Part shown: piece after piece, positions 1-64,000 of the stretch | How the letters are laid out: each line of letters opens with the position of its first letter | How positions within the stretch are numbered: position 1 is the first letter of the stretch | Assembly (NCBI GenBank): GCA_045641045.1 | Contig: JAZUGE010000057.1 | Coordinates: 4,259-68,258, forward strand | Direction: 5' to 3' | DNA: 64,000 nt | Origin: Treponema sp. | Lineage (GTDB): Bacteria; Spirochaetota; Spirochaetia; Treponematales; Treponemataceae | The notes under the pieces: model-generated | The model's input: only the letters and a program-made list of their open reading frames with translations | Databases searched by the model: none | What the model was told of the DNA's origin: nothing | Program-made: the position numbers and the translations under genes

Positions 1-507
1 CGGAGTTTCAGGCACAAAAATTTGAGTCAAATTTCCAAATGCTAGCTCACACTGTCTCTGAACCGCTTCAAAATTGTGCTCATAATTTGGAAATCCACAA
101 CCACAAATCACCAGAGTATGAATCGTAGAAAAATCAACATTTGAAAGATGACGAGTTCCATTCCCAGTATCTTCCATTTTTTTCTGAATCAGCGGAATAG
201 TTCTGTCCAACACTGCCTTTAGATGACTTGGCATTCCGTAGCAATACAAAGGAAAACTCCAGATAATTAAATCGGCCTTAGTATAAAGCTGCAAAATTTC
301 GTTCTGATCATCCTTAATAACACATTGCCCGTTCTGAATCTGCCAACATCCAAAACATCCACGGCAAGGAGTAATATTTTTTTTTATAACATCAATAATC
401 TTTACGTTGTGATTTCCAGTTTTTTCAAGCCCTTTTAAAAATGCCTGAGTCAAGACCATAGTGTCGCTTTTTACTTTTGGACTTCCGTTTAATACAAGAA
501 TATTCAT
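1..507 (-). CDS. Flavodoxin-family / NADPH-dependent FMN reductase-like protein (3' end runs off the window)
   Basis: Not in the ORF track. Manual translation from ATG at 507 gives MNILVLNGSPK...PCRGCFGCW...ADLIIWSFPLYCYGMPSHLKAVLDR. A GGAGG SD lies upstream, and the frame stays open to position 1. Confidence 0.85.
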   Translation of the reverse strand, partial: MNILVLNGSPKVKSDTMVLTQAFLKGLEKTGNHNVKIIDVIKKNITPCRGCFGCWQIQNGQCVIKDDQNEILQLYTKADLIIWSFPLYCYGMPSHLKAVLDRTIPLIQKKMEDTGNGTRHLSNVDFSTIHTLVICGCGFPNYEHNFEAVQRQCELAFGNLTQIFVPETP

Positions 508-797
508 TTTTTCCTCCGAATACATTACCTTTGCGCGCTTGGCTTTGTTTTATAAAATAATTGTAATGTAACCAGAAAAATCAGTAAATCTACGAGGAGT
601 AGAGTTCAAAAAGAAGGGGAAAGCCTGGGACATGGATATAAGTTAACAAAAATTACTCTTAAAGTATCCGCAAATTAAATTTACGTTTACGTTTTTATTA
701 AAGTATGTTTTAATAAAAATTTAATCTTATCATCTGCTTAATTTACTATTGACAAAACCATAACCGCACGGGCTACAGAATATACACTTACAGGCGT

Positions 798-840
798 AAA
801 AAAAGCCTTAGTAGAGCAAAAAATACCCCCTAAGGCTTTT
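798..840 (-). terminator. Intrinsic terminator of the def-fmt-PASTA transcript
   Basis: Stem AAAAGCCTTAG/CTAAGGCTTTT (801-811, 830-840), followed by a T-run on the minus strand. Confidence 0.7.
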
Positions 841-863
841 ATCATATCTGATTATTTATCAGT

Positions 864-1904
864 CTAATTCAAACTAATATGTTTTATTTCTTTACCTGCA
901 ACTGAAAGAACAAGTTCACTGTCCTTTGGTACCGCATAAGGAACTGTAAAGTTACCGCCTGTATGCTGCAAAGTTACAAGGTTATATCTGTTACCTTCTT
1001 TAGGTAATACATCAACAGACATTGTTACTGGATATGGATAATTAGCAAGCTTTTCACTTATTACCCCATATACAAGACCATCCTTTGACTTTTTTGGTAA
1101 TGAAAGCTCGATGTTTACCCTGCTGTAATTATCAACAAACTCACCAATTGCAGCATCTTCACCAGATACAAAGGCGTCTTTTTCACCTTTTGATGCATCT
1201 TTAGCTGTAATATCAAGTACAACCTTAAGGTTTGACATCTGCTTTAATAAGTCCTGTACACTTAAACCACGTAAGTCTGGTACACGTGTATGCTCATACT
1301 CAGGTCCGCGGCTTATTACGAGTGTAACTGTTACAGGATTTGTAATATATGTACCAGGTTCTGGATCCTGGGCTAAAATTGTACCAGCTTCAGCGTTATC
1401 TGCTTTATATACCGGATCTCCTAAAACGATTAAAGCCCTTGAGTTACCAGTAAATAAAGTCTGAAGTCTGATTTTAACATCATCAATCTTTTGACCAACA
1501 AAGTCTTCAATATGATCAATGATTACACCCCGGCTTACTACAAGTGTCACCCGGCTTCCGGCTTTTATAATCGAACCCGATATAGGTGACTGACTTAATA
1601 TCTTACCTGCATCAGAAGGATCATCACTATACTTAAGCTGTATTTTTGGATAAAGCTCCTTAGCCTGCATTTCAATAAGGGCCTGTGTAAGCTCCTTACC
1701 CTCAACTGCAGGCACCATTACCTGCTCACTACCTTTTACAGTAATCATAAATACCGAAAAAGCAATAAGTATCATAAAAAGAATACTGCTAAAGACAACA
1801 GCAACAAGGGCTACTGTACTTGTCTGCAACTTTGCTAAAGTTGAGTTTACACTTATTCGGCAGTTTTGTATGTTAAAGTTTTTAATACGGTCTGACAGTT
1901 TCAT
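864..1904 (-). CDS. PASTA domain-containing membrane-anchored protein
   Basis: N-terminal TM helix, then PASTA repeats (VMVPAVEGKELTQA...GKILSQSP...VTLVVSRG; GTILAQDPEPG...VTLVISRG; RVPDLRGLS). Confidence 0.85.
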   Translation of the reverse strand: MKLSDRIKNFNIQNCRISVNSTLAKLQTSTVALVAVVFSSILFMILIAFSVFMITVKGSEQVMVPAVEGKELTQALIEMQAKELYPKIQLKYSDDPSDAGKILSQSPISGSIIKAGSRVTLVVSRGVIIDHIEDFVGQKIDDVKIRLQTLFTGNSRALIVLGDPVYKADNAEAGTILAQDPEPGTYITNPVTVTLVISRGPEYEHTRVPDLRGLSVQDLLKQMSNLKVVLDITAKDASKGEKDAFVSGEDAAIGEFVDNYSRVNIELSLPKKSKDGLVYGVISEKLANYPYPVTMSVDVLPKEGNRYNLVTLQHTGGNFTVPYAVPKDSELVLSVAGKEIKHISLN

Positions 1905-1907
1905 AGT

Positions 1908-2891
1908 TTATCCTAATATAGAGCCTGTAAAATTACGGGCACCATTCATAAAATCTTTATATCCCATAGCCTTTTTGCCCTGCCACTGGAGCTCTGTTGC
2001 TACAAGTATACTACCATTACCACAGGCAATTTCGATACCTGTACCTTTATTATAAGGCAAAACAGTACCAGGTGTCTGGTCTGTTTTATTATTGCTAACA
2101 AAAGCTTTCAGCACTAACAGCTTAGTTCCGTTGCTAACTGTAGAGCATAATGGCCATGGTGTATAGGCTCTTATTTGTCTGTCGATACAACAGGCTTGTT
2201 TTGTCCAGTCAATAATACCGTCATCCTTATTCATAAAATAAGTATAACTTGACTGTCCGCTTTGTGGTTTTGCCTCCATCATCTTATATGGCTCACCAGC
2301 TTTTACAATGTCCTGCAATACATTTAAAAGCATTTTTGCCCCGGTTTCAGTTACAGCACTTGTTGTACCGTCACCATCCATAAGGCTTAATGTTGTCTCA
2401 GTACCGTCCAAAGGGTACTCACAAACCTTTAATAAATCACCTTCATCGGTTTTTAGGGCAATTTTTTGAACTGAAATACCTAAGGTTTTATCACCGTTTA
2501 ATATTGCAGCAGGGACCGGAGCACACCCTCTGTATTTTGGCAATGCACTTGGATGCAGGTTTATACCACCCAGAGCAAACATTGCCAAAAACTTTGGACC
2601 AAATATACGTCCATAATCAAATGAAACTAAAATATCCGCCTTCAATGGAGCTATAGCCTCACGAGCATCTTTCATTAAATGGTCAAAGGCAAAAACTGCA
2701 ATATCGTTTTCACTTGCAACCTGAGCTACCTCTGTAGGTATCAGCTCTTTATGACGACCTTTTGCACTTGGAGGATTAGTTAAAACACCGGCTATTTCAA
2801 AACCTGAGCTTTCACTACTGGCAATGAGAGTTTTTAATACCATAGCTGAAGCCAAGGGGCTTCCTGCATATAAAACCTTAAGCTTAGACAC
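1908..2891 (-). CDS. fmt: Methionyl-tRNA formyltransferase
   Basis: INLHPSALPKYRGCAP motif, DWT...IDRQIRAYTPWP C-terminal domain, adjacent to def; GTG start. Confidence 0.95.
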   Translation of the reverse strand: MSKLKVLYAGSPLASAMVLKTLIASSESSGFEIAGVLTNPPSAKGRHKELIPTEVAQVASENDIAVFAFDHLMKDAREAIAPLKADILVSFDYGRIFGPKFLAMFALGGINLHPSALPKYRGCAPVPAAILNGDKTLGISVQKIALKTDEGDLLKVCEYPLDGTETTLSLMDGDGTTSAVTETGAKMLLNVLQDIVKAGEPYKMMEAKPQSGQSSYTYFMNKDDGIIDWTKQACCIDRQIRAYTPWPLCSTVSNGTKLLVLKAFVSNNKTDQTPGTVLPYNKGTGIEIACGNGSILVATELQWQGKKAMGYKDFMNGARNFTGSILG

Positions 2892-2894
2892 TAC

Positions 2895-3464
2895 TTAGTT
2901 ACCTTTTTTTGCGTTTTTTGCAGCAAGTTTTGCTGCTATGCTTGCCTGCTTACGAGCTTTTTCTTCTTCCTTTTTTGCAGCCCGCTCTAAACGCTTTTTA
3001 AACTGAGCTGTTGTTTTAGCTGCAAAATCCGGGTCACCTCTATCAATATATACAATACCATCAAGGTGATCGTTTTCGTGCTGAATTACACGGGCTAAAA
3101 GACCGTCGGCTTCAAGTGTAAATGGTTTGCCGTGTTCGTTAAGAGCCTGTACTGTAACTTTTACAGGACGGCGAATTGTCTCATAAACACCAGGAATACT
3201 CAGACAACCTTCATCATAGTCGCCTTCTTCAGCACTTGTAGCAATAATCTGTGGATTTACAAATACACGGCGTACGTTATCGTCTGCAGTAACTACGAAA
3301 AAACGCTGACTAATACCAACCTGAGGAGCTGCAAGACCAACTCCGTCAGCTTCGTCCATTGTCTCAAACATTTCTTCAAAAATTGAACGCAGTTCATCTG
3401 TAACTTCTGTAACTGGTTCACACTTTTTGCGTAATACTTCTTCGCCTAATTTGTAGATTTTCAT
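2895..3464 (-). CDS. def: Peptide deformylase
   Basis: GVGLAAPQVG, EGCLS and QHENDHLDG motifs. Confidence 0.97.
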   Translation of the reverse strand: MKIYKLGEEVLRKKCEPVTEVTDELRSIFEEMFETMDEADGVGLAAPQVGISQRFFVVTADDNVRRVFVNPQIIATSAEEGDYDEGCLSIPGVYETIRRPVKVTVQALNEHGKPFTLEADGLLARVIQHENDHLDGIVYIDRGDPDFAAKTTAQFKKRLERAAKKEEEKARKQASIAAKLAAKNAKKGN

Positions 3465-3489
3465 ACCTGTCTGCTGTCCTTAAAATAAA

Positions 3490-4857
3490 TTATTTTTCAA
3501 GTCTAACTCGTGCAGCTCTTGCGTGTCCTGCAAGACCTTCTGCATCACCTAAATGTCCAGCTGCTTCTGCACTGGCAACTGCACCCTTTGAGCCTTCGAT
3601 TGTTCGTAAAGTTGTAACTGTCTTTAAGAATACACGAACACTTAAGCCTCCGGTAAACCTTGCACTACCACTTGTAGGCAGTGTGTGATTTAACCCTGCT
3701 GCGTAGTCTCCAAATACTTCGGCACTTCCATGTCCAATAAAAAGAGAACCATAATTGTGTACAAGACTGCAGGCCTTATCTCTTTCACTGCCTTGAGCCA
3801 TAGCAAGCTCAAGGTGTTCAGGAGCTTTTCGGTTTGCAGCTTCACATGCCTGTTCTATTGTATCAGTAATAATTATACGACCACAGTTCTTTATACTTTC
3901 AGCTGCTGTTGACCGTGTACTTAAAGTTTCAAGCTGACTTTCAATCTCTAAAGCAACCTTTTGGGCAAGCTCCATATCACAGGTAGCCAATACAGGCTGT
4001 GCTACAACATCATGTTCAGCCTGTGCTAAAAGGTCAGCTGCAACCCACTTTGGATTTGCAGTTGAGTCAGCAATAATAAATACTTCAGTAGGACCTGCAA
4101 CCATATCAATGCCTACTGTTCCGTACACAAGTTTTTTAGCCTCAGCAACAAACTTGTTGCCAGGACCTACAATAACATCTACTGCCGGTATACTTTCAGT
4201 ACCAAAAGCCATAGCACCAATTGCCTGAGCACCACCACAGGCAAATACCTTTGTAGCTCCACAAATATATGCTGCAGCCATGATATTTTGATCTGCATAT
4301 GGCTTACCGCCAACAAAAGGTTTACCACTGACTCCAAGCCCTTCACTCTCTGCTGAAGACAAATCGTCAGGATGCACTCTTGGTGGAGTACATAGAATTA
4401 CTTCTTTTACACCTGCGGCAACTGCAGGAACAACAGTCATTACAACAGTTGATACTAAAGGAAATCTTCCGGCAGGAACATAAACACCAGCTTTTTCGAC
4501 ACTGATATTTTTTTGACCTGTAAAAACACCTTCTTCAAGTTCAACTTCAAAATCATCAAACGACTCACGCTGTTTTTTTGCAAAACGCAGCGCAAGGTCT
4601 GCACTGTATTTTAACGATTTGTAAAGGTCAGGATTTTCGAGCTGCATTTTTTCGGCAGCGGCTTTAAGTTCATGATGAGGTATTTCAAAAGTAACTGGGC
4701 TTGATATATCAAATCTAGCACCATATTCTTTAAGGGCTGCATCCCCATTTGTTTTAACATTTGTTAAAACATCGTTTACGGTTTCAATAGAACCGCCAAA
4801 GTCTCTTCCGTTAAAGAAAGAGTTTTCGATTTCTGAATACTTTTGAATTTTTATCAT
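3490..4857 (-). CDS. hisD: Histidinol dehydrogenase
   Basis: GVYVPAG, IVGPGNKFVAEAK, IDMVAGPTEV, DLLAQAEHD, APEHLEL, GDYAAGLNHTLPT motifs. Confidence 0.97.
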   Translation of the reverse strand: MIKIQKYSEIENSFFNGRDFGGSIETVNDVLTNVKTNGDAALKEYGARFDISSPVTFEIPHHELKAAAEKMQLENPDLYKSLKYSADLALRFAKKQRESFDDFEVELEEGVFTGQKNISVEKAGVYVPAGRFPLVSTVVMTVVPAVAAGVKEVILCTPPRVHPDDLSSAESEGLGVSGKPFVGGKPYADQNIMAAAYICGATKVFACGGAQAIGAMAFGTESIPAVDVIVGPGNKFVAEAKKLVYGTVGIDMVAGPTEVFIIADSTANPKWVAADLLAQAEHDVVAQPVLATCDMELAQKVALEIESQLETLSTRSTAAESIKNCGRIIITDTIEQACEAANRKAPEHLELAMAQGSERDKACSLVHNYGSLFIGHGSAEVFGDYAAGLNHTLPTSGSARFTGGLSVRVFLKTVTTLRTIEGSKGAVASAEAAGHLGDAEGLAGHARAARVRLEK

Positions 4858-4972
4858 GAATAAATCCTTTAATTTAAAGTCCGACTGTTACTATATTACT
4901 GTTTTTTACTGTTTTATACTATATACATAACAGTGAGTAAAATTATGTAAACACGGGGAGTTTATTATATAA

Positions 4973-5027
4973 ATAAGCCTTGTTTTTAAATAAAACCCCA
5001 GGGATTTACTTTAAAAACAAGGCTTAT
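4973..5027. repeat. Perfect 18-bp inverted repeat (hairpin) between the DUF2087 gene and hisD
   Basis: ATAAGCCTTGTTTTTAAA (4973-4990) and TTTAAAAACAAGGCTTAT (5010-5027). Confidence 0.85.
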
Positions 5028-5083
5028 ATAAAAAGTAAACTAGTCTAGTTTTTTTATAAAACAAGTACATAATAAAGAGAAAA

Positions 5084-5344
5084 CTAATTTTTCCAGTATT
5101 GTGTGCAATCAGGCTTTCTTGATAAAAGTTTTCGTGTTATTAGCTCGCGCCGCAGCATTGTCGGATTCATAAAACAATGATTGTCGCTGATAACTCTTGT
5201 TATTTCAATTTCTTTATAAATAATACCTTTTTCAAACTTACCTGCAAGATACTCACAAACAAGCTGCTTGTCTTCATTAGAGTTTGGCCAGGCAATTACT
5301 TTTCCGTCTTTATCAAGATATTTTTCGACACCTTCTTTTAACAT
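5084..5344 (-). CDS. DUF2087-family small protein
   Basis: Pattern WP...K.LV.EYLA.KFE.G..Y.E.EI...LRRELI...LL.R..D...YW; AGGA SD. Confidence 0.7.
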   Translation of the reverse strand: MLKEGVEKYLDKDGKVIAWPNSNEDKQLVCEYLAGKFEKGIIYKEIEITRVISDNHCFMNPTMLRRELITRKLLSRKPDCTQYWKN

Positions 5345-5381
5345 AGCTTTTCCTTTTTTTTAATTAAGACAACAAATTAAG

Positions 5382-5413
5382 AAAAAAAGCATATCTGCGT
5401 TACACAGATATGC
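5382..5413 (-). terminator. Intrinsic terminator after the hisA-hisIE fusion gene
   Basis: Stem GCATATCTG/CAGATATGC followed by T7 on the minus strand. Confidence 0.75.
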
Positions 5414-5429
5414 CTTCTTTATTTATTGA

Positions 5430-6728
5430 TTATTTTTTATGGCGTTTATCAAGCTCGTTATAAACATCCTGCCAGTTAACGCCTTCTTTATACATAAGAA
5501 CACTTACAAAGTATAAAAGGTCAGCTGCTTCCCAGATTACATCTTCTTTTGTCTCTGCATCATCTGTAAGTTCTTCGGCTTCTTCCATTACCTTTTCGCG
5601 AACCCGCTTATCATCAAGGGTTGCTGTGTAACTGCCTGATCTTGGATTTGCAAAGCGCTCTGAAATTGTACCGTAAAGGCGCTCCAAAGTTGATTTTTCA
5701 TCAGCTTCGCTGCCAAAGCAGGTCCAGCTGCCTGTATGACAGGCAGGGCCATGTGGTATTACAGTTGCAAGTACAGTATCTCTGTCACAATCAACACGAA
5801 GCTTTACAACTTCAAGATAATTACCGCTTGTTTCACCTTTAGTCCACAATACATTGCGTGTACGACTAAAGAATGTAAGCTTGCCTGTTTCAAATGTTTT
5901 TTCAAAGGCCTCTTTATTGCTGTAACCCATCATTAAAACCTCGCCGTTTACACTTTGAGCTATAACAGGTATCATGCCGTTTACTTTTTCAAAATTAAGA
6001 CAATTAATAAATGAGTCTTTAAGGCTCACAGCACCTGTATACAATGCCATACCAAGCTGAACATCACATCCTAGCTTTTCAAGCTCTGCAATCTGTTCAA
6101 GACTGTTTACACCACCAGCCGCAACAACACGGCATTTAACTGCACTGCGTAATGCACGGCAGGCATCCATATCAGTACCCTGCATACAGCCTTCTTTTTC
6201 GACACAGGTAAATAAAAGCTCACTACAGTATTTTTCAGCTTCCTTTGCACCATCAATAAGTGAAATATCAACAGTTTCAGTCCAACCTTTTACAGCAATT
6301 TTGCCATTTATTGCATCAACACTGATAATTATTCGCTGCTTACCAATTGCTTTGTTAAGTTCTTCAAGAAACTCAACATTTAAAACTGATTCGCCCTGTT
6401 TAGGAGATGGGTTCCAGGCTGCGCTTCCGATAATTACTTTTTCAGCACCAAGACTTATAAGTTCTTTTGCCTTTTTCACATCACGGATACCACCACCAAC
6501 ACGCACGTTGCCATGATGGAGAAGATGCTTTAAAAGCTGAGTATTTTTTGTATTACCCTTTTCGTCTGTATGGCGCATTGCCTGATCAAGGTCAATAATT
6601 GCAACCTCGCCATATTTGTTAAACTCTGCAATGAGTGCATCTGCATCATCTCTTTGCAAAACCAAGTCTTTTCCATTTTTTAGCTGGACAACGTGTCCAT
6701 CTTTTAAGTCTATTGAAGCGATTACCAT
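5430..6728 (-). CDS. hisA/hisIE: Fused HisA (ProFAR isomerase) - HisI (PR-AMP cyclohydrolase) - HisE (PR-ATP diphosphatase)
   Basis: N-terminal IASIDLKDGHVVQL...VGGGIR...VIIGS...SVD TIM barrel; FFSRTR..LWTKGETSG and DCDRD...ACHTG..TCF (HisI); KVMEEAEE...WEAADLLYF (HisE). Confidence 0.9.
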   Translation of the reverse strand: MVIASIDLKDGHVVQLKNGKDLVLQRDDADALIAEFNKYGEVAIIDLDQAMRHTDEKGNTKNTQLLKHLLHHGNVRVGGGIRDVKKAKELISLGAEKVIIGSAAWNPSPKQGESVLNVEFLEELNKAIGKQRIIISVDAINGKIAVKGWTETVDISLIDGAKEAEKYCSELLFTCVEKEGCMQGTDMDACRALRSAVKCRVVAAGGVNSLEQIAELEKLGCDVQLGMALYTGAVSLKDSFINCLNFEKVNGMIPVIAQSVNGEVLMMGYSNKEAFEKTFETGKLTFFSRTRNVLWTKGETSGNYLEVVKLRVDCDRDTVLATVIPHGPACHTGSWTCFGSEADEKSTLERLYGTISERFANPRSGSYTATLDDKRVREKVMEEAEELTDDAETKEDVIWEAADLLYFVSVLMYKEGVNWQDVYNELDKRHKK

Positions 6729-6734
6729 ACCGTG

Positions 6735-6763
6735 AGTATACTAAAATGAATAAATATACACAA
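6735..6763 (-). promoter_or_regulatory. Sigma70-type promoter, probably leaderless (hisA-hisIE)
   Basis: Minus strand TTGTGT-N17-TATACT-N6-ATG; no SD. Confidence 0.7.
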
Positions 6764-7064
6764 TTATGCTAAAGACTTTTATAAATGCTTAATTTAACAA
6801 CTTATGGTCTTTTATCAACATCTTCTTTCGCTATTTATAAAATATAATCATCTATTATCAAAATATTTATTTTCATATTAAATAATGATTTCAATATTAC
6901 TTAAAGTAACTTTTTTTTACAAACTTTTATCTGTTTTTTATTCCTTTAAAACTATATACTTTATTCTGGCTCTAATAACGCTTTATTAACATTTTGTTAT
7001 TTGAGTTTTAATTAAGACATAACAAAACATTTTAGTTTGTATTTGTATTGGAGGCTTTTCAATC

Positions 7065-7568
7065 ATGAAAAAGTTAATTTCAACAATTGCTGCTATTTCT
7101 GCAGCTCTTCTTATGGGTGCTTCTGTATTTGCAGAAGGCTATATCAACGCTAACGACCTTGCTCCTGCTAACATCGTAGAAGATCAGGCAGAAGAAGACG
7201 GATTTGTTATCCACGGAACAGCTGAAAAGTTTGTTGTTATCGATTCATCAGAACCTGCAAAGGCTGGCGATGATGTATTTACACAGCGCATTAACCTCAA
7301 GGGTTCAGGAAAGCCAGATGTACGTTCTGTTACTTTCCCTGCAAAGAAAGGCGAAACAATCACAGTATTTGCAGCTTCTTCATCTAAGACAGACAGCCGC
7401 ACAATCAATATTGCAAACGAAGCTGGCGAAGTTGTTGCAGAAATGTCTGAAAAGCCATACGTTGAAGGCGTTACAGTAGAAAGCTTCAAGGCTCCTGCTG
7501 ACGGTACATATGCAGTATACTCTGCAAAAAATGGTATGTATATCTACCAGATTACAGTTACAAAGTAA
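7065..7568 (+). CDS. Secreted small beta-rich protein, putative stand-alone carbohydrate-binding module
   Basis: Signal peptide ending in VFA, GGAGG SD, beta-strand-rich mature part, directly upstream of the PL9 lyase. Function is inferred. Confidence 0.55.
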   Translation: MKKLISTIAAISAALLMGASVFAEGYINANDLAPANIVEDQAEEDGFVIHGTAEKFVVIDSSEPAKAGDDVFTQRINLKGSGKPDVRSVTFPAKKGETITVFAASSSKTDSRTINIANEAGEVVAEMSEKPYVEGVTVESFKAPADGTYAVYSAKNGMYIYQITVTK

Positions 7569-7628
7569 ATAATGACAGGCTGTAACAATTTTACACGCTA
7601 TATTCATTTATTTAATAACTAACTCTTC

Positions 7629-7663
7629 AAAAAACGCAGAACCGTAACGGTGCTGCGTTTTTT
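7629..7663 (+). terminator. Intrinsic terminator between the small secreted protein and the pectate lyase
   Basis: AAAAAACGCAG-A-ACCG-TAA-CGGT-G-CTGCGTTTTTT. Confidence 0.75.
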
Positions 7664-7720
7664 GTATTTTAGTACCTTCGCAGGTACGTAAAATTTTAAA
7701 TCATAAATTGGAGAAAAGTT

Positions 7721-10705
7721 ATGATTAAATCAATCCGCAGACTGTTACTCAGTACAGTTTTACTTGCAGCTTCTGCATCTGTTGTCTGTGCACAGTCTAA
7801 AACCTGGGCTGATGTTGCAGCTCCAGAGATTACTTCAATCGTACAGAGCGGTGATAACGAGTTAACCGTAAACTTTAACCTTGACACAGGTAAAGACGGT
7901 GCTACATCAGGCTCTGTTGTAATGACTTCTACTTCTGGATCATCAAAGGTTCAGACTGTAGGTAAAACTCGTAAAGAAGCTAAATCAGTTAAGTTTCCTG
8001 TAACTGCAACAGGAACATATACATTTACAGCTTATGGCGAACGTAAGGGTGAGGCTAAAAAGGCTTCAACTGTAAAAAGTTTTAACTATATTCTTCCTCT
8101 CACACAGACTAATGTTACACTTCTTAACATTGGTGGTGGTGTTGTTGATGCTTCATGGACACCAGTAAGCGAAGCTGAGGGATATATTCTTTCATATACA
8201 GATAATGGCAAAAAGATTGAGTTACCTGTAACAAAAGATCTTAATGCTACACTCCCTGCATTAAAGCCTGGCAGCTACTCAGACATTGTAGTTACTGCAG
8301 TTCGCGGTTCTGATAAAAAAGACAGTGCTTTATGTCACAAACTTATCCGCGCTGAAAAAGAACGCGTATGGCAGTTTACAGAGTTCGGTACATCAACAAA
8401 GCCAGAACTTAACCGCTACGAAGTTCTTGATCCAAACGATCTTAAAGTAAAGCTTTACTCTTGTACATTTGATCCTAAATCAGGTGATATCGCACAAAAG
8501 GGTGGTAAGTATGAGTCTTTCTTTGATGGTATTTCATTTTACTACACTGTAGTTGACCCAGTTAAAGAAAACTTTGAGCTTACTGCAACAGTTACAGTTG
8601 ACTACATAAACCCAATGCCAGACGGACAGGAAGGTTTTGGTTTTGGTGCATATGATACTTTAGGTAAAGACGGCGAACCAATGGTTGTAGCATACTCAAA
8701 CAATGCTTCACTTATCAGCCGTAAATTTACAACACATGTTAACGGTGTAAAAAAAGAAATTAAAGATGGTCTTGGTGCCCGCTTTGTATGGGGTTTAACA
8801 CCTGAAGTTTTAAGTTCAGGCGATGCAGCTGTAAGCCAGAATGGTGTAAGTCAGACTTTCGCATTCAGCTACGACCAGGCATCAGATGCTATTAAAACAG
8901 GCGATGTTTACCGCATCACATTAAAAAAAGATAACACTGGATATCATACAATTTATAAGAGAGCGATTCCTTCAGAAGATACTGTTGAAGAGTTTATCAT
9001 GTACGATAACCGCGATGACGGCTTTGCAAAGCTTCGTCAGCTTGATAAAGACAACATTTATGTTGGTTTCACAGTAGCCCGCGGATGTAACGCAACTTTC
9101 AGCGATGTGGTATTTACAACCAGTGACCCTGCAACTGACCCAAAAGGTCTTGAAGAACCTCCTGAACTTGTTCCTCTTACAACTTTAGTTGACTGTCCTA
9201 CAGCATACTTCTCAGGCAGCTACCCATTTGTATTTACATCAAATGCACAGGGTACAATCCATGTTGAAGATACAGAAGGTAAAGTTTATATCAAAGAAGA
9301 CAAAGTACTTGCAACTGAAGATTACAAAAAGACTATTAAGCTTAACAGCAAAGGTATTACAGACCTTTTAGTTACATTTACACCTGAAGAAGGCTGGAGA
9401 CCTCAGCCAAAGCAGGTAATTGCTCAATACAACAACGAACTCAAGATTTACGAAATGAACTACAAGCCTGTAACTTACACACAGTCTGTAATCGTAATGA
9501 CTTATAAAGCTAAAGAGCTCTACGTAACACCAAACGGAACAGCATTTGGCAGTGGTACAAAAGAAGACCCTCTCGATCTTTTAAGTGCGATCCGTTATGC
9601 AAAGCCTGGTCAGGAAATTGTTTTACAAGGTGGTACATACTACTTAAAGAGCGGTATTTTAATTGAGCGTGGTAATGACGGTACAGCTAAAAAACATAAG
9701 GTCTTAAGAGCTGAAAACGGAAAACGTGCAGTTCTTAACTTTAACGATGCTCGTAAGGGCTTTGAACTTTATGGAAGCTACTGGACATTACAGGACATTG
9801 ATATTACAAAGACTTTTGAAGATATCAAGGGTATTCAGGTTGCCGGAAGCTACAACATTCTTAACCGTGTTGACGCATACTTAAACGGTGATACTGGTAT
9901 TCAGATTTCAGGACGTGCTTCAGAACCATATGCAAAGTGGCCACACGATAACTTAATTGTTAACTGTGAATCATTCGGTAACTGTGACCCTGCTATGAAC
10001 AATGCCGATGGTTTTGCATCAAAACTTACATCTGGTGATAACAATGTATTCCGCAACTGTATTGCACACCACAACGTTGATGACGGTTGGGATCTTTACT
10101 CAAAAACTGAGACAGGTCCAATTGGTGCAGTTCTTCTTGATAACTGTGTAGTATATGGTAACGGTGTTAAGATTGATGGTTCAGGTAAGGGTGACGGAAA
10201 CGGATTTAAGTTAGGCGGTGATGGTATTGGTATCCCACACTTACTGCGCAACAGTATAAGCTTTGGTAATACTGAAAACGGTGTCACAACTAACTCAAAC
10301 CCAGCATTGATGCTTGAAAACGTAACTGTTTATGGCAATGGTTCATACGGTATTAACCTTTATGGTAAGGGAAATGCTGAATCATACCCACGTTCATTTA
10401 AGGCAACAGGTGTTATTTCTCTTGAAAATGGTTCTGGCGATAAGCTTGACGAAGTTCGCAAGTACTGCGAAGAACTTATTAACGACGATAACTACTTCTA
10501 CAATGGTTCACGTGCAGTAAACAAGAGTGGTGTAACACTTGATAAGAGCATTTTTGAGTCATATGACATGTCTTTAATTGAAAACGGTATTAATGCAGAC
10601 GGTTCATTTAACCGCATTAAACGTAATGCAGACGGTTCATTTGATATGGGCAGTTTGTTTAAGTTAAATGATAAGGCCCCAGCAAATGCAGGTGCCCGCA
10701 GATAA
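7721..10705 (+). CDS. Secreted multidomain polysaccharide lyase family 9 (PelX-like pectate lyase) with Fn3-like N-terminal modules
   Basis: Signal peptide. C-terminal beta-helix with LYVTPNG...GTKEDPL, NGDTGIQIS, NADGFASKL, NVDDGWDLY and DGNGFKLGG (PL9 signatures). Fn3-like segments ELTVNF and VDASWTPVSEAEGY. Confidence 0.85.
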   Translation: MIKSIRRLLLSTVLLAASASVVCAQSKTWADVAAPEITSIVQSGDNELTVNFNLDTGKDGATSGSVVMTSTSGSSKVQTVGKTRKEAKSVKFPVTATGTYTFTAYGERKGEAKKASTVKSFNYILPLTQTNVTLLNIGGGVVDASWTPVSEAEGYILSYTDNGKKIELPVTKDLNATLPALKPGSYSDIVVTAVRGSDKKDSALCHKLIRAEKERVWQFTEFGTSTKPELNRYEVLDPNDLKVKLYSCTFDPKSGDIAQKGGKYESFFDGISFYYTVVDPVKENFELTATVTVDYINPMPDGQEGFGFGAYDTLGKDGEPMVVAYSNNASLISRKFTTHVNGVKKEIKDGLGARFVWGLTPEVLSSGDAAVSQNGVSQTFAFSYDQASDAIKTGDVYRITLKKDNTGYHTIYKRAIPSEDTVEEFIMYDNRDDGFAKLRQLDKDNIYVGFTVARGCNATFSDVVFTTSDPATDPKGLEEPPELVPLTTLVDCPTAYFSGSYPFVFTSNAQGTIHVEDTEGKVYIKEDKVLATEDYKKTIKLNSKGITDLLVTFTPEEGWRPQPKQVIAQYNNELKIYEMNYKPVTYTQSVIVMTYKAKELYVTPNGTAFGSGTKEDPLDLLSAIRYAKPGQEIVLQGGTYYLKSGILIERGNDGTAKKHKVLRAENGKRAVLNFNDARKGFELYGSYWTLQDIDITKTFEDIKGIQVAGSYNILNRVDAYLNGDTGIQISGRASEPYAKWPHDNLIVNCESFGNCDPAMNNADGFASKLTSGDNNVFRNCIAHHNVDDGWDLYSKTETGPIGAVLLDNCVVYGNGVKIDGSGKGDGNGFKLGGDGIGIPHLLRNSISFGNTENGVTTNSNPALMLENVTVYGNGSYGINLYGKGNAESYPRSFKATGVISLENGSGDKLDEVRKYCEELINDDNYFYNGSRAVNKSGVTLDKSIFESYDMSLIENGINADGSFNRIKRNADGSFDMGSLFKLNDKAPANAGARR

Positions 10706-10727
10706 CTAATTATTAACATATAAACTC

Positions 10728-10766
10728 AAGGCTGTATGGGATACTCCATACAGCCTTATTTTTTTT
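10728..10766 (+). terminator. Intrinsic terminator after the PL9 lyase
   Basis: AAGGCTGTATGG/CCATACAGCCTT stem followed by a T-run. Confidence 0.8.
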
Positions 10767-10777
10767 GCTATGAAAAT

Positions 10778-10831
10778 AAAAAAGCCTGCATCTGAAAAGC
10801 TTGAGAGAGCTCAAATCAGATGCAGGCTTTT
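10778..10831 (-). terminator. Intrinsic terminator after pheS
   Basis: 16-bp stem AAAAGCCTGCATCTGA/TCAGATGCAGGCTTTT with a T-run on the minus strand. Confidence 0.75.
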
Positions 10832-10852
10832 ACCGTGTGTTATATTTTTTTA

Positions 10853-12409
10853 TTAGAACTTTGCTTTACGTAAACGAACTTCTTCAATGTTTTCACTAAA
10901 GAGTTCACGAAGATCGTTAAGACCAAGTGCCATAAGAGCCATACGGTCAATACCCATACCCCAGGCTAAAACAGGACAATCAACACCCATTGTCTTACTT
11001 ACTTCAGGTCTAAAAATACCAGCTCCACCAAGCTCAAACCATCCTAATACAGGGTGCTTGATATGAACTTCAACAGATGGTTCTGTAAATGGGAAGTATC
11101 CCGGTACGTATTTAACTTCTGTAGCACCTGCAAAGTCTTTAGCAAACATTTCAAGCATACCAAGAAGTGTACGTAAGTTTACATCGTTACCTAATACAAT
11201 ACCCTCAGTCTGATAAAAGTCTGAAAGGTGAGTAGCATCAACTTTATCATAGCGGAAACAGCGTGCAATACCAAAGTATTTACCAGGGACTTTTGCCTTA
11301 TGAAGCTGATGTGCACTTAATACTGTACCCTGTGAACGTAATACAAGACGGCGTGTAAACTCGTTATCAAACTCGTAGTTCCATCCACGGCTGCCTGTGT
11401 TACCACCGTTTTTGTGAGCAGCAGCTACAGCAGATAAATATGGTTCTTCAATTTCTTTAGCGTGTGTTGGATTTTTAATACGGTAAACATCGTGAATATC
11501 ACGAGCTGCATGGAACTGAGGCATAAACAATGCATCTCCGTTCCAGAACTCTGTTTCAACTAATGGACCATCAAATTCTTCAAAACCACGTGCAGCAAGC
11601 TTGTCTTTTACAGACTCAAGGAACTGTACATAAGGATTTGTACGACCAGGTATAATACGTGCAGGTGGAATAGCAATGTTATAACCACGGAATGTTCCGT
11701 TTTTCCATTCACCACTTGAAAGCATTTTTGGTGTAAGTTCACCAATTTCGTTACCTGTAATACCTGCAGACTTAAGAGCCTCGACTACAGAAGCAGCATC
11801 GTCTGTTAACTTATAAACAACAGTTTCACGTTCAATAATCTTAAATGGACTGTCGGCAGCTCCACGTTTTTTTGCGTAAGCTGAAATAGCTGTCTGCTCA
11901 TCCTTTGAAAGGGAAGCATTATCAAGCTGTCCATTTTCAGCTTTGCTAGCTGATTCGAAAAGCTTTTGAGCAATCTGGATATTTGCAGGAACATCAGCTC
12001 CGGTATACTCAGCCTTTTTTTCAGCATTCATCTTTAAGATGCCTGCTTTTGACAAAGGACCAAATGCACTACCTACATCTTTCTGTTCAAGGCCAACACC
12101 CTGGGCAATTTCAGGTAATGTTTTTGCACCGTTTTCTTTAACAAATGCAATAATACGAGCTTCAGGAACCCCCTGTTCTGCGTATTTACGTCCTAAGTCT
12201 GTGATTTCGTAAAATGTATGTGGAGTACGACTTACAACAGTAAGTAACTCCTTACCACCTAACCATGAAAAAGCCTGATTAGCATGACCTTCTTTGTAGT
12301 TAAGCTCTGCCTGAAGTTTTTCTGATGTTAACGCATCTTTTGATGTGTAGTTAAGAAGCACCTTAATTTCGAGTGGGTGCAGATTTTTAATTACATTTTG
12401 AATATCCAT
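10853..12409 (-). CDS. pheS: Phenylalanine--tRNA ligase alpha subunit (long archaeal/eukaryotic type found in treponemes)
   Basis: HAARDIHD, FRYDKVDATHLSDFYQTEG, YFPFTEPS, ELGGAGIFRPE and AWGMGIDR motifs, with a ~250-aa N-terminal extension. Confidence 0.95.
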   Translation of the reverse strand: MDIQNVIKNLHPLEIKVLLNYTSKDALTSEKLQAELNYKEGHANQAFSWLGGKELLTVVSRTPHTFYEITDLGRKYAEQGVPEARIIAFVKENGAKTLPEIAQGVGLEQKDVGSAFGPLSKAGILKMNAEKKAEYTGADVPANIQIAQKLFESASKAENGQLDNASLSKDEQTAISAYAKKRGAADSPFKIIERETVVYKLTDDAASVVEALKSAGITGNEIGELTPKMLSSGEWKNGTFRGYNIAIPPARIIPGRTNPYVQFLESVKDKLAARGFEEFDGPLVETEFWNGDALFMPQFHAARDIHDVYRIKNPTHAKEIEEPYLSAVAAAHKNGGNTGSRGWNYEFDNEFTRRLVLRSQGTVLSAHQLHKAKVPGKYFGIARCFRYDKVDATHLSDFYQTEGIVLGNDVNLRTLLGMLEMFAKDFAGATEVKYVPGYFPFTEPSVEVHIKHPVLGWFELGGAGIFRPEVSKTMGVDCPVLAWGMGIDRMALMALGLNDLRELFSENIEEVRLRKAKF

Positions 12410-12473
12410 TATGGATTGCCCCGGAACTAAAAAAATTTATGGCTGGTCCGATTGAACCAGCCTGACTATCTTA

Positions 12474-12866
12474 CTAGCGTGCAAACTTTACATAAGATGA
12501 GTAAGTAGCCCATTTAAGGTTTTTATCATCCTTAAAGTATTTTGTTTTATCTTTTGCAAGATATTTATAACCGTAATACTGGTTCTGCTTCTGAAAATCT
12601 TCGAGACAGGCAAGAATTGAGTTCATTGCTTCTCCCTGATCGTAAGAAACAGCCATTACAGTATAATAGATTCGCACTTCATTTGTAAGTGGTGTATACT
12701 CTATTTTTACACTAGCAGTCTTATTTACTACATGCTGATCTTCAGGAACGATTGTCCTTGTGAGACTATCCTGAGGTTCTCTGGTCAAGTCATCATAATT
12801 ATCGTCAGCATAAGCAACACCCAACAAACACATACAACCAACGATTAACGCAAGTATTCTTCTCAT
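12474..12866 (-). CDS. Hypothetical exported protein
   Basis: Signal peptide ending in AYA; AAGGAG SD. Confidence 0.7.
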   Translation of the reverse strand: MRRILALIVGCMCLLGVAYADDNYDDLTREPQDSLTRTIVPEDQHVVNKTASVKIEYTPLTNEVRIYYTVMAVSYDQGEAMNSILACLEDFQKQNQYYGYKYLAKDKTKYFKDDKNLKWATYSSYVKFAR

Positions 12867-12899
12867 ATTAAGCTCCTTCTAAGTACAATCAGATTAAGA

Positions 12900-13580
12900 T
12901 CAGAACATTTTGTATTCTTTTATTCTATCTGTTTCTATGAAAAAATCAAGAGTTACCTTGTACTGACCGGCGTCAATACCAATTTTTGGCGGCTGCGAAA
13001 TTAACACTTTTCCTGTAATTTCACGGGGTTTGTTTTTTATTCTTGACCTTTCATAGTCACGGACAGCTTCTTTTAAGGCCTCACCACAAGCCTTCTGAAT
13101 ACCAGCAAAGCCATCACTAAGCTTTGCATATCCTGTTCCCTTTATTCTCGGATACTCAATACCTCGCCAGGCCCTGTAAGCCATAATTTGACCTTCACTA
13201 CGGTCATACTCGACCCAACAGCACAATCTTGCATCTTGTACCCAAGGTTTAGCATACCGTATTTTTTGCCTGTCTGCCTTAGAAAGTTTTGTTATAGGTT
13301 CATACTCAAAATACTCTTTTACGTTCCTCGCTTTATCAGAAGGGCTATATTCAAAACTCCAGCCATAAACCATCCCTTCGCTAATAAAACATGCTATATC
13401 GCTCATATGCTTTATGGCATAAAACTCATCCAGTGACTCTGGAGTACCAGGAACAAAATCTGATAAAGCCCATATATTAAAACGCACAAGACGTTCCTGA
13501 GAAACATCCTGTGCATATGAGTGAAAAGCAAAAAAAATAACGCTTAATGTAAGAACTAATTTCTGTATGCGTTTTTCCAT
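12900..13580 (-). CDS. Hypothetical exported protein
   Basis: Signal peptide ending in SYA; start overlaps the rhomboid stop by 25 nt. Confidence 0.7.
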   Translation of the reverse strand: MEKRIQKLVLTLSVIFFAFHSYAQDVSQERLVRFNIWALSDFVPGTPESLDEFYAIKHMSDIACFISEGMVYGWSFEYSPSDKARNVKEYFEYEPITKLSKADRQKIRYAKPWVQDARLCCWVEYDRSEGQIMAYRAWRGIEYPRIKGTGYAKLSDGFAGIQKACGEALKEAVRDYERSRIKNKPREITGKVLISQPPKIGIDAGQYKVTLDFFIETDRIKEYKMF

Positions 13581-14200
13581 ACTCTGATTGGATTAATTCC
13601 CATCCTTACAACTAAATACAACCAGGCAGCACAAAATCCTGTTAAATGAACCATATGTGCAACATTTGAAGAAGCGCTGAACTGACTGAAAAACTCTATA
13701 ACTGCATATGCAAGTATTAGTATTGGAGCAGGGACTGGCAGAATCCCCCAGATATATATAATGTTACGAGGAAAGATTACAGCATATGTAAGTAAAACTG
13801 CATATAATGCGCCGCTTGCACCAAGCAAAAATACCCTGTAGTACCCCCAAAAATAATAAACCACAAGGGCAACAACTCCACAGATTAATCCACACAAAAG
13901 ATACAGCAGTATAAACTCTTTGCTTCCTAAGGCCCTTTCTACTGCAATACCAAAAAACAAAAGTCCGAGCATATTAAAGAATATATGACTTACATTGCTG
14001 TGTACAAACATATAGGTAAATGGCTGCCACCACATACTGCGAACCAGACAGTTATATACATTAAGTGACAAGTAAACCTTATAATAGGGAAAGATATTTA
14101 ACAAAAGATATACAGCAACATTGATTACTATGACAGCTAAGGTCGAATTATTAAATGTGTATTTAAATGGTTTTCGTATTAATTTTAATGGGTTATTCAT
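13556..14200 (-). CDS. Rhomboid-family intramembrane serine protease
   Basis: WQPFTYMFVH, HIFFNM, GASG (catalytic Ser) and AHMVHLTG (catalytic His). Confidence 0.92.
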   Translation of the reverse strand: MNNPLKLIRKPFKYTFNNSTLAVIVINVAVYLLLNIFPYYKVYLSLNVYNCLVRSMWWQPFTYMFVHSNVSHIFFNMLGLLFFGIAVERALGSKEFILLYLLCGLICGVVALVVYYFWGYYRVFLLGASGALYAVLLTYAVIFPRNIIYIWGILPVPAPILILAYAVIEFFSQFSASSNVAHMVHLTGFCAAWLYLVVRMGINPIRVWKNAYRN

Positions 14201-15315
14201 TATTCCTGCTTAAAATCAATTACAGACCCAGGATCTGCAACTGTTATTTTATTTCGTCCGGATCGTTTTGAAATGTACATTGCGTAATCAGCCTGATCAA
14301 CAAACGCTTTTGACGATGATATAAAGTTTGCGTCTCTGTCAAAGTATGCAACTCCGCCAGAAATTGTTACATTAACATGTTTTCCTTCATAACAAAAGTC
14401 ATATGATTCTATTCTTTTTCGTATGCGTTCGGCAACTATCAAAGCCTCATCCCGACCAGCTTTATTTAACAAAATAACAAATTCTTCACCACCATAACGG
14501 GCTGCAACATCCATCGCCCTTATTTCAGACTTAATAAGCATTGCAACAGTTTTAAGAACATAGTCACCACAGGAGTGACCATAGGTATCATTAAAATGCT
14601 TAAAAAAATCGATATCAAACATTAAAACTGATATTGGAACTTTTCGCACAACGGCTTCATCTATTTTATTTGTTAAAATACCAAAAAAATAGTGTTTAAG
14701 CTTAAGATGAGTCATCATATCAGTTGAAGATAACTCTAAAAGAATTGCATTTGTTACAGCTACAGCTACAAATGAAGAAATTGAAATAAGCAGAGCTTTT
14801 TCACTGTCAGTATAATAATCGTCCCCTGTAATTGCAATGCGTTCACCTAAAAGTAAAAAGCCCTCAAGATGTGTCTTATTAATTAAAGGGACAACCAGTG
14901 AAGGGTGGAGGCTTTTAAATATTTCAACCTCTCTCGAGTCAGGTAAAATCTTTTCAAGCTCATCCATTGTGTATACAGTTTCACCATCGCAGCTTATACA
15001 CTTTGCAAACTCACTGTTTACAGGAATGCGATAATCAATATCATCATCGCTATCATACTCATTACATACGCTGCTCAATCTGAAATAATCATTGTCCCCA
15101 GTTCCCTGTAAAAACATTTCAGCCCATAAAACTCTAAACAACCCCATACATGTATATATTATGGATTCGACAAGCTTTGGAAACTCTATGGCAGAACATA
15201 ATGATCTTGAGATATCAAGCAACTGCTCAAGATCATAAATCCTGCGTTCAAAATCAGAGGAACTCGTTATTTCCTTTTTTTGACTGTATACATCAGTCAG
15301 ACTGTAGCGTTTCAT
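14200..15315 (-). CDS. GAF + GGDEF diguanylate cyclase
   Basis: N-terminal GAF-like region; MFDIDFFKHFNDTYGHSCGD; RYGGEEF with an intact RAMD I-site five residues upstream. Confidence 0.9.
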   Translation of the reverse strand: MKRYSLTDVYSQKKEITSSSDFERRIYDLEQLLDISRSLCSAIEFPKLVESIIYTCMGLFRVLWAEMFLQGTGDNDYFRLSSVCNEYDSDDDIDYRIPVNSEFAKCISCDGETVYTMDELEKILPDSREVEIFKSLHPSLVVPLINKTHLEGFLLLGERIAITGDDYYTDSEKALLISISSFVAVAVTNAILLELSSTDMMTHLKLKHYFFGILTNKIDEAVVRKVPISVLMFDIDFFKHFNDTYGHSCGDYVLKTVAMLIKSEIRAMDVAARYGGEEFVILLNKAGRDEALIVAERIRKRIESYDFCYEGKHVNVTISGGVAYFDRDANFISSSKAFVDQADYAMYISKRSGRNKITVADPGSVIDFKQE

Positions 15316-16925
15316 GTTTTGCTTATGTTTTTATCTCTACTTTCTTTATCTATCTCACCGAGAACTGCATAATTTCTCATTACACTAATAAGAATCTGCC
15401 AGGATTCTAACTGCTTATCTAAAAGGACACTTGACTCAGCATTACGTGCTGAGTTCATTATGACCCTGATATTTGAAATATTATCAGGTTTTGCTTTTTT
15501 TGCATCACCAACAACGTCTTCAATAAGTTTTGTCAATGTATACAAGGATTGAGAGCATGTCTGAACAAGATGCTGAGCTTTATTATTAACATTGTCGACA
15601 AGTTTACTCAGCTGCTTTAAAAAATCTGGATCAGAACGACTGTCATTTATTAAACCATTTATATAAGCAAGGGAATTATCACCACTTGCTTCAAAGGTTG
15701 ATTCAAATGCTAAAATATGGGAACTCCACTGAAAACACTCGTACACACATTCTGCAAACTTGGCCTCATATACAGGATTGTTAAAAAAACCTTCTATAAT
15801 TAAGTCTTCAAGATATGTTTTTATACCCTGGCTTAGATATATATGCAAAAATGTTTTTAAAACCATCAATGGTTTTATCCATAAAAAAGTGCTGACCTGA
15901 TTTGCTTCAAGTTTTTTATTTGTATCAATATTATATCCGTTTAACTCAATAAGAGGATCTGAACCAAAAAGTTTTTTTATATCAGCTAAAATCGTTTCGT
16001 CCCTGATTTCAGTCTTTATACGGTCTTCATCTGCATTAAATACTTTTGTGCGTTCCTCAGCAAGTCGCTTGCGATGTTCACTTTTATACTCCACTGTTTT
16101 ATTAGGTATTTCAGTACTGTTCTTGGCAACGCAGATAAGTTTATATAATAAACCTGCACTAATTATATTTTTTATCAGTGAGTTTATTTTTCGTAAATCT
16201 TCATCCAGCTTTTCCTTAAATGCATCAGTAACACTGGCTTTATCTTTCATTTGTGCAAGAGCAATGAGAGCTCTTGACATGGCACCTGTTATAATGAATC
16301 CTTTTGTAAGATAATATAAATCCAGCAGACACTCAGAAAATGCAGAAATGTGATTATTAGCAAATACAGGCGTATAATTTTCATCATAACTGTTATAATT
16401 TACATCAAATACCTGAAGTATGCTTCCATAATTAAAATTACAGATATCATACAACTGAAGTAAATTTGCAATTACTCCATCAATTTTAGTAAACTCTTCT
16501 GAGTTAAGCTGCTTTACAATCTGCTCATGCAGCATTCGCTGTCTTGCATAAACACTGGTACGATGATTTTCATCAACATCAAGTATTTCCTGCTTACGAA
16601 AGCCATACCCTAATCTTGCAATTTTAGACTGTATATCAGCACCAAACCCTGTAAGTAAGAGCTGATTTATGAACTGGTCATTGCTTTTTTTATCTTTTGT
16701 ACATATTGTCTCTGAAAGTATTTTTAATGAGCCTTTACACAACTTTTGCAGCATGTACACGTAGTTTGCAAACTGAACAGTAAGCATTCCATTTTTATAA
16801 ATACATGGTTCAATCGCTTTTAATTCGTTTTCCAAAGCTTTTATTTCGCGCTTTTTTTGTGTGGCTGGAGAACCTTTTCCCCTGAAAAAAGATATTATTG
16901 CTGTTATAAGCGAAAAAAATTTCAT
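15312..16925 (-). CDS. Conserved spirochete helical protein (DUF5312-like)
   Basis: 537-aa helical ORF with an ATGA overlap into the cyclase gene. The family name is recalled, not searched. Confidence 0.55.
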   Translation of the reverse strand: MKFFSLITAIISFFRGKGSPATQKKREIKALENELKAIEPCIYKNGMLTVQFANYVYMLQKLCKGSLKILSETICTKDKKSNDQFINQLLLTGFGADIQSKIARLGYGFRKQEILDVDENHRTSVYARQRMLHEQIVKQLNSEEFTKIDGVIANLLQLYDICNFNYGSILQVFDVNYNSYDENYTPVFANNHISAFSECLLDLYYLTKGFIITGAMSRALIALAQMKDKASVTDAFKEKLDEDLRKINSLIKNIISAGLLYKLICVAKNSTEIPNKTVEYKSEHRKRLAEERTKVFNADEDRIKTEIRDETILADIKKLFGSDPLIELNGYNIDTNKKLEANQVSTFLWIKPLMVLKTFLHIYLSQGIKTYLEDLIIEGFFNNPVYEAKFAECVYECFQWSSHILAFESTFEASGDNSLAYINGLINDSRSDPDFLKQLSKLVDNVNNKAQHLVQTCSQSLYTLTKLIEDVVGDAKKAKPDNISNIRVIMNSARNAESSVLLDKQLESWQILISVMRNYAVLGEIDKESRDKNISKT

Positions 16926-16931
16926 ACCATA

Positions 16932-16961
16932 ATTTTATACTTGGTATTTTAAATTTCACAA
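16932..16961 (-). promoter_or_regulatory. Sigma70-type promoter, probably leaderless (DUF5312-like gene)
   Basis: Minus strand TTGTGA-N18-TAAAAT-N6-ATG; no SD. Confidence 0.6.
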
Positions 16962-17063
16962 GTTAATATAACATTATATTTAGAGTTTTTTAAGATTTTA
17001 TCAATTTTATATAATACAAATTGTATTTACAGGCAATAATACTTCGCCTGTAAACTTAAATGG

Positions 17064-18107
17064 CTATCTGTAAGCTTTAAAAATTTCTTCAAAATCAGCT
17101 ACAGTACAAGCACTTACAACCTGCTTACGCAATGCGCCACCGCCTTCAATACCCTTACTATAACAGCAAAACTGTTTGCGCATATCACGACACGCAGCTT
17201 CTTCACCACGGTCTTTTATCAAAAGCTCAAGCTCTCTGAACCCCGCATCAAGACGGGTTTTAGTTGTAATTTCATTTATCTGACCTGTTGTCAGATAATC
17301 GTGAGTATTTGTAAAAATAAACGGATTACCCATTGCACCACGGGCAAACATAACGCCATCCACACCAGTCTCTTTTAACATGCGCTCAGCATCTTCAGCT
17401 TTAAATGCATCCCCACTGCCAAATACTGGTATTCGACCGTTTATCAGTTCAACAAATTCTTTTAAAACTCCCCAATCGGCTTTACCTTCATACCCCTGAG
17501 CTCTGGTACGAGCATGTAATGTAATAGCACTGGCACCAGCTGCAATAGCAGCTTCTGCATTTTCGCGCCAGGTAATATGATCCTCATCCCATCCTTTTCG
17601 AACTTTTACAGTTACTGGAATTACTTTTTCATATTTTACATCATTATCATCTGTATCCTTTCGCAAACCGTCATAATTACGAACTGCATCAACCACAGCC
17701 TTTACTATATGGTAAAGCTTATCAGGATCACGTGTTAAAGAGCTTCCGGCTCCACTTTTTATAATCTTTGGAACAGGACATCCACCATTTATATCAATAC
17801 ACTCTGTACTTGTCTTACGTAAAACCAGTCGGGCAGCCTCAGCCATAATTTGTTCTGTACCGCCAAAAATCTGAACTGCATAAGCCAGTTCATTAGGAGC
17901 ACGTTTCATGATAAGCTCTGTTTTTTCAGAACCACGGGTCAGTGCTTCGGCAGAAACCATCTCTGTATAAGCAAAATCAGCACCACAGTCAGCACAAATT
18001 GATCTGAAAGCTCTGTCTGAATATCCGGCAACAGGTGCCAGAAAAAGGTTTCCATTAAGTTGCAAATCACCTATTTTTACCGGATGATATAAAGGTTTGT
18101 TTTCCAT
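17064..18107 (-). CDS. dusB: tRNA-dihydrouridine synthase
   Basis: LAPVAGYSD, YTEMVSAEAL, DINGGCPVPKI (catalytic Cys), TLHART, GVMFARGAMGNP. Confidence 0.9.
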   Translation of the reverse strand: MENKPLYHPVKIGDLQLNGNLFLAPVAGYSDRAFRSICADCGADFAYTEMVSAEALTRGSEKTELIMKRAPNELAYAVQIFGGTEQIMAEAARLVLRKTSTECIDINGGCPVPKIIKSGAGSSLTRDPDKLYHIVKAVVDAVRNYDGLRKDTDDNDVKYEKVIPVTVKVRKGWDEDHITWRENAEAAIAAGASAITLHARTRAQGYEGKADWGVLKEFVELINGRIPVFGSGDAFKAEDAERMLKETGVDGVMFARGAMGNPFIFTNTHDYLTTGQINEITTKTRLDAGFRELELLIKDRGEEAACRDMRKQFCCYSKGIEGGGALRKQVVSACTVADFEEIFKAYR

Positions 18108-18122
18108 AAGTAGGGAAATTAT

Positions 18123-18155
18123 AAAAAAAAATGGTACTTATTAAAAGTACCATTT
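18123..18155 (-). terminator. Intrinsic terminator after tatD
   Basis: AAATGGTACTT/AAGTACCATTT stem with a T-run on the minus strand. Confidence 0.6.
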
Positions 18156-18206
18156 AAAAGCTAACACGATATTATCAATTGTTATTAATGCAAAACTTAA
18201 CTGATG

Positions 18207-18989
18207 TTACTCAGGGATATTAAATATCTTACAGCTGTTTTTCCAAAGCTGCTGACTTAAATCCTCGATTGGCTTCTCAAGCATTTCACTTAAAAAGCGT
18301 GCAGTTGAAGGCAAGTATGATGGCATTGTTCGCTTTCGGTCTCGATACTGAGCAGGAATCATAAATGGACTTTCAGTCTCTATAAGTATACGATCCTCTG
18401 GTATATTGAGAACAGTTTCATGCAAATTGCGTGCATTGCGATATGTAAGATTACCTGCAAATGAAAAATATACATTAAGGCCTGCATCAAGACACATCTT
18501 TGCATAACTTGCATTTTCGCTGTAGCAATGCAAAATAGCACCAGCAGCTGGTATACGTTCTTTGAGTACTTCAAAAATATCTTTTCCTGCATCACGATTA
18601 TGGATAATTACAGGAAGGTTATACTTTTGAGCAAGTTCAAGCTGTGTAATGAACAGTTCTATCTGACTGCGTTTATCACCATACTGCTTGTAATAATCCA
18701 AACCTGTTTCACCTATGGCTACAACATTTGGCAAAGTAACATTTTGCTCTATGAACGAAATCCAGTCCTTTCCTGGATTCATAACTTCAGATGGAGCAAC
18801 ACCTATAGCATGATAAATACCAGTCATTGATTTAAGTGTTCCGTAAACCTTCTTAAAGTCATGGAGACTGTTATTTATACTGATAATACGTGTAACACCA
18901 GCCTGTTTAGCCTGCTGGATAACACGAAGCTGTTCAATAGGATCCTCATATATAAGGCCTATATGGGCATGAGTATCAAAAAATTGCAT
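18207..18989 (-). CDS. tatD: TatD-family hydrolase
   Basis: DTHAH, IGETGLD, IIHNRD, LHCYS and IETESP motifs. Confidence 0.9.
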   Translation of the reverse strand: MQFFDTHAHIGLIYEDPIEQLRVIQQAKQAGVTRIISINNSLHDFKKVYGTLKSMTGIYHAIGVAPSEVMNPGKDWISFIEQNVTLPNVVAIGETGLDYYKQYGDKRSQIELFITQLELAQKYNLPVIIHNRDAGKDIFEVLKERIPAAGAILHCYSENASYAKMCLDAGLNVYFSFAGNLTYRNARNLHETVLNIPEDRILIETESPFMIPAQYRDRKRTMPSYLPSTARFLSEMLEKPIEDLSQQLWKNSCKIFNIPE

Positions 18990-19065
18990 GGGCTTATCTT
19001 CCGGATATGATTTATAGGAGCGGAACGCTCTGAAACAAATAACACTTTATTAATGTTTCTGTCTT

Positions 19066-19137
19066 AGGATAACACAGTAAAATCCATGTGTCAAACTTTA
19101 TGCTTATTTGACAGAATCAAAAAATCTATGATAGTAT
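19066..19137. promoter_or_regulatory. Back-to-back divergent sigma70 promoters for tatD and the M23 operon
   Basis: Minus strand: TTGACA(19094-19089)-N17-TATCCT. Plus strand: TTGACA(19108-19113)-N18-TAGTAT with a TGn extension. Confidence 0.65.
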
Positions 19138-19182
19138 GAAATACTAGGATAGGTGTATTGTAATACCTTATGGAGAAGTAAA

Positions 19183-20205
19183 TTGGCAAAGACCAGACGT
19201 TATAAAAAAATTGAAAAAAGTCTCATTGCTTCATTCATTAGCCTCATAAAGGGTTTATTCTCGTTTATCTGGAGCGGAATCGTAAAGTTTTTTCATATCT
19301 GCGACAGTAAACTTACTATAATGATTGTACCTCACTCACAGGGTAAGGTAATTAATTTTCAGACTAACGCATTTGCACTTGTATTTGGCATTATACTTAT
19401 TGTTGGTATCGTTTCATCATTTGTATATTTCAAAAAGCAGGATATAGGTATTAAAGAAGAGCTTAGCCGCTCAATGAAAGAAAACCGCGAACTCCTCGCA
19501 AGCTTTGACGAACTGAGAGACGAAAACAACAATGTTATACAAACTGCAAAACGTTTTAAATCATCTCTGTCACAAACTTTGTCCTTACTTGGTATTAATC
19601 AATCTAATTCGGTTTCAAAAGCATCTTTAAGTTCAAGCGACTTAAACTCTTTATTTGATACACAGGATCAGATTACAGGCTCAACTCGCGAAGTTTCAGA
19701 TATACGCCAGCTTAATTCGTATCTTGAAAGTGCAATACAACCAATCGAGCAAATTGGTAAAATGCTTGAAAGCCAGGAAACTTTATTTACAGACATTCCA
19801 AACATTTGGCCTGTAAAAGGTGGAATTGGTCATATTTCAATGCAATTTGGACAGAACGTTCATCCAATTACAGGACAGTGGTATATCCACAAAGGCCTGG
19901 ACTTTAGTACATGGAGATCCGGAGATCCAATTGTTGCTACAGCAAATGGACAGGTTGTTACTGCGAGCTATGACTTTAGTTTTGGTAACTACGTTGTAAT
20001 AAAGCACAAGCATGGTATTTATACCCGTTACTGTCATATGAGTACAATCAGAGTAAAAAAGGGACAGTTTGTATCACAGGGTGATGTAGTTGGAGCTATT
20101 GGAAGTACAGGTATTGTAACTGGACCACATTTACACTACGAAGTACATATAGGTTCAGATGTAGTAGACCCTGCAAAATACATTAACGTAAAATTAGCAA
20201 AGTAA
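19183..20205 (+). CDS. Membrane-anchored M23-family metalloendopeptidase with coiled coil
   Basis: HKGLD (HxxxD) and HLH (HxH) motifs, TM helix plus coiled coil. Start moved to TTG 19183, which has a GGAG SD. Confidence 0.9.
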   Translation: MAKTRRYKKIEKSLIASFISLIKGLFSFIWSGIVKFFHICDSKLTIMIVPHSQGKVINFQTNAFALVFGIILIVGIVSSFVYFKKQDIGIKEELSRSMKENRELLASFDELRDENNNVIQTAKRFKSSLSQTLSLLGINQSNSVSKASLSSSDLNSLFDTQDQITGSTREVSDIRQLNSYLESAIQPIEQIGKMLESQETLFTDIPNIWPVKGGIGHISMQFGQNVHPITGQWYIHKGLDFSTWRSGDPIVATANGQVVTASYDFSFGNYVVIKHKHGIYTRYCHMSTIRVKKGQFVSQGDVVGAIGSTGIVTGPHLHYEVHIGSDVVDPAKYINVKLAK

Positions 20206-20210
20206 AAAAT

Positions 20211-20615
20211 ATGGCACTTACTGACAGCATTTCCATTAACAGCATTTTAGGTGAAGGCTCTTCAATATCAGGTGATTTAAAAATTAACGGATTTGCCCGT
20301 GTTGATGGAGATGTAGACGGCAATATTGAAGCAACAAACAATATTATTATTGGCGACAAAGCCAGAGTAAAAGGTAATATTACAGCAACTTCAGCAACAA
20401 TTCATGGTGTAGTATTGGGTGATGTATATGCTCCTCTGGGAGTAAAGTTAATGTCTACGTCTGCCGTTATTGGAGATATTATTACAAAAAAACTGATTGT
20501 CGAAGAAAACGTTATTATTCATGGTCATTGCATTTCATTACATGATGAGTCAGAGTACAACGATGCATTTACTGAATACACTGACGAGCACGCAATCCGA
20601 AACAGGGTATTATAA
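20211..20615 (+). CDS. Bactofilin (polymer-forming cytoskeletal protein)
   Basis: SILGEGSSISGDL...RVDGDVDGNI...IIGDKARVKGNI...IHGVVLGDV beta-helix repeats. Confidence 0.92.
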   Translation: MALTDSISINSILGEGSSISGDLKINGFARVDGDVDGNIEATNNIIIGDKARVKGNITATSATIHGVVLGDVYAPLGVKLMSTSAVIGDIITKKLIVEENVIIHGHCISLHDESEYNDAFTEYTDEHAIRNRVL

Positions 20616-21158
20616 ATGGCTGAGATAGATTCACTTAGCCCACAATCACTTTTTTTTGCAGCTACAGCTGCTTCATCACAATTAACTGCAAACAAAGCAA
20701 AATCAAAACAAAAAACTGCATCCACAAGTAAATCGCGTTTTGCAGCTGCATTATCACAAAAACAGGAAGAGACACAGCTTTTATCTGAAGGGTTACCGGT
20801 TGAACTTGCCGGTATGGAAATTGAGGAAGCATTTATATATTTAAAGGATCAGGCAGATTTGGCCAGTGACGAATTAAAAAAGAATCAAACACCACAAAAT
20901 ATTGAACAGTATAAACGAAAAGTAAGCCAGCTTTTGAGATACGTTGCTTACAATAATTATGAAGTCATAAAAAAGCAGGTTAGGGGAATTCGCCGTAAAA
21001 CAGGTAAACCAAGAGACCCAAGAGTACAAATAAAGATAATAAATGAACAGTTAAGTAAACTTACTGCCGATATTATATACAATCACGCAGACAACCTTGC
21101 AGTCTTAAAGCGTATTGAAGAGCTTAATGGTCTGATTATAGACTTGATTGCAGCATAA
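20616..21158 (+). CDS. YaaR / DUF327-family protein
   Basis: YK.KV..LL.Y...and C-terminal I.ELNGLIIDL pattern; directly upstream of the PSP1 gene. Confidence 0.7.
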   Translation: MAEIDSLSPQSLFFAATAASSQLTANKAKSKQKTASTSKSRFAAALSQKQEETQLLSEGLPVELAGMEIEEAFIYLKDQADLASDELKKNQTPQNIEQYKRKVSQLLRYVAYNNYEVIKKQVRGIRRKTGKPRDPRVQIKIINEQLSKLTADIIYNHADNLAVLKRIEELNGLIIDLIAA

Positions 21159-21178
21159 ATATAAAATAGGATAATCAT

Positions 21179-22108
21179 ATGAGTGATATTTTTGAACAGG
21201 ACATTGATACCTCAACTGTAGATTTAAGCAGTCTCGAAGATAAATACGACAAAAAAACAGAAGTCATAGATGATGACTATGTATATCCTGATCCTTTGTA
21301 TGCTACAAAACTTGATTACTCAAGTGAAATCGTTTATGTTTCTTTACCTGATGACTTTAGCCCTCTTGAAGCAGGTGATCATATTATTATCCCAACAAGA
21401 TATGGCAGAGACCTTGCAGTTGTCTTAGGTAAAATAAATAACCCAGTTGGCATCAAACCTTCTGAAATTGTTGAAATCGATCATAAAGCAAGCGAAGATG
21501 AACTTAAAAGATTAGTCGAGCTCGCTGAAAAAGAAGAAAGTGCCTTCAAAACATTTAAGGAAAAGGTTGTTTTACACAACCTTGATATGAAGCTTGTTGC
21601 GGTTCATTTTTTACTTGATGAGCAAAAAGCACTTTTCTTTTTCTCAAGTGACAATCGAGTAGACTTTAGAGAGCTTGTAAAAGATCTTGTCAGTGTATTT
21701 AAAATGCGTATTGAGTTACGTCAGATTGGTGTCCGTGATGAAAGCCGCATTACAGGAGGATTAGGAGTTTGTGGACGTCCTTATTGTTGCCACACTTTAA
21801 GTGATAAACTGCCTCCAGTTTCTATTAAAATGGCAAAAGAACAAAATCTTTCGTTAAACTCAATGAAAATCAGCGGCCAGTGTGGACGGCTCCTTTGCTG
21901 TTTGAGCTATGAGTACAACTGGTACTATGAAATACGAAAAAATCTTCCAAATGAAGGATTACACATATACTATGACAGTACAAACTTTAGAATCACAGAT
22001 GTTAATCCGCTGACTAAAATGATAAAAATGCTTGGAGAAGATGGTCGATTGCTTGAAATACCATCAAGTCGTTTTAACAAAGAAAACGGCAAGTGGCGCA
22101 TAAATTAG
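21179..22108 (+). CDS. PSP1-domain protein (RicT/YaaT family)
   Basis: RVDFRELVKDL, RIELRQIGVRDE, GVCGRPYCC and KISGQCGRLLCCL motifs. Confidence 0.9.
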   Translation: MSDIFEQDIDTSTVDLSSLEDKYDKKTEVIDDDYVYPDPLYATKLDYSSEIVYVSLPDDFSPLEAGDHIIIPTRYGRDLAVVLGKINNPVGIKPSEIVEIDHKASEDELKRLVELAEKEESAFKTFKEKVVLHNLDMKLVAVHFLLDEQKALFFFSSDNRVDFRELVKDLVSVFKMRIELRQIGVRDESRITGGLGVCGRPYCCHTLSDKLPPVSIKMAKEQNLSLNSMKISGQCGRLLCCLSYEYNWYYEIRKNLPNEGLHIYYDSTNFRITDVNPLTKMIKMLGEDGRLLEIPSSRFNKENGKWRIN

Positions 22109-22118
22109 TTTATTGAAT

Positions 22119-22160
22119 AAAAAAGCTGTTCATACACTTCAGTATGAACAGCTTTTTTTT
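22119..22160. terminator. Bidirectional intrinsic terminator
   Basis: AAAAAAGCTGTTCATAC/GTATGAACAGCTTTTTT between convergent genes. Confidence 0.85.
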
Positions 22161-22890
22161 AGCTTATAACACATATCAGATTATCACTGTCTGATGTAAA
22201 GTCATCCCTATAAAAATTACTAAAAAACTCTATCTTTGTAAAACCTGCTTTTTTAGCAAGTTCTTTTACATCACTGCGAGTTACAGGATATATGCTGACA
22301 TCTCTGGTTACAGGTATAATCTTACCGTTACCAGTTTCGAGATCTTGATTAAGAACAGTACTGTCATCATCTTTTGTAACAATCTGTGTGAAAAGCTTTG
22401 ATCGTATACTCTCCCTTACTGGTAAAAGCTGTTTAGGCCTTTGATTATATTTTTCAAAATTTGGTAAAGATATCACTAGCTTACCTTTTTTTGAAATAAG
22501 TTGTTTACAGTCATAAAACAATTTTGCAAGCAAAGTATAATCATGCGTATAAATGATACGATCATCCAGAATAGAAATAAGATTGTAAAATCCTTTTCCT
22601 AAGAATCTCGTCATTTCAAGTGAAGACATTTGAAAAAACCTGATTGCCATTAATTGTGTACGACGCCTGCGGTTTGCTGAAGCGATCATCTCTGATGAAG
22701 ATTCTATGCCAGTAACATCAGCACCCTCTTTTGCAAGATAATGTTCAAAAGAACCTGTTCCACAACCAATGCGAAGATATCTCACAGGTTTGCCATAAAT
22801 TGCACTTTCTTTTAAATAAAATTCTTTTTGGGCTTCTGTAACCGGATATAATTCATCATAGTATTCTACTATATTCTGATTTACATCCAT
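22159..22890 (-). CDS. Class I SAM-dependent methyltransferase
   Basis: Motif I-like YLRIGCGTG, VTGIESSSEMI. Confidence 0.75.
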   Translation of the reverse strand: MDVNQNIVEYYDELYPVTEAQKEFYLKESAIYGKPVRYLRIGCGTGSFEHYLAKEGADVTGIESSSEMIASANRRRRTQLMAIRFFQMSSLEMTRFLGKGFYNLISILDDRIIYTHDYTLLAKLFYDCKQLISKKGKLVISLPNFEKYNQRPKQLLPVRESIRSKLFTQIVTKDDDSTVLNQDLETGNGKIIPVTRDVSIYPVTRSDVKELAKKAGFTKIEFFSNFYRDDFTSDSDNLICVIS

Positions 22891-22896
22891 AATAAT

Positions 22897-22924
22897 ATTA
22901 TAAATCCAAACTGCAAAAATGCAA
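22897..22924 (-). promoter_or_regulatory. Sigma70-type promoter, probably leaderless (methyltransferase)
   Basis: Minus strand TTGCAT-N16-TATAAT-N6-ATG; no SD. Confidence 0.7.
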
Positions 22925-22962
22925 TTAATTTGTTTATAATAAGATATCTAATTATATTTGAC

Positions 22963-22997
22963 AAAAAAGGCAGCAAAGAAATCCTTTGCCGCCTTTT
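22963..22997 (-). terminator. Intrinsic terminator of the RND operon
   Basis: Minus strand AAAAGGCGGCAAAG-GATTT-CTTTGCTGCCTTTTTT. Confidence 0.75.
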
Positions 22998-23006
22998 AAA
23001 CTTTAT

Positions 23007-23333
23007 TTATACTTCAGTTGCATCACTTATAAAACAGGCTACACCTTCACCGATGTAACGCAATCGTAGTTTTTCTACAATCTCAATAATCTTTTGAGAC
23101 TCATCTTCTGTAGTATAAATTATGAACATTGTATTAAGCTGCGGCCAAATAGCATCCCCAAGCTTTGGATTAGAGTATCCGGCGCCCATTATACCCTTTA
23201 TCTTTGTATAACGGGCAGCAACTTTTTTTTCCTTAAAAAGCTGGTCAAAATCTTCTTCAAGAGCTTCTGAAAAAATAATCTCAACTCTTACAAGTTTTCC
23301 AGCATGCTGTCTTATATCATCAACATAACTCAT
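23007..23333 (-). CDS. Small P-II-like transporter-associated protein (PG0541-like family)
   Basis: YTKIKGIMGAGYSNPKLGDAIWPQLN pattern. Start moved to ATG 23333, 1 nt after the RND permease stop. Confidence 0.65.
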   Translation of the reverse strand: MSYVDDIRQHAGKLVRVEIIFSEALEEDFDQLFKEKKVAARYTKIKGIMGAGYSNPKLGDAIWPQLNTMFIIYTTEDESQKIIEIVEKLRLRYIGEGVACFISDATEV

Positions 23334-23334
23334 A

Positions 23335-26300
23335 TCAGATACCTGCCCCGAAATCCTTTTCCATACGCTTATTTGATTTTTCAATCTTACGCTGTAACTT
23401 TAACTCTGCTTTCCGAGCTTTTTTTGCTGCTTTATTTAAGCGACGGTTATTAACAATAAAATAAACAGTTGGCATTAAGAACAGTGTCATAACACTACCA
23501 AATGTCATACCACCAAATACAGTTAATGAAATTGGCTGCATGTTTGTACTACCTTCCCCAGGGAAGAAAGCCATTGGTGCCAGAGATATTACAGTTGTCA
23601 ATGTGGACATCAAAATTGGACGTAAACGGTTTCGAGAAGCCTGAATACAAGCCTCTTCAAGAGCATAGCCACGCTTTCTCAAAAGGTTTGTATAGTCAAC
23701 AAGTACGATACCGTTGTTTACGATTGTACCTACAAGAACAAGCATACCAATAATTGTAACTACATTAAGCTGATTGCGTGTAAGTGCGTAAATTGCTACT
23801 ACACCAATAAATGACAACGGAATTGTAAAGATTACAATAAATGGATCAATCAATGATTCAAACTGCGAAGCCATTACTACAAATACGAGTAAAGCAGCGA
23901 GGATAATTACAAGACCAAAGTTCACAACTGCAGTCTTCATTTCTTCCATATCACCAGAATAACTGATTACAACAGCTTCATCCTTTGGAATATTATCTTC
24001 AATAAGCTTAATAACACCGGCTTGAACCTTATCAAGTGATAAACCAGAAACAGGTTTAGCAGTTACGTGTAATATTCGTGACTGATTTTCACGGTAAATT
24101 GTTGTTGGTGCTGTTGTTTCCTCATAATGAGCAAAGCTTGATAAAGGTATACGCTGACCTGTACTTGAAATTACAGAGATACTATCAAGGTCAGCAAGTT
24201 TTGCTTTATCCTTTTCAGCAAGACGTACTATAACATCAATATCATCACCGCTTTTTGTAAAACGACTGGCAGTTTTACCATTGATTGCTGCTGCAATTTC
24301 GCTACCCAGAGAGTATACATTAATACCAAACTGGTACATACGATCACGATCAACTACAATTTCAGCCTGTGGTAAACCGTCTTTTAAGTCAGATTCGACT
24401 TCAACAACCCAATCTTTACCTTCTTCTTTAAGAAGTTTTTCAATTGCACGTGAAGTTGACTGAACAAGTTTTAAGTCATCAGACTTAATATTAATCTGTA
24501 CACCGCTTGAGCTTGATGCACTATTTGCATTTGATGCAAAAGTAAAGTCAGCTCCTGGGAACAAGTAAAAATATTTACGAAGTTTTTCTTTTGCAGTTTT
24601 TTCGTTATCCCAGCCCTTTTCGCGCTCTTCAGGAGGGTAGAGAGAAAAAATTATACTACCAGTATTTGTCTCTGAACCTGATGACATGGCACTAGTTCCA
24701 CCAGCAGTTACAATTGAAAACTTAACCCCCTTTAAGTCTTGTAATGCCATCTGTTCAAACTGCTGAGCTATTTCCTGGGTAGCTTCAACTTTGCTTCCTG
24801 TTGGCAGAGTAAGTGTTACCTGGATCATATTACTTGCAGATTCAGGCATAAAAATAAATCCTACAAACTTTACTGCAACAATTGACAGGACAAATAATCC
24901 CAAGAGCGAACTGATAAATACTTTTCTATGATGAAGTACAAAAGATACGCCCTTCGCATATTTTTCATCAAGTTTATCAAAAAAGTTATTAAATGCACGG
25001 TCAAGACCATACCAGAAACCTGACTTATCACTCACATCAAGTTTGCGGACAAACTTTGCAGAAAGTACAGGAACAAGACATACAGCAACAATTAACGAAC
25101 ACGATAAAGAGAAAATAATTGTCCATGCTACATCAGCAAAAAGTTGCCCCATAACACCAAGTTTTTTCTGGAACATAATCATAGGCAAGAAGATACAAAC
25201 AGATGTCAGTGTACTACCTGTAATAGACATAATCATTTCATGGCTACCAAGAATAGCTGCAACCTTTGGTTTTGTATCTCTCTGTATATAGGAATAAATA
25301 TTTTCCAGTACAACAATTGAGTTATCTACAAGCATACCAATACCCAATAACATACCAGCCATTGATATCTGGTTGATACTTATTCCCTTAAAGTACATAC
25401 AAAACAACGCAATCATTACAGAAATTGGAATTGATACACCAACAATGAGCGTACTCTTAAATGAGCGTAAGAATACGAGAAGAACTACTATAGCAAGAAG
25501 GGCACCCTGTACTACAGAACTTACAACTTCTGAAATTGTCTGCTCAATGATATCAGTTGTATTAAATGCCTCAACAATCTCAACATCAGTTGGTAACTCT
25601 TTCTTAAGCTTTTCAAGCTCTTTACGGATACGCTTTGCAGTGGCTACAGAGTTCTTACCTGACTGTTTTTGAACCATAAGAACAACACAAGGCTCCCCAT
25701 CAAGGAATGCCAAAGTTGTCTCATCTTTATAACCATCATAAACATCAGCTATATCACGCAAACGTATTGTCTTAAGCTCTCCAAGGCCACTTGCTTTATA
25801 ACTGATTACAGTATTACGCAAGTCATCAAGCGACTGATATTTACCATTTGTCTTAATAGAGTAGTTATAATCGCCGCTTTCAATAGTACCGCCGGAGCTC
25901 TGTACATTTTGAGAACCAATCATCTGTGCAACAGATGTAATGCTTAAACCATATGCTTCAAGACGATCTCGTGGAATATCAACATTAATAGACTCTTCAC
26001 GACCACCTGAAGCTGTTGCACTTGCAACACCATCAAGCTGCTCAAGTCGAGGACTAATTACATCTTCTGCATATTCACGAAGCTCTTCTGGAGTACGTGA
26101 ACCGCGCAAACCTAATCCCATGATTGGCATCATACTAGGATCAAGGCGCATAGTAATAGGGCTGTCCGCATCATCAGGTAAATACGTGCGGACCATATCT
26201 ATTTTATCTCGTATATTACCTACCGCAACATCAAGATTCGTACCATATTCAAGCTCTAGAATAACTAAGCTTAAGCCCGACATTGATCGGGACTGTATCT

Positions 26301-26535
26301 TTTTTAGACCTGATACACCAGAAAGAGCACTTTCAAGTGTACGTGTCAGGTTTTGTTCTACTTCTTCAGGACCTGCACCATTGTAAGTTGTAAATACAAT
26401 CATGTATGGGATATCCATATCAGGATACATGTCTACACTCATCTGTGTAGTACAAAATATACCCATCAGAACCATGATTAAAAATACAAGAACAGTTGTT
26501 GTAGGTTTTTTTACACATCGTTCAGATAATGTCAT
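23335..26535 (-). CDS. RND efflux transporter permease subunit (AcrB/AcrD/AcrF family)
   Basis: 1066 aa; GAGPEEVEQ, GMLVDNSIVVLEN, VNNGIVLVD and RLRPILMSTLTT; two large periplasmic loops. Confidence 0.93.
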   Translation of the reverse strand: MTLSERCVKKPTTTVLVFLIMVLMGIFCTTQMSVDMYPDMDIPYMIVFTTYNGAGPEEVEQNLTRTLESALSGVSGLKKIQSRSMSGLSLVILELEYGTNLDVAVGNIRDKIDMVRTYLPDDADSPITMRLDPSMMPIMGLGLRGSRTPEELREYAEDVISPRLEQLDGVASATASGGREESINVDIPRDRLEAYGLSITSVAQMIGSQNVQSSGGTIESGDYNYSIKTNGKYQSLDDLRNTVISYKASGLGELKTIRLRDIADVYDGYKDETTLAFLDGEPCVVLMVQKQSGKNSVATAKRIRKELEKLKKELPTDVEIVEAFNTTDIIEQTISEVVSSVVQGALLAIVVLLVFLRSFKSTLIVGVSIPISVMIALFCMYFKGISINQISMAGMLLGIGMLVDNSIVVLENIYSYIQRDTKPKVAAILGSHEMIMSITGSTLTSVCIFLPMIMFQKKLGVMGQLFADVAWTIIFSLSCSLIVAVCLVPVLSAKFVRKLDVSDKSGFWYGLDRAFNNFFDKLDEKYAKGVSFVLHHRKVFISSLLGLFVLSIVAVKFVGFIFMPESASNMIQVTLTLPTGSKVEATQEIAQQFEQMALQDLKGVKFSIVTAGGTSAMSSGSETNTGSIIFSLYPPEEREKGWDNEKTAKEKLRKYFYLFPGADFTFASNANSASSSSGVQINIKSDDLKLVQSTSRAIEKLLKEEGKDWVVEVESDLKDGLPQAEIVVDRDRMYQFGINVYSLGSEIAAAINGKTASRFTKSGDDIDVIVRLAEKDKAKLADLDSISVISSTGQRIPLSSFAHYEETTAPTTIYRENQSRILHVTAKPVSGLSLDKVQAGVIKLIEDNIPKDEAVVISYSGDMEEMKTAVVNFGLVIILAALLVFVVMASQFESLIDPFIVIFTIPLSFIGVVAIYALTRNQLNVVTIIGMLVLVGTIVNNGIVLVDYTNLLRKRGYALEEACIQASRNRLRPILMSTLTTVISLAPMAFFPGEGSTNMQPISLTVFGGMTFGSVMTLFLMPTVYFIVNNRRLNKAAKKARKAELKLQRKIEKSNKRMEKDFGAGI

Positions 26536-26578
26536 CTAAAATCTCCAGACAAATCTCATATATTAACAAACAAAAAAA

Positions 26579-27511
26579 CTACTCAGACTGAGCTACTGAA
26601 ATGATGTTTATTTTTGCACCATCATTCAAAAGGCCCTGTCCCTTTATTACAATTTCATCACCAGACTCAAGTCCTTTTGTTACTTCAGTCTTGTTATCAA
26701 CAGAAATACCTGTTGTAATTTTTTGCTGACGTACAGCAGCTGGTGTATCACCATTCTTCTGTGATGAAACAATGTAAACGTATGACTCACCATCACGTGT
26801 AACTATTGCAGGCGATGGTATTACAATTGCATTTTTTACACTGTCAGTTACAAGCTTAACACGTGCATACATACCAGCCTTTACACGACTGTCTGATTTT
26901 ACAAAACGAAGTTTTACGCCCATTGTGCGTGTCATTGTATCAAGAACAGGACTTACTTCAGTTACGCGAGCTGAAAAAACTTCATTTGGATATGCATCAA
27001 ATGTTACACTTGCAAGCTGCCTGTCCTGAATACGACTGATAAAGCGCTCTGGAATACTGATTTTAACTTCAAGTTCATCTGTACGGGCAACCTTTGCAAT
27101 ACTCATAGCCTGACTAACTGTATTACCAATAGTCACAGGCAGTGAAGTCACGCGGCCTGCAATAGGGGACTTTACAGGGCTTGTCTGATATGCATAACCG
27201 GCACGGCTGGCATCAACAAATGCGATTATATCATCTTTCTGAACCATATCACCAACGCTTACTTTTACGCTGGCAATTTTACCTGCAACGTCTGGCATTA
27301 CATCAACAGCATTTACACTGGCAACATCTCCACCAAACTCAAGATAATCGTCAAGATTTCCGTTTCCAGTTTTTAGCGTATTAACAGCAAAAAGAGTTTC
27401 AGACTCTTCCTTTGTGTCTGCAGTCTTTTTTCCACCACAACCAATAAGCATTGACATAACTGCAAGACCAGCAGTAAATGTTAATAAAGCAGATTTAATA
27501 CTACTCTTCAT
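26579..27511 (-). CDS. RND periplasmic adaptor (membrane fusion protein), lipoprotein
   Basis: Lipobox LIGC; VKSPIAGRV, F.A.V..VSPV.D..TRT, TGISVDNKTEV..GL..GD.IVIKG. Confidence 0.9.
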   Translation of the reverse strand: MKSSIKSALLTFTAGLAVMSMLIGCGGKKTADTKEESETLFAVNTLKTGNGNLDDYLEFGGDVASVNAVDVMPDVAGKIASVKVSVGDMVQKDDIIAFVDASRAGYAYQTSPVKSPIAGRVTSLPVTIGNTVSQAMSIAKVARTDELEVKISIPERFISRIQDRQLASVTFDAYPNEVFSARVTEVSPVLDTMTRTMGVKLRFVKSDSRVKAGMYARVKLVTDSVKNAIVIPSPAIVTRDGESYVYIVSSQKNGDTPAAVRQQKITTGISVDNKTEVTKGLESGDEIVIKGQGLLNDGAKINIISVAQSE

Positions 27512-27532
27512 ATATGTGTATCTCCTTATGTA

Positions 27533-28966
27533 CTATTTATTTACAGGCTGAGAGCCAAATTCTTTCACCAAGTCTGTGTTCAAAGTATTTTCAAGATCCA
27601 TAAGAGCTGAAATATACTGGAACTTTTGATTTAACTGACCTAATTTTGCCTGGTTAAGTGAAGTTTCTGCATCACGAACATCCAAGAGCTCAGTCATACC
27701 ACTGCGGTAATTGCGTAAAGTTACTTCGTAGGAACGCTGGGCAAGCTTTACGGTTCGTCCCATGGCATCTATCTGCTCACGGGCTTCGTTTAATGTATCA
27801 ACAGCTTTTCGTACTTCAACCTTCTGATTTTCTACAAGAGTCTGTCGTGTAAGCTCCAGCTTTGCAAGATTTGATTTTAAATCTTTTTTATTCTGGGCAT
27901 TTGTACTGAATGGCAGCATATTTGTAAGGTTCCATGCAAGGGTTACACTGAATGAACCTGTGTCATACCATTTATCATCCTTACCAATATCCTTGTAAAA
28001 ATCAAATGCTTCTCCTGTATAAGCAGGGCTCCAGCCATAGTTAAGGGCAATAGCAGGAAACCATGTACTCAAGTCAATTGCTGTTGAGCCAAGCTTTAAT
28101 GTATGAATTGTATTATCCAGAGAGCGTAACTTTAAATCATTGCTGCTGAAACGATCTAAAAGCTGTTCTGTTGACGCGTTGATATATACAGGTTCTATAG
28201 AGCCATCCAGTGTAATTTTTGTTCCCACTGGCATACCTAGTAAAAATGCAAGTGTATCAAGCTGCTGATTTAAAGCACGTTCCGCAGTTTCAACTTCAGG
28301 CTTTGTGTTTTGATAGTTCACCTGTGTCTGTAAAAGGGCAAGTTCTGGAATAGTACCGTTTTTATAACTTGTCTCAGCTTGTACCATACGGTCATATGCA
28401 TTTTTCAAGGTTGTCTTTTTGATGTTTAAGCTTTCCTGCTGAAGCAAAAGTCCATAAAACAGCTTTTTAATATTCATAACTGTTTCTTTCTGGCTTTGCT
28501 CCCATGTAAGCTTACCACCTTCATACTCAACCTTTGCCTTTTGAATCGTAGCAATATAGGCGAGACTTAAATTAAGTGATGCACTTACGCCACCAACAAC
28601 ATTCCAGCGTGCCTCTTCATTTGCAAAATCAGTGGGAACAGAGGCTGTTTTTCCCATAGCAGATGCAAGTGCTGCAGCTATAATATCTCCCGTACCAGGT
28701 GCATATTCATTGCTGCGTGCCATTGTACCTGTTGCACTTATATTTGGTAAAAATACGTTCCAACTGTATGCCGCTGCTCGTTTTTTTATCTCTAAATCTA
28801 TATCATTGCTTTTTAAAGCACGGCTATTTTGCAATGCATACTCCACAGCCTTGTCTACAGTTAATGAAACAGACTGAGGTTCTTTGTCTTCATTCTGTGC
28901 ATAAAGAACACAGGTAAATAACGAAATCGATATCAAAGCTGCATACTGTCTAAAAATCTTTTTCAT
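27533..28966 (-). CDS. TolC-family outer membrane efflux protein
   Basis: Signal peptide; LTVDKAVEYAL, YKNGTIPELALLQ, YRSGMTELLDVRDAE. Start ATG 28966 lies 7 nt after a GGAG SD. Confidence 0.88.
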   Translation of the reverse strand: MKKIFRQYAALISISLFTCVLYAQNEDKEPQSVSLTVDKAVEYALQNSRALKSNDIDLEIKKRAAAYSWNVFLPNISATGTMARSNEYAPGTGDIIAAALASAMGKTASVPTDFANEEARWNVVGGVSASLNLSLAYIATIQKAKVEYEGGKLTWEQSQKETVMNIKKLFYGLLLQQESLNIKKTTLKNAYDRMVQAETSYKNGTIPELALLQTQVNYQNTKPEVETAERALNQQLDTLAFLLGMPVGTKITLDGSIEPVYINASTEQLLDRFSSNDLKLRSLDNTIHTLKLGSTAIDLSTWFPAIALNYGWSPAYTGEAFDFYKDIGKDDKWYDTGSFSVTLAWNLTNMLPFSTNAQNKKDLKSNLAKLELTRQTLVENQKVEVRKAVDTLNEAREQIDAMGRTVKLAQRSYEVTLRNYRSGMTELLDVRDAETSLNQAKLGQLNQKFQYISALMDLENTLNTDLVKEFGSQPVNK

Positions 28967-28977
28967 CTTCATTCTCC

Positions 28978-30243
28978 TTAACAATTATATTTACTAATTC
29001 CGTTGATTATGTACTTAAAAATTTGGCGCAGTATCTTTTTAAGATCTTCGCCGACAACTCCATGATGAGTACACTGGAGCACTAGGGCTGCAGGAACCGA
29101 TGAAATCCACAGCATAAACTGTTTTGAGTTTAAAAGCAGACCCAAATCTGGTTCTTTAAGCAGTTTTGGAAGTTTTTCAGTCCATGGATTTGGTATATCA
29201 AGCTCAGGCATGCTTTCTCTCATGTCAAAGGTCAAAAGCCATCCGCATATAGGCAAAATTGAAGGCTTAATAAGCATATACTCTAAAACCGTTCTTTGAG
29301 ATATATACATATATTCAGTAAGATTTTTTGCCTCAGAACTGTTTTCCACGACAATGACATTTAAAAGTGCGAACTCTTTTAAAATAAGAGTCTTTATCAT
29401 GTGCTGCTTATTATCAAAATACTCATACAAGCTGCTCTTTGCCAAGTTAAGTTCAGTTGCAATACGTTCAATAGTAACACCACCTAGTCCATATTGATTT
29501 ATTACCTTAGCAAGAGCTGTAAAAATACGGTCCTCATTTGGATATTGAGATGCATCTATTGAGCATATTTTATCAAGTTCGTCCAGACGTCTGTCTGTAA
29601 GGTTACTTGGACAAAGCAGGCTGTCCCCAGTTGTGGTTCCTCTTAAACCATGCAAAATAAAAGTTACAAGTTTATCTGAAAAATCTTTTGCGGAGCACTC
29701 TTTGTTTCCTATTGTCAGCATCTTATGTCTAACTTTTAAAAAATAAAACATCGTGATACCACAATACAGAGCCTGGGTAAAATGATTAAAATCAGTTATT
29801 ACAAGTTTGCCATCAGACGACATATTAAAATAGCTGTCTAAGTTTTTTACCCCACGTTTTTGCATCTCTTCACGGATAACCTGATCAAAGTTGCTTTCTC
29901 TGCAAAGGCATCCAACCATATAATTTACGTAAAATGGATTATCTGCAAAAAACTCGATAAGGTTTGTAAACGGAACACGACTTGCCTTACCACTCTTTAT
30001 GTCACTTTGAGCTGCAATCTGTAACAGATAGTCTCCCAACATATCAAAAAAGTGCATACGCATGGCATCAAATACATCATCTTTCGAAGCAAAATGACGG
30101 TAAATTGCGGCTTTACTTATACCAACCTTCTGAGCTAAATCGTTTAATGAAAATATCCCCATACCGCTATCGTCACAAAACGAAAATGCTGCATCTAAGA
30201 GAAGTTCTTTAGTTGATTTGATTCTAATTATTTCTTCTGCCAT
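28978..30243 (-). CDS. TetR/AcrR-family regulator with two tandem TetR units
   Basis: HTH 1 SLNDLAQKVGISKAAIYRHF; HTH 2 TIERIATELNLAKSSLYEYF. Confidence 0.88.
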   Translation of the reverse strand: MAEEIIRIKSTKELLLDAAFSFCDDSGMGIFSLNDLAQKVGISKAAIYRHFASKDDVFDAMRMHFFDMLGDYLLQIAAQSDIKSGKASRVPFTNLIEFFADNPFYVNYMVGCLCRESNFDQVIREEMQKRGVKNLDSYFNMSSDGKLVITDFNHFTQALYCGITMFYFLKVRHKMLTIGNKECSAKDFSDKLVTFILHGLRGTTTGDSLLCPSNLTDRRLDELDKICSIDASQYPNEDRIFTALAKVINQYGLGGVTIERIATELNLAKSSLYEYFDNKQHMIKTLILKEFALLNVIVVENSSEAKNLTEYMYISQRTVLEYMLIKPSILPICGWLLTFDMRESMPELDIPNPWTEKLPKLLKEPDLGLLLNSKQFMLWISSVPAALVLQCTHHGVVGEDLKKILRQIFKYIINGISKYNC

Positions 30244-30247
30244 AAAC

Positions 30248-30301
30248 ATGTTACCGAACAGTCGGTAACATAAAAATACCGAACAATCGGTAACATGTCA
30301 A
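30248..30301 (-). promoter_or_regulatory. Promoter with twin palindromic operator for the TetR-RND operon
   Basis: ATGTTACCGA-ACAG-TCGGTAACAT (30248-30271) and TACCGA-ACAA-TCGGTA (30277-30292). TTGACA(30301-30296)-N17-TATTTT on the minus strand. Confidence 0.85.
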
Positions 30302-30430
30302 CAAAAATCAAAAACAAATAACAGGATTTAATATAATTTAGTATATAAAAATAAATTTATGGAAAAGTTATAAAAAATGGTGCGAACAAACAAGTGTACG
30401 CACCATATCTAGTAAATATCAGTTATTATC

Positions 30431-31063
30431 TTATTTAATTTCTTCTATAATAGATATAAAATCATTGATATTAGGACACCTTAACTCTATCGCTTTTTGA
30501 ATCATTTTATCACTCTCTGAAAAACGTCCGGCCATAGCATAGGCAACAGCAAGATTCGCAGGCACCATATAAAGATTACTGTTACAATTCAATGCTTTTT
30601 CAAGGTTTTCAACTGCAAGCTCTGCATTTTTTTGACCAATGTACAAAGCGCCGATACTAGCATATGCTTCTGCAAGAGTCGGATCCATAGCCACAGCTTT
30701 GTTGTAGTTTAAGAGTGCTTTTGTATCATCACCTAAAGCATGATAATTTACCCCCAAAGTCACATAGCCCCTGTAATCATCTCTGATATTAAGAGATTTT
30801 TCCTGATACTCAATAGCTTTAACAAGTTCTTCTTGAGCCATGTAGACATTTGCAATAAATGTATAAATAACTTCAGGACTGTAGTTTGTATCCTCGCTTA
30901 AAACTTTATCAAAAAGTTCAAGTGCCTTGTTAAAATCTTTGCTACCATATGCAGCCATTGCCTGCTGAACAGTATAGTCTCCAGGCTTTGAACAGCCTGT
31001 TAAGCAAAATAGTCCGCTACAGCAAACTAAAAGAATAATCAAAATAACTATTTGTTTTATCAT
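30431..31063 (-). CDS. TPR-repeat lipoprotein
   Basis: Lipobox LTGC; several TPR-like repeats (AEAYASIGALY...A...LEKAL). Confidence 0.8.
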   Translation of the reverse strand: MIKQIVILIILLVCCSGLFCLTGCSKPGDYTVQQAMAAYGSKDFNKALELFDKVLSEDTNYSPEVIYTFIANVYMAQEELVKAIEYQEKSLNIRDDYRGYVTLGVNYHALGDDTKALLNYNKAVAMDPTLAEAYASIGALYIGQKNAELAVENLEKALNCNSNLYMVPANLAVAYAMAGRFSESDKMIQKAIELRCPNINDFISIIEEIK

Positions 31064-31095
31064 ATAAATACCTGCCTCAAAGCAATATTGATTTC

Positions 31096-31124
31096 TTGTA
31101 AATTTCTGAAACCAAATTTATAAT
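31096..31124 (+). promoter_or_regulatory. Sigma70-type promoter of the MinD-like/pseudoreceptor/cheD operon
   Basis: TTGTAA-N17-TATAAT, 14 nt before the ATG; no SD. Confidence 0.7.
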
Positions 31125-31138
31125 TATCTTAATAAATC

Positions 31139-32158
31139 ATGGTCAACATATTACCTATAGCAAGTGGGAAAGGTGGGGTAGGTAAAAGTTCCATTGCAGT
31201 CAATCTCGCCATAACTCTTGCCAGAAAGCAAAAAAAAGTTATTTTAGCTGACTTTGACCTTGGTGGAGCAAACCTTCACACTCTTTTAGGAATAAAAAAT
31301 AACCACGCCGGCATCGGAAATTTTGTTTATAAACAGACTCACAGTCTGTCGTCTCTTTTACAGCCTACTCAGGTACAAGGATTGTCCTTTATTGCTGGCG
31401 ACTGTCTGTATCCAGGCACTCCTAACATGGACTATTTTACAAAATGCAAGATTGTAAAAGAACTTAATACTCTTGATGCCGACTATATTATACTGGATTT
31501 AGGTGCAGGTACAACCTATAACACTCTTGATTTATTCTTATTAACTAAAAACTCCTTAATAGTGACAACACCTGAACTTACATCGATTCTTAATGCCTAT
31601 TCATTTTTGAAAGCCGCTGTTTTCAGATTTTTTTGCAGGCAGTTTACTTCAAAAAGTGATGAAAGAAAAACTATAGATGAATTCTTAAAGCTTAGCCCAA
31701 ACGGTAGCGAAGCAAGTTTTTCAGAACTAGTTCAATACATGACAAATCTGTTTCCTGAAACTGCCCCACAGGCAATGCAGATACTCAGAGATTTTAGACC
31801 ACAAGTCATTGTGAATATGGGTAAAACTTCAAATGACCTTGAAATGGCCAAACGACTGAGATCATTAGCTCAAAAAAAGTTAGATACTAACATAGATTTT
31901 ATTGGATTTTTGCCAAAGGATGATAAAATTAGTTTATCTGTAGCTAAACGAACTCCGTTATCCCTATGGGAACCTGACTGTGAGTTTGTAAAAGCCATTC
32001 AAACAGCTGCTGTACGTATAATGCAGCACACATACACTTGTGAACATGCAGATATGTTTACAAATAATGATGATAGGGATTTAACAGTTCTTACTGAAGA
32101 GTTTAACAATAATGCAATAGCTGTTCCTGCAGCTGCAGACAAAGGATTGAGTTTATGA
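31139..32158 (+). CDS. MinD/FlhG-like P-loop ATPase
   Basis: Deviant Walker A SGKGGVGKS, ADFDLGGANLH, LDLGAG, VTTPELTS. Confidence 0.88.
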   Translation: MVNILPIASGKGGVGKSSIAVNLAITLARKQKKVILADFDLGGANLHTLLGIKNNHAGIGNFVYKQTHSLSSLLQPTQVQGLSFIAGDCLYPGTPNMDYFTKCKIVKELNTLDADYIILDLGAGTTYNTLDLFLLTKNSLIVTTPELTSILNAYSFLKAAVFRFFCRQFTSKSDERKTIDEFLKLSPNGSEASFSELVQYMTNLFPETAPQAMQILRDFRPQVIVNMGKTSNDLEMAKRLRSLAQKKLDTNIDFIGFLPKDDKISLSVAKRTPLSLWEPDCEFVKAIQTAAVRIMQHTYTCEHADMFTNNDDRDLTVLTEEFNNNAIAVPAAADKGLSL

Positions 32159-33873
32159 ACATACAGGAAACGATAACGCAGATTAAAAAGATTAGCTCTA
32201 AAACTGAAGAGCTCTATTTGAAACTTGGAGAACAATTTCCGACTCTACTCACAAAGACAAGCAGCAAATCTTTGGATAACCTCAAAAACATGCTTGAGCA
32301 GCTCAAAGTATTAAACAATAACTCCAGCAAAAAAGAAGGTGCACTTTTTGACAGCTATGCTGAAAAGTATAACCCTCTATTTGAGCGCCTCAATATGAAA
32401 ATTGAGGATTTGTCTAAGCTTAACAACATGATTGTTGATATTAAGGAAGACAGTGAACAGATGGAGCTTATTGCTCTTAATGCAATGGTTATCTCTATTA
32501 AGTCTGGAGAAAAAGGACAGGCTTTCTCTCGTATCACTGAAAATCTTCAGAGACTTTCTAATGATATGTTTACATATTCAGACAAGCTTATTGAAGAAGA
32601 AAAGCTTCTTATTGACCATATTAATAATCTGAAAAGCATATTTTCTGGTATTATCCAAGCTCAAAAAGCTTTGTCGGACAAAGGTTCAAGCGGTAGCTCA
32701 AGTATTACAAGTTTTATCAACGGACTCGAGGATCCAATTACTGTATTGGAAGCTCACGTTGAGTCTATATATAAACCAATACAAAAGGCAATGGAAGGCC
32801 TACAGCTTCAGGATATGATCAGGCAGGCAATTGAACATGTGGAAGCCTGTCTTGCTGAAATACATGAGGACCACACAAGCATCCCTGTCTGTGAGGAGGC
32901 CCTTGACTGTGTAACTTTTAATATTGAACTGTATCAGCTTGCTTCTGAAGTTTTAGATGATGTTAACAACTATGTAAAACAAAGCCTCGATATATTTAAC
33001 GAAAACTGGATGTCTGTAATTGATCTCCTTGACTCGATTGAAAACGAAAAAATGGATTTTGAGTCACGTTATCTCAATGATTTTAAGCCAACGGAAGAAA
33101 ACATCAAGCTTCAGATGTCAAAAATCATTTCAAGCTTTAAACACATGATAGACGGATTTAGTACATATCATTACGTACAAAAGGATCTTGTTCACGTTTG
33201 CCAGAACATTACAGAAAAAGCAAGAACTATGAATGCTGTATTTGAAAATCTTAGACCAGTAATGAGCCGTCTGCACCATGTTCGTATATTACAGCAGATT
33301 GAAGTTTCAAAAAATGATGCGATAAGCTCAGTTAGAGATTCTGTTACCGATATGGATAACCTTATTAACTCAGCAAACAATGACCTTGATGAGATGGAAG
33401 CACTCCTTGACTCATTTATAAGTGATACAGGCAGTATGATAAAAGAGTTTACAACATCAATTGCAGATGATAATGAAAAAATGGAACACATAAAATCTGA
33501 TAAGGATAAGTTTTTTGAGGAACTTAACATATGTAACAATAACCTGTCGGATATTATCAAAAGCTTTGATGTTTTTCCTGATGGATTTCAGTCTCGCTGC
33601 GTAACAGTTCAGCAGGCTTTGCAGGACTTGAGAGGAGTTGGAGATCAGCTTACAGAACTTAGCCTGCAGATGATTGAAGACAGCAAGTTTTACAAAACAA
33701 AAAAAGATGAGCTGCTTAAAGAGCGTGGTTTAACATCGTGGGAACTGCGAAACAATAAATTTGCTGATTTAATACAAAACTTTACAATCACTGCTCATAA
33801 AGAAGCTGCTGGTAAGATTGGTGGGTTTGAAATTGAAAAAGGTGCTGAAAGTGGAGATATAACCTTCTTTTAA
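32155..33873 (+). CDS. Soluble coiled-coil protein with degenerate chemoreceptor signalling domain(s)
   Basis: EQMELIALNAMVISIKSGEKGQAFSRITENLQRLS aligns to the MCP hairpin tip; no TM segment; ends in GDITFF. Confidence 0.65.
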   Translation: MNIQETITQIKKISSKTEELYLKLGEQFPTLLTKTSSKSLDNLKNMLEQLKVLNNNSSKKEGALFDSYAEKYNPLFERLNMKIEDLSKLNNMIVDIKEDSEQMELIALNAMVISIKSGEKGQAFSRITENLQRLSNDMFTYSDKLIEEEKLLIDHINNLKSIFSGIIQAQKALSDKGSSGSSSITSFINGLEDPITVLEAHVESIYKPIQKAMEGLQLQDMIRQAIEHVEACLAEIHEDHTSIPVCEEALDCVTFNIELYQLASEVLDDVNNYVKQSLDIFNENWMSVIDLLDSIENEKMDFESRYLNDFKPTEENIKLQMSKIISSFKHMIDGFSTYHYVQKDLVHVCQNITEKARTMNAVFENLRPVMSRLHHVRILQQIEVSKNDAISSVRDSVTDMDNLINSANNDLDEMEALLDSFISDTGSMIKEFTTSIADDNEKMEHIKSDKDKFFEELNICNNNLSDIIKSFDVFPDGFQSRCVTVQQALQDLRGVGDQLTELSLQMIEDSKFYKTKKDELLKERGLTSWELRNNKFADLIQNFTITAHKEAAGKIGGFEIEKGAESGDITFF

Positions 33874-34490
33874 TGAACCGCTATTTTGACTTACATTTTA
33901 ACAGTAATATTGTCACAATTTATCCCGGAGAGTTTTACTCAAGTAAGGGAGAAGAGCTTATTTCCACTATTTTAGGCAGTTGTATAAGTATTACTCTATA
34001 TGACCCTAAAAGCAGGATAGGTGGTATGAACCATTTTATGCTTGCCCGTAACAACAAAGTTGGTGTAGAAACAGGAAATACACTTATGGGTAGATTTGGA
34101 GAGTATGCCATGCAGCTTTTAATTGATGACTTAGTCTCAAAAGGTGCAAATCCGAAAAACTTCGAAGCAAAAGTTTTTGGCGGAAGTAACATATTTAATA
34201 TGCCCGAAAAAACAGGAGCTCAAGTTGGAGCAGTGAACATCGACTTTGCATTTGATTATTTGAACAATCACAGTATAAAAATTATCAACTCTGATACAGG
34301 CGGCATCAAGCCACGAAAAATTTTTTTTGATCCTGTCACATCAAAGGTTTTCTTAAAATATGTTGAGTCAAATGTAAAAGACCGTAATGCTCTTTTATCA
34401 AAAGAAGAAACCTACCTGCGCAATATTGTTGAGCTTGAAAAAAAAGCAGAACAGTATTTTCATTTTACAGGCGGCAAGCACAACTCCTAA
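33873..34490 (+). CDS. cheD: Chemoreceptor glutamine deamidase
   Basis: IYPGE, TILGSC (catalytic Cys), GGMNHFML, AKVFGG, DTGG..PRKI.F. Confidence 0.93.
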   Translation: MNRYFDLHFNSNIVTIYPGEFYSSKGEELISTILGSCISITLYDPKSRIGGMNHFMLARNNKVGVETGNTLMGRFGEYAMQLLIDDLVSKGANPKNFEAKVFGGSNIFNMPEKTGAQVGAVNIDFAFDYLNNHSIKIINSDTGGIKPRKIFFDPVTSKVFLKYVESNVKDRNALLSKEETYLRNIVELEKKAEQYFHFTGGKHNS

Positions 34491-34653
34491 ACAGGTTTCT
34501 TATTTGTACCTCGTTTTTTGCTATATCCGTACTTATACAATGCAAAACATATTCTGCTTCGAGTAGTAGTTCTCTCTTTATTTCAAAAAAATGGCTCTAA
34601 TAATGTTAATAACACTATCAGAGCCTCTACCTTAGGATAAAAAAACTATCAAT

Positions 34654-35160
34654 TTATTCTTCTGACTCATCAGGAACCGCAGGTCCATGACGCTCAACAT
34701 CGCCTTCAATAAACTCAAGAATACTTCGTAAATCAAGAACAAGGATAAACTGATCTCCTTTGCGAGACACAGACGTAACAAAGTTTTTCTGTTCTTCAGG
34801 AATACCATAATTTGCACTACCTGCCTGTATCATCTTTAGGCTACTGACAACATCAACACTGTCTGCTATTATGCCAAGTTCAAGAGGTTTTTCACCTTCC
34901 TGAGGTACTTCCATAACAATGACTGATGTTGTACTTAAATCTTCAGACGGCTTAAAACCAAAAAGCACACGAAGATCAATAACAGATACAACAGAACCAC
35001 GAACATTCATTACACCTTTTAAATATGAAAGTGAATTTGGAACAGGAGTAAGTTCGGTAAACTCAAAAACTTCTTTTACATAAGATACTGGAACAGAAAA
35101 AATACCTGTACTGAGATTAAATGTAAAAAACGAATTCTCATCCTTATTGTTGATTTCCAT
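34654..35160 (-). CDS. cheW: Chemotaxis coupling protein CheW
   Basis: VKEV....LTPVPNS..YLKGVMNVRGSVVSVIDLR, GIIADSV. Start moved to ATG 35160, after a GGGAG SD. Confidence 0.93.
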   Translation of the reverse strand: MEINNKDENSFFTFNLSTGIFSVPVSYVKEVFEFTELTPVPNSLSYLKGVMNVRGSVVSVIDLRVLFGFKPSEDLSTTSVIVMEVPQEGEKPLELGIIADSVDVVSSLKMIQAGSANYGIPEEQKNFVTSVSRKGDQFILVLDLRSILEFIEGDVERHGPAVPDESEE

Positions 35161-35309
35161 ATACATTCTCCCCAATTTATCGTTAATGTTATTTTAATAA
35201 ACAAATCCAGCTAGTGGTTATAATTATTTATTATAAATAAATTTAAATAAACATTTAAGTAAAGTTCTAGTTTATAATTTTAACAAGCTAAAAGCGGGAG
35301 AGTTTTATA

Positions 35310-35624
35310 ATGGCTGAAAAAAAAGTAAGTACTGAGACAATTGTTTGGAAAGGTACAGCAGGTATTGAACAGGCTCACATTTTAAAAGATAGTCTTTTGG
35401 CAGCTTTTGAAAAAGCAGATTCAGTACAGCTCGATATTTCGTCTCTTGAGGATATTGATATTACTGGTATCCAGATAATTCTTGCAGCAAAAAAAGAGGC
35501 CACTAAACTAAACAAAAGTTTTTGTCTTACAGGTGTGATTCCACAACCAATTCTGGAGTTTACAGAAGCAAACAGCATTCACTTTGATGCCCTGCTTAAT
35601 AATAGTATTAAGGAGGCCAAATAA
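35310..35624 (+). CDS. STAS-domain protein
   Basis: LDISSLEDIDITGIQII pattern; TAATG overlap with cheA. Confidence 0.85.
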   Translation: MAEKKVSTETIVWKGTAGIEQAHILKDSLLAAFEKADSVQLDISSLEDIDITGIQIILAAKKEATKLNKSFCLTGVIPQPILEFTEANSIHFDALLNNSIKEAK

Positions 35625-37696
35625 TGCTTGAACAGTTAAATTCAGTATTTTTTGAAGAAGCAAACGAGCTTTTAGACAATCTTGAAGAACAGCTTTTAAC
35701 TTTGGAAGAACATCCTGATGATACAGAAACCATCAGTGCAGTATTTAGGGCAATGCATACAATAAAAGGCTCATCTGCGATGTTTGGCTTCAATGATATA
35801 TCATCCTTTACACACGAAGCTGAATCTGCGATGGATCAGGTACGAAATGGATTTGTACCAGTAAAGCACGAATTAATTGATTTACTCCTTAAAGCAAGAG
35901 ACCACATACACGCTCTTTTAGATGCAGGTTCTGAAATTCCGCCAGATCTTAACGCAGCATCACAAGAGCTTATAAATGCATTTATTGAATATGTTGTTGC
36001 AAATGGTGGTAATTCATCAAAAGGCTCAGCTCCTGCAGCACAGACTCAAGCATCCGTATCCTCTCAAAAAGAAGAAACCTGGCGTATTAAGTTCAGACCT
36101 TCTAATACAATCATGCAAAACGGAACAAGACCAGAACTTTTGGTAAAAGAACTTACCGAGATGGGAAAAGCAACTGTAGTTCCATTCTATACTGACTTAC
36201 CATCTCTTTCCGAAATGGACAGTGAGCTCTGTTATTTTGCATGGGACATCATATTAACTACAAATAAAAGCGAAAATGACATTAATGATGTATTTATCTT
36301 TTTGGACAGTGAGTCGCATATATCTGTTGAAAAAATCGATATAGATCCGTCTTCTCAAACAAAAATTGGCGAAATTCTTGTTAACCGAAATGATATTACA
36401 AAAGAAGAACTTGATAAAATTATCAACGAACACAAGCAGTTGGGGCAGATTCTTGTCGAAAAAAAGATTGTTTCACAGCAGCAAGTTACTTCGGCTCTTG
36501 CAGAGCAAAAACATATTAAATCAGTACAACCTGCCGAAGAATCTTCAATACGCGTAAGCTCAAAAAAACTTGATCAGCTTTTAGATCTTGTAGGAGAACT
36601 TGTAACCTTTAATGCTCGTCTTGACCAGCTTGCAATACGAAACAATATGGTTGCTTTAAAAAACTTGAGCGAAAACTGTGGACGACTTGTAGTTATGCTT
36701 CGTGATACATCAATGGATATGCGCATGGTTCCTATCGGAACATTGTTCACAAGATTTCGCAGAACAGTTCGTGACTTAGGTCAGCAACTGGGAAAAGATA
36801 TCGAAATGGAAACTGAGGGCTCTGAAACTGAAATGGATAAAAACGTCATTGAAAAGCTCAATGATCCATTGCTGCACCTTATCCGCAATTCAGTTGATCA
36901 TGGAGTTGAGTCTCCTGTAGAACGTAAGGCAGCTGGCAAACCAGAGCAAGGGCGTGTAGTTTTATCTGCAAAACACTCCGGAGCCTTTGTAATGATATCA
37001 ATTATTGATGACGGACAAGGCCTTGATAAGGAAGCCATACGACAGAAAGGTATCGAAAGAAGTCTTATCACTGCGGACCAACAGTTAACAGACAATGAAA
37101 TATACAACCTTATCTTTTTACCAGGTTTTTCGACATCAAAACAGGTAACTTCGGTAAGTGGACGAGGTGTTGGTCTTGATGTTGTAAAAAAGGATATTGC
37201 AACTCTTGGCGGTTCAGTAGAAATTGAAACCGAAAAAGGTAAGGGAACTACCTTCATACTAAAGATTCCTTTAACACTGGCAATTATTGATGGAATGCTT
37301 GTTTCAGTAGGTTCTGTAAAATATATCATACCTCTGAACACAATAAACGAGTGTCTCTCATTTAAACAGACTGTTACATCAGACAGCAGAATGTTTCCAA
37401 AGGCAGACTCTCATGGCAAAGATGTTCCTAGTCTTTATTTGAGATCATTCTTCCATATACATGATCCTTTACCACAAAGACAGGAAGTTGTAACTATACT
37501 TGATCAAAAATCATTAACAGGAATTGTTGTTGATAAGATTCTGGGTAATCAGCAGATTGTAATAAAACCACTAAGTAAACTGTACAAAAACTGTACGGGT
37601 ATCAATGGTGCTGCTGTTCTAGGGGATGGATCTGTTGCATTAATTCTTGATGTGCTTAAGCTTACTGAACTTATTCACATTCATGAAAAGGGATGA
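35624..37696 (+). CDS. cheA: Chemotaxis histidine kinase CheA
   Basis: Hpt AMHTIKG, SIRVSSKKLDQLLDLVGEL, HLIRNSVDHG, DDGQG, GFST, GRGVGLDVV, C-terminal CheW domain. Confidence 0.96.
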   Translation: MLEQLNSVFFEEANELLDNLEEQLLTLEEHPDDTETISAVFRAMHTIKGSSAMFGFNDISSFTHEAESAMDQVRNGFVPVKHELIDLLLKARDHIHALLDAGSEIPPDLNAASQELINAFIEYVVANGGNSSKGSAPAAQTQASVSSQKEETWRIKFRPSNTIMQNGTRPELLVKELTEMGKATVVPFYTDLPSLSEMDSELCYFAWDIILTTNKSENDINDVFIFLDSESHISVEKIDIDPSSQTKIGEILVNRNDITKEELDKIINEHKQLGQILVEKKIVSQQQVTSALAEQKHIKSVQPAEESSIRVSSKKLDQLLDLVGELVTFNARLDQLAIRNNMVALKNLSENCGRLVVMLRDTSMDMRMVPIGTLFTRFRRTVRDLGQQLGKDIEMETEGSETEMDKNVIEKLNDPLLHLIRNSVDHGVESPVERKAAGKPEQGRVVLSAKHSGAFVMISIIDDGQGLDKEAIRQKGIERSLITADQQLTDNEIYNLIFLPGFSTSKQVTSVSGRGVGLDVVKKDIATLGGSVEIETEKGKGTTFILKIPLTLAIIDGMLVSVGSVKYIIPLNTINECLSFKQTVTSDSRMFPKADSHGKDVPSLYLRSFFHIHDPLPQRQEVVTILDQKSLTGIVVDKILGNQQIVIKPLSKLYKNCTGINGAAVLGDGSVALILDVLKLTELIHIHEKG

Positions 37697-38583
37697 TGAT
37701 GGAACAGACAAACGACAAAAGTGCCGTGAATACCTTTGGAGTTTTAAAACCTACAGAGATATCCAATGAGCAGTTTCAATCAATTGCAAAGTTTATAGAG
37801 ACAAATGTTGGTATAAAGATGCCTGACTCAAAAAAACTTATGGTGCAGTCGCGTCTTTATAATCGACTTAAAAGTCTTAACATGAAAAACTTTGAACAAT
37901 ACATCAGTTATGTTTTTTCAAACACTCCTGATGCCCAGGAAGAAATAGCATTAATGATAAATGCTATTACGACAAACCTGACTCATTTTTTTAGAGAAAG
38001 CCAGCACTTTGATTATATGACACAGGTTGTGCTACCTGAATTGACAAACAAAGGTATCCCAAAAGTCGAACTGTGGTCTGCCGGGTGTTCTAGTGGAGAA
38101 GAACCTTATACTTTATCTATTGTTATGCAGGAGTTTATATCAAAAAATACCGGTGCAATAAAGGATTACAGAATATATGCCACAGATATATCGTCGAGGG
38201 TTTTAGGAATTGCCACTAATGCAGTTTATACCATGGAAAGTATAAAAGATTTGGATTTTAACATTAAGAAAAAATACTTTCTAAAGAGTAAAAATCCAGC
38301 AGAGCAAAAAGTTAGAGTTAATAAGGATACTCGTTTAAAAGTAACATTTAACCGACTGAATTTTATGGATTCTGTATACCCGGTAGATACACAGAAACAT
38401 ATCATTTTTTGCCGGAATGTGTTGATTTATTTTGATAAACCAACACAGGAAGCTGTAATACGCAAGCTCGTACACAATCTTGTTCCAGGAGGTTATTTAT
38501 TTTTAGGACATTCAGAAACTATATTTGGCATGGATCTCCCGTTGGAAAATGTGGGACCAACTATTTTTAAGAAGACAGAGTAG
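37693..38583 (+). CDS. cheR: Chemotaxis methyltransferase CheR
   Basis: TTNLTHFFRE, WSAGCSSGEEPY, ATDIS, IFCRNVLIYF, LGHSE. Confidence 0.96.
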   Translation: MMMEQTNDKSAVNTFGVLKPTEISNEQFQSIAKFIETNVGIKMPDSKKLMVQSRLYNRLKSLNMKNFEQYISYVFSNTPDAQEEIALMINAITTNLTHFFRESQHFDYMTQVVLPELTNKGIPKVELWSAGCSSGEEPYTLSIVMQEFISKNTGAIKDYRIYATDISSRVLGIATNAVYTMESIKDLDFNIKKKYFLKSKNPAEQKVRVNKDTRLKVTFNRLNFMDSVYPVDTQKHIIFCRNVLIYFDKPTQEAVIRKLVHNLVPGGYLFLGHSETIFGMDLPLENVGPTIFKKTE

Positions 38584-38595
38584 TCGGGAGAAGTT

Positions 38596-39843
38596 ATGAT
38601 AAAAGTACTAATTATTGATGATTCGGCTTTAGTCCGGCAAACCCTCACAGAAGTTTTACATAATGACTCAGAAATACAGGTCATTGGAACTGCTTCAGAT
38701 CCAATAGTAGGTGTTCATAAAATTCAAAATGAACGACCTGATGTAATTATTCTGGATATCGAAATGGCGAGAATGGATGGTCTTACATTTCTTCGGAAAA
38801 TGAATGAAACTGTAGACCCTATTCCTTGTGTTGTATGCTCATCTCTTGTCGAAAAAGGTTCCCCTGAGTCAATAAAAGCATATGAGTATGGAGCTGCCGA
38901 AGTAATATTAAAGCCGTCCTTTGGGACTAAAAGATTCATCGAAGAATCTTCTATATTAATCGGTGATGCAATCAGATCTGCCTATAGCACGACAGGAAAG
39001 ATAAAACAGCTTATACCATCCCAGGCAGAGTTACACTCATCTGGCTTTGACAGTAATAAACCTGTACAAAAAACAAACGTTGCAGCAAGTAAAAAAACTG
39101 CGACTCCAGTACAGGCAAGACCTGCATCTTCAGCACAAGTTATACCAAAACAAAAGACAGCAAGAGAACCTTTACCGGAGAACGGACGTAGAATTCAACC
39201 AAAGTTATCTGCCGATGTTATACTCGAAAAACCAAATCCTGCCTTGGCTCCAACGGATATTACACCTCCTGTTGTAGTAGTAGGAGCAAGTACAGGTGGT
39301 ACAGAGGCTTTAAAAGATTTTCTTACAATGCTTCCTCCAGATTCGCCACCTTTAGTAATTGTTCAGCACATGCCTGAACATTTTACAGCAGCCTTTGCAC
39401 AGCGCCTTGACGGAATTTGTAAAATTCACGTAAAAGAAGCTCAAAACGGAGATAGAGTTTTAAAAGGACAGGCATTAATTGCTCCTGGAAATTATCACTG
39501 TCTTTTAAAGCGAGATGGTAAAGAATACTACGTTGAAGTAAAGGAGGGACCTTTAGTTTCACGACACAGGCCATCAGTAGATGTATTGTTCAGATCTGCA
39601 GCTCGTTATGCCGGCAAAAATGCCATAGGTGTTATCATGACTGGTATGGGTGATGACGGAGCAAAGGGTATGAGGGAGATGCATGATTCTGGAGCTTATA
39701 ACATAGCCCAGAATGAAGCAACTTGTATTGTATATGGTATGCCATGCGAAGCTGTAAAGGCTGGTGGTGTAGATAAAATTGTGCCTCTGCAGGAAATAGC
39801 ACAAAATATTCTTGCAGCAGCAAAGCAAAAATCTGTCAGATAA
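38596..39843 (+). CDS. cheB: Chemotaxis methylesterase CheB (REC + long linker + esterase)
   Basis: REC LDIEM; [18 protein letters not shown] and MTGMGDDG catalytic motifs. Confidence 0.96.
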
Positions 39844-39879
39844 TGACAGTAAAAAAATAAAGACAAATGGAGGCAAATT

Positions 39880-40248
39880 ATGTCTGATAAAAAAATCCTA
39901 GCAGTAGATGACTCAAACTCAATAAGAAAAAGTATATCCTTCATTTTAGGACAAGAAGGATATCAAATTACAGAAGCAGAAGATGGTGTTGATGCTCTCG
40001 CAAAAGCAAAAGCAGATAAGTTTAATCTTGTAATTACTGATATCAACATGCCAAACATGGATGGTATAGAGCTTACTAGACAACTTAGAGCTACAGACGG
40101 CTACAAGTTTACACCTATCATAGCACTTACAACTGAAAACCAGCAGTCTAAAATGGATGAAGGTAAAGCAGCTGGTGCTACAGGCTGGATTGTAAAACCA
40201 TTTACTGCAGAAAAACTTATTGCAGTTGTAAAGAAAATCATAGGATAG
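39880..40248 (+). CDS. cheY: Single-domain response regulator CheY
   Basis: [26 protein letters not shown]. Confidence 0.92.
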
Positions 40249-40276
40249 GTTTTTCTTTTTACATCAGGAGGAGTTT

Positions 40277-42475
40277 ATGAAAAGTATTCGTTCGGCAATA
40301 ACTCTGTTTATTGCAATGCTAATAATTGTTATTAGTTCTGCGTTAGTAGGTATATCTCTATATTTTTCAGGGGCCGCTGTAAAAACTACAGCATATACAA
40401 ACATGACGACTCTTGTAAAAAACATATCTAGCTATGCAGACGCTAAAATACAGGGAGACGTATTAACATTAAAAGCAGTTGCAACGAGAGAAGAATTGAA
40501 AAATGAGTCCATCTCTATTGAAAAACGAGTACGAAACATACACGCCCTTACAAAAGAAATTGATGATGCCAGATACTTTTTGCTTGTAGATATGGACGGC
40601 AACGGGTTCAACTCAGAAGGTAAATCCGTAAACATTTCTGACCGCGAGTATTTCAAAAAAGCAAAAGCTGGTATTCCATCTATTGAAGGTCCAATCATAA
40701 GTAAACTCCTCAATACAGCTGCAACTCTTGTAGCGGTTCCTGTTTATAATGAAATCGGAGTGATTAATGGAGTTCTCGCTCTTAACAAGGGAACAAAACT
40801 CCTTAGTGACATTACCAAGCAAATTGAGATTGGGGAAACAGGTGGTTCATTTATTATAAACAAGGAAACAGGTATTATCCTTGCAACAAACACAACAGTC
40901 GAGGATGGTATTGAAAACAGCTTTGAAAATATGGCAATCAGTGACCCTGCTTTTGAAGGCCTTGCAAAGCTTAGTGTAACAATGCGTGAAAATCAATCAG
41001 GTATCATGGAATTAATGGATCGTGGATCAAAATGTTTTGCAGCTTATTCAGACATCCAGGGAACTAATTGGTCAATTGCGATTACTGTTGAAGCAAGAGA
41101 GTTTATGTATGTTTTAAATCAGATGGTTGGCATTTTAGTAATAATAACTATCATCTGTATGTTACTCGCTGTTTTAGCCGGACGACTTTATGCAAAGACC
41201 CTGGCCGCCCCTATCGGTATGATAAAAGATTCTCTCCTCTTGATTTCAAAGGGTGACTTGAGGGTAAATAATGCAAGCGAAAAAGATATACGCAAACTAC
41301 ATAAGCGAAAAGATGAACTTGGACAAATGGGCTTAGCACTTAATAATATGCTTATGGCTCTTTTAAAAACTGTTTCACAGGTTCGTGAGTCTGCCATGAC
41401 AGTAAGAGCTGGTGGAGAACAATTAAGTTCATCAAGTCAGTCAGTATCATCTGGAGCAAGTAAGCAGGCTGCTTCTACAGAAGAAATGAGTGCAACTATG
41501 GAAGAAATGACCAGCAATATCAGGCAAAATGCTGATAATGCTGCCCGTACAAGTGATATAGCTCATAATGCCGCTTCAAACAGTGAGCATGGAGCTGAAG
41601 CCGTACGCGAAGCTGTTGATGCAGTAAAGACTATTGCTGAAAAAATCTCTATAATTCAAGATATTGCAGGACAGACAAACATGCTTGCATTAAACGCGGC
41701 TATTGAAGCTGCCAGAGCAGGAGAAGCAGGTAAAGGTTTTGCAGTAGTTGCCAGCGAGGTTCGAAAGCTTGCAGAACGAAGCCAGAGTGCTGCAGCTGAA
41801 ATAAAAGAATTGTCTGCTAAAACGCTCATAACAGCTGAAACTGCAGGCAAAACCATTGATAGTGTCATTCCGGATATTGAACAGACATCTAATCTCATAC
41901 AAGATATTGCTACAGCTTCTCGAGAGCAGGATAATGGTGCAACACAGGTAAGTGCAGCTATTGTACAGATGGATGGTGTTGTCCAGCAAAATGCTAGTGC
42001 TGCAGAACAAATGGCAGCTATGGCTGAAGAACTTTCGGCAGAAGCAACAAAACTTGTTACTGCAATAGACTTCTTCAAAACACCAGAAAAAATTATAACA
42101 GATTTTGCTGCTATATCAGAAAATACTGAGAAAAAGCAGCAAAAGAAAGATGATAAAACAGTCTCGACAAAGACTGCAGATAAAACGAAAAAAGACTCTG
42201 GTAAATCTGATAACAGTGATAAAAAAACTGTTAGACAAAAGCCAGACAATAAGCCTCTGGTAGAAAAAAAGGATAAAAACTCAGTCAGTAAGCAAACATC
42301 TGAACAGAAAACTGCAGAAGAGACAAAAACAGCACCTGAAAAGCTACCTGAAGAGAAAGATATACAAAAGCAGCCTAAAGACAACAATAATGCTGTTAGT
42401 GATAAGCCTGTATCTGGAACAATAACAAAAACTACAGCAGATCTTATCAGTGACTCTGATTTCGAGGAATTTTAG
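40277..42475 (+). CDS. Methyl-accepting chemotaxis protein (dCache sensor, HAMP) with C-terminal DFEEF pentapeptide
   Basis: Two TM helices, SDREYF Cache motif, [37 protein letters not shown], terminal SDFEEF. Confidence 0.95.
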
Positions 42476-42504
42476 TGTATATCGCAATTAATGGAGTATA
42501 GATT

Positions 42505-42957
42505 ATGAGCGAAAATGTTTTAACTTTTACCATTGATAACAACCATTATGGTGTAAATGTAAATTCCGTTATTGAAGTCCTTGATTTTTCAACTCCAACA
42601 GCAGTACCTTGTGCAGAGCCATATATCGAGGGGCTGATATACTCTAGAGAGCAAGGTATTACAGTTGTGAACCTAAAGAAGCGATTTGGTTTATCAGATG
42701 AAGCTTCAACAGATAAAAACAAAATTATTGTCGTTGAAATTCCATCTCCAACAGAAGAAGACGAAAATAACATTACACTATACGGACTTGTTGCTGACAG
42801 CGTACAGGATGTTATCACGATTGATAAGCAGGAGCTAAAATGCGAAGCTACAGCTCCAATACCAGATACATTTATCGAAATTGTATACAAATACAATGAT
42901 GAAACCGTGTTTAATCTGGAACTATCACAACTTTTTGTTAATACAGAGACACTTTAA
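42505..42957 (+). CDS. cheW: Chemotaxis coupling protein CheW
   Basis: LTFTID..HYGV....VIEV, AVPCAEPYIEGLI, VVNLKKRF, GLVADSV. Confidence 0.85.
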   Translation: MSENVLTFTIDNNHYGVNVNSVIEVLDFSTPTAVPCAEPYIEGLIYSREQGITVVNLKKRFGLSDEASTDKNKIIVVEIPSPTEEDENNITLYGLVADSVQDVITIDKQELKCEATAPIPDTFIEIVYKYNDETVFNLELSQLFVNTETL

Positions 42958-43054
42958 CAGTGTAATACAAAAAGCTAACTGTTAATAAACTTGACCCGAT
43001 AGATTCAGTATATTATTTTTTAAACATATTCAGATAATGGAGGAAAATTATCAA

Positions 43055-43870
43055 ATGGCAGATCAGTATTTCAATTCTGAAAGTTTCAGCCTCAAAGGCA
43101 AAGTAGCTCTCGTAACTGGTGCTTCATATGGTATCGGTTTTGCTATCGCTCAGGCATTTGCTGAACAGGGTGCAACAATCTGTTTTAATGACATTAACCA
43201 GGAAAAACTCGACTTGGGATTACAGAACTACAAGGAAGCTGGTATCGAAGCTCACGGATATGTATGCAACGTATGTGACGAAGCTCAGGTTCAGAACTTA
43301 GTAGCTACAATCGAAAAAGAAGTTGGTGTTATCGATATTCTTGTAAACAATGCAGGTATTATTAAACGTATTCCAATGACAGAAATGTCTGCAGAAGACT
43401 TCCGCACTGTTATCGATGTAGACCTTAACGCTCCATTCATCGTTTCAAAGGCAGTTATTCCTTCAATGATTAAGAAGGGACATGGTAAGATTATCAACAT
43501 CTGTTCTATGATGTCTGAACTCGGACGTGAAACAGTTTCAGCTTATGCAGCTGCTAAGGGTGGTCTTAAGATGCTTACACGCAATATCTGTTCTGAATAC
43601 GGTGCAGACAACATCCAGTGTAACGGTATTGGACCTGGATATATTGCAACACCTCAGACAGCACCTCTTCGCGAAAGACAGGCAGATGGTTCACGACACC
43701 CATTTGACCAGTTCATCTGTGGCCGTACACCAGCAGGACGTTGGTTAGACCCAGCAGAACTTAAGGGACCTGCAGTATTCTTAGCATCAGATGCTTCTAA
43801 TGCTGTAAACGGACACATCCTTTACGTTGATGGTGGTATTCTTGCTTATATCGGTAAGCAGCCTAAATAG
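43055..43870 (+). CDS. SDR oxidoreductase, gluconate 5-dehydrogenase / KduD-like
   Basis: TGASYGIG, NNAG, YAAAK, NGIGPGYIATPQT. Start moved to ATG 43055, after GGAGG. Confidence 0.85.
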   Translation: MADQYFNSESFSLKGKVALVTGASYGIGFAIAQAFAEQGATICFNDINQEKLDLGLQNYKEAGIEAHGYVCNVCDEAQVQNLVATIEKEVGVIDILVNNAGIIKRIPMTEMSAEDFRTVIDVDLNAPFIVSKAVIPSMIKKGHGKIINICSMMSELGRETVSAYAAAKGGLKMLTRNICSEYGADNIQCNGIGPGYIATPQTAPLRERQADGSRHPFDQFICGRTPAGRWLDPAELKGPAVFLASDASNAVNGHILYVDGGILAYIGKQPK

Positions 43871-43883
43871 TTTTATTTAGTTC

Positions 43884-43920
43884 AAAAACCCGCAGCAATC
43901 TGTTGTGGGTTTTTATTTTT
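43884..43920 (+). terminator. Intrinsic terminator after the SDR gene
   Basis: AAAAACCCGCAGCA/TGTTGTGGGTTTTT stem (G-U pairs) plus a T-run. Confidence 0.7.
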
Positions 43921-45655
43921 TTAAGTCTTTTTTCTTCGTTAAAAGCTTTTCAAACGAATCTTTATCAAGAGGTTTTGAGTAGTAAAAACCCTGAATACTA
44001 TCGCAACCCATACCTTTTAGTAGTTCAACTTGTTCTTTTTTTTCAACACCTTCAGCAGTGACATGTATACCTAAATCTTTGGACAGCATTATCAAATGCT
44101 TAACTAAAGTTTTTCCATTCTCGCTAGTCAGATAATCAATTATGCTCTTATCAATTTTTAAATTATCAAAATGTAAAGATGTCAAAGATGATAGAGAAGA
44201 ATATCCAGAACCAAAATCATCAAGGTGCAGTATAAATCCTGTAGAGTGAAACATATTTACTATGAATCTGATTTCTTGATTGTTTATTGCTGCACTTTCT
44301 GTTATCTCGATAGGTACATATCCCGGATTAAGTCCTATACGATCAATAATCCATCTATATTTACTGACTATATTTCTAAAAAATAAGCTTACACGAGACA
44401 AATTTATTGAAACAGGCACTATGTCAAACCCATCTAACAGCCATTTCTTCTGCTGATGGCACACAGTCCTAAAAATATACTCATCTAATTCTTTAATTTT
44501 TCCGTTTCGCTCAAATAGAGGGATAAATACTTCAGGCTTTTCAATACAATTTTCTGACCTCCGCCATCTGACAAGGGCTTCAGCGCCCACAATTCTATTA
44601 TCAGGTGCATATTTTGGCTGATAAAAAATTTGAAAAGCATTATTTTCAAGAGCATCCTTAAATGAGTCATCTAAAAGCTTTTCATAATATAACCGTCTGG
44701 TATCTTCAATATTAAAAAAACTCCAGTTTACATTTTTATCTTCTTTTTTCTTTTTTGAGGCTGCCACTGCCTCACTATATGCAAGTTCAATCTTTTTTTC
44801 TGGTTTCCAGATTGATATTCCAAAATATGGATTTAACTGAGGTAATTTCAAATCTATCAAACACGTTCTTACTAAAAAGGACACTTTTTTTATGAGTTTT
44901 TCAACATATTCCTGTTCCTGTCCAGCTACAAATATAACAAACCTATCCGCATTAATGTGCCCTGCTGTATCATACTCTTCATCTAACACCTCACAAAGAC
45001 ACTCCCATATCTTGGCGATAAAAACATCACCTTTTGCTATATCATAATACGAATTAATAAGCTTAAAGCCATTTATATCAAACGATATAATAAACCCTTT
45101 TTCATTTAGCTCTAAAACCTTTGCTTTAAAAAGATTATAATTAGCTCCATTTGTTATTGGATCAATATATGCAAATTGTTCTATTTCATGCTTATGTGCA
45201 TTATCTGAGGCTACTCTTCGACCAGTCATCTCTCGTGATATAGCGATACCAAAAATGTCACCGCTTTCATCCTGTATCATAGTTACGCTTAGAGCAACAT
45301 AAACTGATTTTCCATCAAATGAGTCTGTCCAAAATTCAAAAAATGATTCTCGAAAACCACTGTTCCATCTGCGCATCAAAGTAACACACGGTTCATCAAA
45401 AAAAGAGTATTCTCTCCTGTATTGATTAGGAATCATCAATAATTTCCATTTATAACAAAGTTCTGTTAATGAACAGTTTTCTGGTAGCCCTAATTTTTCA
45501 AGAACTGGTTGTTTTTTTTGAGATGAATCAAAAGTATATAAATTGCCTAATAATTTGTCTTTTGTAATATTAAAATATACATAACCAACAGCATCGTTAA
45601 GCATAGATGAGAGTAAAATATTATTTTTATCACTTACTAGCTGTTCAAAAGTCAT
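43913..45655 (-). CDS. Degenerate-GGDEF / EAL c-di-GMP phosphodiesterase
   Basis: GGDEF site replaced by NADRF; EAL domain intact (GAEALVRW, EITES, LDDFGSGYS, KIDKS, AEGVE, QGFYYSKP). Start moved to ATG 45655, after GAGGA. Confidence 0.9.
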   Translation of the reverse strand: MTFEQLVSDKNNILLSSMLNDAVGYVYFNITKDKLLGNLYTFDSSQKKQPVLEKLGLPENCSLTELCYKWKLLMIPNQYRREYSFFDEPCVTLMRRWNSGFRESFFEFWTDSFDGKSVYVALSVTMIQDESGDIFGIAISREMTGRRVASDNAHKHEIEQFAYIDPITNGANYNLFKAKVLELNEKGFIISFDINGFKLINSYYDIAKGDVFIAKIWECLCEVLDEEYDTAGHINADRFVIFVAGQEQEYVEKLIKKVSFLVRTCLIDLKLPQLNPYFGISIWKPEKKIELAYSEAVAASKKKKEDKNVNWSFFNIEDTRRLYYEKLLDDSFKDALENNAFQIFYQPKYAPDNRIVGAEALVRWRRSENCIEKPEVFIPLFERNGKIKELDEYIFRTVCHQQKKWLLDGFDIVPVSINLSRVSLFFRNIVSKYRWIIDRIGLNPGYVPIEITESAAINNQEIRFIVNMFHSTGFILHLDDFGSGYSSLSSLTSLHFDNLKIDKSIIDYLTSENGKTLVKHLIMLSKDLGIHVTAEGVEKKEQVELLKGMGCDSIQGFYYSKPLDKDSFEKLLTKKKDLKK

Positions 45656-45784
45656 GCAATAAGTCCTCAAATATATTTTAATTCTTTACTTAGCATTTTT
45701 AAAAGAAATATACTGTTATAATATGTACTCCACTTTTACTATGTACTTTACAAATCACTTAAAATGTTTTTTTATTTAAAAACT

Positions 45785-47062
45785 ATGATAGATGTTTACA
45801 TTTTTGATTGTGATGGAGTAATTATTGATTCAGGAACTGATATTGCAGATGGAGTTAATGCTGCTTTACGAAATTTTGGGTACTGGACATTACCTCAGGC
45901 AGATATAATCTCCTTTGTAGGAGATGGAGCCAAGATGCTTATTTTAAGAGCTTTAATGGCTTCAACAAAAAATCATTTTAATCAGGATAATGTACAAGAG
46001 CTTGAAAAAGTATATAGCTGGTATCTTGATTACTATCATAGTCATGCAGTAATTAAAACAACCCTTTACGCCGGTATAAAAGAATTACTGAAAGTTCTTA
46101 AACAAAAAAACAAAAAAATAGGCATGCTAACAAACAAACCTGGTAATATAGCCCGTAAAATACTACATCAATTAGATGTCGAACAATTTTTTGATGTAAT
46201 AACTGGACCAGAAGACATTTTCAATAAAAAACCTGATCCAGAAGGACTGAGTTTCACTGTGACAAAAATAAATGAACTATACGGAACTAACTATACAAAC
46301 CAAAATGTCATTATGATTGGAGACAGTAAAGTTGATATCCAGGCCGGAAAAGCGTATGGTTGTAAGACTTGTGCCTGTCGTGGAGGCCTTGGCAATACAC
46401 AGGAATTATTAGCTCAAAACGCAGATTTATGCTTTAGTGTAGCAAGTGAAATTGAAAAATTTATTGACATACTGTCCATGAACCCTGATGAGTATACATG
46501 GATGCAAAAGTTTGCAATGAAAAATGAAGTTCCTATAATGATTGACGAAGGCTCTGACTTTATATGCGACTACATTATCAAAAACAACATAAAGACCATC
46601 TTAGAAATCGGAAGTGCAATTGGTTATTCATCAATTAAATTTGCAAAATTAAATGATGAAATAAAAGTCACAACAATTGAGATTGATAAAGATCGTTATA
46701 CAGCCGCCTGTAAAAATATTCAGGACAATGATCTTACAAACCGTATTACAATTTATCACGGAGATGCTTTAACATATCCAATCGAAGGTAAATATGATTT
46801 AATTTTCATTGATGCTGCAAAAGCTCAATATATAAAGTTCTTTGAACGGTATAAAGAAAACCTCACCCAAGATGGAGTAATAATAAGTGATAACCTGTCT
46901 TTCCACGGAATGGTTGAAGATTTAAGTCTTACACATAATTACAGCACAATTAAGCTTGTAAAAAAAATTCGCAAATACATAGACTTTTTAAAAACAAATA
47001 GTGAGTTTGACACTACATTTTACAAAGTTGGAGATGGGGTCTCAATCAGTAAAAAGGTATGA
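45785..47062 (+). CDS. Fusion of HAD phosphatase (Gph-like) and O-methyltransferase (TrmR/YrrM-like)
   Basis: FDCDG, LTNK, KPDPE, IGDS..D (HAD); NEVPIM...LEIGSAIGYS...FIDAAKAQY...SDNL (class I O-MTase). Alternative start at 45764. Confidence 0.8.
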   Translation: MIDVYIFDCDGVIIDSGTDIADGVNAALRNFGYWTLPQADIISFVGDGAKMLILRALMASTKNHFNQDNVQELEKVYSWYLDYYHSHAVIKTTLYAGIKELLKVLKQKNKKIGMLTNKPGNIARKILHQLDVEQFFDVITGPEDIFNKKPDPEGLSFTVTKINELYGTNYTNQNVIMIGDSKVDIQAGKAYGCKTCACRGGLGNTQELLAQNADLCFSVASEIEKFIDILSMNPDEYTWMQKFAMKNEVPIMIDEGSDFICDYIIKNNIKTILEIGSAIGYSSIKFAKLNDEIKVTTIEIDKDRYTAACKNIQDNDLTNRITIYHGDALTYPIEGKYDLIFIDAAKAQYIKFFERYKENLTQDGVIISDNLSFHGMVEDLSLTHNYSTIKLVKKIRKYIDFLKTNSEFDTTFYKVGDGVSISKKV

Positions 47063-47075
47063 CAATAAACAGCCA

Positions 47076-47104
47076 TTGATACAGAAGTTAAATTGCAATA
47101 AAAT
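47076..47104 (+). promoter_or_regulatory. Sigma70-type promoter of proS, near-leaderless
   Basis: TTGATA-N17-TAAAAT-N8-ATG; no SD. Confidence 0.6.
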
Positions 47105-47112
47105 ATGTAATT

Positions 47113-48936
47113 ATGAAAACTTCTCAATCATATATTTCCACACTACGTGACGCACCTGCAGAAGCAGTAATTACAAGTCACAAGCTTATGATTCGTGCGG
47201 GATTAATCCGCAAATTAGGAAACGGACTTTATACATACCTTCCATTGGGTTTCCGTTCCCTTATGAAACTTGAAACAATTATCCGTCAGGAATTAGATGC
47301 ATCTGGCGCACTTGAATTTAAACCCACAGTAATAGTTCCAGGAGACATCTGGAAAGAGTCTGGACGTTGGGAAACAATGGGACCTCAGATGTTAAAGGCT
47401 AAAAATCGTGGAGAACAAGATATGGTTGTCTCTCCAACTGCAGAAGAAGCATACACAGCCATTGTTCGAGATGCATTAACATCATATAAGCAGCTTCCTG
47501 TTAACTTTTATCAGATTAATACAAAATATAGAGACGAAATCAGACCTCGCTACGGAGTTATGCGTGGTCGTGAGTTTATCATGATGGACGGCTATACAAT
47601 GAACGCTGATGATGAGTCTCTAGATCAGTCATATCAGGCCTATGCAAAGGCATACCACCGTATTTTCAAGCGTCTTGGTCTCAAAATTATCCCAGTTAAG
47701 GCTGACTCAGGAGCTATGGGTGGTAATGGTTCTGAAGAGTTTATGATTGAAAGTCCTATTGGTGATGACACACTTATTATCTGTCCAGATTGTGGATATG
47801 CTGCAAATGTTGAAAAAGCTCCATGTAAACTTGATGGAACTCCAACTCCAAAAACAGAAACAGCAATTGAAGATATTGCAACTCCAAACGTTTTCTCAAT
47901 TGAAGATATGGAAAAATTCTTCAATATGAAATCTACAAATTTTGTAAAAGCTCTGGTTTACAAAGCTGAAAATGTAGGATTAGATCTCTCAAAAGCTCCA
48001 CACTGTGAAAACCTCAAGCTTGTAAAAGATCCAAGTGGTAATTATTATCCTACTGCATATTTTGTTGTTCTAATTCGTGGAGACCTTGATGTTAACGAAG
48101 CTAAACTTGCAGCAACACTTAAAGCAAGTTCTGTTGAACTTGCCAGTGATGAAGAAGTAGTTCAGATTGCAGGAGCCGGACATGGTTTTGTAGGACCTGT
48201 AACAAGCAAAGCACCTTTAATTGTTGACTACTCTGTAATTTCATCTGCTGAAGATGGAACATATGTAGCACAGATGCACGATGCTATTGCAGGTGCTGGT
48301 AAAGATGGTTTCCATATTAAGCATGTTGAACCTCTCCGTGACTTTACACCTTATATAAATGCTGATGTTCGTACTGTAAAACCAGGTGATAAATGTGCCT
48401 GCTGTGGCGGTACATATTATCAGAAGAAGGGTAACGAACTTGGACATATTTTTAAGCTCGGACAAAAATACACAAAGAGCATGCATGTTTCTTTCTTAGA
48501 CGTAAACGGAAAGTCTCAGACCCCAACAATGGGATGTTATGGTATTGGTGTAGACCGAACACTTGCAAGCATCATAGAAACTCACAGTGATGAAAAAGGT
48601 ATAATATGGCCAATGAGTGTTGCTCCTTACCAAGTTTGTATTGTTCCTATTAAGTATGAAGGCTCAATGAAAGACGTTGCTGATAAGCTTTATGATGAAC
48701 TCACAAAAGCTGGTATTGAAGTACTTCTTGATGACCGCAACGAACGTCCAGGTGTTAAGTTCAATGATATGGAACTTATTGGTATACCTTTACGCATTAC
48801 TGTTGGCGAAAAAAGTTTACCAAATGTTGAGTTTAAGCCACGTTCAGCTTCTGAAGCTCAGTTAGTACCTTCTGAACAGGCTGCTGCAAAAGCAGTAGAA
48901 TTTGTTAATGCAGCTCTTGCAGAACTTAACGCATAA
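47113..48936 (+). CDS. proS: Proline--tRNA ligase (bacterial type with editing insertion)
   Basis: PTAEE, YQINTKYRDEIRPRYGVMRGREF, ELGHIFKLGQKY, MGCYGIGVDR, anticodon domain LDDRNERPGVKF. Confidence 0.97.
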   Translation: MKTSQSYISTLRDAPAEAVITSHKLMIRAGLIRKLGNGLYTYLPLGFRSLMKLETIIRQELDASGALEFKPTVIVPGDIWKESGRWETMGPQMLKAKNRGEQDMVVSPTAEEAYTAIVRDALTSYKQLPVNFYQINTKYRDEIRPRYGVMRGREFIMMDGYTMNADDESLDQSYQAYAKAYHRIFKRLGLKIIPVKADSGAMGGNGSEEFMIESPIGDDTLIICPDCGYAANVEKAPCKLDGTPTPKTETAIEDIATPNVFSIEDMEKFFNMKSTNFVKALVYKAENVGLDLSKAPHCENLKLVKDPSGNYYPTAYFVVLIRGDLDVNEAKLAATLKASSVELASDEEVVQIAGAGHGFVGPVTSKAPLIVDYSVISSAEDGTYVAQMHDAIAGAGKDGFHIKHVEPLRDFTPYINADVRTVKPGDKCACCGGTYYQKKGNELGHIFKLGQKYTKSMHVSFLDVNGKSQTPTMGCYGIGVDRTLASIIETHSDEKGIIWPMSVAPYQVCIVPIKYEGSMKDVADKLYDELTKAGIEVLLDDRNERPGVKFNDMELIGIPLRITVGEKSLPNVEFKPRSASEAQLVPSEQAAAKAVEFVNAALAELNA

Positions 48937-48965
48937 CATAAAATAAAAATACAGGAGAGAACCCC

Positions 48966-50051
48966 ATGAAAATACGTAGTTTATTAGTTGCAATAATTAT
49001 CATTTGTGGGGCTCTTGTCTGTAATATTTATGCCCTGCCCGGATTTACACCTTTTATTAAAGATTTATCCGGGCAGTATGTATACTATAAAGACAATACA
49101 TTTAATAGAGATTCCTACATTGGTATCATCACATATGATGATGCTACATATGGATTACGATACTACGCACCTGCAAATTTAGATAAAACTCCTGTAGCAA
49201 AGTCAAAAGATATACAGCTCTTATTTACACTGGATATTACTAAACAATATATTGAGCTAACTGGAGAACGAATAATCGGTAATATCGAATCAGATGATAC
49301 AGAGATAATAAACTACCTTCATGATATTTTTTATGAATTTGCTGCACGAAGAAAAAAAGCAGGACAAATTACTACTGTTTCAACAATAAAAGAAGATTAT
49401 GCCCAGTTTGGTGGCGAAGTAAATATCAAGTTTAACCCTTTGATACCTCTATTTAATATTGAACAAATTACAATCCCAGATGGAACAGAACAACTGAAAC
49501 TGATTACCACAGGACAACTTATTTCATCCCAAGACGAAAGTTTTAATGCATTTAAAGAGCTTCCTGTAAAAATAACCGATTCGGTTCATGTATTTAAAAA
49601 CGACAAAAAAGCTAAAGCCACAAAGTATTCTGTTTCAAATAAAAGTATAGCAACACAAAAGATTACACTTGATGCACAGTGGACTCAATCAGCAGAAAAT
49701 TTGTGGACACTAGGTAAAAATGCAATACTAATAGTTGATATTATACCTTCTGAACAAGCAAACAGTGATTTTTTTGAGCTTTTACAACGAAAGATGTGTT
49801 TAGGTACAGATGCATCATATCCAATATGGGATATGCAGACATACATACTTGAAAAAAACAGCTCAAATGTTGAAATCAGTAATGTATATTACAATCCTTT
49901 GTCAGAAAGTTTTACAAAAGATTTCAAATATATTTCCAAGTTGAGTGATGGGTCTATTGCTTTCTTATCATTAACAGTTTTTTATGGACCATATCGCAAC
50001 AATGTTAAATATTTTGAAGACATATTAAAATCATATAAAATAGAAAAATGA
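48966..50051 (+). CDS. Hypothetical exported protein
   Basis: Signal peptide ending in IYA; AGGAG SD. Confidence 0.7.
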   Translation: MKIRSLLVAIIIICGALVCNIYALPGFTPFIKDLSGQYVYYKDNTFNRDSYIGIITYDDATYGLRYYAPANLDKTPVAKSKDIQLLFTLDITKQYIELTGERIIGNIESDDTEIINYLHDIFYEFAARRKKAGQITTVSTIKEDYAQFGGEVNIKFNPLIPLFNIEQITIPDGTEQLKLITTGQLISSQDESFNAFKELPVKITDSVHVFKNDKKAKATKYSVSNKSIATQKITLDAQWTQSAENLWTLGKNAILIVDIIPSEQANSDFFELLQRKMCLGTDASYPIWDMQTYILEKNSSNVEISNVYYNPLSESFTKDFKYISKLSDGSIAFLSLTVFYGPYRNNVKYFEDILKSYKIEK

Positions 50052-50398
50052 AAATCATCATCTTCACTTTACTATTTCTTTTTTCATTTGTGCCTGTGTT
50101 TCCAGAGTCGTCTCTTCAGCAAGATATGTACTTTAAAATAATGGGTGTCAAAGAATTGAGAGATTCACCAGATTTTGGTATCCCCCCTGTTCACAATACA
50201 CTAAACCACGAAAATGGGCTTGAATGTAGAATTTTAACTACTGGAGACAAAGCAAACAGCAGTAATACCTCTGGACAATGGTATTATGTACTTACGACCT
50301 GCGGTATTTGGGTACAATCTGGTGACTGGATTCCAAAATACTCAAAATTTTGGATTTTCATAACAGATGAAGATGTATTATATGATATTGAGATTTAA
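50048..50398 (+). CDS. Hypothetical exported protein, possible SH3b-like domain
   Basis: Signal peptide, ATGA overlap with the upstream gene, ILTTG......GQWYYV pattern. Confidence 0.55.
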   Translation: MKIIIFTLLFLFSFVPVFPESSLQQDMYFKIMGVKELRDSPDFGIPPVHNTLNHENGLECRILTTGDKANSSNTSGQWYYVLTTCGIWVQSGDWIPKYSKFWIFITDEDVLYDIEI

Positions 50399-51276
50399 AA
50401 TGAACTCCTAGATAAAGGAGTTCCTATCCAAACCCCCTCACTACCAAGATATTCCTTTTTTTGACCATCAATCAAAAACTGAACAGTTTTTACCGTGTTA
50501 AACTCTGTTGCAGTGTATACAATCTGCATAAGCTGATTTATCGAACCTTCAACACCTTTTGGATTAAACTCAAATGCATCATTAAAATTTAAATAAGCTA
50601 CACCATCACTAACTCTTGCCCCCAACAGCTTTGTTCCAGGAGGTATAAGAGAAGCAGCTTTTTCACCTTTAATTGGACCGGCCAATAAAAGTTTAATATT
50701 TGTAGTTAACGGTGAATCATTTTTTTCGATACTCCGGGTAATCACTTTTTTAGTTATACTACCATCTTTATCAATAACTACAAAATATAACTTTGCATTC
50801 ATATGAGGTTTTTCTGAAACTACAGGAGTTTTTGAAGTTTGAGATGCAGAGTCTGTCTTATCTGAAGTTTTTGGTTGAGACGCTTTGACATCATCTTTGT
50901 ATATATTTTTATCAACTTCAGCAGAGTTATCACTTTTATTTTCAACAGTAATTTCATCGCTTACAGTAACCTGAATCATTATAGGCTCTTCTTCTTCAAT
51001 TACAAGCTCTTTATTTTCCTCAATGACAGGCTCTAAGGCTTTAGATTGATCAGATTTTACGCTAGTCTCTTTTAAAACATTTTTTTCATCTGTAACCTGA
51101 TGGTTTGCTATAAACTCTGGTGTTACACCAAAAATGCGTTCAAAAAAATGAGTTGTTTTTAAATTTGTATAAATTGTATCCCTTTTTACCAAATAAACTA
51201 TAAATACAAGAATCATACAAAGGACAGATACTGCTAACACTAGACCTGTCGAATTATTTTTACTTTTTTCGCTCAT
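50395..51276 (-). CDS. GerMN-domain membrane-anchored protein
   Basis: TM helix, low-complexity linker, LLAGP....SLIPPGTKLL...GVAYLNF...QIVYTATEF..V..VQFLIDG. Start moved to ATG 51276. Confidence 0.85.
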   Translation of the reverse strand: MSEKSKNNSTGLVLAVSVLCMILVFIVYLVKRDTIYTNLKTTHFFERIFGVTPEFIANHQVTDEKNVLKETSVKSDQSKALEPVIEENKELVIEEEEPIMIQVTVSDEITVENKSDNSAEVDKNIYKDDVKASQPKTSDKTDSASQTSKTPVVSEKPHMNAKLYFVVIDKDGSITKKVITRSIEKNDSPLTTNIKLLLAGPIKGEKAASLIPPGTKLLGARVSDGVAYLNFNDAFEFNPKGVEGSINQLMQIVYTATEFNTVKTVQFLIDGQKKEYLGSEGVWIGTPLSRSSF

Positions 51277-51282
51277 TCTTTT

Positions 51283-51311
51283 AGTATAGAACACTGACAA
51301 CTAAAAGTCCA
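51283..51311 (-). promoter_or_regulatory. Sigma70-type promoter, probably leaderless (GerMN gene)
   Basis: Minus strand TGGACT-N17-TATACT-N6-ATG; no SD. Confidence 0.7.
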
Positions 51312-51444
51312 CTTGCCCTAAAAGACCATATAAAAGAATAATAACGACTTTTTATTTCAAAAAAGTTGTCTTAATTTTCTCTTGTATGTTATAAAGATTA
51401 ATTATAGACTCTTAGCAAGTTACATTTATCCAGGAGGATATATC

Positions 51445-52470
51445 ATGGCTAATAAAGAATTTGATTTGATTACATTTGGTGAAACAATGCTTCGTCTTAA
51501 CCCACCTATTAATGAACGCATTAACAAAAGTGATTCTTTTAAAAAACATGCAGGTGGTGCAGAGTTAAACGTTGCATCAGGTGTATCTCTTCTTGGATTA
51601 AGAACAGGTATAGTAACAAGACTTCCTGATAACGAACTAGGAACATTTATTAAAAACCGTATTCGTTCTTCTAGTGTTTCAGATGATTACATTATTTTTG
51701 ACAAAAGCCCAGATGCTAGAGTTGGTATATACTACTATGAAAACGGTGCATACCCTAGAAAACCTACAGTTGTATACGACCGCAAAAACTCTTCAATCAC
51801 AAAAATAAAAGAAGAAGAAGTTCCATCTGATATATATACAAAGACAGATATGTTCTTTACATCTGGTATTACACTTGCTTTAAGTGAAAACACACGAACC
51901 CTTGCCTTATCAATGATAAAAAAGTTTAAGGAAGGTGGAGCTAAAATTGCGTTTGATGTTAACTACAGAGCAACACTTTGGGATGAAGAAACAGCAAAAG
52001 CAACAATACAAAAAATTCTTCCTTATGTAGATATACTATTTGTTTCCGAAGAAAGTTGTCGCCGTATGTTTGGTAAATCAGGTTCTTTACAGGACATGCA
52101 TCGCGAGTTCTGTAAAGACTTCCCTAACATACAGTTTATAGCTTCTTCACAAAGAGATGTTATCAGTCCTAAGGTTCATTCCTTTACATCAATTATTTAT
52201 GATAAAGTACAGGATAAGTTCTTTACAGAAGATCCATATAAGGATATCGATGTAGTTGACCGTATTGGTAGTGGCGATGCATACTGTGCTGGAGTGCTTT
52301 TTGGTCTTTTAAAGTACAACGATCCATTAAAAGCTGTTGAATTTGGAAATGCAACATGTGCTACAAAAAATACAATTTATGGTGATCTTCCGGTATCTGA
52401 TTTTAAAGAGATATCATCTATTATAAAATCACATCATGCAACTGGCAAACAGAGTGAAATGAATAGATAG
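51445..52470 (+). CDS. kdgK: PfkB-family sugar kinase, probable 2-keto-3-deoxygluconate kinase
   Basis: FGETMLRL, AGGAELNVA, FDVNYRATLW, DRIGSGDAYCAG. Start at ATG 51445 after AGGAGG. Confidence 0.75.
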   Translation: MANKEFDLITFGETMLRLNPPINERINKSDSFKKHAGGAELNVASGVSLLGLRTGIVTRLPDNELGTFIKNRIRSSSVSDDYIIFDKSPDARVGIYYYENGAYPRKPTVVYDRKNSSITKIKEEEVPSDIYTKTDMFFTSGITLALSENTRTLALSMIKKFKEGGAKIAFDVNYRATLWDEETAKATIQKILPYVDILFVSEESCRRMFGKSGSLQDMHREFCKDFPNIQFIASSQRDVISPKVHSFTSIIYDKVQDKFFTEDPYKDIDVVDRIGSGDAYCAGVLFGLLKYNDPLKAVEFGNATCATKNTIYGDLPVSDFKEISSIIKSHHATGKQSEMNR

Positions 52471-52497
52471 TTTTACAAGTCCATATTAAATACCTTT

Positions 52498-52527
52498 AAA
52501 CACCTGCACCACGCAGGTGTTTTTTTT
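52498..52527 (+). terminator. Intrinsic terminator after the kinase gene
   Basis: AAACACCTGC-ACCAC-GCAGGTGTTT plus a T-run. Confidence 0.8.
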
Positions 52528-52659
52528 ATAACACTTATTTTTTGATTTATTTTTATATGAAGTTTAGTATTTATCTATTAGTGTTGTTGACAATTAAGCA
52601 AATACTAATTAATCTTTTACATATCAGTTAACTAGGTAATAAATAACGGAGGATGTATT

Positions 52660-53595
52660 ATGGCACAAAAAATTGCAACGAAAATTACTGATCTGATCGG
52701 TAATACACCTTTATTAGAGCTAACAAATCTTGAAAAAAAACATGGATTAAAAGCAAAACTATTAGCAAAGCTTGAGTATCTTAATCCTGCTGGTAGTGCA
52801 AAGGATCGCATTGCAAAGGCAATGATAGATGACGCCCTTGCAACTGGAAAAATCAATCAAGACTCAATCATCATTGAACCTACGTCAGGAAACACAGGAA
52901 TAGGTCTTGCATCTGTAGCTGCTAGCTATGGATTAAAAGTAATCCTTACAATGCCTGAGACTATGTCTGTTGAACGCAGAAACCTTTTAAAAGCATATGG
53001 TGCAGAAATAGTATTAACAGACGGTTCAAAAGGAATGAAAGGCGCAATTACAAAGGCTGAAGAACTTGCAGCTGCAACTCCAGGCTCATTTATTCCTGGG
53101 CAGTTTATTAATCCTGTTAATCCCAAAGTACATGAACTTACAACCGGACCTGAAATTTGGAGTGATACAGACGGGAATATCGACGCACTGGTAGCAGGAG
53201 TAGGGACAGGTGGTACCCTTTCTGGTGCAGGTAGATTCTTAAAATCTAAAAATCCTGATATAAAATTAATTGCTGTAGAACCAGAAACATCAGCAGTTTT
53301 GTCAAAAGGTATAGCAGGACCACACAAAATTCAGGGAATCGGAGCAGGTTTCATACCACAAACAGCTGATACATCAATTTTTGATGAGATAATAACAGTC
53401 AATAATGAAGTATGTTTTTCAACTGGCAAGGAACTTGGTAGAACAGAAGGTTTTTTAGCTGGCATTTCATCAGGAGCAGCATTATGGGCTGCAATACAAC
53501 TTGCAAAACGAAGTGAGTACGAAGGAAAAACAATTGTTGTTGTCCTTCCTGACTCTGGAGACAGATATCTGTCAACACCTCTTTTCACTGACTAG
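52660..53595 (+). CDS. cysK: Cysteine synthase A
   Basis: IGNTPL, NPAGSAKDR (PLP Lys), EPTSGNTG, GVGTGGT, HKIQGIG, PDSGDRYLST. Confidence 0.96.
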   Translation: MAQKIATKITDLIGNTPLLELTNLEKKHGLKAKLLAKLEYLNPAGSAKDRIAKAMIDDALATGKINQDSIIIEPTSGNTGIGLASVAASYGLKVILTMPETMSVERRNLLKAYGAEIVLTDGSKGMKGAITKAEELAAATPGSFIPGQFINPVNPKVHELTTGPEIWSDTDGNIDALVAGVGTGGTLSGAGRFLKSKNPDIKLIAVEPETSAVLSKGIAGPHKIQGIGAGFIPQTADTSIFDEIITVNNEVCFSTGKELGRTEGFLAGISSGAALWAAIQLAKRSEYEGKTIVVVLPDSGDRYLSTPLFTD

Positions 53596-53719
53596 CTTCC
53601 AATTATAAAGACTGATCAATAATAAATATACTCTTCAAGCAGTTTATAGTAGATCAGTCTTTTTAATTTTGTTTAAACTTAAACTTTTTGATATGTATTA
53701 TTGAAAGAAAAGCACCACC

Positions 53720-54490
53720 TTACTTTCGACACTCATACATAATTATTGCTGCAGCCTGAGCAACATTTAAACTCTCGATTGGCTGCTTAATGTTACTATC
53801 TAAGCTATCTGTAAAAGGAATTATGATTAAATCATCACAATTTTCTTTTACTTCGTTCGAAATACCATGCTCTTCGTTACCCAAAACGATCAACAAAGGC
53901 TTAGACTTCTTCATCGTATGAATAGCACTGATTGGTGTTTTTGCATGCACATCAGTTCCAAGTCTGATCATTTTACCTTCCATTGAAGACAAAAGCTTTG
54001 TAATTGAGCGTATAGAATAGATATTTACGTATTCCATTCCACCTTGTGCAACTCTATATGAACTCGTAGTTATTGAACTTTGAGCTTCATCTAATGGGAT
54101 TACAACATTTTTAAAACCAAAAAATGCAGCACTTCGAACAATTGCACCAAGATTATTTGCATTTCCAACTCGATCAAGTAATAAAGCTGATTCACCATTA
54201 TGGAGCCACTGATCTGTAATATCCACAGTTAACGGCTCAATCTCAGGCTGCTCAATCATAGCAACAATACCCTGATGATGTATACTTCCGCACAGTTTCT
54301 CAAGTTCTGCAGGTTCAACTTTGTTATAAGGAGCTTTGCGTTTTGCAAGTGTACGACACAAATCACCAAGACTCATCATACGATCTTGTGTAAAGTATAA
54401 GCGAGTAATTTTTTCTACATTATTCTTTGCAAGAGCCATAACAGCTTCGTAACCACAAACAGCAAGTTCGTTCTTATATTTGTTTTTCAT
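53720..54490 (-). CDS. TrmH/SpoU-family RNA 2'-O-methyltransferase
   Basis: NNLGAIVRSA, LGNEEHG and ESLNVAQA SPOUT motifs. Confidence 0.9.
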   Translation of the reverse strand: MKNKYKNELAVCGYEAVMALAKNNVEKITRLYFTQDRMMSLGDLCRTLAKRKAPYNKVEPAELEKLCGSIHHQGIVAMIEQPEIEPLTVDITDQWLHNGESALLLDRVGNANNLGAIVRSAAFFGFKNVVIPLDEAQSSITTSSYRVAQGGMEYVNIYSIRSITKLLSSMEGKMIRLGTDVHAKTPISAIHTMKKSKPLLIVLGNEEHGISNEVKENCDDLIIIPFTDSLDSNIKQPIESLNVAQAAAIIMYECRK

Positions 54491-54496
54491 GCATTA

Positions 54497-54525
54497 AATA
54501 TAACGGCAATAATGGTACATGTCCA
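54497..54525 (-). promoter_or_regulatory. Sigma70-type promoter, probably leaderless (TrmH gene)
   Basis: Minus strand TGGACA-N17-TATATT-N6-ATG; no SD. Confidence 0.7.
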
Positions 54526-54556
54526 TACATCATTTAATAACAAAAGGTTATCAAAC

Positions 54557-54704
54557 TGTTTATAACTTGTTAAATTTTGTGGATAACTCTGTGGAAACTG
54601 TGTATAAATATTGTTAAATTCTTCAAAGTTATCCACATTTTCCACACTTTTTAAACATTTTTTTGTGGATAACTTTACAAATTCTGTGGATAACATTATT
54701 AACA
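54557..54704. promoter_or_regulatory. DnaA-box cluster
   Basis: Perfect TTATCCACA or its reverse complement at 54578, 54629, 54664 and 54685. Consensus TTWTNCACA at 54599 and 54638. One-mismatch boxes at 54557, 54590, 54649 and 54696. Confidence 0.9.
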
Positions 54705-54714
54705 CGTTTAAAAT

Positions 54715-54753
54715 AAAAAACGTCCAGTTAAAATAAATTCAACCAGACGTTTT
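54715..54753 (-). terminator. Intrinsic terminator after the ABC solute-binding protein gene
   Basis: Minus strand AAAACGTCTGGTT...AACTGGACGTTTTTT. Confidence 0.7.
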
Positions 54754-54790
54754 CAACAATTAAATTAGGATAAAACTAATCTAAGTTATT

Positions 54791-56365
54791 TTATTTAATA
54801 AGGCGAGCATCCTTAGCAAGCTGAACACCTTCAGCTTCCCATGCAGCACCACCGAGCTTATCAAAGTCAGCAACAAATGCCTTCCAGTTAGCTGGTGTAA
54901 GTTCACGCTTACCTGTCATAAATTCTGCGATACCCTGTTCGTAGAATCTCTTAAGGTCAGCACTTGGGTTAGGCATCTTATCCTGACCTACACATGCTGT
55001 CCATGGCTTAGACTGCATTTCACGGAGAGCTACGAGAGCTGACATCTTCTTTCCAGAAGGTGTTGTGTATGTTGGATAGCGAGAAGCTAATTCAACATCA
55101 CCGTTGAAGTATACCATGTTACGGAGCTGTGTTAATGGCTGGTTTTCAGACTTAGAGTAAGCCTTTGATGGATCTGCAAGACCATCAGCTACAGGAACAC
55201 CCTGAGCGTTCTTTACGTAGTTGATTCCTTCCTGACCCCAACCACAGAGGTAGTAACCTTCATCTGAGCTCATCCATTCAAGGAGACGGCAGATAGCATC
55301 TTTCTTACCAGCTTTTTCTGCCTTAGCAGATACAGCATACATACGGTAAGCCTGTGAGTATGTACCACATGATGCATTACCCTTTGGACCCTTTGGAGGG
55401 TTAGCAATGATGAAAGAACCATTAGGGAAGTTCTTATCAAATGGACCGTAGTTTGATTCAGCTGCATAAGCAGCATTCTGTTCACGGAAAATACCAAAAC
55501 GACCCTGCTTCCATGAAGCACGGAAGTCATCTTTCTTATATGCGAGCCAGTTTGGATCGATAACCTTTGCATCGATAAGCTTCTTCATATAAACCATTGC
55601 ATCATAGTATTCTGGCTTGTGGATGTTAAGACCAGCTGTCTTAACTGAAGAAAGGTTCCATGTACCAGCTACACCAAATGCACCGAAGATTGGATCAAAG
55701 CGGCGACCAAGACCTTCGTTTGGACCTGAAAGTTCAAGGTATCCACCATAACCGTATGTATCATCTTTTCCGTTTCCATCAGGATCTTTGAAAGTAAATG
55801 CTTTCATTACTTCAAAGTAATCATCTGTTGTTACAGGAACAGCGAGACCGAGCTTATCAAGCCAGTCTTTGCGGATTAATACACCTTCGTTACGAACGAT
55901 TGAACCTGGCTGAGCAAGTGCGTATGAATGACCGTCTGTATGTGTTGTAAATGCAATTGAATCCTTATCATAAAGCTTTGCTGTACGATTTGGCATCTTT
56001 GCATACATATCATCAACACGAGCCAAAAGCTTCTGCTTGATGAGCATTGTGTATGTGTTGCTTGAAATCATGAAAAGATCAGGAAGAGCATTAGCTGCAC
56101 CTGCAGCGTTGATCTTTGTATCCTGGTCTGTTTCGCTTGATGGGAGAGCTGATAACTTAAGGTTGATCTTAAGCTTATCTCTGATAATCTGGTATCCAAC
56201 CCAGTCAGCTGGGATTGGACCTGCTTCTGTTACAGCTGCACCGTACCAAAGTTCGAGGTCAGTTGTACCGTCTTTGTTTGTTTTTGCTTTTGGAGCAGCA
56301 AATGAAGGTGCTGCTACGCTAAGAACTACAGCTGCTAAAGCGAGGTTCTTAAATAAGTTATTCAT
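54791..56365 (-). CDS. Carbohydrate ABC transporter extracellular solute-binding protein (LplA/YtcQ-like)
   Basis: Signal peptide; LIRKDWLDKLGLAVPVTTDDY..VMKAF..KDPDGNGKDDTYG signature. Confidence 0.9.
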   Translation of the reverse strand: MNNLFKNLALAAVVLSVAAPSFAAPKAKTNKDGTTDLELWYGAAVTEAGPIPADWVGYQIIRDKLKINLKLSALPSSETDQDTKINAAGAANALPDLFMISSNTYTMLIKQKLLARVDDMYAKMPNRTAKLYDKDSIAFTTHTDGHSYALAQPGSIVRNEGVLIRKDWLDKLGLAVPVTTDDYFEVMKAFTFKDPDGNGKDDTYGYGGYLELSGPNEGLGRRFDPIFGAFGVAGTWNLSSVKTAGLNIHKPEYYDAMVYMKKLIDAKVIDPNWLAYKKDDFRASWKQGRFGIFREQNAAYAAESNYGPFDKNFPNGSFIIANPPKGPKGNASCGTYSQAYRMYAVSAKAEKAGKKDAICRLLEWMSSDEGYYLCGWGQEGINYVKNAQGVPVADGLADPSKAYSKSENQPLTQLRNMVYFNGDVELASRYPTYTTPSGKKMSALVALREMQSKPWTACVGQDKMPNPSADLKRFYEQGIAEFMTGKRELTPANWKAFVADFDKLGGAAWEAEGVQLAKDARLIK

Positions 56366-56443
56366 TATTTCCTCCTTTTTAGAAATCTATAATAACCATT
56401 TTGTTTTTTGCTCCGTAAAAAAAAATTTTTACAAGCTTTTAAC

Positions 56444-56492
56444 ATTATATCATAAAAAAATGGTCAGGCATAACAATATTTTATACCTGACC
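56444..56492 (-). terminator. Terminator-like hairpin after the permeases, overlapping an extended -10 element for the binding-protein gene
   Basis: Minus strand GGTCAGGTATAA/TTATGCCTGACC plus ATTTTTTT, immediately followed by TGATATAAT (56452-56444). Confidence 0.6.
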
Positions 56493-56517
56493 GTTTAATT
56501 TTAGTATAAAAGTGTCA

Positions 56518-57408
56518 TTAACCCTTTACTGAACCCAGCATAGTACCCTTTGTGAAGTACTTCTGGATAAATGGATATGCTATCATCATAGGAATAGCTG
56601 ACATAAATACTGATGCAGCTTTAATAGCCTGAACAGGAGCATTACCAAAAGCATTTACTTCAACGTATTCGTTCATACCGCTTGCCATAAGAATGTTGCG
56701 GAGAAGGATAGGAAGAGGGTTAAGGTCTGCTTCATTTAAGTAAAGCATAGCGTGCATAAAGTCATTCCAGAAGTTAACTGCATAGTAAAGACCAATTGTC
56801 ATGATAATTGGCTTTGACAATGGAAGAATGATTGAAAGAAGAACGTACCACTCTGCTGCACCATCGATACGAGCTGATTCTTTAAGTGATTCAGGAATAC
56901 CTTCAAAGAATCCGCGCATAATCAAACAGTTATATGTACCAATTGCACCTGGCATAAAGATTGCTGCAAGGTGGTTAGTCATATGAAGATTTGTAATAAC
57001 AAGGTATGTTGGTATCAAACCGATGTTAAACAAATAAGGAATGATTACAAAGTAATTTAAAATCTTACGTCCTGGTAAATCATGTACAGACATACAGTAG
57101 GCCATTGGAACTGTAAGGAACAAAGCTGTGATAACACCAAATGACATAATCTTCATTGAGTTCCAGAAAGCCATAATAAAGCCGTTGTTGCCTAACAGTG
57201 CAACATAAGCATCCTTACGCCATTTCCATACAGGGAGGAACATTGATTCAAGATTTGAACCAATAAAGTCATTTGGACGTACAGACTGAGTGATTGTTGA
57301 CCACATTGGGATTGCAATTGCAAGTCCGATAAAAATAAGGAACAGGTTAACACAAATATAGAATGTTCTATCACCTGCTGTGAGTTTTACTGTCTTTGGT
57401 TTTTCCAT
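56518..57408 (-). CDS. Carbohydrate ABC transporter permease (LplC/YtcP-like)
   Basis: EAA-like loop IPESLKESARIDGA, FWNDF, PFIQKYFTKG...GSVKG. Confidence 0.92.
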   Translation of the reverse strand: MEKPKTVKLTAGDRTFYICVNLFLIFIGLAIAIPMWSTITQSVRPNDFIGSNLESMFLPVWKWRKDAYVALLGNNGFIMAFWNSMKIMSFGVITALFLTVPMAYCMSVHDLPGRKILNYFVIIPYLFNIGLIPTYLVITNLHMTNHLAAIFMPGAIGTYNCLIMRGFFEGIPESLKESARIDGAAEWYVLLSIILPLSKPIIMTIGLYYAVNFWNDFMHAMLYLNEADLNPLPILLRNILMASGMNEYVEVNAFGNAPVQAIKAASVFMSAIPMMIAYPFIQKYFTKGTMLGSVKG

Positions 57409-57425
57409 ATCGTTATTTCCTTATA

Positions 57426-58367
57426 CTACAGTAATGATGATTCTGTAATCTTCTTAACAACCTTGTTTGAAATCATAACAAGGAGCATACCAATGATACC
57501 CTTAAAGATACCTACTGCAGTTGCAAGAGCAAATTCAAACTGAAGAAGACCCTGACGGTAAACCCATGTATCAATAATATCTGCTACTGAGTAAACTGGA
57601 ACAGAGTACAACATGAACATCTGGTTGAAACCAGCATCAAGTACAGTACCGAGCTTAAGAAGTACTACAGTTACGATTACAGGCTTAATTGAAGGGATTG
57701 TAATGTACCATACACGCTGTACAGCAGAAGCACCTTCAACCATAGCTGCTTCAAAGAGTGAAGGGTCAATACCCATTAATGCAGCGATAAAGATGATAGC
57801 TGCCCAACCCATTTCCTTCCATGCATCAGAAATTACAACTACTGCAGGGAAAGTTCCTGTATTTGTAAGGAAGTCAATTGGTTCACCACCACAGAACTTA
57901 ATAAGATCATTCAAAATACCATCACCAGGAGCTAAAAGTACAAGAAGAATACCGTACATAATTACCCATGAAAGGAAGTGTGGTAAATATACAAGTGTCT
58001 GAACAACTCTGCGGAGAATGTCACGAGTACATTCGTAAAGAGCTACAGACAAAATAATTGAAAGTGGTACACAGATACAAAGCTTTGCTAAAGAATAAAG
58101 AATTGTATTGCGAAGAAGTTCACCAAAATAGAATGAATGGAAAAAATTTGAAAAGTTTTTGAATCCAATCCACTGGCTGCCCCATACACCATCAACAGCA
58201 GCAAAATCTTTAAATGCAATCTGACCGTTTACGATTGGACCATACTTCATTATAGCATAGTACACAACTGGTATTGCGAGCAGTGCATAAACAGAAAAAT
58301 GTCTCTTAATATCCTTCCAAAGATCTTTCTTTGGAGCGGTAAGAACAGTTGTTTCTTGTGCGTTCAT
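57426..58367 (-). CDS. Carbohydrate ABC transporter permease (LplB/YteP-like)
   Basis: WIGFKNF, YLPHFLSWV, WKEMGW, IDPSLFEAAMVEGA, DIIDTWVY..GL. Start moved to ATG 58367, after GAGG. Confidence 0.92.
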   Translation of the reverse strand: MNAQETTVLTAPKKDLWKDIKRHFSVYALLAIPVVYYAIMKYGPIVNGQIAFKDFAAVDGVWGSQWIGFKNFSNFFHSFYFGELLRNTILYSLAKLCICVPLSIILSVALYECTRDILRRVVQTLVYLPHFLSWVIMYGILLVLLAPGDGILNDLIKFCGGEPIDFLTNTGTFPAVVVISDAWKEMGWAAIIFIAALMGIDPSLFEAAMVEGASAVQRVWYITIPSIKPVIVTVVLLKLGTVLDAGFNQMFMLYSVPVYSVADIIDTWVYRQGLLQFEFALATAVGIFKGIIGMLLVMISNKVVKKITESSLL

Positions 58368-58445
58368 TTCTAACCTCAGTTTACACATATTAGCAATTTG
58401 TCTTAAAAATTTACTTGTATCTTATTGGACAATACCGTCATAAAT

Positions 58446-61400
58446 CTATTGTTTCTGACGAATCTTTCCTGGTGGTACACCGTAAATCTTCTTGAATACA
58501 CGGCAAAAGTATGCCTGATCCTGAAAACCTGAATTCTCAGCAATCTCATATATAGTGGCATTTGTTTCCAAAAGCATTTTTGTAGCCAGATATATACGAT
58601 ATCTGTTGAGATACTCCCATAGTGACAATCCGATTTCCTTATGAAAGATACGTGTAAGATAGTCTTCACTAACATGTACTGTATCTGCCAGTTTCCATCG
58701 TACAATCTGCTGGGAAGCATTTTTATTCAAATACAAAATGGCTTTTTTTACCAGCGCTCCCGTGTGAGGAGGTAGTATTTCATCACCATTTAATATTGCA
58801 TGAACACGATCATTAAACTGATCCGACTCAGCAGCACCTCTGTTACACAGGATAATGCGTGGATGAGAGCAAAGCAGTTCAACCTGTTCTTCTGACAAAA
58901 TTGTGTCCGGAAGAACTATAATCGGAACAAGAACAGTTTTATTGTTCTGTCTTATTTTCTTTATGCTCGCTTCGTCAATTGTTTCAAAAACAATGAGAGA
59001 AGGCTTTATTTCACTCAATATGCGGTCAAAATCTTCCATTGAAGGAATACTAACGCTGTTACTGTCAGTTGCCCACGTGCCGTACCGGGTATGCTTTGCA
59101 TTAACAAATAAAACCGGTGCAGACTTTTGTGTTCTAACCTTTTGTTCAAGCATCTCAACAAAACTATGCCCAACAAGATTATGGCTATAACAAATAACAG
59201 GTGAACGGAATAAGTTTTCATAATGTCTCAGGCTATATACTTTAATCCATTCATCAATAGGAGCTTCATCAGGCTCCCAGTACAAAAGATTTGCACTTTC
59301 AGGAGTTGTATCCTCCAGCATTTCTTTTGTAACCTGACTAACATCCATATGAAAAATCTGTTCATTTTGTGCTTTACCTGACAAGCTGTACACCCTGCTG
59401 ATTTTATTTACAGGCTTTACAGGTGGCATACCAGAAAGATTAGGCCATGGTAATATTATTGTAGCAGATGTTTCAGATTTAACAACTGTACCGTACTGCA
59501 ATAATATGATTTTTTCAGCCAGCAAAAGCTCAGCTTTTGTCCAGTCCAGATTTGAAGATTCAATATATATCTCAAGACCATCAACTTCAGCAGTTACGGA
59601 CATCACAGTCCCTGTATATTCAAATATTGTCTGAAGAGCTTTTTTAAGACGGTCTGGATCTCCGTATAAAAGAGGCAAATCTGTATCTATTGCTGCAACT
59701 GCACTGCCTGGCAATACCTGACGGATATCAAAAAGCTTTTTATCCATAGGCAGATCATCAACCTGAGATCTTGTTAAATCAACAAGAGTTTCAGTTTTTT
59801 CCAACTGGGCTTCAATCTGACTCTTTAAAAATATCAACTGCTCACTAAGAATATCCTGATCAAGAATTCCCTTATCAACATTAAGCTCCATTTGAGTTAC
59901 TTTCGAAGATAAGTCTTTGAGTGGATCACAAAGGTCACTGCCGACATTTGCAAAAAACTCAGTCTTTGCAAACTCAGCCTGCTCAGCAATACGTTTTGCA
60001 TTTGTAGTCTCTTCAAAAAGGAAAATACTCTGCAATGTAGAACTTATTGTCGAACGCAGGTCCTCATATATACTTCCATCACAGTCTGAGTAACCACAGA
60101 TTACATATCCTAGCGGCTGATTTTCCATAAATAATGGCTGAACAACGAATGTACCGACATTAAATTTTTCAGCCTGTTTCGCAGGCACTAAAAGTTTTGC
60201 AGGAAAAAGAACTTCTTCATTATTCAAAATTCCTGCATCATCAAAACCACCAACAAATCTTGAAAAGCTGTCATTTTCATACAAAACAACAGAAACACTT
60301 CGTATACCTATAGTTGGTAAATGAATAGACAGTTTTTTTATAAGACTTTCACGGTCATGAACGCTCAATAAATCGCTTTTAAGTGCACTCATAATACTGC
60401 TGATATATTTATTGTCATTAAACTTTGATGCACTTACACGGCCCTGAATCTGTGAAATCATAATATTGATTGTACGTATTACTTTACTTACGTACTCTCT
60501 GGACAGGCTGTTTGATGATCGTAAAATACTTATAGCAGTAAAAAGACGTGTCAGCTCATAATCTTTATTAAAATATATATTGAGATAGTTACTTAATAAA
60601 TTGAATAAAGTTGCCTGGTCATTTTCAAATAATGCATCTAAAAGCCCTTCAATAATATTTTCAATGTTATCGCTATAACATCTGAACTGATCTACAAGTT
60701 CCTGTGTTATTTCATTACGTGAACGTGAAAAAACCTTTGGCTCTGGGGATGATACCCATGACTTAAGATTGTTACAGCCACAGCTTTCACGTACAACAGA
60801 GTATGCAGCTAACGAAATATCCTGAACACTCCTAGTACCACAATAAACCTGGTTTATCTGGTTATAGGCTTCCAGACCAAGCTCTTCATATGGCATATGC
60901 ACAGTAGACAGCGGTGAGTTAAATACATGACATTCAACACTGTCATTAAAACCAGATACAAGTAAATCACGGGGAACCTTAAAACCACGCTGCTCCAGCC
61001 ATTTTACAGCACTAAATGACATCATATCACTACAGCACACAAGAGCATCAAAATCTGTTCCAGGAACTAACCCTCTGTCTTCGTATAGCTCTCTTATAGC
61101 AGCTTCACCGTTACTCCAGCTTACATTTGTACTGACAAGCTTTAATACATCATCACTATAAAGTCCAGACTCTTTTAAAGCATCAAGATAAGCTTTAAAA
61201 CGCTCCTCGGCAGAAGAGTGGTTTAGGGGACCTCTGATAAAAGCTATTTTTTTACACCCATGCACTTTTATAAAATGCTGAACAAGCTCTTTCATGCCTG
61301 TATATGCATCAAAGTTTACACATGGATAATTTTTTATTTTCTGTCCTATTGTTACAAAAGGGATATCACTAAACGTATCGTGAAAACGTTCAAGTTCTTC

Positions 61401-61658
61401 GGCAGTTACAGAACCACCTATACTCGAAGCCCAGCTGATAACACCATCAAGATTTTGAGAATTAGCCAGTGAGTATACACTGTTTCTCAAATACTCAGAT
61501 CCTTTCTGATTATCTAAACGTCCACCAGGAAAAATAAAAAATGCTCCGCTTTGCCTTGATGCATGCGCAGCAAGATTAAGCCAAAGCTTTAAAGAAGATC
61601 CTGTGTGTATTGATGCCAGAATAAATCCGGTTTTTTTACCAGTATGATTTGATTTCAT
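58446..61658 (-). CDS. Cytoplasmic hybrid regulator: LacI-type sugar-binding domain + degenerate His kinase + degenerate receivers + AraC HTH
   Basis: IAFIRGP..H..AEERF.AY, ALVCCSDMM, VPRDLLVSGFND, VVRESCGC (LacI-type sensor); KTEFFANVGSDLCDPL (H-box without His); C-terminal SEDYLTRIF...GFQDQAYFCRVFKK (AraC). Confidence 0.85.
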   Translation of the reverse strand: MKSNHTGKKTGFILASIHTGSSLKLWLNLAAHASRQSGAFFIFPGGRLDNQKGSEYLRNSVYSLANSQNLDGVISWASSIGGSVTAEELERFHDTFSDIPFVTIGQKIKNYPCVNFDAYTGMKELVQHFIKVHGCKKIAFIRGPLNHSSAEERFKAYLDALKESGLYSDDVLKLVSTNVSWSNGEAAIRELYEDRGLVPGTDFDALVCCSDMMSFSAVKWLEQRGFKVPRDLLVSGFNDSVECHVFNSPLSTVHMPYEELGLEAYNQINQVYCGTRSVQDISLAAYSVVRESCGCNNLKSWVSSPEPKVFSRSRNEITQELVDQFRCYSDNIENIIEGLLDALFENDQATLFNLLSNYLNIYFNKDYELTRLFTAISILRSSNSLSREYVSKVIRTINIMISQIQGRVSASKFNDNKYISSIMSALKSDLLSVHDRESLIKKLSIHLPTIGIRSVSVVLYENDSFSRFVGGFDDAGILNNEEVLFPAKLLVPAKQAEKFNVGTFVVQPLFMENQPLGYVICGYSDCDGSIYEDLRSTISSTLQSIFLFEETTNAKRIAEQAEFAKTEFFANVGSDLCDPLKDLSSKVTQMELNVDKGILDQDILSEQLIFLKSQIEAQLEKTETLVDLTRSQVDDLPMDKKLFDIRQVLPGSAVAAIDTDLPLLYGDPDRLKKALQTIFEYTGTVMSVTAEVDGLEIYIESSNLDWTKAELLLAEKIILLQYGTVVKSETSATIILPWPNLSGMPPVKPVNKISRVYSLSGKAQNEQIFHMDVSQVTKEMLEDTTPESANLLYWEPDEAPIDEWIKVYSLRHYENLFRSPVICYSHNLVGHSFVEMLEQKVRTQKSAPVLFVNAKHTRYGTWATDSNSVSIPSMEDFDRILSEIKPSLIVFETIDEASIKKIRQNNKTVLVPIIVLPDTILSEEQVELLCSHPRIILCNRGAAESDQFNDRVHAILNGDEILPPHTGALVKKAILYLNKNASQQIVRWKLADTVHVSEDYLTRIFHKEIGLSLWEYLNRYRIYLATKMLLETNATIYEIAENSGFQDQAYFCRVFKKIYGVPPGKIRQKQ

Positions 61659-61799
61659 AAATACTAAACCTTTACAATTATTTTATATGGATGTCGCTTT
61701 TTGCTCAATAAGACAGTTTTATCCAAATGACAAAAATAAACAAAATTTTATCGGTTTTTATCAAAAAAGTGACATTTATTACCATAGAAGATATCAAGT

Positions 61800-61840
61800 T
61801 AATCAGATATAACTTAGATATCTATAATTATATCTGATTA
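61800..61840. promoter_or_regulatory. Nested palindrome upstream of uxaB, candidate operator
   Basis: TAATCAGATATAA (61800-61812) and TTATATCTGATTA (61828-61840) flank an inner palindrome TAGATATCTA (61815-61824). Confidence 0.65.
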
Positions 61841-61862
61841 GACTCATTGGAGGTTCTAAATC

Positions 61863-63425
61863 ATGGCTTTGAAGTCAATTAAAGACGTTGTAAAGACTGT
61901 ACAGCGCCCAGAAAAAATTCTTCAGTTTGGTGAAGGTGGATTCCTTCGTGCATTCGTTGACTGGCAGATTGATATTGTTAACGAAAAGACAGATTTTAAC
62001 GGTAACATCGTAATTGTTCAGCCACTTGAAAAAGGTATGATCGATGCAATGAACGATCAGAACAACCTTTATACAACAGTTCTTCGTGGTATGAAAGACG
62101 GTAAACCAACAGTTGAAACACGTACAATCAACTCAATTAGCCGTTCTATTAACCCATATACAAACTATGACGACTACATTGCTCTGGCTTCAAGCCCAGA
62201 TCTTCGCTTTGTTGTATCAAACACAACAGAAGCTGGTATCCGTTTCGACACTGAAATCAATGGTGAGCCAGTTACTCTTGATCAGAAGCCACAGAAAAAC
62301 TTCCCAGCAAAAGTAACAGCATTCCTTTATAAGAGATTCCAGGCATTTAACGGCGATACATCAAAGGGTCTTATCCTTATTCCTTGTGAACTTTCAGACC
62401 AGGCAGGTCTTAACCTCCGCATAAACATACTCCGCTATGCTGAAATGTGGCAGCTTGGACCAGACTTCATCAACTGGTTTGACGAAGCTTGTGATGTTTG
62501 TTCATGTCTCGTTGACCGTATTGTTCCAGGTTACTTCCCACTTCTTTCAAAAGATGAAAACGGTAAGACACAAGCTGAAAACATCTGCGAAAACCTTGGA
62601 TACGAAGATAAGCTCCTTGACTCAGCTGAACTTTTCCACTTCTGGGTTATCGAGTCTAAAAAGTCACATGAAGATGAACTCCCACTCGTTAAGGCAGGTC
62701 TTAGCGTTAAATGGGTTCAGAACATGGACTACTACCACACACGTAAAGTTCGCATCTTAAATGGTGCTCACACATCTTCAGTACTTGCTGCATTCCTTGC
62801 TGAATGTAACTACGTACAGGATATCGTATGTGCTGACAAAGTTGGTTCAGGTTTCAACACACCAAACGCAGATGCAAACAAGTTTATGCACGATGTTATT
62901 TTCAACGAAATTATTCCTTCAATCAACGGTGATCAGGAAGACCTTAAGGGTTATGCAAATGATGTATGGACTAGATTCCAGAACCCATTTAACCCACACC
63001 GCTTAATTGAGATTTCATTAAACTCAGTTGCTAAGTACTGGACACGCTGTCTCCCATCAGTAACTCAGTACATTGCTAAAAACGGATCAGTTCCAAAGCT
63101 CCTTTCATTCTCTATTGCAGCTCTTATCGCTTTCTATAACGGTACAGAGATCAAGACAGACGAAAAGGGTGCTAAATTCCTCGAGTCTAAGAGAGAATCT
63201 GGTGTTTATCCAAACAAGGATACAATGCCTGTTCTTGAGTTCTTTGCTGCTCTCAACAAAGAAACAAAAGATGCAAAGGTTATTGCTAACAGAGTTCTTT
63301 CAAATGTTGACTTCTGGAAGGAAGACCTTACAAAGTACGAAGGTCTCGAAGCAAGTGTTGCAGCAAACCTCGCAGACATTCAGTCTAAAGGTATGAAAGC
63401 TGCTTTAGCTGATATCGTAAAGTAA
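61863..63425 (+). CDS. uxaB: Tagaturonate reductase (altronate oxidoreductase)
   Basis: PEKILQFGEGGFLRAFVDW, VSNTTEAGI, IPCEL, LVDRIVPG, RKVRILNGAHT, RFQNPF. Confidence 0.93.
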   Translation: MALKSIKDVVKTVQRPEKILQFGEGGFLRAFVDWQIDIVNEKTDFNGNIVIVQPLEKGMIDAMNDQNNLYTTVLRGMKDGKPTVETRTINSISRSINPYTNYDDYIALASSPDLRFVVSNTTEAGIRFDTEINGEPVTLDQKPQKNFPAKVTAFLYKRFQAFNGDTSKGLILIPCELSDQAGLNLRINILRYAEMWQLGPDFINWFDEACDVCSCLVDRIVPGYFPLLSKDENGKTQAENICENLGYEDKLLDSAELFHFWVIESKKSHEDELPLVKAGLSVKWVQNMDYYHTRKVRILNGAHTSSVLAAFLAECNYVQDIVCADKVGSGFNTPNADANKFMHDVIFNEIIPSINGDQEDLKGYANDVWTRFQNPFNPHRLIEISLNSVAKYWTRCLPSVTQYIAKNGSVPKLLSFSIAALIAFYNGTEIKTDEKGAKFLESKRESGVYPNKDTMPVLEFFAALNKETKDAKVIANRVLSNVDFWKEDLTKYEGLEASVAANLADIQSKGMKAALADIVK

Positions 63426-63439
63426 TTTAACTTTTCATA

Positions 63440-63476
63440 AAAAAAAAGACCTCAGATATTCTGAGGTCTTTTTTTT
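63440..63476. terminator. Bidirectional intrinsic terminator
   Basis: A8-GACCTCAGA-TAT-TCTGAGGTC-T8 between convergent genes. Confidence 0.85.
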
Positions 63477-63493
63477 AATCAATTTAGTTCACA

Positions 63494-64000
63494 CTATTCT
63501 GAAACCAGGTCTTTTAAATCCTTATTTGTCATAGCACAAACACAAGAGTCACTGTAAATATTTACAGCAGTTTCGATCATATCAATTACAGCATAAATCG
63601 GCAGTATCACACCCATAATACCAATTGGCATACCCTTACCAGCCATAAGTGAAAGAGTTAAAAAGAAACATCCCATAGGAACACCAGCGTTACCTACAGC
63701 ACTTACAACTGAGATCAGTATCCATGAAATTACAGTAAAAAGACTTAAATCAACACCGCCGTTTTTCATAACAAAAAGAGATGTAACAAGTATAAACGCT
63801 GCACAACCGTTCATATTGATTGTTGTACACATTGGTAAGATAAAGCGTGAAAACTTTTTATCACATTTTACGTGGGTTTCAACACAACTCATTGTGACAG
63901 GTAAAGTAGCTGCAGAACTCTTTGTAAACAATGCAGTAAGAATTGCAGGAATCATGTTCTTAAAATGTTTTACAGGATTAATACCGCGTATTAAAAGGAA
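63494..64000 (-). CDS. Dicarboxylate/amino acid:cation symporter (DAACS family), 5' part outside the window
   Basis: FTKSSAATLP, P.CTTINMNG, VGNAGVPMG, DMIETAVNIYSD. The frame is open from 64000 to the ORF-track ATG at 63955. Confidence 0.88.
   Translation of the reverse strand, partial: FLLIRGINPVKHFKNMIPAILTALFTKSSAATLPVTMSCVETHVKCDKKFSRFILPMCTTINMNGCAAFILVTSLFVMKNGGVDLSLFTVISWILISVVSAVGNAGVPMGCFFLTLSLMAGKGMPIGIMGVILPIYAVIDMIETAVNIYSDSCVCAMTNKDLKDLVSE

Follow-up and report, generated by a model that had tools for sequence, protein, structure and literature searches.

The window, a 64,000-nt stretch of a Treponema genome, carries five minus-strand genes in which a −10 hexamer ends exactly 6 nt before the ATG and is preceded by a −35 element at a spacing of 16–18 nt (Table 1). 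These five sites had been described in a sequence-only reading of the window, together with three near-leaderless ones upstream of proS, dusB and a MinD/ParA-like gene; when every hexamer, spacer and gap was re-read from the window, the five sites were found as claimed, as were the other three. The gene names agreed with Pfam, the product of the hisA–hisIE fusion containing the His_biosynth, PRA-CH and PRA-PH domains. No Shine–Dalgarno (SD) sequence precedes the ATG at any of the five 6-nt-gap sites. The −35 elements of GerMN (TGGACT) and TrmH (TGGACA), two of the five, lack TTG. A longer GerMN open reading frame, from a TTG at 51300, opens within the promoter spacer, and an upstream start is not possible for TrmH because the open frame spans 257 aa and the protein 256 aa. 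The MinD/ParA-like gene, with a predicted leader of approximately 7–8 nt, is short-leadered and not leaderless. The TATAAT of dusB adjoins the T-run of the terminator hairpin of the upstream gene and may be part of it, and dusB is a short-leader candidate only.

Table 1 Promoter-like elements and start codons at eight sites in the window (elements 5′ to 3′; numbers between elements are distances in nt)
Gene	Positions	Strand	Elements
hisA–hisIE fusion	6726..6763	−	TTGTGT (6758-6763)-17-TATACT (6735-6740)-6-ATG (6726-6728)
DUF5312 gene	16923..16961	−	TTGTGA-18-TAAAAT-6-ATG (16923-16925)
dusB	18105..18146	−	TATAAT (18118-18123)-10-ATG (18105-18107); weak −35 TTTTAA
SAM-methyltransferase gene	22888..22924	−	TTGCAT-16-TATAAT-6-ATG (22888-22890)
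MinD/ParA-like gene	31096..31141	+	TTGTAA-17-TATAAT-14-ATG (31139); no SD
proS	47076..47115	+	TTGATA-17-TAAAAT-8-ATG (47113-47115); gap ATGTAATT
GerMN (Germane) gene	51274..51311	−	TGGACT-17-TATACT-6-ATG (51274-51276)
TrmH/SpoU methylase gene	54488..54525	−	TGGACA-17-TATATT-6-ATG (54488-54490); in-frame TAA at −6

We then counted the same elements across the 2.83-Mb genome, in which 2,269 genes had a usable first ATG; gene starts were the first in-frame ATG given by our own ORF caller rather than those of a validated annotation. A count of TANNNT at each offset against shuffled controls, which the sequence-only reading had put forward as a check, revealed positional enrichment: the hexamer stood at offset −12 in 173 genes, compared with 89.9 ± 9.5 in dinucleotide shuffles (z = 8.7), at −13 in 133 genes (shuffles approximately 90 ± 9.5, z = 4.7) and at −11 in 52. 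TANNNT, TATAAT and TGnTAnnnT alike peaked sharply at −12 and −13 relative to the first ATG, with TATAAT found 32 times at −12 and 26 times at −13 against about 5 elsewhere, and the extended −10 form TGnTAnnnT found 37 times against about 7. Of the 173 genes with the box at −12, 42 had TTG at a 17-nt spacer, 13 at an 18-nt spacer and about 2 at other spacings; no such coupling of TTG to the box was seen genome-wide for boxes at −20 to −30. The full promoter, TTGNNN-N16–18-TANNNT, a definition that TGGACT and TGGACA −35 elements would escape, preceded the ATG with a gap of 6 nt in 62 genes, 7 nt in 43, 8 nt in 23 and 9 nt in 27, against approximately 8 for each other gap, so that about 154 genes had it at gaps of 6–9 nt versus 22.3 ± 4.8 in shuffles (z = 27). 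Genome-wide, a −35 TTGnnn thus lies 17 ± 1 nt upstream of TAnnnT, the arrangement by which a sigma-70 promoter is recognized, and the −10 box stands above background at a fixed distance of approximately 6–8 nt before the start codon, as in leaderless genes. The excess was repeated in a second genome of the genus (26 versus 5.3 expected, 400 kb sampled); for the family, the genome-wide picture is based on one sister genus. Roughly 120–250 genes of this Treponema, corresponding to 5–11% of its genes and about 15% of first genes, appear to use the layout.

At 36% GC the genome is AT-rich, but it is scarcely credible that random matches or wrong start codons mimic this pattern. About 90 TANNNT matches per offset are indeed expected among 2,269 genes, and in-frame TAA and TAG stops raise the counts at in-frame offsets; however, TATNNT, which can never be a stop codon, also peaks, reaching counts of 82 at −12 and of 69 at −13, compared with approximately 38. 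Internal in-frame ATGs, used as a genome-wide control, showed no peak of the promoter geometry, and we rejected chance and composition on the shuffles, this control and the TATNNT-only profile. The simple first-ATG rule by which starts were set leaves room for errors, but a misassigned ATG would not keep a fixed distance to a promoter, and this distance is conserved among orthologues. In those of proS, trmH, hisA-IE and the methyltransferase gene, the box lies 5–9 nt from a conserved ATG amid diverged flanking DNA, and the N-termini of the proS, trmH and hisA-IE orthologues align from residue 1. With N-termini conserved and spacing fixed, misassigned starts were likewise rejected.

In proS, TTGnnn-17-TAnnnT is kept 6–9 nt before ATG-AAA-RCN-TC in approximately 60 Treponema orthologues (64–78% amino acid identity), none of which has a usable SD; GGAG or AGGAG is present before proS in other families of the phylum. 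The trmH box precedes a conserved ATG-AAR-AAY by 6–9 nt in approximately 24 of 29 orthologues in the genus, and eight further genera of the family show the layout as well. For hisA-IE, other genomes of the genus supplied 29 orthologues, of which 26 have TAnnnT 5–9 nt upstream of a conserved ATG-GTA-AT, with TTG near the 17-nt spacer in about 22 of the 26. The 16 methyltransferase orthologues from other genomes include 14 with TAnnnT, mostly TATAAT, 5–9 nt from the aligned ATG, the −35 element usually being TTGCAA. Of the five sites, DUF5312 is weakest, because the N-termini of its orthologues are poorly conserved; among 29 orthologues from other genomes of the genus, 20 have TAnnnT 5–9 nt upstream of the closest in-frame ATG. 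Among 19 GerMN orthologues from other genomes, about 7 have TATAAT-6/7-ATG and about 9 have instead TAAA-N16-CCGATAA(T), a sigma-28-type box, 6–7 nt before the ATG, so that the sigma-70 box has been exchanged for a sigma-28-type box with the box-to-ATG distance kept. The −35/−10 geometry, its statistics and its conservation can be read directly from the DNA, and the pattern is real and conserved.

Further features set the layout genes apart. First genes of transcription units had the layout in 200 of 1,281 cases (15.6%), compared with 35 of 943 operon-internal genes (3.7%), and an SD 4-mer (GGAG, GAGG, AGGA or GGAA at −18 to −5) was present in only 8 of the 235 candidates. The base at −1 was T or C in 84% of the layout genes of the candidate set; a purine at this position was found in only 7–13% of genes with gaps of 6–8 nt. 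The first/internal and SD counts and the 84% at −1 are approximate, being based on a crude candidate classifier that overlooked the methyltransferase, GerMN and TrmH sites of the window and accepted two doubtful internal ATGs (21179 and 50048). The geometry occurred 46 times per 1,000 start ATGs, 11.6 per 1,000 in-frame GTGs, 1.2 per 1,000 in-frame TTGs and about 8 per 1,000 other upstream triplets. ATG specificity, confinement to first genes and a missing SD, three properties by which leaderless genes are recognized, were all found.

An SD would stand just as far from the ATG as the hexamer does, which would also fit a non-SD element that binds the ribosome or protein S1 on an mRNA starting further upstream, as in Bacteroidetes-type ‘group B’ genomes. 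Approximately 559 first genes with neither an SD nor such a promoter could be taken in favour of this reading, and other non-SD initiation must therefore exist in the genome. However, a ribosome-binding element would require neither a TG extension nor a TTG at exactly 17 nt, and it should also appear before operon-internal genes, where the layout is rare. The pyrimidine at −1 is a signature of a transcription start, and the sigma-28-type box substitutes at the same distance in GerMN orthologues. We rejected the ribosome-binding reading, which we consider very improbable, on the −35 coupling and the restriction to first genes.

The layout is very probably that of ordinary sigma-70-type promoters placed so near the ATG that the start codon should be the first triplet of the mRNA. 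RNA polymerase usually starts 7–8 nt past the −10 hexamer, at a purine that follows a pyrimidine. In the proposed mechanism, housekeeping sigma-70-type promoters (TTGnnn, 17 ± 1 nt, TAnnnT, often with TGn) precede the first genes of transcription units, their −10 hexamer ending 6–7 nt, less often 8–9 nt, upstream of the ATG, and by the usual rule +1 would be the A of the ATG. An mRNA starting there would have no 5′ untranslated region (UTR) and hence no SD, and would therefore require translation by the leaderless route, in which ribosome and initiator tRNA would bind the 5′-terminal AUG; the remaining genes would use GGAG-type SD sites. For the layout genes, we infer both where transcription starts and by which route the mRNA is translated. 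The sequence-only reading had called these transcripts probable leaderless mRNAs, and the position of the box, the −35 coupling, the TG extension, the first-gene restriction, the ATG specificity, the −1 pyrimidine and the orthologues all point the same way.

At gaps of 8–9 nt, +1 may lie 1–3 nt upstream of the ATG. A purine follows the −10 hexamer at position 6 in 74% and at position 7 in 63% of the gap-8 and gap-9 classes, and because purines are common at these distances some of these mRNAs may have leaders of 2–3 nt. That the promoters are true but transcription generally starts a few bases upstream, leaving leaders of 1–5 nt, is unlikely, even though the 8–9-nt gaps and proS in the window, whose gap ATGTAATT has A at positions 5–6, would suit it best. 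Gaps of 6 and 7 nt dominate (105 of the 155 full promoters at gaps of 6–9 nt), and there no favourable purine follows a pyrimidine except the A of the ATG. The gaps of proS orthologues are mostly pyrimidine and, in most orthologues, wholly so past the first base. Leaders of 1–5 nt would, moreover, have no room for an SD, and translation would therefore follow the leaderless route all the same.

SD-led genes form a separate class. GGAG peaks at −11 before start codons genome-wide, and an intact anti-SD, GGATCACCTCCTTT, is present at the 16S 3′ end of two genus mates, the 16S rRNA of the window’s own genome being absent from the assembly. The GGAG peak and the anti-SD of the genus mates thus indicate that SD-led genes coexist with layout genes, and the proposal of two coexisting translation-initiation classes appears well founded. 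The accompanying remark placed clear GGAG/GGAGG sites before most sugar-catabolic genes, but the SD-led set is not specifically sugar-catabolic: in one Pfam scan, the SD-led genes of the window included chemotaxis, efflux and cysteine-synthase genes beside a gene of the mannitol-dehydrogenase family.

The classical examples of leaderless mRNA, lambda cI and Tn1721 tetR from E. coli systems, require a 5′-terminal AUG and have no SD. The ATG specificity in Treponema fits this requirement; however, cI and tetR are isolated cases in a genome that translates leaderless mRNA inefficiently, whereas in Treponema the layout serves housekeeping genes (proS, trmH and hisA-IE). To our knowledge, genomes of rumen or gut Treponema did not exist when leaderless genes were surveyed across 953 genomes in 2011. 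That survey predicted them for 6 of its 18 Spirochaetes genomes, with 1.8–6.9% of genes leaderless (Zheng et al. 2011, PMC3160421); the excess of 5.3% obtained here with a strict −35 element falls within this range, and orthologue-level conservation was not part of the survey. Differential RNA sequencing (dRNA-seq) identified approximately 440 mRNAs with a UTR shorter than 10 nt in Leptospira interrogans, 170–184 of them starting on the start codon (PMC5243855), and 85 mRNAs with a UTR shorter than 10 nt in Borrelia burgdorferi (PMC5314773). Both belong to the same phylum and show the same phenomenon, a leaderless minority beside SD-led genes, but they are distant families with experimental maps of transcription start sites (TSSs), whereas the case for Treponemataceae is built on sequence. 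The boxes also differ: the search for a sigma-70 motif failed in the Leptospira study (PMC5243855), whereas explicit −35/−10 boxes are present in this Treponema. The positional logic is the same as in group C of GeneMarkS-2 (Actinobacteria and Deinococcus-Thermus, for example, M. tuberculosis and D. deserti), in which 25–50% of transcripts are leaderless (PMC6028130), compared with about 15% of first genes here; the main text of that paper does not mention Spirochaetes, and the program might place the Treponema genome in group C or outside it. The novelty attached to the pattern by the sequence-only reading was overstated given the Leptospira and Borrelia maps and the Spirochaetes predictions, although our literature search found neither a description of leaderless mRNAs nor a TSS study for Treponema itself. 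Because leaderless mRNAs are known in other spirochaetes, the finding adds a new lineage and no new mechanism.

Possibly, although we hold this only tentatively, the leaderless state itself is selected in rumen and gut Treponemataceae, as a lineage-specific 5′-AUG regime for a defined set of genes. The other families of spirochaetes, and one sister genus, have an SD before the housekeeping gene proS, which has the leaderless layout across dozens of species here, and in GerMN the box-to-ATG distance outlasts a change of promoter type. If true, such a regime could, for example, be one of growth-phase-selective or stress-selective translation. For annotation, SD-based gene finders will set start codons wrongly in these genomes, as exemplified by GerMN, whose longest open reading frame begins in its own promoter; in approximately 10 further genes, an in-frame ATG further downstream appears to have a leaderless promoter. 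From the promoter consensus and about 150 predicted TSSs, the operons of an uncultured group of rumen spirochaetes could readily be mapped. This low-GC, Gram-negative-type clade has cultured members and may make leaderless translation of housekeeping genes approachable outside Actinobacteria and Deinococcus.

Reading the eight sites back from the window matched the sequence-only description exactly. In the five exact cases (Table), a −35 element, a 16–18-nt spacer, a −10 hexamer and a 6-nt gap precede the ATG in that order; in the near-leaderless trio, the gap between hexamer and ATG is 8 nt for proS, 10 nt for dusB and 14 nt for a ParA/MinD-like gene. All gene names assigned in that reading were borne out by Pfam. 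Short leaders are the most that would be expected for the ParA-like gene and for dusB, whose box adjoins a terminator T-run. The dusB TATAAT abuts the T-run of the intrinsic-terminator hairpin of the upstream gene (GGTACTTTTAATAAGTACC followed by T9), and this case may in part be a terminator by-product. The proS gap reads TAAAAT-ATG-TAA-TT-ATG, so a minimal start–stop (ATG-TAA) follows the −10 box before the proS start codon is reached; this feature is found in the source genome only and is absent from the other listed proS orthologues. The hisA, hisI and hisE genes are fused to encode one 432-aa protein (His_biosynth, PRA-CH and PRA-PH), with near-full-length matches (residues 1–431 of 432) in 31 of 31 genus genomes searched. 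The contig belongs to a 2.83-Mb, 70-contig assembly of 36% GC, and its closest proS relatives (rumen/gut Treponema metagenome-assembled genomes, T. zioleckii and T. ruminis) are 78% identical at the protein level, indicating that the source organism belongs to the rumen/gut Treponema clade as a species not yet described.

Table. Coordinates of the sites and associated features, in the window or on contigs (C) of the source genome
Feature	Position	Strand	Basis
hisA-IE gap-6 site	ATG 6726-6728	minus	window sequence
DUF5312 gene gap-6 site	ATG 16923-16925	minus	window sequence
Methyltransferase gene gap-6 site	ATG 22888-22890	minus	window sequence
GerMN/Germane gene gap-6 site	ATG 51274-51276	minus	window sequence
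SpoU/TrmH gene gap-6 site	ATG 54488-54490	minus	window sequence
GerMN promoter region	51274-51311		
hisA-IE fusion gene	5430-6728	minus	
Terminator hairpin, T-run and TATAAT before dusB	18118-18165	minus	
proS −10 box, gap and ATG	47099-47115		
TTGACA and near-palindrome pair	30250-30310	minus	
ORF downstream of the pair	28978-30249		
HlyD-like and AcrB genes	23335-27511		
210-aa ORF	30431-31063		
CGATA[AT]-7-ATG gene	C59:47151	+	source genome
CGATA[AT]-7-ATG gene	C14:31105	-	source genome
CGATA[AT]-7-ATG gene	C70:3201	-	source genome
CGATA[AT]-7-ATG gene	C60:39467	+	source genome
CGATA[AT]-7-ATG gene	C60:194043	+	source genome
CGATA[AT]-7-ATG gene	C16:15859	-	source genome
CGATA[AT]-7-ATG gene	C24:17009	+	source genome

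A simple ORF and codon-usage caller applied to the whole genome yielded 2,301 genes covering 91% of it, and motif profiles for 2,269 genes were aligned to the first in-frame ATG, with starts taken from our own caller. TANNNT occurred at offset −12 (gap 6) in 173 genes and at −13 (gap 7) in 133, with 52 at −11 and approximately 85–100 at positions further upstream. The 173 genes at −12 compare with 89.9 ± 9.5 when the 60-nt upstream regions were shuffled with dinucleotides preserved (200 shuffles; z = 8.7). TATAAT was present at −12 and −13 in 32 and 26 genes versus approximately 5 at other offsets, and the extended TGnTAnnnT in 37 and 29 versus approximately 7. Because in-frame TAA and TAG stops inflate in-frame offsets, the profile was rerun with TATNNT only, which gave 82 genes at −12 and 69 at −13 versus approximately 38. 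The 15,010 internal in-frame ATGs showed no TANNNT peak, only codon periodicity.

The −35 element played no part in this selection, so its coupling to the hexamer provides an independent test of whether the hexamer is a promoter. Among the 173 genes with a box at −12, the spacer to TTGHNN measured 17 nt in 42 and 18 nt in 13, with approximately 2 genes at other lengths; boxes at −20, −25 and −30 showed nothing comparable. Full promoters, defined as TTGNNN-N16–18-TANNNT, numbered 62, 43, 23 and 27 at gaps 6, 7, 8 and 9, approximately 8 at every gap from 10 to 30 and 2–3 at gaps 3–5, and 154 genes had one at gap 6–9 versus 22.3 ± 4.8 in shuffles (z = 27). The layout was found at 200 of 1,281 first genes of transcription units versus 35 of 943 internal genes, and was accompanied by a Shine–Dalgarno (SD) 4-mer in only 8 of 235 genes. 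Purines at −1 made up 13%, 7% and 13% at gaps 6, 7 and 8 versus 35% in other first genes, a low share that reflects how transcription initiation favours a pyrimidine at −1 and a purine at +1. Per 1,000 triplets, the geometry occurred 46 times at start ATGs, 4.5 at upstream out-of-frame ATGs, 11.6 at in-frame GTGs, 1.2 at in-frame TTGs and approximately 8 at other triplets, an ATG specificity consistent with the established requirement for a 5′-terminal AUG. Within the 60 nt that follow the first ATG, further in-frame ATGs carried the geometry at 12.4 per 1,000 versus approximately 3 for other downstream positions; from this fourfold excess, approximately ten genes are probably shorter than their longest ORF.

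On the SD side, GGAG-type 5-mers peaked at −11 (208 genes at that offset), and an SD 4-mer preceded approximately 45% of genes. A 16S rRNA gene is absent from the 70 contigs, though the assembly is 99.6% complete by marker genes; the 16S 3′ end of two genus mates is GGATCACCTCCTTT. Together with the leaderless layout, the SD peak and these 16S ends indicate that two initiation classes coexist, as had been proposed from the window. A further 559 first genes had neither an SD nor a leaderless promoter. Elsewhere in the window, two copies of the near-palindrome GTTACCGAnTGTTCGGTA(AC) come after a TTGACA, the second ending directly at the ATG of an ORF that closely precedes the HlyD-like and AcrB genes and shares their strand; the pair looks like repressor operators overlapping the promoter and start of this ORF. 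A 210-aa ORF lies upstream of the pair on the same strand.

Orthologues retain the layout. Approximately 60 Treponema species keep TTGnnn-17-TAnnnT 6–9 nt before a conserved ATG-AAA-RCN-TC in proS, where the gap is mostly pyrimidine and without a usable SD and the flanking DNA diverges freely; proS is instead SD-led (GGAG or AGGAG) in one sister genus and in those other families of spirochaetes that were sampled. The trmH box lies 6–9 nt from ATG-AAR-AAY in approximately 24 of 29 genus orthologues, a few being now SD-led or operon-internal, and the layout extends to eight other genera of the family. It is likewise kept in 26 of 29 hisA-IE orthologues elsewhere in the genus, 14 of 16 for the methyltransferase and 20 of 29 for DUF5312, whose N-termini are poorly conserved.

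GerMN orthologues in other genomes revealed a variant. Approximately 7 of 19 have TATAAT-6/7-ATG, and approximately 9 of 19, or about half of the genus, have TAAA-N16-CCGATAA(T), which we take to be the sigma-28 (FliA) consensus, ending 6–7 nt before the ATG where sigma-70 boxes would be. The promoter type is swapped and the distance to the ATG unchanged. The sigma-28-type box hints that, in the species that have it, this Germane-domain protein is part of the motility regulon. Across the source genome, CGATA[AT] was most frequent at a 7-nt gap from first ATGs, in 8 genes versus approximately 1.5 per other gap; these include flgB and several secreted proteins, which we read from their sequences as apparently a LysM/M23-type peptidase, an OmpA-like and a vWA-like protein, and constitute a candidate small class of sigma-28-dependent leaderless mRNAs.

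In the proposed mechanism, RNA polymerase holoenzyme would bind the −35 and −10 boxes and begin transcription at the A of the ATG, 7–8 nt beyond the −10, and ribosome and initiator tRNA would bind the 5′-AUG of the resulting leaderless mRNA directly. The promoter geometry itself is observed; the start site and translation route we infer from what is established for E. coli promoters and for leaderless mRNAs. Where the gap is 8–9 nt, a leader of 1–3 nt is equally likely. We bracket the predicted leaderless genes of the source genome at 120–250 in total, the lower bound being the strict-promoter excess and the upper the surplus of TANNNT above a baseline that is depressed by SDs.

The excess of full promoters at gap 6–9 above expectation, per 100 genes, was 5.3 in the source genome; in 400-kb samples of other spirochaete genomes it was 6.6 in a genome of the same genus (G027), 2.4 in a sister genus of the same family (G055), 2.6 in another family of the class with 62% GC (G070) and 1.3 in another family of the phylum (G085); a genome from another family of the phylum (G056) showed no excess, having promoters 17–30 nt upstream instead. 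Of 18 Spirochaetes genomes, 6 have been predicted to contain leaderless genes, which make up 1.8–6.9% of genes (Zheng et al. 2011, PMC3160421). Differential RNA sequencing of Leptospira interrogans found approximately 440 mRNAs with untranslated regions below 10 nt, 170–184 of which begin on the start codon (PMC5243855), and 5′-end mapping in Borrelia burgdorferi found 85 below 10 nt (PMC5314773). The same signature, a −10 at 6–8 nt, was given formal shape in GeneMarkS-2 as 'group C' (PMC6028130). Full-text literature searches found no description of leaderless mRNAs in Treponema. The original observation is confirmed and its leaderless, two-class interpretation supported at the level of sequence; the finding probably adds a new lineage to those already known to have leaderless mRNAs, and its promoter statistics and orthologue conservation are unusually clear.

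Follow-up and report, generated by a model that had tools for sequence, protein, structure and literature searches.

Does an ATPase gene of the MinD type, coupled to a soluble receptor-like gene and cheD at the edge of a chemotaxis cluster, encode a factor that positions chemoreceptor arrays? The locus lies in a window of 64,000 nucleotides from a Treponema sp. genome, to which all coordinates below refer. To our knowledge, the array-positioning ATPases described so far (ParC and PpfA) are ParA-type and proteobacterial, and we know of no mechanism that places arrays at both ends of long spirochaete cells or that governs their inheritance at division. The original prediction saw in the three genes an undescribed array-positioning or scaffolding module, and likened the ATPase to ParC and PpfA.

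Gene Organization of the Locus

The open reading frame list places three genes on the + strand between positions 31139 and 34490. The first (31139-32158, +) encodes a 339-aa deviant-Walker-A ATPase from the FlhG/FleN/MinD clade, where it belongs to a "short" orphan family of spirochaetes; the second (32155-33873, +) encodes a soluble, all-helical MCP-like protein of 572 aa from the BB0569 family; and the third is cheD (33873-34490, +), encoding 205 aa with a CheD domain. The sequence itself confirms the ATGA and TAATG overlaps first noted at the che-cluster edge: the TGA of the ATPase gene (32156-32158) is overlapped by the ATG of the 572-aa gene (32155-32157), and the ATG of cheD (33873-33875) overlaps the preceding TAA (33871-33873). 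Such start/stop overlaps are the commonest operon junction type and are unremarkable alone. In relatives, the spacing ranges from -44 to +113 nt between the ATPase and 572-aa genes and from -1 to +19 nt between the latter and cheD. Since these gaps vary, it is the tight same-strand linkage that is conserved and not the exact overlaps, and in this sense the three genes do form a conserved unit.

The single promoter that had been proposed for the trio corresponds to a promoter-like site, TTGTAA-17 nt-TATAAT (31096-31124, +), with 10 of 12 consensus matches. About 15 nt separate its end from the ATG of the ATPase gene, which implies a very short leader. Matches of this type are not enriched (20 found versus 22.2 expected from shuffled sequence), although a TTGnAA...TATAaT pair lies equidistant from the ATG in four of eight orthologous upstream regions and a TATACT box is found in two more. 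This conserved position of -35/-10-like boxes lends some weight to the site. For the trio itself, the terminator search at the locus called nothing clear on the + strand; the 15 bp hairpin with a T-run at 34593-34625 (-) is the terminator of the convergent cheW (34654-35175, -, 173 aa), which in turn is divergent from STAS-cheA.

The trio flanks this cheW and a cluster comprising STAS (35310-35624, +), cheA (35624-37696, +), cheR (37693-38583, +), cheB (38596-39843, +) and cheY (39880-40248, +), and the che cluster ends with a dCache-HAMP MCP (732 aa) and a second cheW (150 aa) at 40277-42957 (+). The stretch 35310-40248 is a CheA1-type accessory cluster, homologous to Borrelia cheW2-bb0566-cheA1-cheB2-bb0569-cheY2 (PMC10703414). 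Judging from gene order and sequence, the three genes appear to make up an operon that belongs to this accessory (CheA1-type) Treponema chemosensory system. A divergent TPR lipoprotein gene (30431-31063) was considered as a further component and rejected, as just some of the relatives conserve it at this upstream position and T. brennaborense lacks it.

The BB0569-Family Pseudoreceptor and CheD

The description of the 572-aa protein as soluble and receptor-like proved correct, as it has a canonical MCP hairpin tip. The tip motif lies at residues 99-135, where N109, G118, G121, F124 and I127 are kept, and the segment EQMELIALNAMVISIKSGEKGQAFSRITENLQRLS aligns with the tip of T. maritima Tm14 (3G67, E 3e-6), a soluble receptor and the best solved relative of the protein. 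The Pfam search found no transmembrane, sensor or HAMP domain, and MCPsignal scores 23.3 bits, under the gathering score of 34.6. The methylation site [ASTG][ASTG]xx[EQ][EQ]xx[ASTG][ASTG] is absent from the protein, its loosened form included, and a search for a CheD-site consensus likewise gave no match. An internal duplication was rejected, with hhalign giving only 10-18% probability for the N- versus C-terminal half and for hairpin 1 versus hairpin 2, and leaving the tips unaligned. The predicted model is all-helical, with two long hairpins that turn at G118 and N387, and Foldseek matched it in the PDB only to generic long coiled coils (SMC, Rad50, PrgA) at TM < 0.25, an uninformative result. 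By eye only, the second hairpin resembles an MCP tip.

The protein shares about 17-22% identity with BB0569. Its match to the BB0569 model NF052273 is collinear (query residues 22-550 versus model positions 33-567) and scores 42.1 bits, far short of the 1000 set for equivalogs, a level that the Borrelia protein passes with 1155.8. Intermediates bridge the two, among them a member from lineage f11 at 139 bits, and a profile built from a 20-sequence alignment finds the Borrelia proteins with E-values from 1e-126 to 1e-147. Across this alignment, Borrelia included, N109, G118, G121, I127, D220, Q224, I382, E383 and F572 are invariant. Judged from these comparisons, the 572-aa "pseudoreceptor" belongs to the known BB0569 family, characterised in B. 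burgdorferi, and is by its predicted features a cytoplasmic member with an intact MCP tip on the first hairpin. The C-terminus consists of a disordered linker and a conserved acidic-hydrophobic peptide, G[DE][IV]T[FL]F. In the 20-sequence alignment of the family, the N-terminus shows no conserved basic peptide like those of ParB, MinE or TlpT.

D220 and Q224 form a DxxxQ motif that is invariant in 51 sequences from Treponema, Borrelia and other spirochaete families, and that is carried by a long helix within a helical bundle. CheZ has an active helix followed by a C-terminal CheY-binding peptide, a layout that the linker and C-terminal peptide of the 572-aa protein recall, and the che cluster has no cheX. 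The protein might be chiefly a CheZ-like CheY-P phosphatase on a receptor-like scaffold, and the trio a signal-termination and adaptation module (phosphatase plus CheD), with the ATPase in control of how active it is or where it lies. We regard this as very unlikely: Pfam CheZ has no match in the protein at E < 0.01, the stripe of M213, Q217, D220, Q224 and H228 might just as well form a polar layer in the interior or dock CheD, and the phenotype of the BB0569 mutant, which Zhang et al. reportedly described in 2016 as running constantly, is a lost kinase output and not a lost phosphatase.

The third protein matches CheD (PF03975) at 91.2 bits, well above the cutoff of 25, and is the sole CheD of this genome. 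It retains "GSC" (C37) and "NH" (H54), which we take to be the catalytic residues by comparison with T. maritima CheD. Throughout Treponematales its gene follows the BB0569-like gene as a conserved neighbour, and it is an ancient partner gene of the 572-aa protein.

An ATPase of the FlhG/FleN/MinD Clade

Pfam and NCBIfam assign the 339-aa protein to the P-loop ATPases of ParA/CbiA/MinD type, with Pfam scores for ParA (75.8 bits) and CbiA (58.4 bits) that both exceed their cutoffs. Membership in the ParA/MinD superfamily, as first proposed, is upheld by a P-loop with the signature lysine and by the Walker A' and Walker B aspartates. In an alignment of 44 sequences, S9-G-K11-G-G-V-G-K16-S, D38, D40, D115 and D120 are invariant, and the ATP-binding and dimerisation motifs are by this measure intact.

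The closer likeness to ParA, ParC and PpfA was not sustained. The best solved relative is FlhG, at E 8e-24, whereas Soj/ParA structures match at 3e-7 to 4e-6 over the first 60-95 residues only; the NCBIfam ParA_partition model likewise covers only residues 5-42. In fold comparison, the ATPase model gives TM values of 0.89 with 4RZ3 (FlhG), 0.90 with 5J1J and 0.85 with 1HYQ. The tree places the ATPase in the spirochaete "short" orphan family, apart from the FlhG, Soj and Mrp of this genome and from a universal 385-aa paralogue. Like FlhG/FleN (YlxH) and MinD, its best solved relatives, the ATPase has a deviant Walker A motif with the signature lysine. However, it scores 78.2 bits on the MinD model TIGR01968 against a cutoff of 212.9, over the N-terminal half only, and it is not linked to flhF; that place, immediately after flhF on contig C44, is taken by the 287-aa FlhG of the genome. 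The P-loop begins after only 8 residues, and neither the N-terminal FlhF-activating segment nor the amphipathic C-terminal helix of FlhG/FleN is present, as these elements are commonly defined; inspection of the sequence and its tail, with the usual definition of such elements, gave no recognisable membrane-targeting helix. In place of the amphipathic helix, the ATPase has an acidic C-terminal helix (residues 310-326, pI 4.2) with a conserved D-L-x-x-L-x-x-E-F pattern, and it also carries a three-helix insertion of about 50 residues (approximately residues 167-217). A contig scan with the short-ATPase alignment had mostly unrelated MinD/FlhG genes among the matches listed, its patterns being generic P-loop motifs. 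No published description of this ATPase was found in the literature, and the module is undescribed to that extent, but its pseudoreceptor is of a known family.

FlhG and FleN, to which the ATPase is nearest among solved structures in both sequence and fold, act largely by partner switching (PMC11407121). The ATPase could be a regulator, an ATP-dependent partner switch comparable to FlhG/FleN acting on FliM/FliY and FleQ/FlrA, which would control whether BB0569-CheD-CheA1 assembles or is active, or would link the output of the accessory system to the flagellar motor or to gene expression. The lack of a membrane-targeting sequence or obvious matrix-binding element is in keeping with such a role, and the conserved C-terminal helix resembles a protein-docking element. 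However, the ATPase gene has no linked gene for a transcription factor or the motor, and the genome already has a bona fide FlhG. Regulation is not separable from positioning by sequence alone; we consider this reading unlikely.

Linkage and Co-occurrence in Spirochaetes

The ATPase and 572-aa genes are adjacent in 30 of 30 sampled Treponemataceae genomes that have both (sets of 7 and 24 genomes, with G000 counted once). The adjacency spans at least eight genera of the family, extends to T. brennaborense and T. saccharophilum, and survives an inversion that separates the trio from cheA. In four genomes (G013, G418, G495 and G527) the cheA cluster is on another contig, yet the ATPase gene is still beside the 572-aa gene and cheD. 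Within Treponemataceae, then, the ATPase is encoded in a che cluster beside a putative array-integrating partner. Outside this family, the ATPase gene has no adjacent che genes in any genome checked, Borrelia included. It lies between an upstream PEGA-domain protein gene and a downstream GH3/NagZ gene in lineages f3 and f6, adjoins TsaD in f4, f11 and Alkalispirochaeta, and has trkH/trkA and pfk as neighbours in Borrelia. The ATPase gene moved directly upstream of the BB0569-like gene in Treponemataceae. The original prediction was to fall if the ATPase gene proved usually unlinked from che genes in relatives. This is so in part: the genes are adjacent in this family but not in the other lineages checked, although in Treponematales the ATPase never occurs without the 572-aa gene.

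Among 301 Treponematales genomes, both genes are present in 87, the 572-aa gene only in 16, the ATPase gene only in none, and neither in 198. Counted by genus, the corresponding figures are 30, 7, 0 and 61. The two genes are unlinked in about 60 of the 87 genomes with both, as in f3, f4 and f6, where some congeners have lost both. In Treponematales the ATPase is therefore nested strictly within the distribution of the BB0569-like protein and the CheA1-type cluster, and some of the 16 genomes with the 572-aa gene only are complete. These counts are not phylogenetically independent. Borrelia also has BB0569 together with a 323-aa orthologue of the ATPase. Co-occurrence across the phylum was considered and rejected, as it fails outside Spirochaetia: whole families elsewhere in the phylum have the BB0569 family without this ATPase, and the BB0569-like gene is absent in f10 and in a deep short-ATPase branch (f13, f27 and f35). 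Because of this breakdown, the claim of dependency is confined to Treponematales and Borrelia. Furthermore, the co-occurrence holds equally for the whole CheA1-type system, so the direct partner of the ATPase need not be the 572-aa protein.

These exceptions, along with the conserved non-che neighbours, would be expected if the ATPase served a different cargo, for instance the cell pole or division site, an envelope complex or the machinery that remodels peptidoglycan. Its place beside the 572-aa gene would then be a lineage-specific rearrangement with no direct mechanistic link, and the co-occurrence would reflect common ancestry and the loss of both genes together in reduced genomes. This explanation, which we hold to be rather unlikely, must contend with the absence of any ATPase-only genome among the 87, the unlinked ones included, with the congeners that lost both genes, and with an adjacency kept across Treponemataceae through the inversion. 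The universal 385-aa paralogue is also a better housekeeping candidate. Taken with the PpfA-TlpT precedent described below, the nested pattern supports a functional link between the ATPase and the BB0569-like protein.

A Candidate Array-Positioning System

ParA/MinD-family ATPase genes usually adjoin the genes of their cargo (PMC10241942). In Rhodobacter sphaeroides cheOp3, ppfA is encoded beside tlpT, the N-terminus of TlpT is thought to activate PpfA, and TlpT is needed for cluster formation (PMC3964821). The Treponema locus repeats this arrangement, with an ATPase gene immediately upstream of a gene for a receptor-like protein of about 570 aa without transmembrane segments, in an accessory che cluster, and with both ATPases in the ParA/MinD superfamily. 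However, PpfA is ParA/Soj-type and nucleoid-binding, whereas the Treponema ATPase is nearest FlhG/FleN/MinD and has the three-helix insertion; TlpT is a classical coiled-coil MCP, whereas the 572-aa protein is BB0569-like and lacks the conserved basic peptide; and a cytoplasmic location of the array would be only putative in Treponema. In Vibrio, the che-cluster ATPase ParC and the array-integrating adaptor ParP place arrays at the poles and hand them to daughter cells (PMC5706961, PMC11407121). ParC and the Treponema ATPase are both che-cluster-encoded members of the superfamily, although ParC is ParA-like; ParP integrates by a CheW-like domain, and the candidate Treponema adaptor would do so by its MCP-like tip. 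We know of no HubP-like landmark in spirochaetes.

A MinD-clade ATPase, MinD4 of Haloferax volcanii, is reported to govern the placement of chemosensory arrays and motility machinery. Like the Treponema ATPase it belongs to the MinD and not the ParA clade; it differs in being archaeal and in not being encoded with a receptor-like partner. MinD4 is listed in Table 1 of PMC11407121.

BB0569 is described as an atypical MCP that is polar and essential for chemotaxis (PMC10703414, PMC5318424), and it is also published as needed for array clustering. It shares with the 572-aa protein the invariant residues, the C-terminal motif and the STAS-CheA1-type cluster. However, bb0569 is flanked by cheB2 and cheY2 and has no gene for CheD or the ATPase next to it, and the Borrelia ATPase orthologue is about 180 kb away.

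On this evidence, the ATPase is a good candidate for the machinery that places spirochaete chemoreceptor arrays, and by analogy a role in array positioning is plausible. The pseudoreceptor, with its intact tip, would insert into CheA/CheW arrays, as for BB0569, and the ATP-bound ATPase dimer would bind the BB0569-like protein. The ATPase cycle would then control both the sites and the number of BB0569-containing arrays, including the supply of new poles or daughter cells in long cells. Such a system would parallel PpfA-TlpT and ParC-ParP, but with a motor of the MinD/FlhG clade and perhaps with the membrane, the nucleoid or a pole landmark as matrix. That the ATPase sets array positions via the BB0569-like protein has, in our estimate, a probability of about 50%. 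More tentatively, Spirochaetia may have an array-placement system of their own, in which an FlhG/MinD-clade ATPase is paired with a BB0569-family array-embedded adaptor that carries a CheZ-like DxxxQ site and mimics a receptor dimer with two hairpins in a single chain.

Implications for Spirochaete Chemotaxis

An accessory factor and its cargo would be expected to show just such a nested distribution. If the positioning model is true, the ATPase and the BB0569-type protein would be an independently recruited answer to array placement, which would explain how arrays are supplied to both poles, and to new poles, of very long cells, and a widespread treponeme "P-loop NTPase" would gain a function. 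In Borrelia, CheA1-GFP puncta are found at the pole, at mid-cell and evenly spaced, and have been likened to ParB by authors who proposed a test of Par proteins (PMC10703414); the Spirochaetia-wide placement system suggested above would account for this ParB-like pattern. If the positioning model holds, BB0569, and with it the enigmatic CheA1 system of the Lyme disease spirochaete, would further be given a specific partner to investigate. The Borrelia orthologue, probably BB0726, is the 323-aa product of an uncharacterised gene flanked by trkA and pfk, and is a directly testable candidate in an organism for which genetics, GFP fusions and cryo-ET already exist.

Gene Organization of the Locus

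The locus lies on contig C57 of a 2.83 Mb genome (G000) that is 99.6% complete, and consists of three forward-strand genes for a MinD-like ATPase of 339 aa (31139-32158), a BB0569-like protein of 572 aa (32155-33873), and a CheD of 205 aa (33873-34490). The original prediction tied these genes together through an ATGA and a TAATG overlap, both of which are seen on reading the bases, the former between the ATPase and 572-aa genes (32155-32158) and the latter between the 572-aa gene and cheD (33871-33875). Such start/stop overlaps are ordinary operon junctions. Among relatives, the first junction ranges from -44 to +113 nt and the second from -1 to +19 nt. The single promoter proposed 5' of the ATPase gene also has a counterpart, a promoter-like sequence match (TTGTAA-17-TATAAT, forward strand, 31096-31124). 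Promoter-like matches in the window are not enriched relative to shuffled sequence; boxes resembling TTGTAA/TATAAT keep their distance to the ATG in most orthologous ATPase upstream regions. On the 3' side, the trio is followed by cheW, which is convergent and has a terminator of its own, and then by STAS, cheA, cheR, cheB, cheY, a dCache MCP, and another cheW.

The third gene encodes a clear CheD, the only one in the genome. Its pairing with the 572-aa gene is the oldest linkage within the trio, and seven genomes, drawn from five further families (f2, f3, f4, f6, and f11), have the pair as an isolated two-gene unit far from any cheA. Set against this one CheD are about 30 MCP-like genes. The genome has three CheA genes: that of the window, one with cheW on contig C69, and one with cheR/cheB on contig C52. 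In the window CheA (35624-37696), residues 247-295, which fall between a P2-like region and the dimerisation domain, score 42.7 bits (cutoff 38) with NCBIfam NF053729, the model of a c-di-GMP-binding domain related to MshE.

The 572-aa Protein and the BB0569 Family

Pfam gives the 572-aa protein a sub-threshold MCPsignal match alone, and the NCBIfam model "BB0569 family chemotaxis protein" matches it weakly but over its full length. Among solved structures the nearest is Tm14, a soluble receptor of T. maritima, with an alignment that spans the hairpin tip, and Pfam together with a motif scan found no TM segment, HAMP domain, or methylation consensus. An AlphaFold2 model (pLDDT 84) is all-helical, with a disordered tail and two long hairpins whose predicted turns fall at G118 and N387. 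When homologues from Treponematales, Borrelia, and other spirochaete families are aligned, N109, G118, G121, I127, D220, Q224, E383, and F572 are invariant and a C-terminal G[DE][IV]T[FL]F is conserved. The BB0569 model gives the Borrelia homologue 1156 bits, and the operon of that homologue, cheW-STAS-cheA-cheB-BB0569-cheY, is the published cheW2 operon (PMC10703414). Two reports describe BB0569 as an atypical MCP that has a polar location and is required for chemotaxis (PMC10703414, PMC5318424). The "pseudoreceptor" of the original prediction is thus soluble with a receptor-like tip, but it does not found a new family: the model match, the shared invariant residues, and the published BB0569 make it a member, though a distant one, of a known family. 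Zhang et al. in 2016 reportedly found BB0569 to be required for array clustering.

The DxxxQ of the family, confirmed as invariant by the alignment, would suit a CheZ-like phosphatase scaffold, a reading that is compatible with the others and to which we attach little probability. In the Borrelia locus L080, the cheB2 stop and the BB0569 start share the same base (7890), so BB0569 is likewise translationally coupled to its upstream gene. Within residues 213-228 of the 572-aa protein, D220 and Q224 of the DxxxQ sit inside a conserved polar stripe (M213, Q217, D220, Q224, H228), and a disordered linker leads to the conserved G[DE][IV]T[FL]F-COOH with which the protein ends (within residues 562-572). 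Both the stripe and the C-terminal peptide are kept in Treponema, in Borrelia, and in further spirochaete families. The layout is reminiscent of CheZ, or else of a tether of pentapeptide type for CheR/CheB.

A Distinct Clade of MinD-Like ATPases

The ATPase has a deviant Walker A whose signature lysine, like all catalytic aspartates, is invariant among 44 relatives. Both its sequence and its predicted fold (pLDDT 88) place it closest to FlhG, FleN, and MinD rather than to Soj/ParA. Three helices are inserted at about residues 167-217, the N-terminus has no extension, and the C-terminal helix is acidic and not of the membrane-targeting type. It is rather improbable that the ATPase acts as a partner switch in the manner of FlhG/FleN and not as a positioner. 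Besides this ATPase, the genome encodes a true FlhG, whose gene adjoins flhF, together with an Mrp/ApbC, a Soj-like ParA, and a paralogue of 385 aa.

In a maximum-likelihood tree, a "short" clade (support 94/92) stands apart from the groups of the "long" 385-aa paralogue, and takes in the che-linked genes together with unlinked ones from other Treponematales families and a Borrelia gene of 323 aa. This Borrelia orthologue is placed between trkH/trkA and pfk, a position that we take to be BB0726, and no functional paper on it was found in the literature searched. The "long" paralogue (contig C38, 5497-6615; loci L002/L056) has orthologues in nearly all Spirochaetia, including one at about 371 kb in Borrelia. 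It shares the three-helix insertion, carries a C-terminal coiled-coil extension, and is flanked in this genome by a CtpA-type S41 protease and lgt.

Linkage and Co-occurrence Across Relatives

The Treponemataceae sample combined 7 genomes of a first set with 24 of an order-level set, giving 30 distinct genomes from at least eight genera. The ATPase gene adjoins the BB0569-like gene in 30/30 Treponemataceae genomes having both, and does so likewise in T. brennaborense and T. saccharophilum. In one subclade (G013 at locus L043, G418, G495, and G527) the ATPase gene is inverted and convergent with 572-cheD, still adjoining it, and the cheA cluster is on a different contig. In G019, cheD has relocated and the ATPase-572 pair remains beside cheW/STAS/cheA. 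In-frame stops in the ATPase or BB0569-like gene of five Treponemataceae genomes (G506, G518, G418, G454, and G475) may reflect module decay or sequencing error.

The proposed trio synteny therefore stands for the ATPase/BB0569-like adjacency within Treponemataceae but not beyond, as the ATPase gene was adjacent to che genes in none of the other lineages checked. In families f3 and f6 (L050-L055), its conserved neighbourhood has a divergent PEGA/FlgD-Ig-domain protein (520-600 aa) upstream and a GH3/NagZ-like gene downstream, and tsaD is its neighbour in f4, f11, and an Alkalispirochaeta. It is conceivable, if unlikely, that the ATPase serves an unrelated cargo and that its place beside the BB0569-like gene is a historical accident.

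Distribution bears on the same question. Across 301 Treponematales genomes, a full-length BB0569-family gene is found in 103 and a full-length CheA1-type CheA in 97, 96 of which also have the BB0569-family gene. Presence of the "short" ATPase was scored by a best E-value under about 1e-64, with the tree as a check; one borderline genome, G463 (9e-62), was included among the carriers, since its reading frame of 352 aa has the short length. On this basis the ATPase occurs in 87/301 genomes, with 87 having both genes, 16 the BB0569-family gene only, and none the ATPase only; by genus, the counts are 30, 7, and 0, with 61 having neither. Fisher's test, which ignores kinship, gives p = 1e-59 for genomes and 7e-19 for genera. 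Since the two genes are unlinked in about 60 of the genomes having both, one deletion cannot account for their joint absence. Some congeners in genera g12 and g161 lack both, and Borrelia has both. Phylum-wide, several families have the BB0569 family without the "short" ATPase, and the BB0569 family is absent from f10 and from f13, f27, and f35, which branch deeply within the "short" clade; the rule that the ATPase occurs only with the BB0569 family breaks down across the whole phylum.

A Possible Role in Array Control

That che clusters can encode ATPases of the ParA/MinD family is well established. What is new here is the clade of the ATPase, which is FlhG/MinD-like and spirochaete-specific, its BB0569 partner family, and the phylum; no description of the trio's ATPase was found in the literature searched. 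Genes of the ParA/MinD family usually lie next to those for their cargo (PMC10241942), and a survey of 206 species found ppfA-like genes in the che operons of 37% of them (PMC2829493). In one study, ppfA adjoins the soluble receptor gene tlpT, and TlpT is thought to activate PpfA (PMC3964821). The Treponema trio is similar in that an ATPase gene lies beside a soluble receptor-like gene.

The nested distribution is the pattern that would be expected of an accessory factor and its cargo, and the move of the ATPase gene to a presumably co-transcribed place beside the 572-aa gene in one family, kept through rearrangement, would also fit. Together with the close precedents, these two features favour a model of array control, in which an ATPase dimer would engage the array-embedded BB0569-like protein, and this contact would control array location and number. 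Gene order, homology, intact motifs, and distribution are the observed part of the case; we infer the binding, the positioning matrix, and the cellular effect, and put the probability that the dimer acts through the BB0569-like protein to set where and how many arrays form at about 0.5. In Borrelia, CheA1-GFP is first at one pole, then at mid-cell, and finally in puncta at even spacing, a pattern that the authors liken to ParB, suggesting that Par proteins be tested (PMC10703414). With the ATPase as a candidate, this Borrelia question comes down to a one-gene experiment, which is the chief reason for interest in the protein.

Follow-up and report, generated by a model that had tools for sequence, protein, structure and literature searches.

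The closest characterised relative of the protein described here is BB0569 of the Lyme disease spirochaete, an atypical cytoplasmic MCP of unknown specific function that is needed for chemotaxis and is reported to localise to the polar arrays (PMC5318424). BB0569 has been placed among the atypical MCPs or cytoplasmic chemoreceptors (PMC10703414, PMC11723614), its gene sits in the Borrelia cluster cheW2-bb0566(STAS)-cheA1-cheB2-bb0569-cheY2 (PMC10703414), and a scaffold role is the sole experimentally supported function in the BB0569 family (PMC5318424). Soluble chemotaxis proteins that act on receptors or on CheY-P also bear on our comparison. CheD, which binds receptors at their modification region, is required in B. 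subtilis for the kinase to be activated (PMC3513319). CheZ has the consensus AxxFQ-DxxxQ, in which the Gln before the Asp is the most conserved residue (PMC7750401), and a DxxxQ motif on a helical bundle arose independently in HisKA_3 kinases (PMC3510030).

The gene we analysed lies at 32155..33873 on the plus strand of a 64-kb stretch of Treponema DNA (the window) and is an open reading frame for a soluble, all-helical protein of 572 aa. Upstream of this target, at 31139..32158 (+), is a ParA/MinD/FlhG-like P-loop ATPase of 339 aa (Pfam ParA 4.6e-21, CbiA 8.8e-16), whose closest solved relative is FlhG (4RZ2, 8e-24), with FleN and MinD next; downstream, at 33873..34490 (+), is a CheD deamidase of 205 aa (Pfam CheD 6e-26, NCBIfam PRK13487 3.9e-54). 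The target ATG and the ATPase stop overlap as ATGA, by which the two genes are translationally coupled, and the target stop and the cheD ATG overlap as TAATG. Pfam scans place the remainder of an accessory che cluster at 34654..42957, made up of CheW (minus strand), STAS, CheA, CheR, CheB, CheY, a dCache-HAMP MCP with the C-terminus DFEEF, and CheW. No TM segment was found in the target (the top 19-residue Kyte-Doolittle mean is 0.88), Pfam gave a sub-threshold MCPsignal match and neither a HAMP nor a sensor domain, and Pfam scans of the target and family members detected no known ligand-binding domain. An initial annotation of this DNA had described a soluble protein free of TM segments and derived from a chemoreceptor, and both the hydropathy and the MCP tip homology set out below agree with it. 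Coupling of a ParA-family ATPase gene to a cytoplasmic receptor-like gene is also described for R. sphaeroides TlpT/TlpC with the ParA-like PpfA (PMC3964821, PMC6829392). Coupling, here known from the genes and their ATGA overlap, is shared with the PpfA-TlpT and ParC-ParP modules, but the target's ATPase is nearer to FlhG/MinD than to ParA/PpfA and accompanies the family in one close Treponema clade only, where it lies directly 5' of the family gene at ~18 loci.

On profile evidence the target is a BB0569 homologue, a distant family member and not an equivalog: NCBIfam NF052273 ('BB0569 family chemotaxis protein') matches it collinearly (E 4e-11, target aa 22-550 against profile 33-567 of 590), yet the score is 42 bits, where the curated cut-off for equivalogs is 1000. 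blastp of BB0569 against the target gave E 2.6e-11 at very low pairwise similarity, and the profile of the target's family (A2) recovered six Borrelia orthologues at full length, at 1e-83 to 1e-89. The family occurs in Treponema, Borrelia, Spirochaeta, Alkalispirochaeta and one further lineage, and databases label its members mostly as hypothetical proteins. Our conservation counts come from 123 family representatives, down to ~20% identity, and deep comparisons from six lineages, Borrelia included. Two members are unusual: P0230 is a probable assembly chimaera, seen when domain fusions were checked, and P0173 is a paralogue without the motif and without the tail discussed below.

Target and BB0569 are each ~570-600 aa long with no TM, HAMP or sensor domain; in both, the MCP tip lies near residue 110-130 and a Q-x-Q-D-x3-Q motif ~100 residues beyond it, and both have a conserved second hairpin (RFQNINIASKIEV), an FT(I/L)xxHK block and a hydrophobic ...LF C-terminus. 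All signature blocks (MCP tip, Q-x-Q-D-x3-Q, second hairpin block, FTxxxHK and ...(L/F)F-COOH) are shared by the target and the Borrelia orthologues (L083-L088/L099), whose versions read LQFQDRLTQSLYH at the motif, FTLFIHKK at the block and ..VILF at the end; the MCP tip, the DxxxQ patch and the hydrophobic C-terminal tail are invariant features of the family. Both genes also sit inside a STAS-CheA-CheB-...-CheY cluster with the same gene set, but the target gene lies between the ParA-like ATPase and CheD, whereas bb0569 lies between cheB2 and cheY2, with cheD absent from the surrounding 16 kb. We regard membership of this family, together with integration into the array, as very probable. Neither the family identity nor the tight linkage to CheD had entered the earlier interpretation.

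Homology shows that the first ~235 residues of the target form a genuine MCP signalling hairpin whose tip is intact. This canonical signalling tip (aa 99-135, DSEQMELIALNAMVISIKSGEKGQAFSRITENLQRLS; 32449..32559, +) matches the MCP consensus LALNA..EAARAGE.GRGF with ELIALNAMVISIKSGEKGQAF; N109, G118 and F124 are invariant, G121 is present in 121 of 123 representatives, and the AF2 model turns at residue 117. Pfam MCPsignal (PF00015) scores 23.3 bits on the target (E 6.5e-5), below the cut-off of 34.6, and is sub-threshold in all family members tested. As a single sequence the target matches the soluble receptor TM0014 in the PDB (3G67, 3e-6), and the family profile matches TM0014 (3G6B, 5e-18), TM1143 (2CH7, 5e-14) and Tsr (1QU7, 3e-9), with TM0014 (3G67/3G6B) the best solved relative of this hairpin. 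The tip had been recognised before but called degenerate, a word that overstates the case given the invariant residues and the matches to solved MCPs. We predict that it contacts CheA/CheW and neighbouring receptors. TM0014 and R. sphaeroides TlpT are single-hairpin homodimers, whereas the target has a second hairpin and ends in a different C-terminus. TlpT carries methylation sites, and the target lacks the methylation consensus.

The second hairpin turns at aa 372-390 (RLHHVRILQQIEVSKNDAI; 33268..33324, +), between AF2 helices 317-386 and 388-469. The weaker tip-like segment proposed here at the outset (LHHVRILQQIEVSK, aa 373-386) is upheld by a helix-turn-helix break at 387 in the AF2 model and by family-wide conservation of I382, E383 and K386, and the block RF..I....(R/K)IE(V/L).(K/R) is kept in all six lineages. 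The segment resembles IEAAR, with a different spacing from the Asn. In the AF2 model (pLDDT 91.4, pTM 0.75) helices 38-116/118-203 and 317-386/388-469 have matching lengths, and a shorter upper set comprises 3-32, 206-234, 247-307 and 478-524; on these helix lengths and the pTM, a single chain is predicted to mimic a receptor dimer. The second hairpin has no detectable homology to the first, and an internal duplication is not supported, since the two halves of the protein align in hhalign at a Prob of 16%. Foldseek of the model against the PDB returned generic long coiled coils alone, at TM 0.1-0.2.

Within the upper set, helix 206-234 carries a Q-x-Q-D220-x3-Q224 patch (aa 216-229, LQLQDMIRQAIEHV; 32800..32841, +) at the position of the second methylation helix (MH2). 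D220 and Q224, flagged by the initial annotation, are present as described, and LQLQDMIRQ, which holds them, is the sole DxxxQ in the protein. A DxxxQ alone is not unusual, since ~2 are expected from composition, but its conservation is: D220 is found in 121 and Q224 in 120 of the 123 representatives, and both in all six deep lineages, so the loss among homologues that had been named as refuting is not what we see. The preceding Gln (Q219) is present in 111 of 123. The Asp and the Gln are the only motif residues invariant across all six lineages; they are preceded by Q, E or H, and their neighbours vary. No family member has Glu at Q217 or Q224, and Glu at position 219 appears in remote lineages only; residue 227 is E in the target and D in most family members, and neither D227 nor H228 is conserved in Borrelia or the remote lineages. 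Judged by register, the patch sits at the receptor's second methylation-helix site in remodelled form: its offsets from the tip Glu run from +98 to +105, and the MCP of the same cluster has its consensus methylation sites at +88/+95/+102. The canonical site [ASTG]xx[EQ][EQ]xx[ASTG] occurs seven times in that neighbouring MCP and not once in the target, where the MH2 position reads Q-L-Q-D-M-I-R-Q and the methyl-accepting position is Ile. Hydrophobic moments put Q217, D220, Q224 and residue 227 on the outer face of the helix and Q219 at a core position, and the AF2 model has a helix break with a conserved Pro before the motif. Other conserved residues of the upper module are E18, Y/F21, F/Y28, P29, D251, F255 and F478.

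The C-terminal region (33781..33870, +), delimited by conservation and the AF2 model, consists of a block FTITAHKEAAGK..., a disordered acidic/Gly linker and GDITFF-COOH (aa 567-572). Conservation reaches 90% or more at F543, T544, I545, K549, G567 and F572. The hydrophobic GDITFF tail noted earlier is thus present, with F572 in 120 of 123 representatives, and is predicted to be disordered (pLDDT <50 for aa 567-572). The target ends in ..GAESGDITFF and the family in ..SGEVTLF, and a hydrophobic-x-hydrophobic-Phe C-terminus is found in all six lineages, including ..GSVILF in Borrelia.

The strongest new signal is that the family gene is genetically tied to CheD. CheD lies directly downstream in 42 of 68 loci, with a median gap of ~10 nt, and the pairing holds in Spirochaeta/Alkalispirochaeta loci that are 24-27% identical, among unrelated genes. 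CheD is present in 72 of 72 family-positive genomes versus 222 of 301 overall, and 48 CheDs encoded next to a family gene retain the catalytic triad Thr32/Cys37/His54. Among Treponemataceae genomes, five have both the family and CheD, 24 have neither and none is discordant; within this group the co-occurrence is not CheD-specific, because the accessory cluster is gained or lost as a whole. In clade L016-L036 and in Borrelia, CheD is non-adjacent. A classical gene pair of this kind is cheC-cheD, and like CheC in the CheC-CheD-CheY-P system of B. subtilis and T. maritima the target is encoded directly upstream of cheD. The target could, like CheC, present a receptor-like helix to CheD (PMC3513319), but it has neither the CheC fold nor the D/S-x3-E-x2-N-x22-P motif of CheC/X/FliY: CheC is a 200-aa alpha/beta protein, and the target is an all-helical coiled coil.

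E. coli CheZ (D143/Q147) offers a different comparison. In both proteins a four-helix bundle, predicted in our case, carries (F)Q-D-x3-Q on one of its long helices, the hydrophobic register on either side of the motif is the same, and a flexible acidic linker leads to a conserved hydrophobic peptide at the C-terminus whose last residue is Phe. At motif level the conserved Q219-D220-x3-Q224 on a bundle helix, with D220 and Q224 predicted to be exposed from the hydrophobic moment, matches CheZ AxxFQ-DxxxQ, and Borrelia FQDRLTQ may be set beside FQDLTGQ of E. coli CheZ. Homology to CheZ, however, is not demonstrable by profile methods, all of which gave non-significant results. Pfam CheZ (PF04344) found nothing in the target at E<=1 and at best 15.9 bits in a family member (cut-off 30.7), the family-profile PDB search returned no CheZ chain, and hhalign with full-length and motif-only profiles set D220 on D143 and Q224 on Q147 at a non-significant Prob of 0.2-0.3% and E of 0.2-0.3, so the HHpred-type comparison that had been proposed did not reach significance. 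CheZ was nonetheless the commonest Pfam family match of the motif segments (13 of 92). The target bundle further differs in that a single chain of 572 aa would supply both hairpins in cis and in that it bears an MCP tip, and its tail is unrelated to the CheZ peptide DDLLxSLGF (..DDLLDSLGF); the HDxxxQ H-box is absent from the target. Spirochaetes, moreover, use CheX. The che cluster in the window has no cheX, cheC or cheZ, as had been noted, but the genome carries one CheX in a cheA-cheW-like-cheX-cheY operon on another contig (C69), its sole CheC/CheX match. No CheZ was found in the genome; a weak match of 17.9 bits proved to be a TolC-like outer-membrane protein. A CheC/CheX-type protein is encoded in every sampled family-positive genome except one incomplete MAG, and the distribution of the family shows no phyletic complementarity to that of the known phosphatases, CheC/CheX being near-universal in the phylum. 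The argument from a missing phosphatase is therefore weak. Of the receptor-phosphatase hybrid first proposed, the receptor origin and the conservation of D220 and Q224 have held up, and the CheZ profile similarity and the missing-phosphatase argument have not.

We lean, with a confidence just short of even, towards an array-integrated, sensor-less cytoplasmic pseudo-receptor whose adaptation site has been remodelled to dock a soluble partner. Homology and the published Borrelia work suggest that the tip plugs into the CheA/CheW baseplate of the receptor lattice and that the protein helps in building or stabilising the array. Judging by the helix lengths and pTM of the AF2 model, the second, unrelated hairpin would lie beside the first, giving a four-helix bundle of ~170 Å whose two tips share one end, and this single-chain bundle might occupy the slot of a receptor dimer. 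At the opposite end, register and conservation suggest that the MH2 methylation/deamidation window has been rebuilt as an outward-facing Q-D-x3-Q patch, and in light of the gene linkage this patch and the conserved flexible hydrophobic tail could together be where a soluble chemotaxis enzyme docks. We favour CheD as the partner because of the gene linkage and because CheD normally docks at that receptor site; that docking CheD is the job of the patch we propose tentatively. The target might then tether or titrate CheD in the array and so set kinase activation, and in the one Treponema clade the co-translated FlhG/MinD-like ATPase probably positions the complex. Against a CheD dock, the motif is off the canonical CheD/CheB/CheR consensus, with Ile in place of the methyl-accepting residue, the Treponemataceae cluster comes and goes together, and CheD is not a neighbour in L016-L036 or Borrelia. 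Nor would a docking site obviously demand exactly D-x3-Q, and an invariant Asp and Gln spaced by four and preceded by Q/E/H have the look of a CheZ/HisKA_3-type site.

Through the CheD linkage the motif thus gains a role that competes with the one first proposed. In a refined form of that first proposal, the protein could be an array-resident CheY-P phosphatase in which D220 and Q224 (with Q219) form a CheZ/HisKA_3-type site on the surface of a four-helix bundle, the flexible tail captures CheY-P in the manner of the CheZ C-terminal peptide, and CheD docked beside the site stimulates or gates the activity, as a functional analogue of CheC in the CheC-CheD-CheY-P circuit; we think this possible but doubtful. 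The Asp and Gln held invariant across six lineages while their neighbours vary, the Gln before them as in CheZ, the only hhalign CheZ alignment pairing the catalytic-type residues in the same hydrophobic register, the CheZ matches of the motif segments and the precedent of HisKA_3 all speak for it, as does the CheY gene adjacent in several lineages, and because no Glu replaces Q217 or Q224 the amide itself would appear to be selected. CheD is said to stimulate CheC in Thermotoga (Chao et al. in 2006). For Borrelia, enhancement of the CheX phosphatase by CheD has been reported (PMC5318424). Against these stand the non-significance of every CheZ similarity, a tail unlike the CheZ peptide, the CheC/CheX-type phosphatase already present in all but one of the sampled family-positive genomes, and a distance of ~150 Å between the patch and the baseplate, at which CheY-P is produced. 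The mutant phenotypes also point the other way: the Borrelia bb0569 mutant reportedly runs constantly, as at low CheY-P, and loses its arrays (Zhang et al. in 2016), which resembles kinase loss and not phosphatase loss, and the cheX mutant is said to flex constantly (Motaleb, 2005), so BB0569 does not visibly substitute for CheX.

A purely structural account, with the polar residues forming a buried or interfacial layer or a hinge in an array scaffold that has no partner, seems improbable to us. It would have Q219 in the core and the D220-Q224 and R223-residue 227 pairs set the hairpin register or transmit signals, which suits the core position of Q219, the helix break with its Pro, the clustering of conserved residues in the upper module and the scaffold role that experiments support in the family. 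However, the predicted place of D220, Q224, Q217 and residue 227 is the outer face, polar pairs with a purely structural role usually allow D/E, Q/N or Q/E exchanges, none of which we see here, and the conserved disordered tail and the CheD linkage would go unexplained. It is harder still to credit a cytoplasmic sensor, in which an upper-module cluster (E18, Q217, Q219, D220, R223, Q224, D227, H228, D251) binds a metabolite or metal ion and relays the signal to CheA through hairpin 1: four helices do contribute conserved residues to one module, and the label of cytoplasmic chemoreceptor given to BB0569 would suit it, but no known ligand-binding domain was detected, H228 and D227 are not kept in Borrelia or remote lineages, and methylation sites for adaptation are missing. 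At true deamidation sites some orthologues usually have Q and others E, as in Tar/Tsr. The patch offers no such alternation at Q217 or Q224, and at 219 only in remote lineages, and it is off the [AS]xx[EQ][EQ]xx[AS] consensus, so we give very little credence to the idea that Q217, Q219 and/or Q224 are deamidated to Glu by CheD after assembly to switch the pseudo-receptor on, even with an active-looking CheD encoded next door and the motif at the MH2 modification position.

Set against the CheD-docking pseudo-receptor that we favour, the phosphatase would carry the further implication that DxxxQ response-regulator phosphatases comprise a third class, the BB0569 family, which arose independently of CheZ and of the HisKA_3 kinases, an idea we likewise consider possible but doubtful. 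If it were true, a chemoreceptor would have been converted into an array-embedded CheY-P phosphatase with its active site on the old methylation site, a tail that captures CheY-P and an activity gated by CheD docking at the same site. This would be a spirochaete counterpart of the CheC-CheD-CheY-P circuit, with kinase and phosphatase co-localised by design. For the family as a whole, the vague description of an 'atypical MCP' can now give way to two sharp hypotheses, a CheD dock or a CheZ-like phosphatase.

The reading frame at 32155-33873 on the forward strand is open and encodes 572 aa; its start codon and the end of the ParA-like gene upstream overlap in ATGA, and at the other end its stop and the cheD start overlap in TAATG. 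All the features on which the initial annotation built are present where it had placed them: an MCP-like tip at aa 99-135, a second tip-like segment, LHHVRILQQIEVSK, at aa 373-386, the stretch LQLQDMIRQAIEHV at aa 216-229 with D220 and Q224, and GDITFF at the C-terminus. The protein is also without a TM segment, as the highest 19-residue Kyte-Doolittle mean is 0.88 and no hydrophobic segment is found. The one DxxxQ in the protein, against about two expected from composition, is unremarkable in itself, and therefore conservation decides what the observation is worth.

The Pfam MCPsignal match is sub-threshold (23.3 bits vs 34.6), and the NCBIfam model NF052273, 'BB0569 family chemotaxis protein', aligns collinearly (E 4e-11, target aa 22-550 against model positions 33-567 of 590) with a score far under its equivalog cut-off. 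Among 90%-identity clusters there are 326 matches; identity is 49-61% in the 120 listed, where those entries that bear a name are Treponema 'hypothetical proteins'. Representatives at 50% identity give 631 matches at E<=1e-3, with full-length members (560-610 aa) down to about 20% identity, and every one of the 80 best genome loci belongs to Spirochaetota (Treponema, Spirochaeta, Alkalispirochaeta and Sediminispirochaeta). When spirochaete genomes were searched with a profile of 123 family representatives, it found the Borrelia BB0569 orthologues over their full length (1e-83 to 1e-89), which themselves score >1000 bits on NF052273, as well as a form of about 645 aa throughout a Brachyspira-like lineage; in Leptospira-like genomes it matched the generic MCP part only. 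The che cluster here (CheW, STAS, CheA, CheR, CheB, CheY, MCP, CheW) is built of the same parts as the Borrelia cluster cheW2-bb0566-cheA1-cheB2-bb0569-cheY2, in which bb0569, 'an atypical MCP', is the sole gene involved in in vitro chemotaxis (PMC10703414); BB0569 is polar and 'its specific function is unknown' (PMC5318424). Together, the family matches and the shared cluster parts argue that the target is a distant member of this known, poorly understood family, and very probably an array pseudo-receptor of the BB0569 type.

The family profile matches solved MCP cytoplasmic domains (TM0014 5e-18, TM1143 5e-14, Tsr 3e-9) and the tip residues N109, G118 and F124 are invariant among the 123 representatives, both of which identify hairpin 1, by sequence, as a true MCP signalling hairpin. 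AF2, run on the 123-sequence alignment, gave a wholly helical model (pLDDT 91.4, pTM 0.75) with helices at 3-32 and 38-116, a turn at 117, helices at 118-203 and 206-234, a loop, helices at 247-307 and 317-386, a turn at 387, a helix at 388-469, another loop, and then a helix at 478-524, two short helices and a disordered tail. The lengths of the helices (four long ones of 79, 86, 70 and 82 residues, and four shorter) and the pTM would fit a four-helix bundle made by a single chain, which would carry both tips at one end and so imitate a receptor dimer in cis. Homology between the N- and C-terminal halves is undetectable (hhalign Prob 16%), and Foldseek with the model was uninformative. The C-terminal tail consists, in all lineages, of an acidic Gly-rich linker followed by hydrophobic-x-hydrophobic-Phe-COOH; it resembles a short docking peptide and is distinct from the pentapeptide DFEEF that ends the neighbouring MCP as well as from the C-terminal peptide of CheZ.

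Outside the tip, the best-conserved stretch of the protein is the block [IVL]-Q-x-Q-D-I-I-R-Q-S-L-D-H, with Q217 kept in 119 of the 123 representatives, Q219 in 111 (His in 11), D220 in 121 and Q224 in 120. Across six deep lineages the motif reads LQLQDMIRQ (target), LPREDIVRQ (Brachyspira-like), LQFQDRLTQ (Borrelia), IQQQDIIKQ (g16), LQLEDVVRQ (f19) and LQREDLIRQ (f51); D220 and Q224 are its sole invariant residues, so the initial proposal keeps the conservation on which it depended. With positions counted from the tip Glu, the motif spans +98 to +105. Consensus methylation sites fall at +88, +95 and +102 in the MCP of the same cluster, and Tsr E493 likewise lies at +102; canonical sites ([AS]xx[EQ][EQ]xx[AS]) are found nowhere in the target. 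These matching offsets indicate that the motif replaces that eight-residue window at MH2, the second methylation-helix site of normal receptors. The family-averaged hydrophobic moment puts Q217, D220, Q224 and residue 227 (Glu here, Asp in the majority of the family) on the outer face and Q219, I222 and I226 in the core, and the patch is thus probably exposed as well as conserved. We regard a purely structural role as improbable and a sensing site as very improbable.

The linkage to CheD is the strongest new signal. Among the 68 loci with enough flanking sequence, 42 have cheD as the next gene downstream in the same orientation (median gap about 10 nt), and these include 24-27%-identical Spirochaeta/Alkalispirochaeta loci, where the pair is flanked by an ABC-transporter ATPase on one side and unrelated genes on the other, away from any further che gene. 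Alkalispirochaeta alkalica DSM 8900 (L062) is one carrier of the pair. In the phylum sample, CheD occurs in 72/72 family-positive genomes vs 222/301 overall; in Treponemataceae, five genomes have both and 24 neither, a co-occurrence that is not CheD-specific because the accessory cluster there comes and goes as one block. The Thr/Cys/His triad is intact in the target-adjacent CheDs, whose length is about 195-205 aa. CheD, which binds receptors in their modification region and CheC at a receptor-like site, is required in B. subtilis to activate the kinase (PMC3513319); Borrelia CheD complexes with CheX and enhances it (PMC5318424). With a conserved patch at the CheD docking position and cheD co-translated, the target is most simply a CheD partner, a receptor derivative that would engage CheD through this patch. 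That the distal patch and the tail dock CheD is a real possibility, if somewhat short of an even chance. We give very little credence to the patch as a substrate for CheD deamidation, as Glu never occurs at Q217 or Q224 among the 123 representatives, which argues against simple deamidation sites. The CheD encoded at 33873-34490, like those of 48 related loci, has a poorly conserved C-terminal extension of about 40 aa past the CheD domain as Pfam defines it; many CheD frames elsewhere in spirochaetes have about 160-175 aa.

Could the patch instead be a phosphatase site like that of CheZ, perhaps under the control of CheD as a gate? CheZ carries AxxFQ-DxxxQ, in which the Gln directly before the Asp is the best-conserved residue (PMC7750401), and FQDLTGQ of E. 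coli CheZ can be set beside FQDRLTQ of Borrelia BB0569. The sole hhalign alignment between the family and CheZ pairs D220 with D143 and Q224 with Q147, and when 92 motif segments were compared with all of Pfam, CheZ was the most-matched family (13/92, best E 0.004), one match reaching 15.9 bits over profile positions 90-146. These matches are not independent, because all rest on the same few residues, and they are countered by an hhalign Prob of only 0.2-0.3%, by scores that all lie under the 30.7-bit Pfam cut-off, and by a PDB search with the family profile that had no CheZ chain among its matches. CheZ membership is accordingly not supported; the likeness holds at the level of the motif but not of homology. 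HisKA_3 kinases likewise use DxxxQ as their phosphatase motif (PMC3510030), so convergent use on a helical bundle has precedent. What stands of the receptor-phosphatase hybrid first proposed is a soluble protein derived from a receptor, with a DxxxQ that is conserved and probably exposed.

In Borrelia, high CheY-P leads to flexing and low CheY-P to running (PMC5318424). The initial annotation had noted that the cluster lacks cheX, cheC and cheZ; we found no CheZ in the genome, but one CheX is encoded on another contig, in a cheA-(503 aa)-cheX-cheY operon. This operon (C69:20860-25674) resembles the canonical treponemal one, with an 804-aa ORF (presumably CheA), the 503-aa ORF, CheX (160 aa), which is the genome's only CheC/CheX-type phosphatase, and CheY (144 aa). 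CheC/CheX-type proteins occur in 272/301 genomes of the phylum sample and, among family-positive genomes (n=72), in all but one 80%-complete MAG; the family is therefore never the sole candidate phosphatase in the sampled genomes, which argues against such a role. In primary Borrelia studies, the bb0569 mutant reportedly runs constantly and loses its polar arrays, and the cheX mutant is said to flex constantly. This pattern is opposite to that expected for loss of a major phosphatase, although array loss would mask a second function. We consider a phosphatase site rather unlikely.

Some relatives depart from this pattern. P0173, a 522-aa paralogue from a Treponema metagenome, has both hairpin tips (ELIALNAMVISIKSGDSGRAF and LQHVRVLQEIEVSKNDAI) but neither the QDxxxQ patch nor the FTIxxHK/...FF tail; this natural 'patch-less' variant could serve for comparison. 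Two remote relatives (L098:6347-8230 and L100:6246-8099, 617-627 aa) adjoin CheA/MCP genes, have Leu for the tip Phe and lack the FTIxxHK block; their motifs are LQLEDVVRQ and LQREDLIRQ, and their C-termini ..NVILFQE and ..KVLVF, respectively.

The ParA-like gene ATGA-coupled to the target (31139-32158) encodes an FlhG/MinD-like ATPase, closest to FlhG (4RZ2, 8e-24), with the deviant Walker A GKGGVGKS. It accompanies the family gene in the close Treponema clade only; the pairing recalls the PpfA-TlpT and ParC-ParP positioning modules and would fit an array-organising role for the target. In three related Treponema loci (L007, L009, L014) the ATPase gene lies on cheD's other side, on the opposite strand. 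The cluster's own CheY is encoded at 39880-40248; in other genomes, a CheY gene adjoins the family gene in Borrelia (target-cheY2), in the Brachyspira-like operon (target-STAS-CheY-CheA-CheW-CheR-CheD-CheB) and in a few other loci. A small STAS protein recurs in family-containing che clusters and may be a further fixed component of BB0569-type systems: 104 aa here (35310-35624), 103 aa in Borrelia (bb0566, L099:4951-5262) and 87 aa in the Brachyspira-like lineage (L096:8281-8544), with an 87-aa ORF as a candidate at the equivalent position L100:2068-2331. The cluster's dCache-HAMP MCP (40277-42475) has seven consensus methylation sites and a Lys/Glu/Pro-rich linker of about 100 aa ending in DFEEF, likely a CheR/CheB tether; one other MCP of the genome (C69:15352-17301) has an acidic aromatic end, ...DADFEQI. 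Further upstream, 28978-30249 encodes a 423-aa regulator in which Pfam finds two TetR_N DNA-binding domains, as two stretches of one chain.

The original observation is thus confirmed and its interpretation partly supported, with catalysis only putative. What makes it valuable is that it points to incisive and inexpensive experiments on a protein that is essential when spirochaetes perform chemotaxis.

Follow-up and report, generated by a model that had tools for sequence, protein, structure and literature searches.

A dense DnaA-box cluster outside oriC in a Treponema genome: a probable DnaA-binding locus of the Bacillus subtilis DBC type

Does a dense group of DnaA boxes in an intergenic spacer mark a replication origin, or does it bind DnaA for another purpose? 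The question is raised by a 148-bp segment (54557–54704) of a 64-kb stretch of DNA, further referred to as the window, which corresponds to positions 4259–68258 of contig C57 in a 2.83-Mb draft Treponema genome of 70 contigs. The nearest named relatives are the gut and rumen species T. berlinense, T. saccharophilum, T. zioleckii and T. bryantii. To our knowledge, hardly any work has addressed how spirochetes control replication initiation; they lack the SeqA and Hda systems of Escherichia coli. A search of the accessible literature for DnaA-box clusters in Treponema found no paper.

The box array and the adjacent promoter

The spacer was scanned with the relaxed consensus TTWTNCACA over positions 54540–54720. 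Ten sites were found within 54557–54704: four perfect TTATCCACA boxes, two relaxed-consensus boxes, and four sites one mismatch off the relaxed consensus. This reproduced exactly the original prediction of about ten boxes in 148 bp in both orientations. The coordinates are listed in Table 1. The boxes with the TCCACA/ACACA core number seven, including the four perfect ones, and span 116 bp. R6 is probably a real box because it abuts the real box R5, and the three A/T-only near-matches are probably chance matches, given that their substitutions are only to A or T. Read along the minus strand, the terminator is followed by two perfect boxes in direct orientation, 21 bp from each other, then by an inverted pair of adjoining boxes, a group of three direct boxes, 88 bp, and the start codon.

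Table 1. Features of the cluster and its flanks, in window coordinates.
Feature	Position	Strand	Description
SpoU/TrmH-family RNA 2'-O-methyltransferase, RlmB-like	53720..54490	-	PF00588, PF08032; downstream of the cluster
Methylase promoter	54497..54525	-	-35 TGGACA (54525-54520), 17-nt spacer, -10 TATATT (54502-54497); sigma-70-type
Weak site	54557..54565	-	TTATAAACA, A/T-only near-match
DnaA box R7	54578..54586	-	Perfect TTATCCACA; nearest promoter, 88-96 bp before start codon
DnaA box R6	54590..54598	-	GTTTCCACA, two mismatches, TCCACA core kept; abuts R5
DnaA box R5	54599..54607	-	TTATACACA, one mismatch, fits TTWTNCACA
DnaA box R4	54629..54637	+	Perfect TTATCCACA; orientation opposite to R1 and R2
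DnaA box R3	54638..54646	+	TTTTCCACA, one mismatch, fits TTWTNCACA; abuts R4
Weak site	54649..54657	+	TTTTAAACA, A/T-only near-match
DnaA box R2	54664..54672	-	Perfect TTATCCACA; orientation as R1, 21 bp (two helical turns) from R1
DnaA box R1	54685..54693	-	Perfect TTATCCACA; first after terminator; points toward methylase gene
Weak site	54696..54704	+	TTATTAACA, A/T-only near-match
Intrinsic terminator	54716..54754	-	3' of SBP gene; separates cluster from upstream transcription
ABC-transporter solute-binding protein (SBP)	54791..56365	-	Upstream of the cluster

No perfect box other than these four occurs in the 64-kb window. Genome-wide, 45 perfect boxes were observed vs 35 expected from composition, and the expected number of four-box clusters within 116 bp is about 5e-8. 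When each perfect box is scored 2 and each one-mismatch box 1 over a 300-bp span, the array at 54557–54704 is the densest DnaA-box cluster of the genome (10 vs 5 for the runner-up). The G+C content of the spacer is 25%. The four perfect 9-mers occur in both orientations and outside any longer repeat, and the cluster fragment has no other match in its own genome. The Rfam search at the cluster yielded no family reaching the threshold, and a 72-aa ORF overlapping the cluster is not conserved.

On sequence grounds, TTATCCACA is the predicted cognate high-affinity DnaA site in the genus, because domain IV of DnaA aligns to the E. coli DnaA-box complex (1J1V) with the PRQ and DHTT..H motifs kept, and because the origin of T. 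saccharophilum uses this form (five perfect TTATCCACA boxes). Origins of the genus otherwise carry 0–4 near-consensus boxes. Given these low counts, the array is predicted to be the highest-affinity DnaA-binding site on the chromosome, closer to the consensus than oriC boxes of its own genus.

The setting agrees with the original description, which placed the boxes between the TrmH promoter and an ABC-transporter terminator: both elements were found there. Terminator hairpins equivalent to the one in Table 1 are seen in the spacers of relatives. The score of the methylase against TIGR00186 (128.9 bits) is under the equivalog cut-off of 160. Its −10 box ends 6 nt before the ATG. In a sample of 80 species-level relatives carrying the methylase gene, a TANNNT motif ends 4–10 nt (mostly 6) before the ATG in 67, and a motif resembling a Shine–Dalgarno sequence occurs in just 7. 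Judging by these sequence patterns, the methylase mRNA is probably leaderless in this genome and across the genus, which would fix the promoter position. The strong boxes are located 53–170 bp upstream of the −35 box in the studied genome. In three relatives (L021, L030 and L033) the nearest box abuts or overlaps the −35 box, and in a fourth (L032) it abuts or overlaps the start codon; because of these arrangements, DnaA control of the methylase promoter, most simply repression, is plausible.

The gene directly upstream of the ABC operon (58446–61658, minus strand) encodes a 1070-aa protein with LacI-type periplasmic-binding-like domains and a C-terminal AraC helix-turn-helix.

Location of the replication origin

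Whole-sequence GC skew of the window was too noisy and was replaced by the skew at third codon positions (GC3), decomposed into replication (R) and transcription (T) terms. In the 30 largest contigs GC3 skew follows the replication strand, with R mostly ±0.1 to ±0.2 and T near zero; R is smaller on contigs C37 and C27. Around the cluster, the plus-strand GC3 skew equals −0.127 (p=1e-4) for 10 kb on the SBP side and −0.117 (p=7e-6) for 20 kb on the methylase side, and R is negative in every sliding window of C57. The computed skew thus has the same sign on both flanks, as had been judged by eye in the original prediction. Only the three ABC genes adjoining the cluster deviate (+0.11, +0.07 and −0.04), and the negative skew resumes beyond them.

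These genes (SBP and two permeases; 54791–58388, minus strand) are likewise neutral or opposite in GC3 skew to their surroundings in five or six of the eight relatives with a cluster. An apparent skew switch in 8.7-kb loci of relatives was dropped, given that over 39–60 kb no sign change at the cluster was seen in four relatives. R is weaker on the SBP side in genomes G041 and G042, being near zero in G042, and equals −0.05 in G045.

The basal unwinding system, consisting of two boxes, a GC-cluster, a DnaA-trio and an AT-rich region, was defined in B. subtilis (PMC6669920, PMC8287927). A DnaA-trio array was taken to be at least three 3'-[G/A]AT-5' repeats no further than about 16 bp from a box, with an AT-rich unwinding tract after them. 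No (TA[GA])x3 run is present on either strand in 54400–54850, consistent with the initial impression of no clear trio run. Among the marks of an oriC, the segment 54557–54704 has the cluster of DnaA boxes and has neither a DnaA-trio array nor a skew switch.

The genes dnaA and dnaN, noted from the start as missing from the window, are present in single copies on contigs C34 and C4, respectively. The gene order on C34 is gyrA(−), gyrB(−), dnaA(+), and dnaN opens C4. DnaA scores 488 bits against TIGR00362 (cut-off 344). GC3 skew is −0.164 on C34 (p=0.001); on C4 it is positive in the first eight genes and +0.105 for the whole contig (p=0.002). Cumulative GC3 skew was computed along the chain C19, C34, C4, C42 and reversed C57, ordered by synteny. 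In this chain the minimum falls at the end of dnaA (the C34/C4 junction), and the curve rises from dnaN through and past the cluster. The check proposed with the original prediction, cumulative skew together with the position of dnaA, thus places the minimum at the dnaA/dnaN junction of the synteny-ordered chain, away from the cluster.

The dnaA-dnaN spacers of relatives carry the element T(T/A)TTCAACA-AATTCACAG-CCC-(YTA)x6 followed by an A/T tract, found in all 11 spacers read directly; the opposite strand reads 3'-(G/A)AT-5' six times. The strict pattern for the module (box, box, GCCC, (YTA)x6, AT-rich) is matched in 21 of 28 dnaA-dnaN loci, and the full module is present in this spacer in all cluster-bearing relatives examined. 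In the studied genome, C4 starts inside the trio element (TTACTAAATTT; TTACTAAATTTAAAATTTAG), and C34 ends about 45 bp short of the element. Therefore the trinucleotide repeat probably caused the break in the assembly, C34 and C4 are adjacent, and a gap of about 45 bp between the contigs divides oriC (C34:6789–6928 and C4:1–61; loci L001 and L002). The only four parS sites of the genome (TGTTTCACGTGAAACA and variants) are located at C34:3–508, just downstream of gyrA, at a distance of about 5 kb from dnaA, where two perfect DnaA boxes are interspersed with them (C34:1–510).

Because the GC3 skew does not change sign at the cluster, no DnaA-trio run is found there, and the skew minimum and parS sites are at dnaA, the cluster is not oriC. 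The option of a relocated or split oriC, allowed for in the original prediction, is not supported: the skew minimum, the trio module and parS all belong to the gyrA-gyrB-dnaA/dnaN locus.

In two relatives, G011 and G005, parS and DnaA boxes are found at the same place as on C34 (L004:1170–1400 and L007:1370–1600), and a DnaA-box cluster is located downstream of gyrA also in T. berlinense, T. bryantii and G045. The end of C46 and the start of C47, with two perfect boxes each and fitting skew signs, were considered as the chromosomal origin and rejected, given that the trio module, parS and dnaA are on C34/C4. The region C46:36023–37380 contains a ParA gene, a small ribbon-helix-helix-like gene, TGTAACA-type iteron-like repeats and two perfect DnaA boxes, and may be a plasmid-type partition/iteron (origin) module; C47 begins with two perfect DnaA boxes (C47:1–215). 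The sole internal switch of GC3 skew from plus to minus among the large contigs (+0.14 to −0.11), at about 36.9–37.1 kb of C37, is a candidate replication terminus or dif region.

Position of the cluster relative to oriC and its conservation

Contig C57 overlaps C42 by 30 bp, and overlaps of contig ends link only C65, C57 and C42, not C4. Both C34–C4 and C42–C57 are collinear with one contig of T. berlinense ATCC BAA-909. The order on that contig is gyrA, gyrB, dnaA, dnaN, eight C4 genes, about 10 kb partly shared with the studied genome, the uxaA-like gene of C42, the genes of the right end of C57, the SBP gene and the methylase gene. The distance from dnaA to the methylase gene equals 30.3 kb in this strain and 48 kb in T. 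bryantii XBD1002, where both are on one contig. In the studied genome, the assembled pieces between dnaA and the cluster amount to at least 24 kb, plus the unassembled gap between C4 and C42. Judging by the gene order shared with T. berlinense, the cluster probably lies about 25–35 kb from oriC. Independently of synteny, the skew sign indicates that the origin is on the SBP side; therefore the methylase gene is codirectional with replication, and the cluster is on its origin-proximal side. In the cluster-bearing relative G045, the contig layout suggests that the locus may be on the other replichore.

The order of the SBP and methylase genes is kept in roughly 25 closest relatives. Eight of the 80 relatives carry 2–6 boxes with at most one mismatch, mostly of the R3 form TTTTCCACA, which is the most frequent form in their clusters, in an SBP-methylase spacer lengthened to 150–330 bp. 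The proposed check for conservation in related genomes thus revealed box clusters in the same spacer of eight other Treponema species. In the T. berlinense group the spacer is about 90 bp long and has no boxes. In four cluster-bearing relatives analysed over 39–60 kb, the spacer cluster is the sole box cluster of the region.

Alignment of the spacers fails outside the boxes, the −10 element and the terminator hairpin. Since the boxes have been retained in spacers that have otherwise diverged beyond alignment, selection appears to act on the box sites themselves. A DNA-level homology search in 41 related genomes yielded only short box-level matches; the matches in G011 and G005 were set aside as a different conserved element, the region of parS and DnaA boxes downstream of gyrA. 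On the tree of methylase proteins, all nine cluster-bearing species are in one half, including a five-species clade with 98% support. Presence of the cluster requires at least 2–4 changes on this tree, and none of 500 shuffles of the labels was as clustered.

Near-consensus boxes at oriC were counted in the dnaA-dnaN spacers of relatives (loci L088–L099 and L123–L138). The counts are 0, 0, 1, 1, 1, 1, 2 and 4 in cluster-bearing species, and 1–4, with one case of 9, in species without the cluster. The medians are 1 and 2, respectively (one-sided Mann–Whitney p=0.015, a statistic that ignores phylogeny).

Probable function and comparison with known systems

Clusters of DnaA boxes outside oriC (DBCs) were reportedly described in B. 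subtilis by Ishikawa in 2007. They are mostly oriC-proximal, some have DnaA-regulated promoters, and jointly they restrain initiation (Okumura 2012, PMC3245932). One of them, DBC[yydA-yycS], is oriC-proximal and restrains initiation most effectively; it contains the yydA promoter, which DnaA represses. Deletion of a single DBC had little effect (PMC3245932). Okumura et al. predicted such clusters for bacteria without SeqA and Hda (PMC3245932). The studied genome has one match to the DnaA family (PF00308), that is, no Hda. SeqA is presumably absent from this organism, judged by the known distribution of SeqA, so that the host of the Treponema cluster resembles B. subtilis in the respect relevant to the prediction. 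The B. subtilis gene yydA is rlmH, which encodes a SPOUT-superfamily rRNA methyltransferase.

The studied locus shares with the DBCs the presence of several consensus boxes in an intergenic region outside oriC. Its sequence suggests, with a probability of about 0.7, a DnaA-box cluster akin to the B. subtilis DBCs, near the origin but distinct from it, that serves as a DnaA sink, controls the promoter, or does both. A titration or regulatory locus and DnaA control of the methylase promoter, both suggested in the original prediction, fit the sequence evidence. Like the B. subtilis DBCs, the array is an intergenic cluster of consensus boxes outside oriC; synteny suggests that it is also near oriC, and like DBC[yydA-yycS], it is in the promoter region of a downstream SPOUT methyltransferase gene, here SpoU/TrmH and RlmB-like. 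In contrast to them, it is found in Spirochaetota, has no sequence homology with them and precedes a different member of the methyltransferase family; it is also denser, with seven boxes in 116 bp, and more consensus-like than its own oriC. DnaA binding, repression and the effect on initiation are demonstrated for the B. subtilis DBCs and are predicted for the Treponema cluster.

The proposed mechanism is as follows. At its probable distance of about 25–35 kb from oriC, and with replication forks arriving from the SBP side, the array would be copied when no more than a few per cent of a replication round is complete. It would hold DnaA away from the low-affinity sites of the origin, and with its capacity doubling soon after initiation, re-initiation would be damped. 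Occupancy of the array by DnaA may also modulate the promoter of the RlmB-like methylase, most likely by repression, because the array is 53–170 bp upstream of the −35 box and directly on it in relatives. Several points count against this reading: the nearest strong box, 53 bp upstream of the −35 box, is far for simple repression; the distribution is patchy (at least 2–4 gains or losses), the cluster being dispensable in many close relatives, such as the T. berlinense group; the distance to oriC depends on gene order in T. berlinense; the locus may be on the other replichore in G045; and in B. subtilis the loss of one DBC had little effect.

Several other explanations have to be weighed against the DBC-type reading. 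The array could be an operator only, with DnaA acting purely as a transcription factor of the leaderless methylase gene and tying ribosome maturation to replication status with no measurable effect on initiation. The box that abuts or overlaps the −35 box or the start codon in L021, L030, L032 and L033 and the retention of the cluster at this one promoter in nine species argue for this, as does the fact that DnaA regulates transcription in B. subtilis and, among spirochetes, in Borrelia burgdorferi (PMC9879097). However, seven boxes, four of them perfect, are far beyond the needs of known DnaA-regulated promoters, the strong boxes are 53–170 bp upstream of the −35 box in the studied genome, and the probable nearness to the origin is what the titration model expects. 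We consider an exclusive operator role rather unlikely; the operator and titration roles are compatible. It is still less probable, indeed very unlikely, that the array alters the nucleotide state of DnaA by ATP hydrolysis or nucleotide exchange, as datA or DARS do, with no passive titration. Tight packing in both orientations (two converging pairs, then three direct boxes) could support contacts between DnaA molecules, and another route of DnaA inactivation may be needed, given that the single PF00308 match leaves no Hda homologue. Yet no sequence similarity to datA or DARS is seen, no IHF-type site is recognisable, there being no reliable model of IHF/HU sites for Treponema, and the definition of both elements is biochemical and confined to E. 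coli and related bacteria.

A relocated, second or split chromosomal origin would agree with the highest box density in the genome, the 25% G+C of the spacer, the weakly opposite skew of the three adjacent ABC genes (+0.11, +0.07 and −0.04) and the tendency of cluster-bearing species toward fewer consensus boxes at dnaA-dnaN. Nevertheless, the skew is negative again past the ABC genes and significant on both flanks, four relatives have no sign change over 39–60 kb, the cluster has no DnaA-trio run, the full dnaA-dnaN module is kept in every cluster-bearing relative examined, and the skew minimum and parS are at dnaA. Moreover, the known bipartite origins flank dnaA, and their parts are much closer together than 30 kb. 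Taken together, this makes an origin at the cluster extremely improbable. Lack of function, that is, a chance or neutral local duplication or sites for another protein, would be compatible with the patchy distribution among relatives but can hardly be reconciled with the chance expectation of about 5e-8, with perfect 9-mers in both orientations that form no longer repeat and are part of a fragment unmatched elsewhere in the genome, and with the persistence of the boxes in nine species despite divergence of the spacer beyond alignment. The Rfam result and the non-conserved 72-aa ORF likewise offer no other identity for the segment.

In E. coli, datA is a high-affinity non-origin box cluster located fairly near oriC that restrains re-initiation. 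It is about 1 kb long, has five boxes and an essential IHF site, and stimulates hydrolysis of DnaA-ATP. The Treponema cluster is similar in being a non-origin group of predicted high-affinity DnaA boxes, probably near oriC; it differs in having no demonstrable IHF site or homology and in its tie to a promoter, to which datA is not linked in the same way. Streptomyces coelicolor, as cited in PMC3245932, has an oriC-proximal DnaA-box cluster that is a negative regulator of chromosome replication; unlike the Treponema cluster, it belongs to a high-G+C actinomycete and has a different box consensus and context. With the basal unwinding system the Treponema cluster shares clustered boxes in A/T-rich intergenic DNA, but it has no DnaA-trio array and is on a monotonic limb of the skew curve.

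Elements of this kind are already known from Bacillus, Streptomyces and E. coli, and are newly extended here to the phylum Spirochaetota. A conserved box array tens of kilobases from oriC is a candidate buffer of free DnaA in spirochetes, and the prediction derived from B. subtilis, that clusters are to be found where SeqA and Hda are absent, is extended to another phylum. The link to a probably leaderless promoter of an rRNA methylase echoes B. subtilis yydA (rlmH) and raises the possibility that DnaA status is coupled to ribosome maturation in more than one lineage. A stronger version, in which the remote cluster took over part of the high-affinity DnaA recruitment of the origin in one Treponema clade, would agree with the lower box counts at oriC of cluster-bearing species but seems quite improbable. 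If true, it would make the cluster the main DnaA depot, setting the threshold for a box-poor origin about 25–50 kb away, and would mean an evolved split between a DnaA store and an unwinding module, beyond an accessory sink. For genome annotation, origin-calling by box density would mis-call the origin of this genome; the correct origin for the gut and rumen Treponema genus is the dnaA-dnaN unwinding module.
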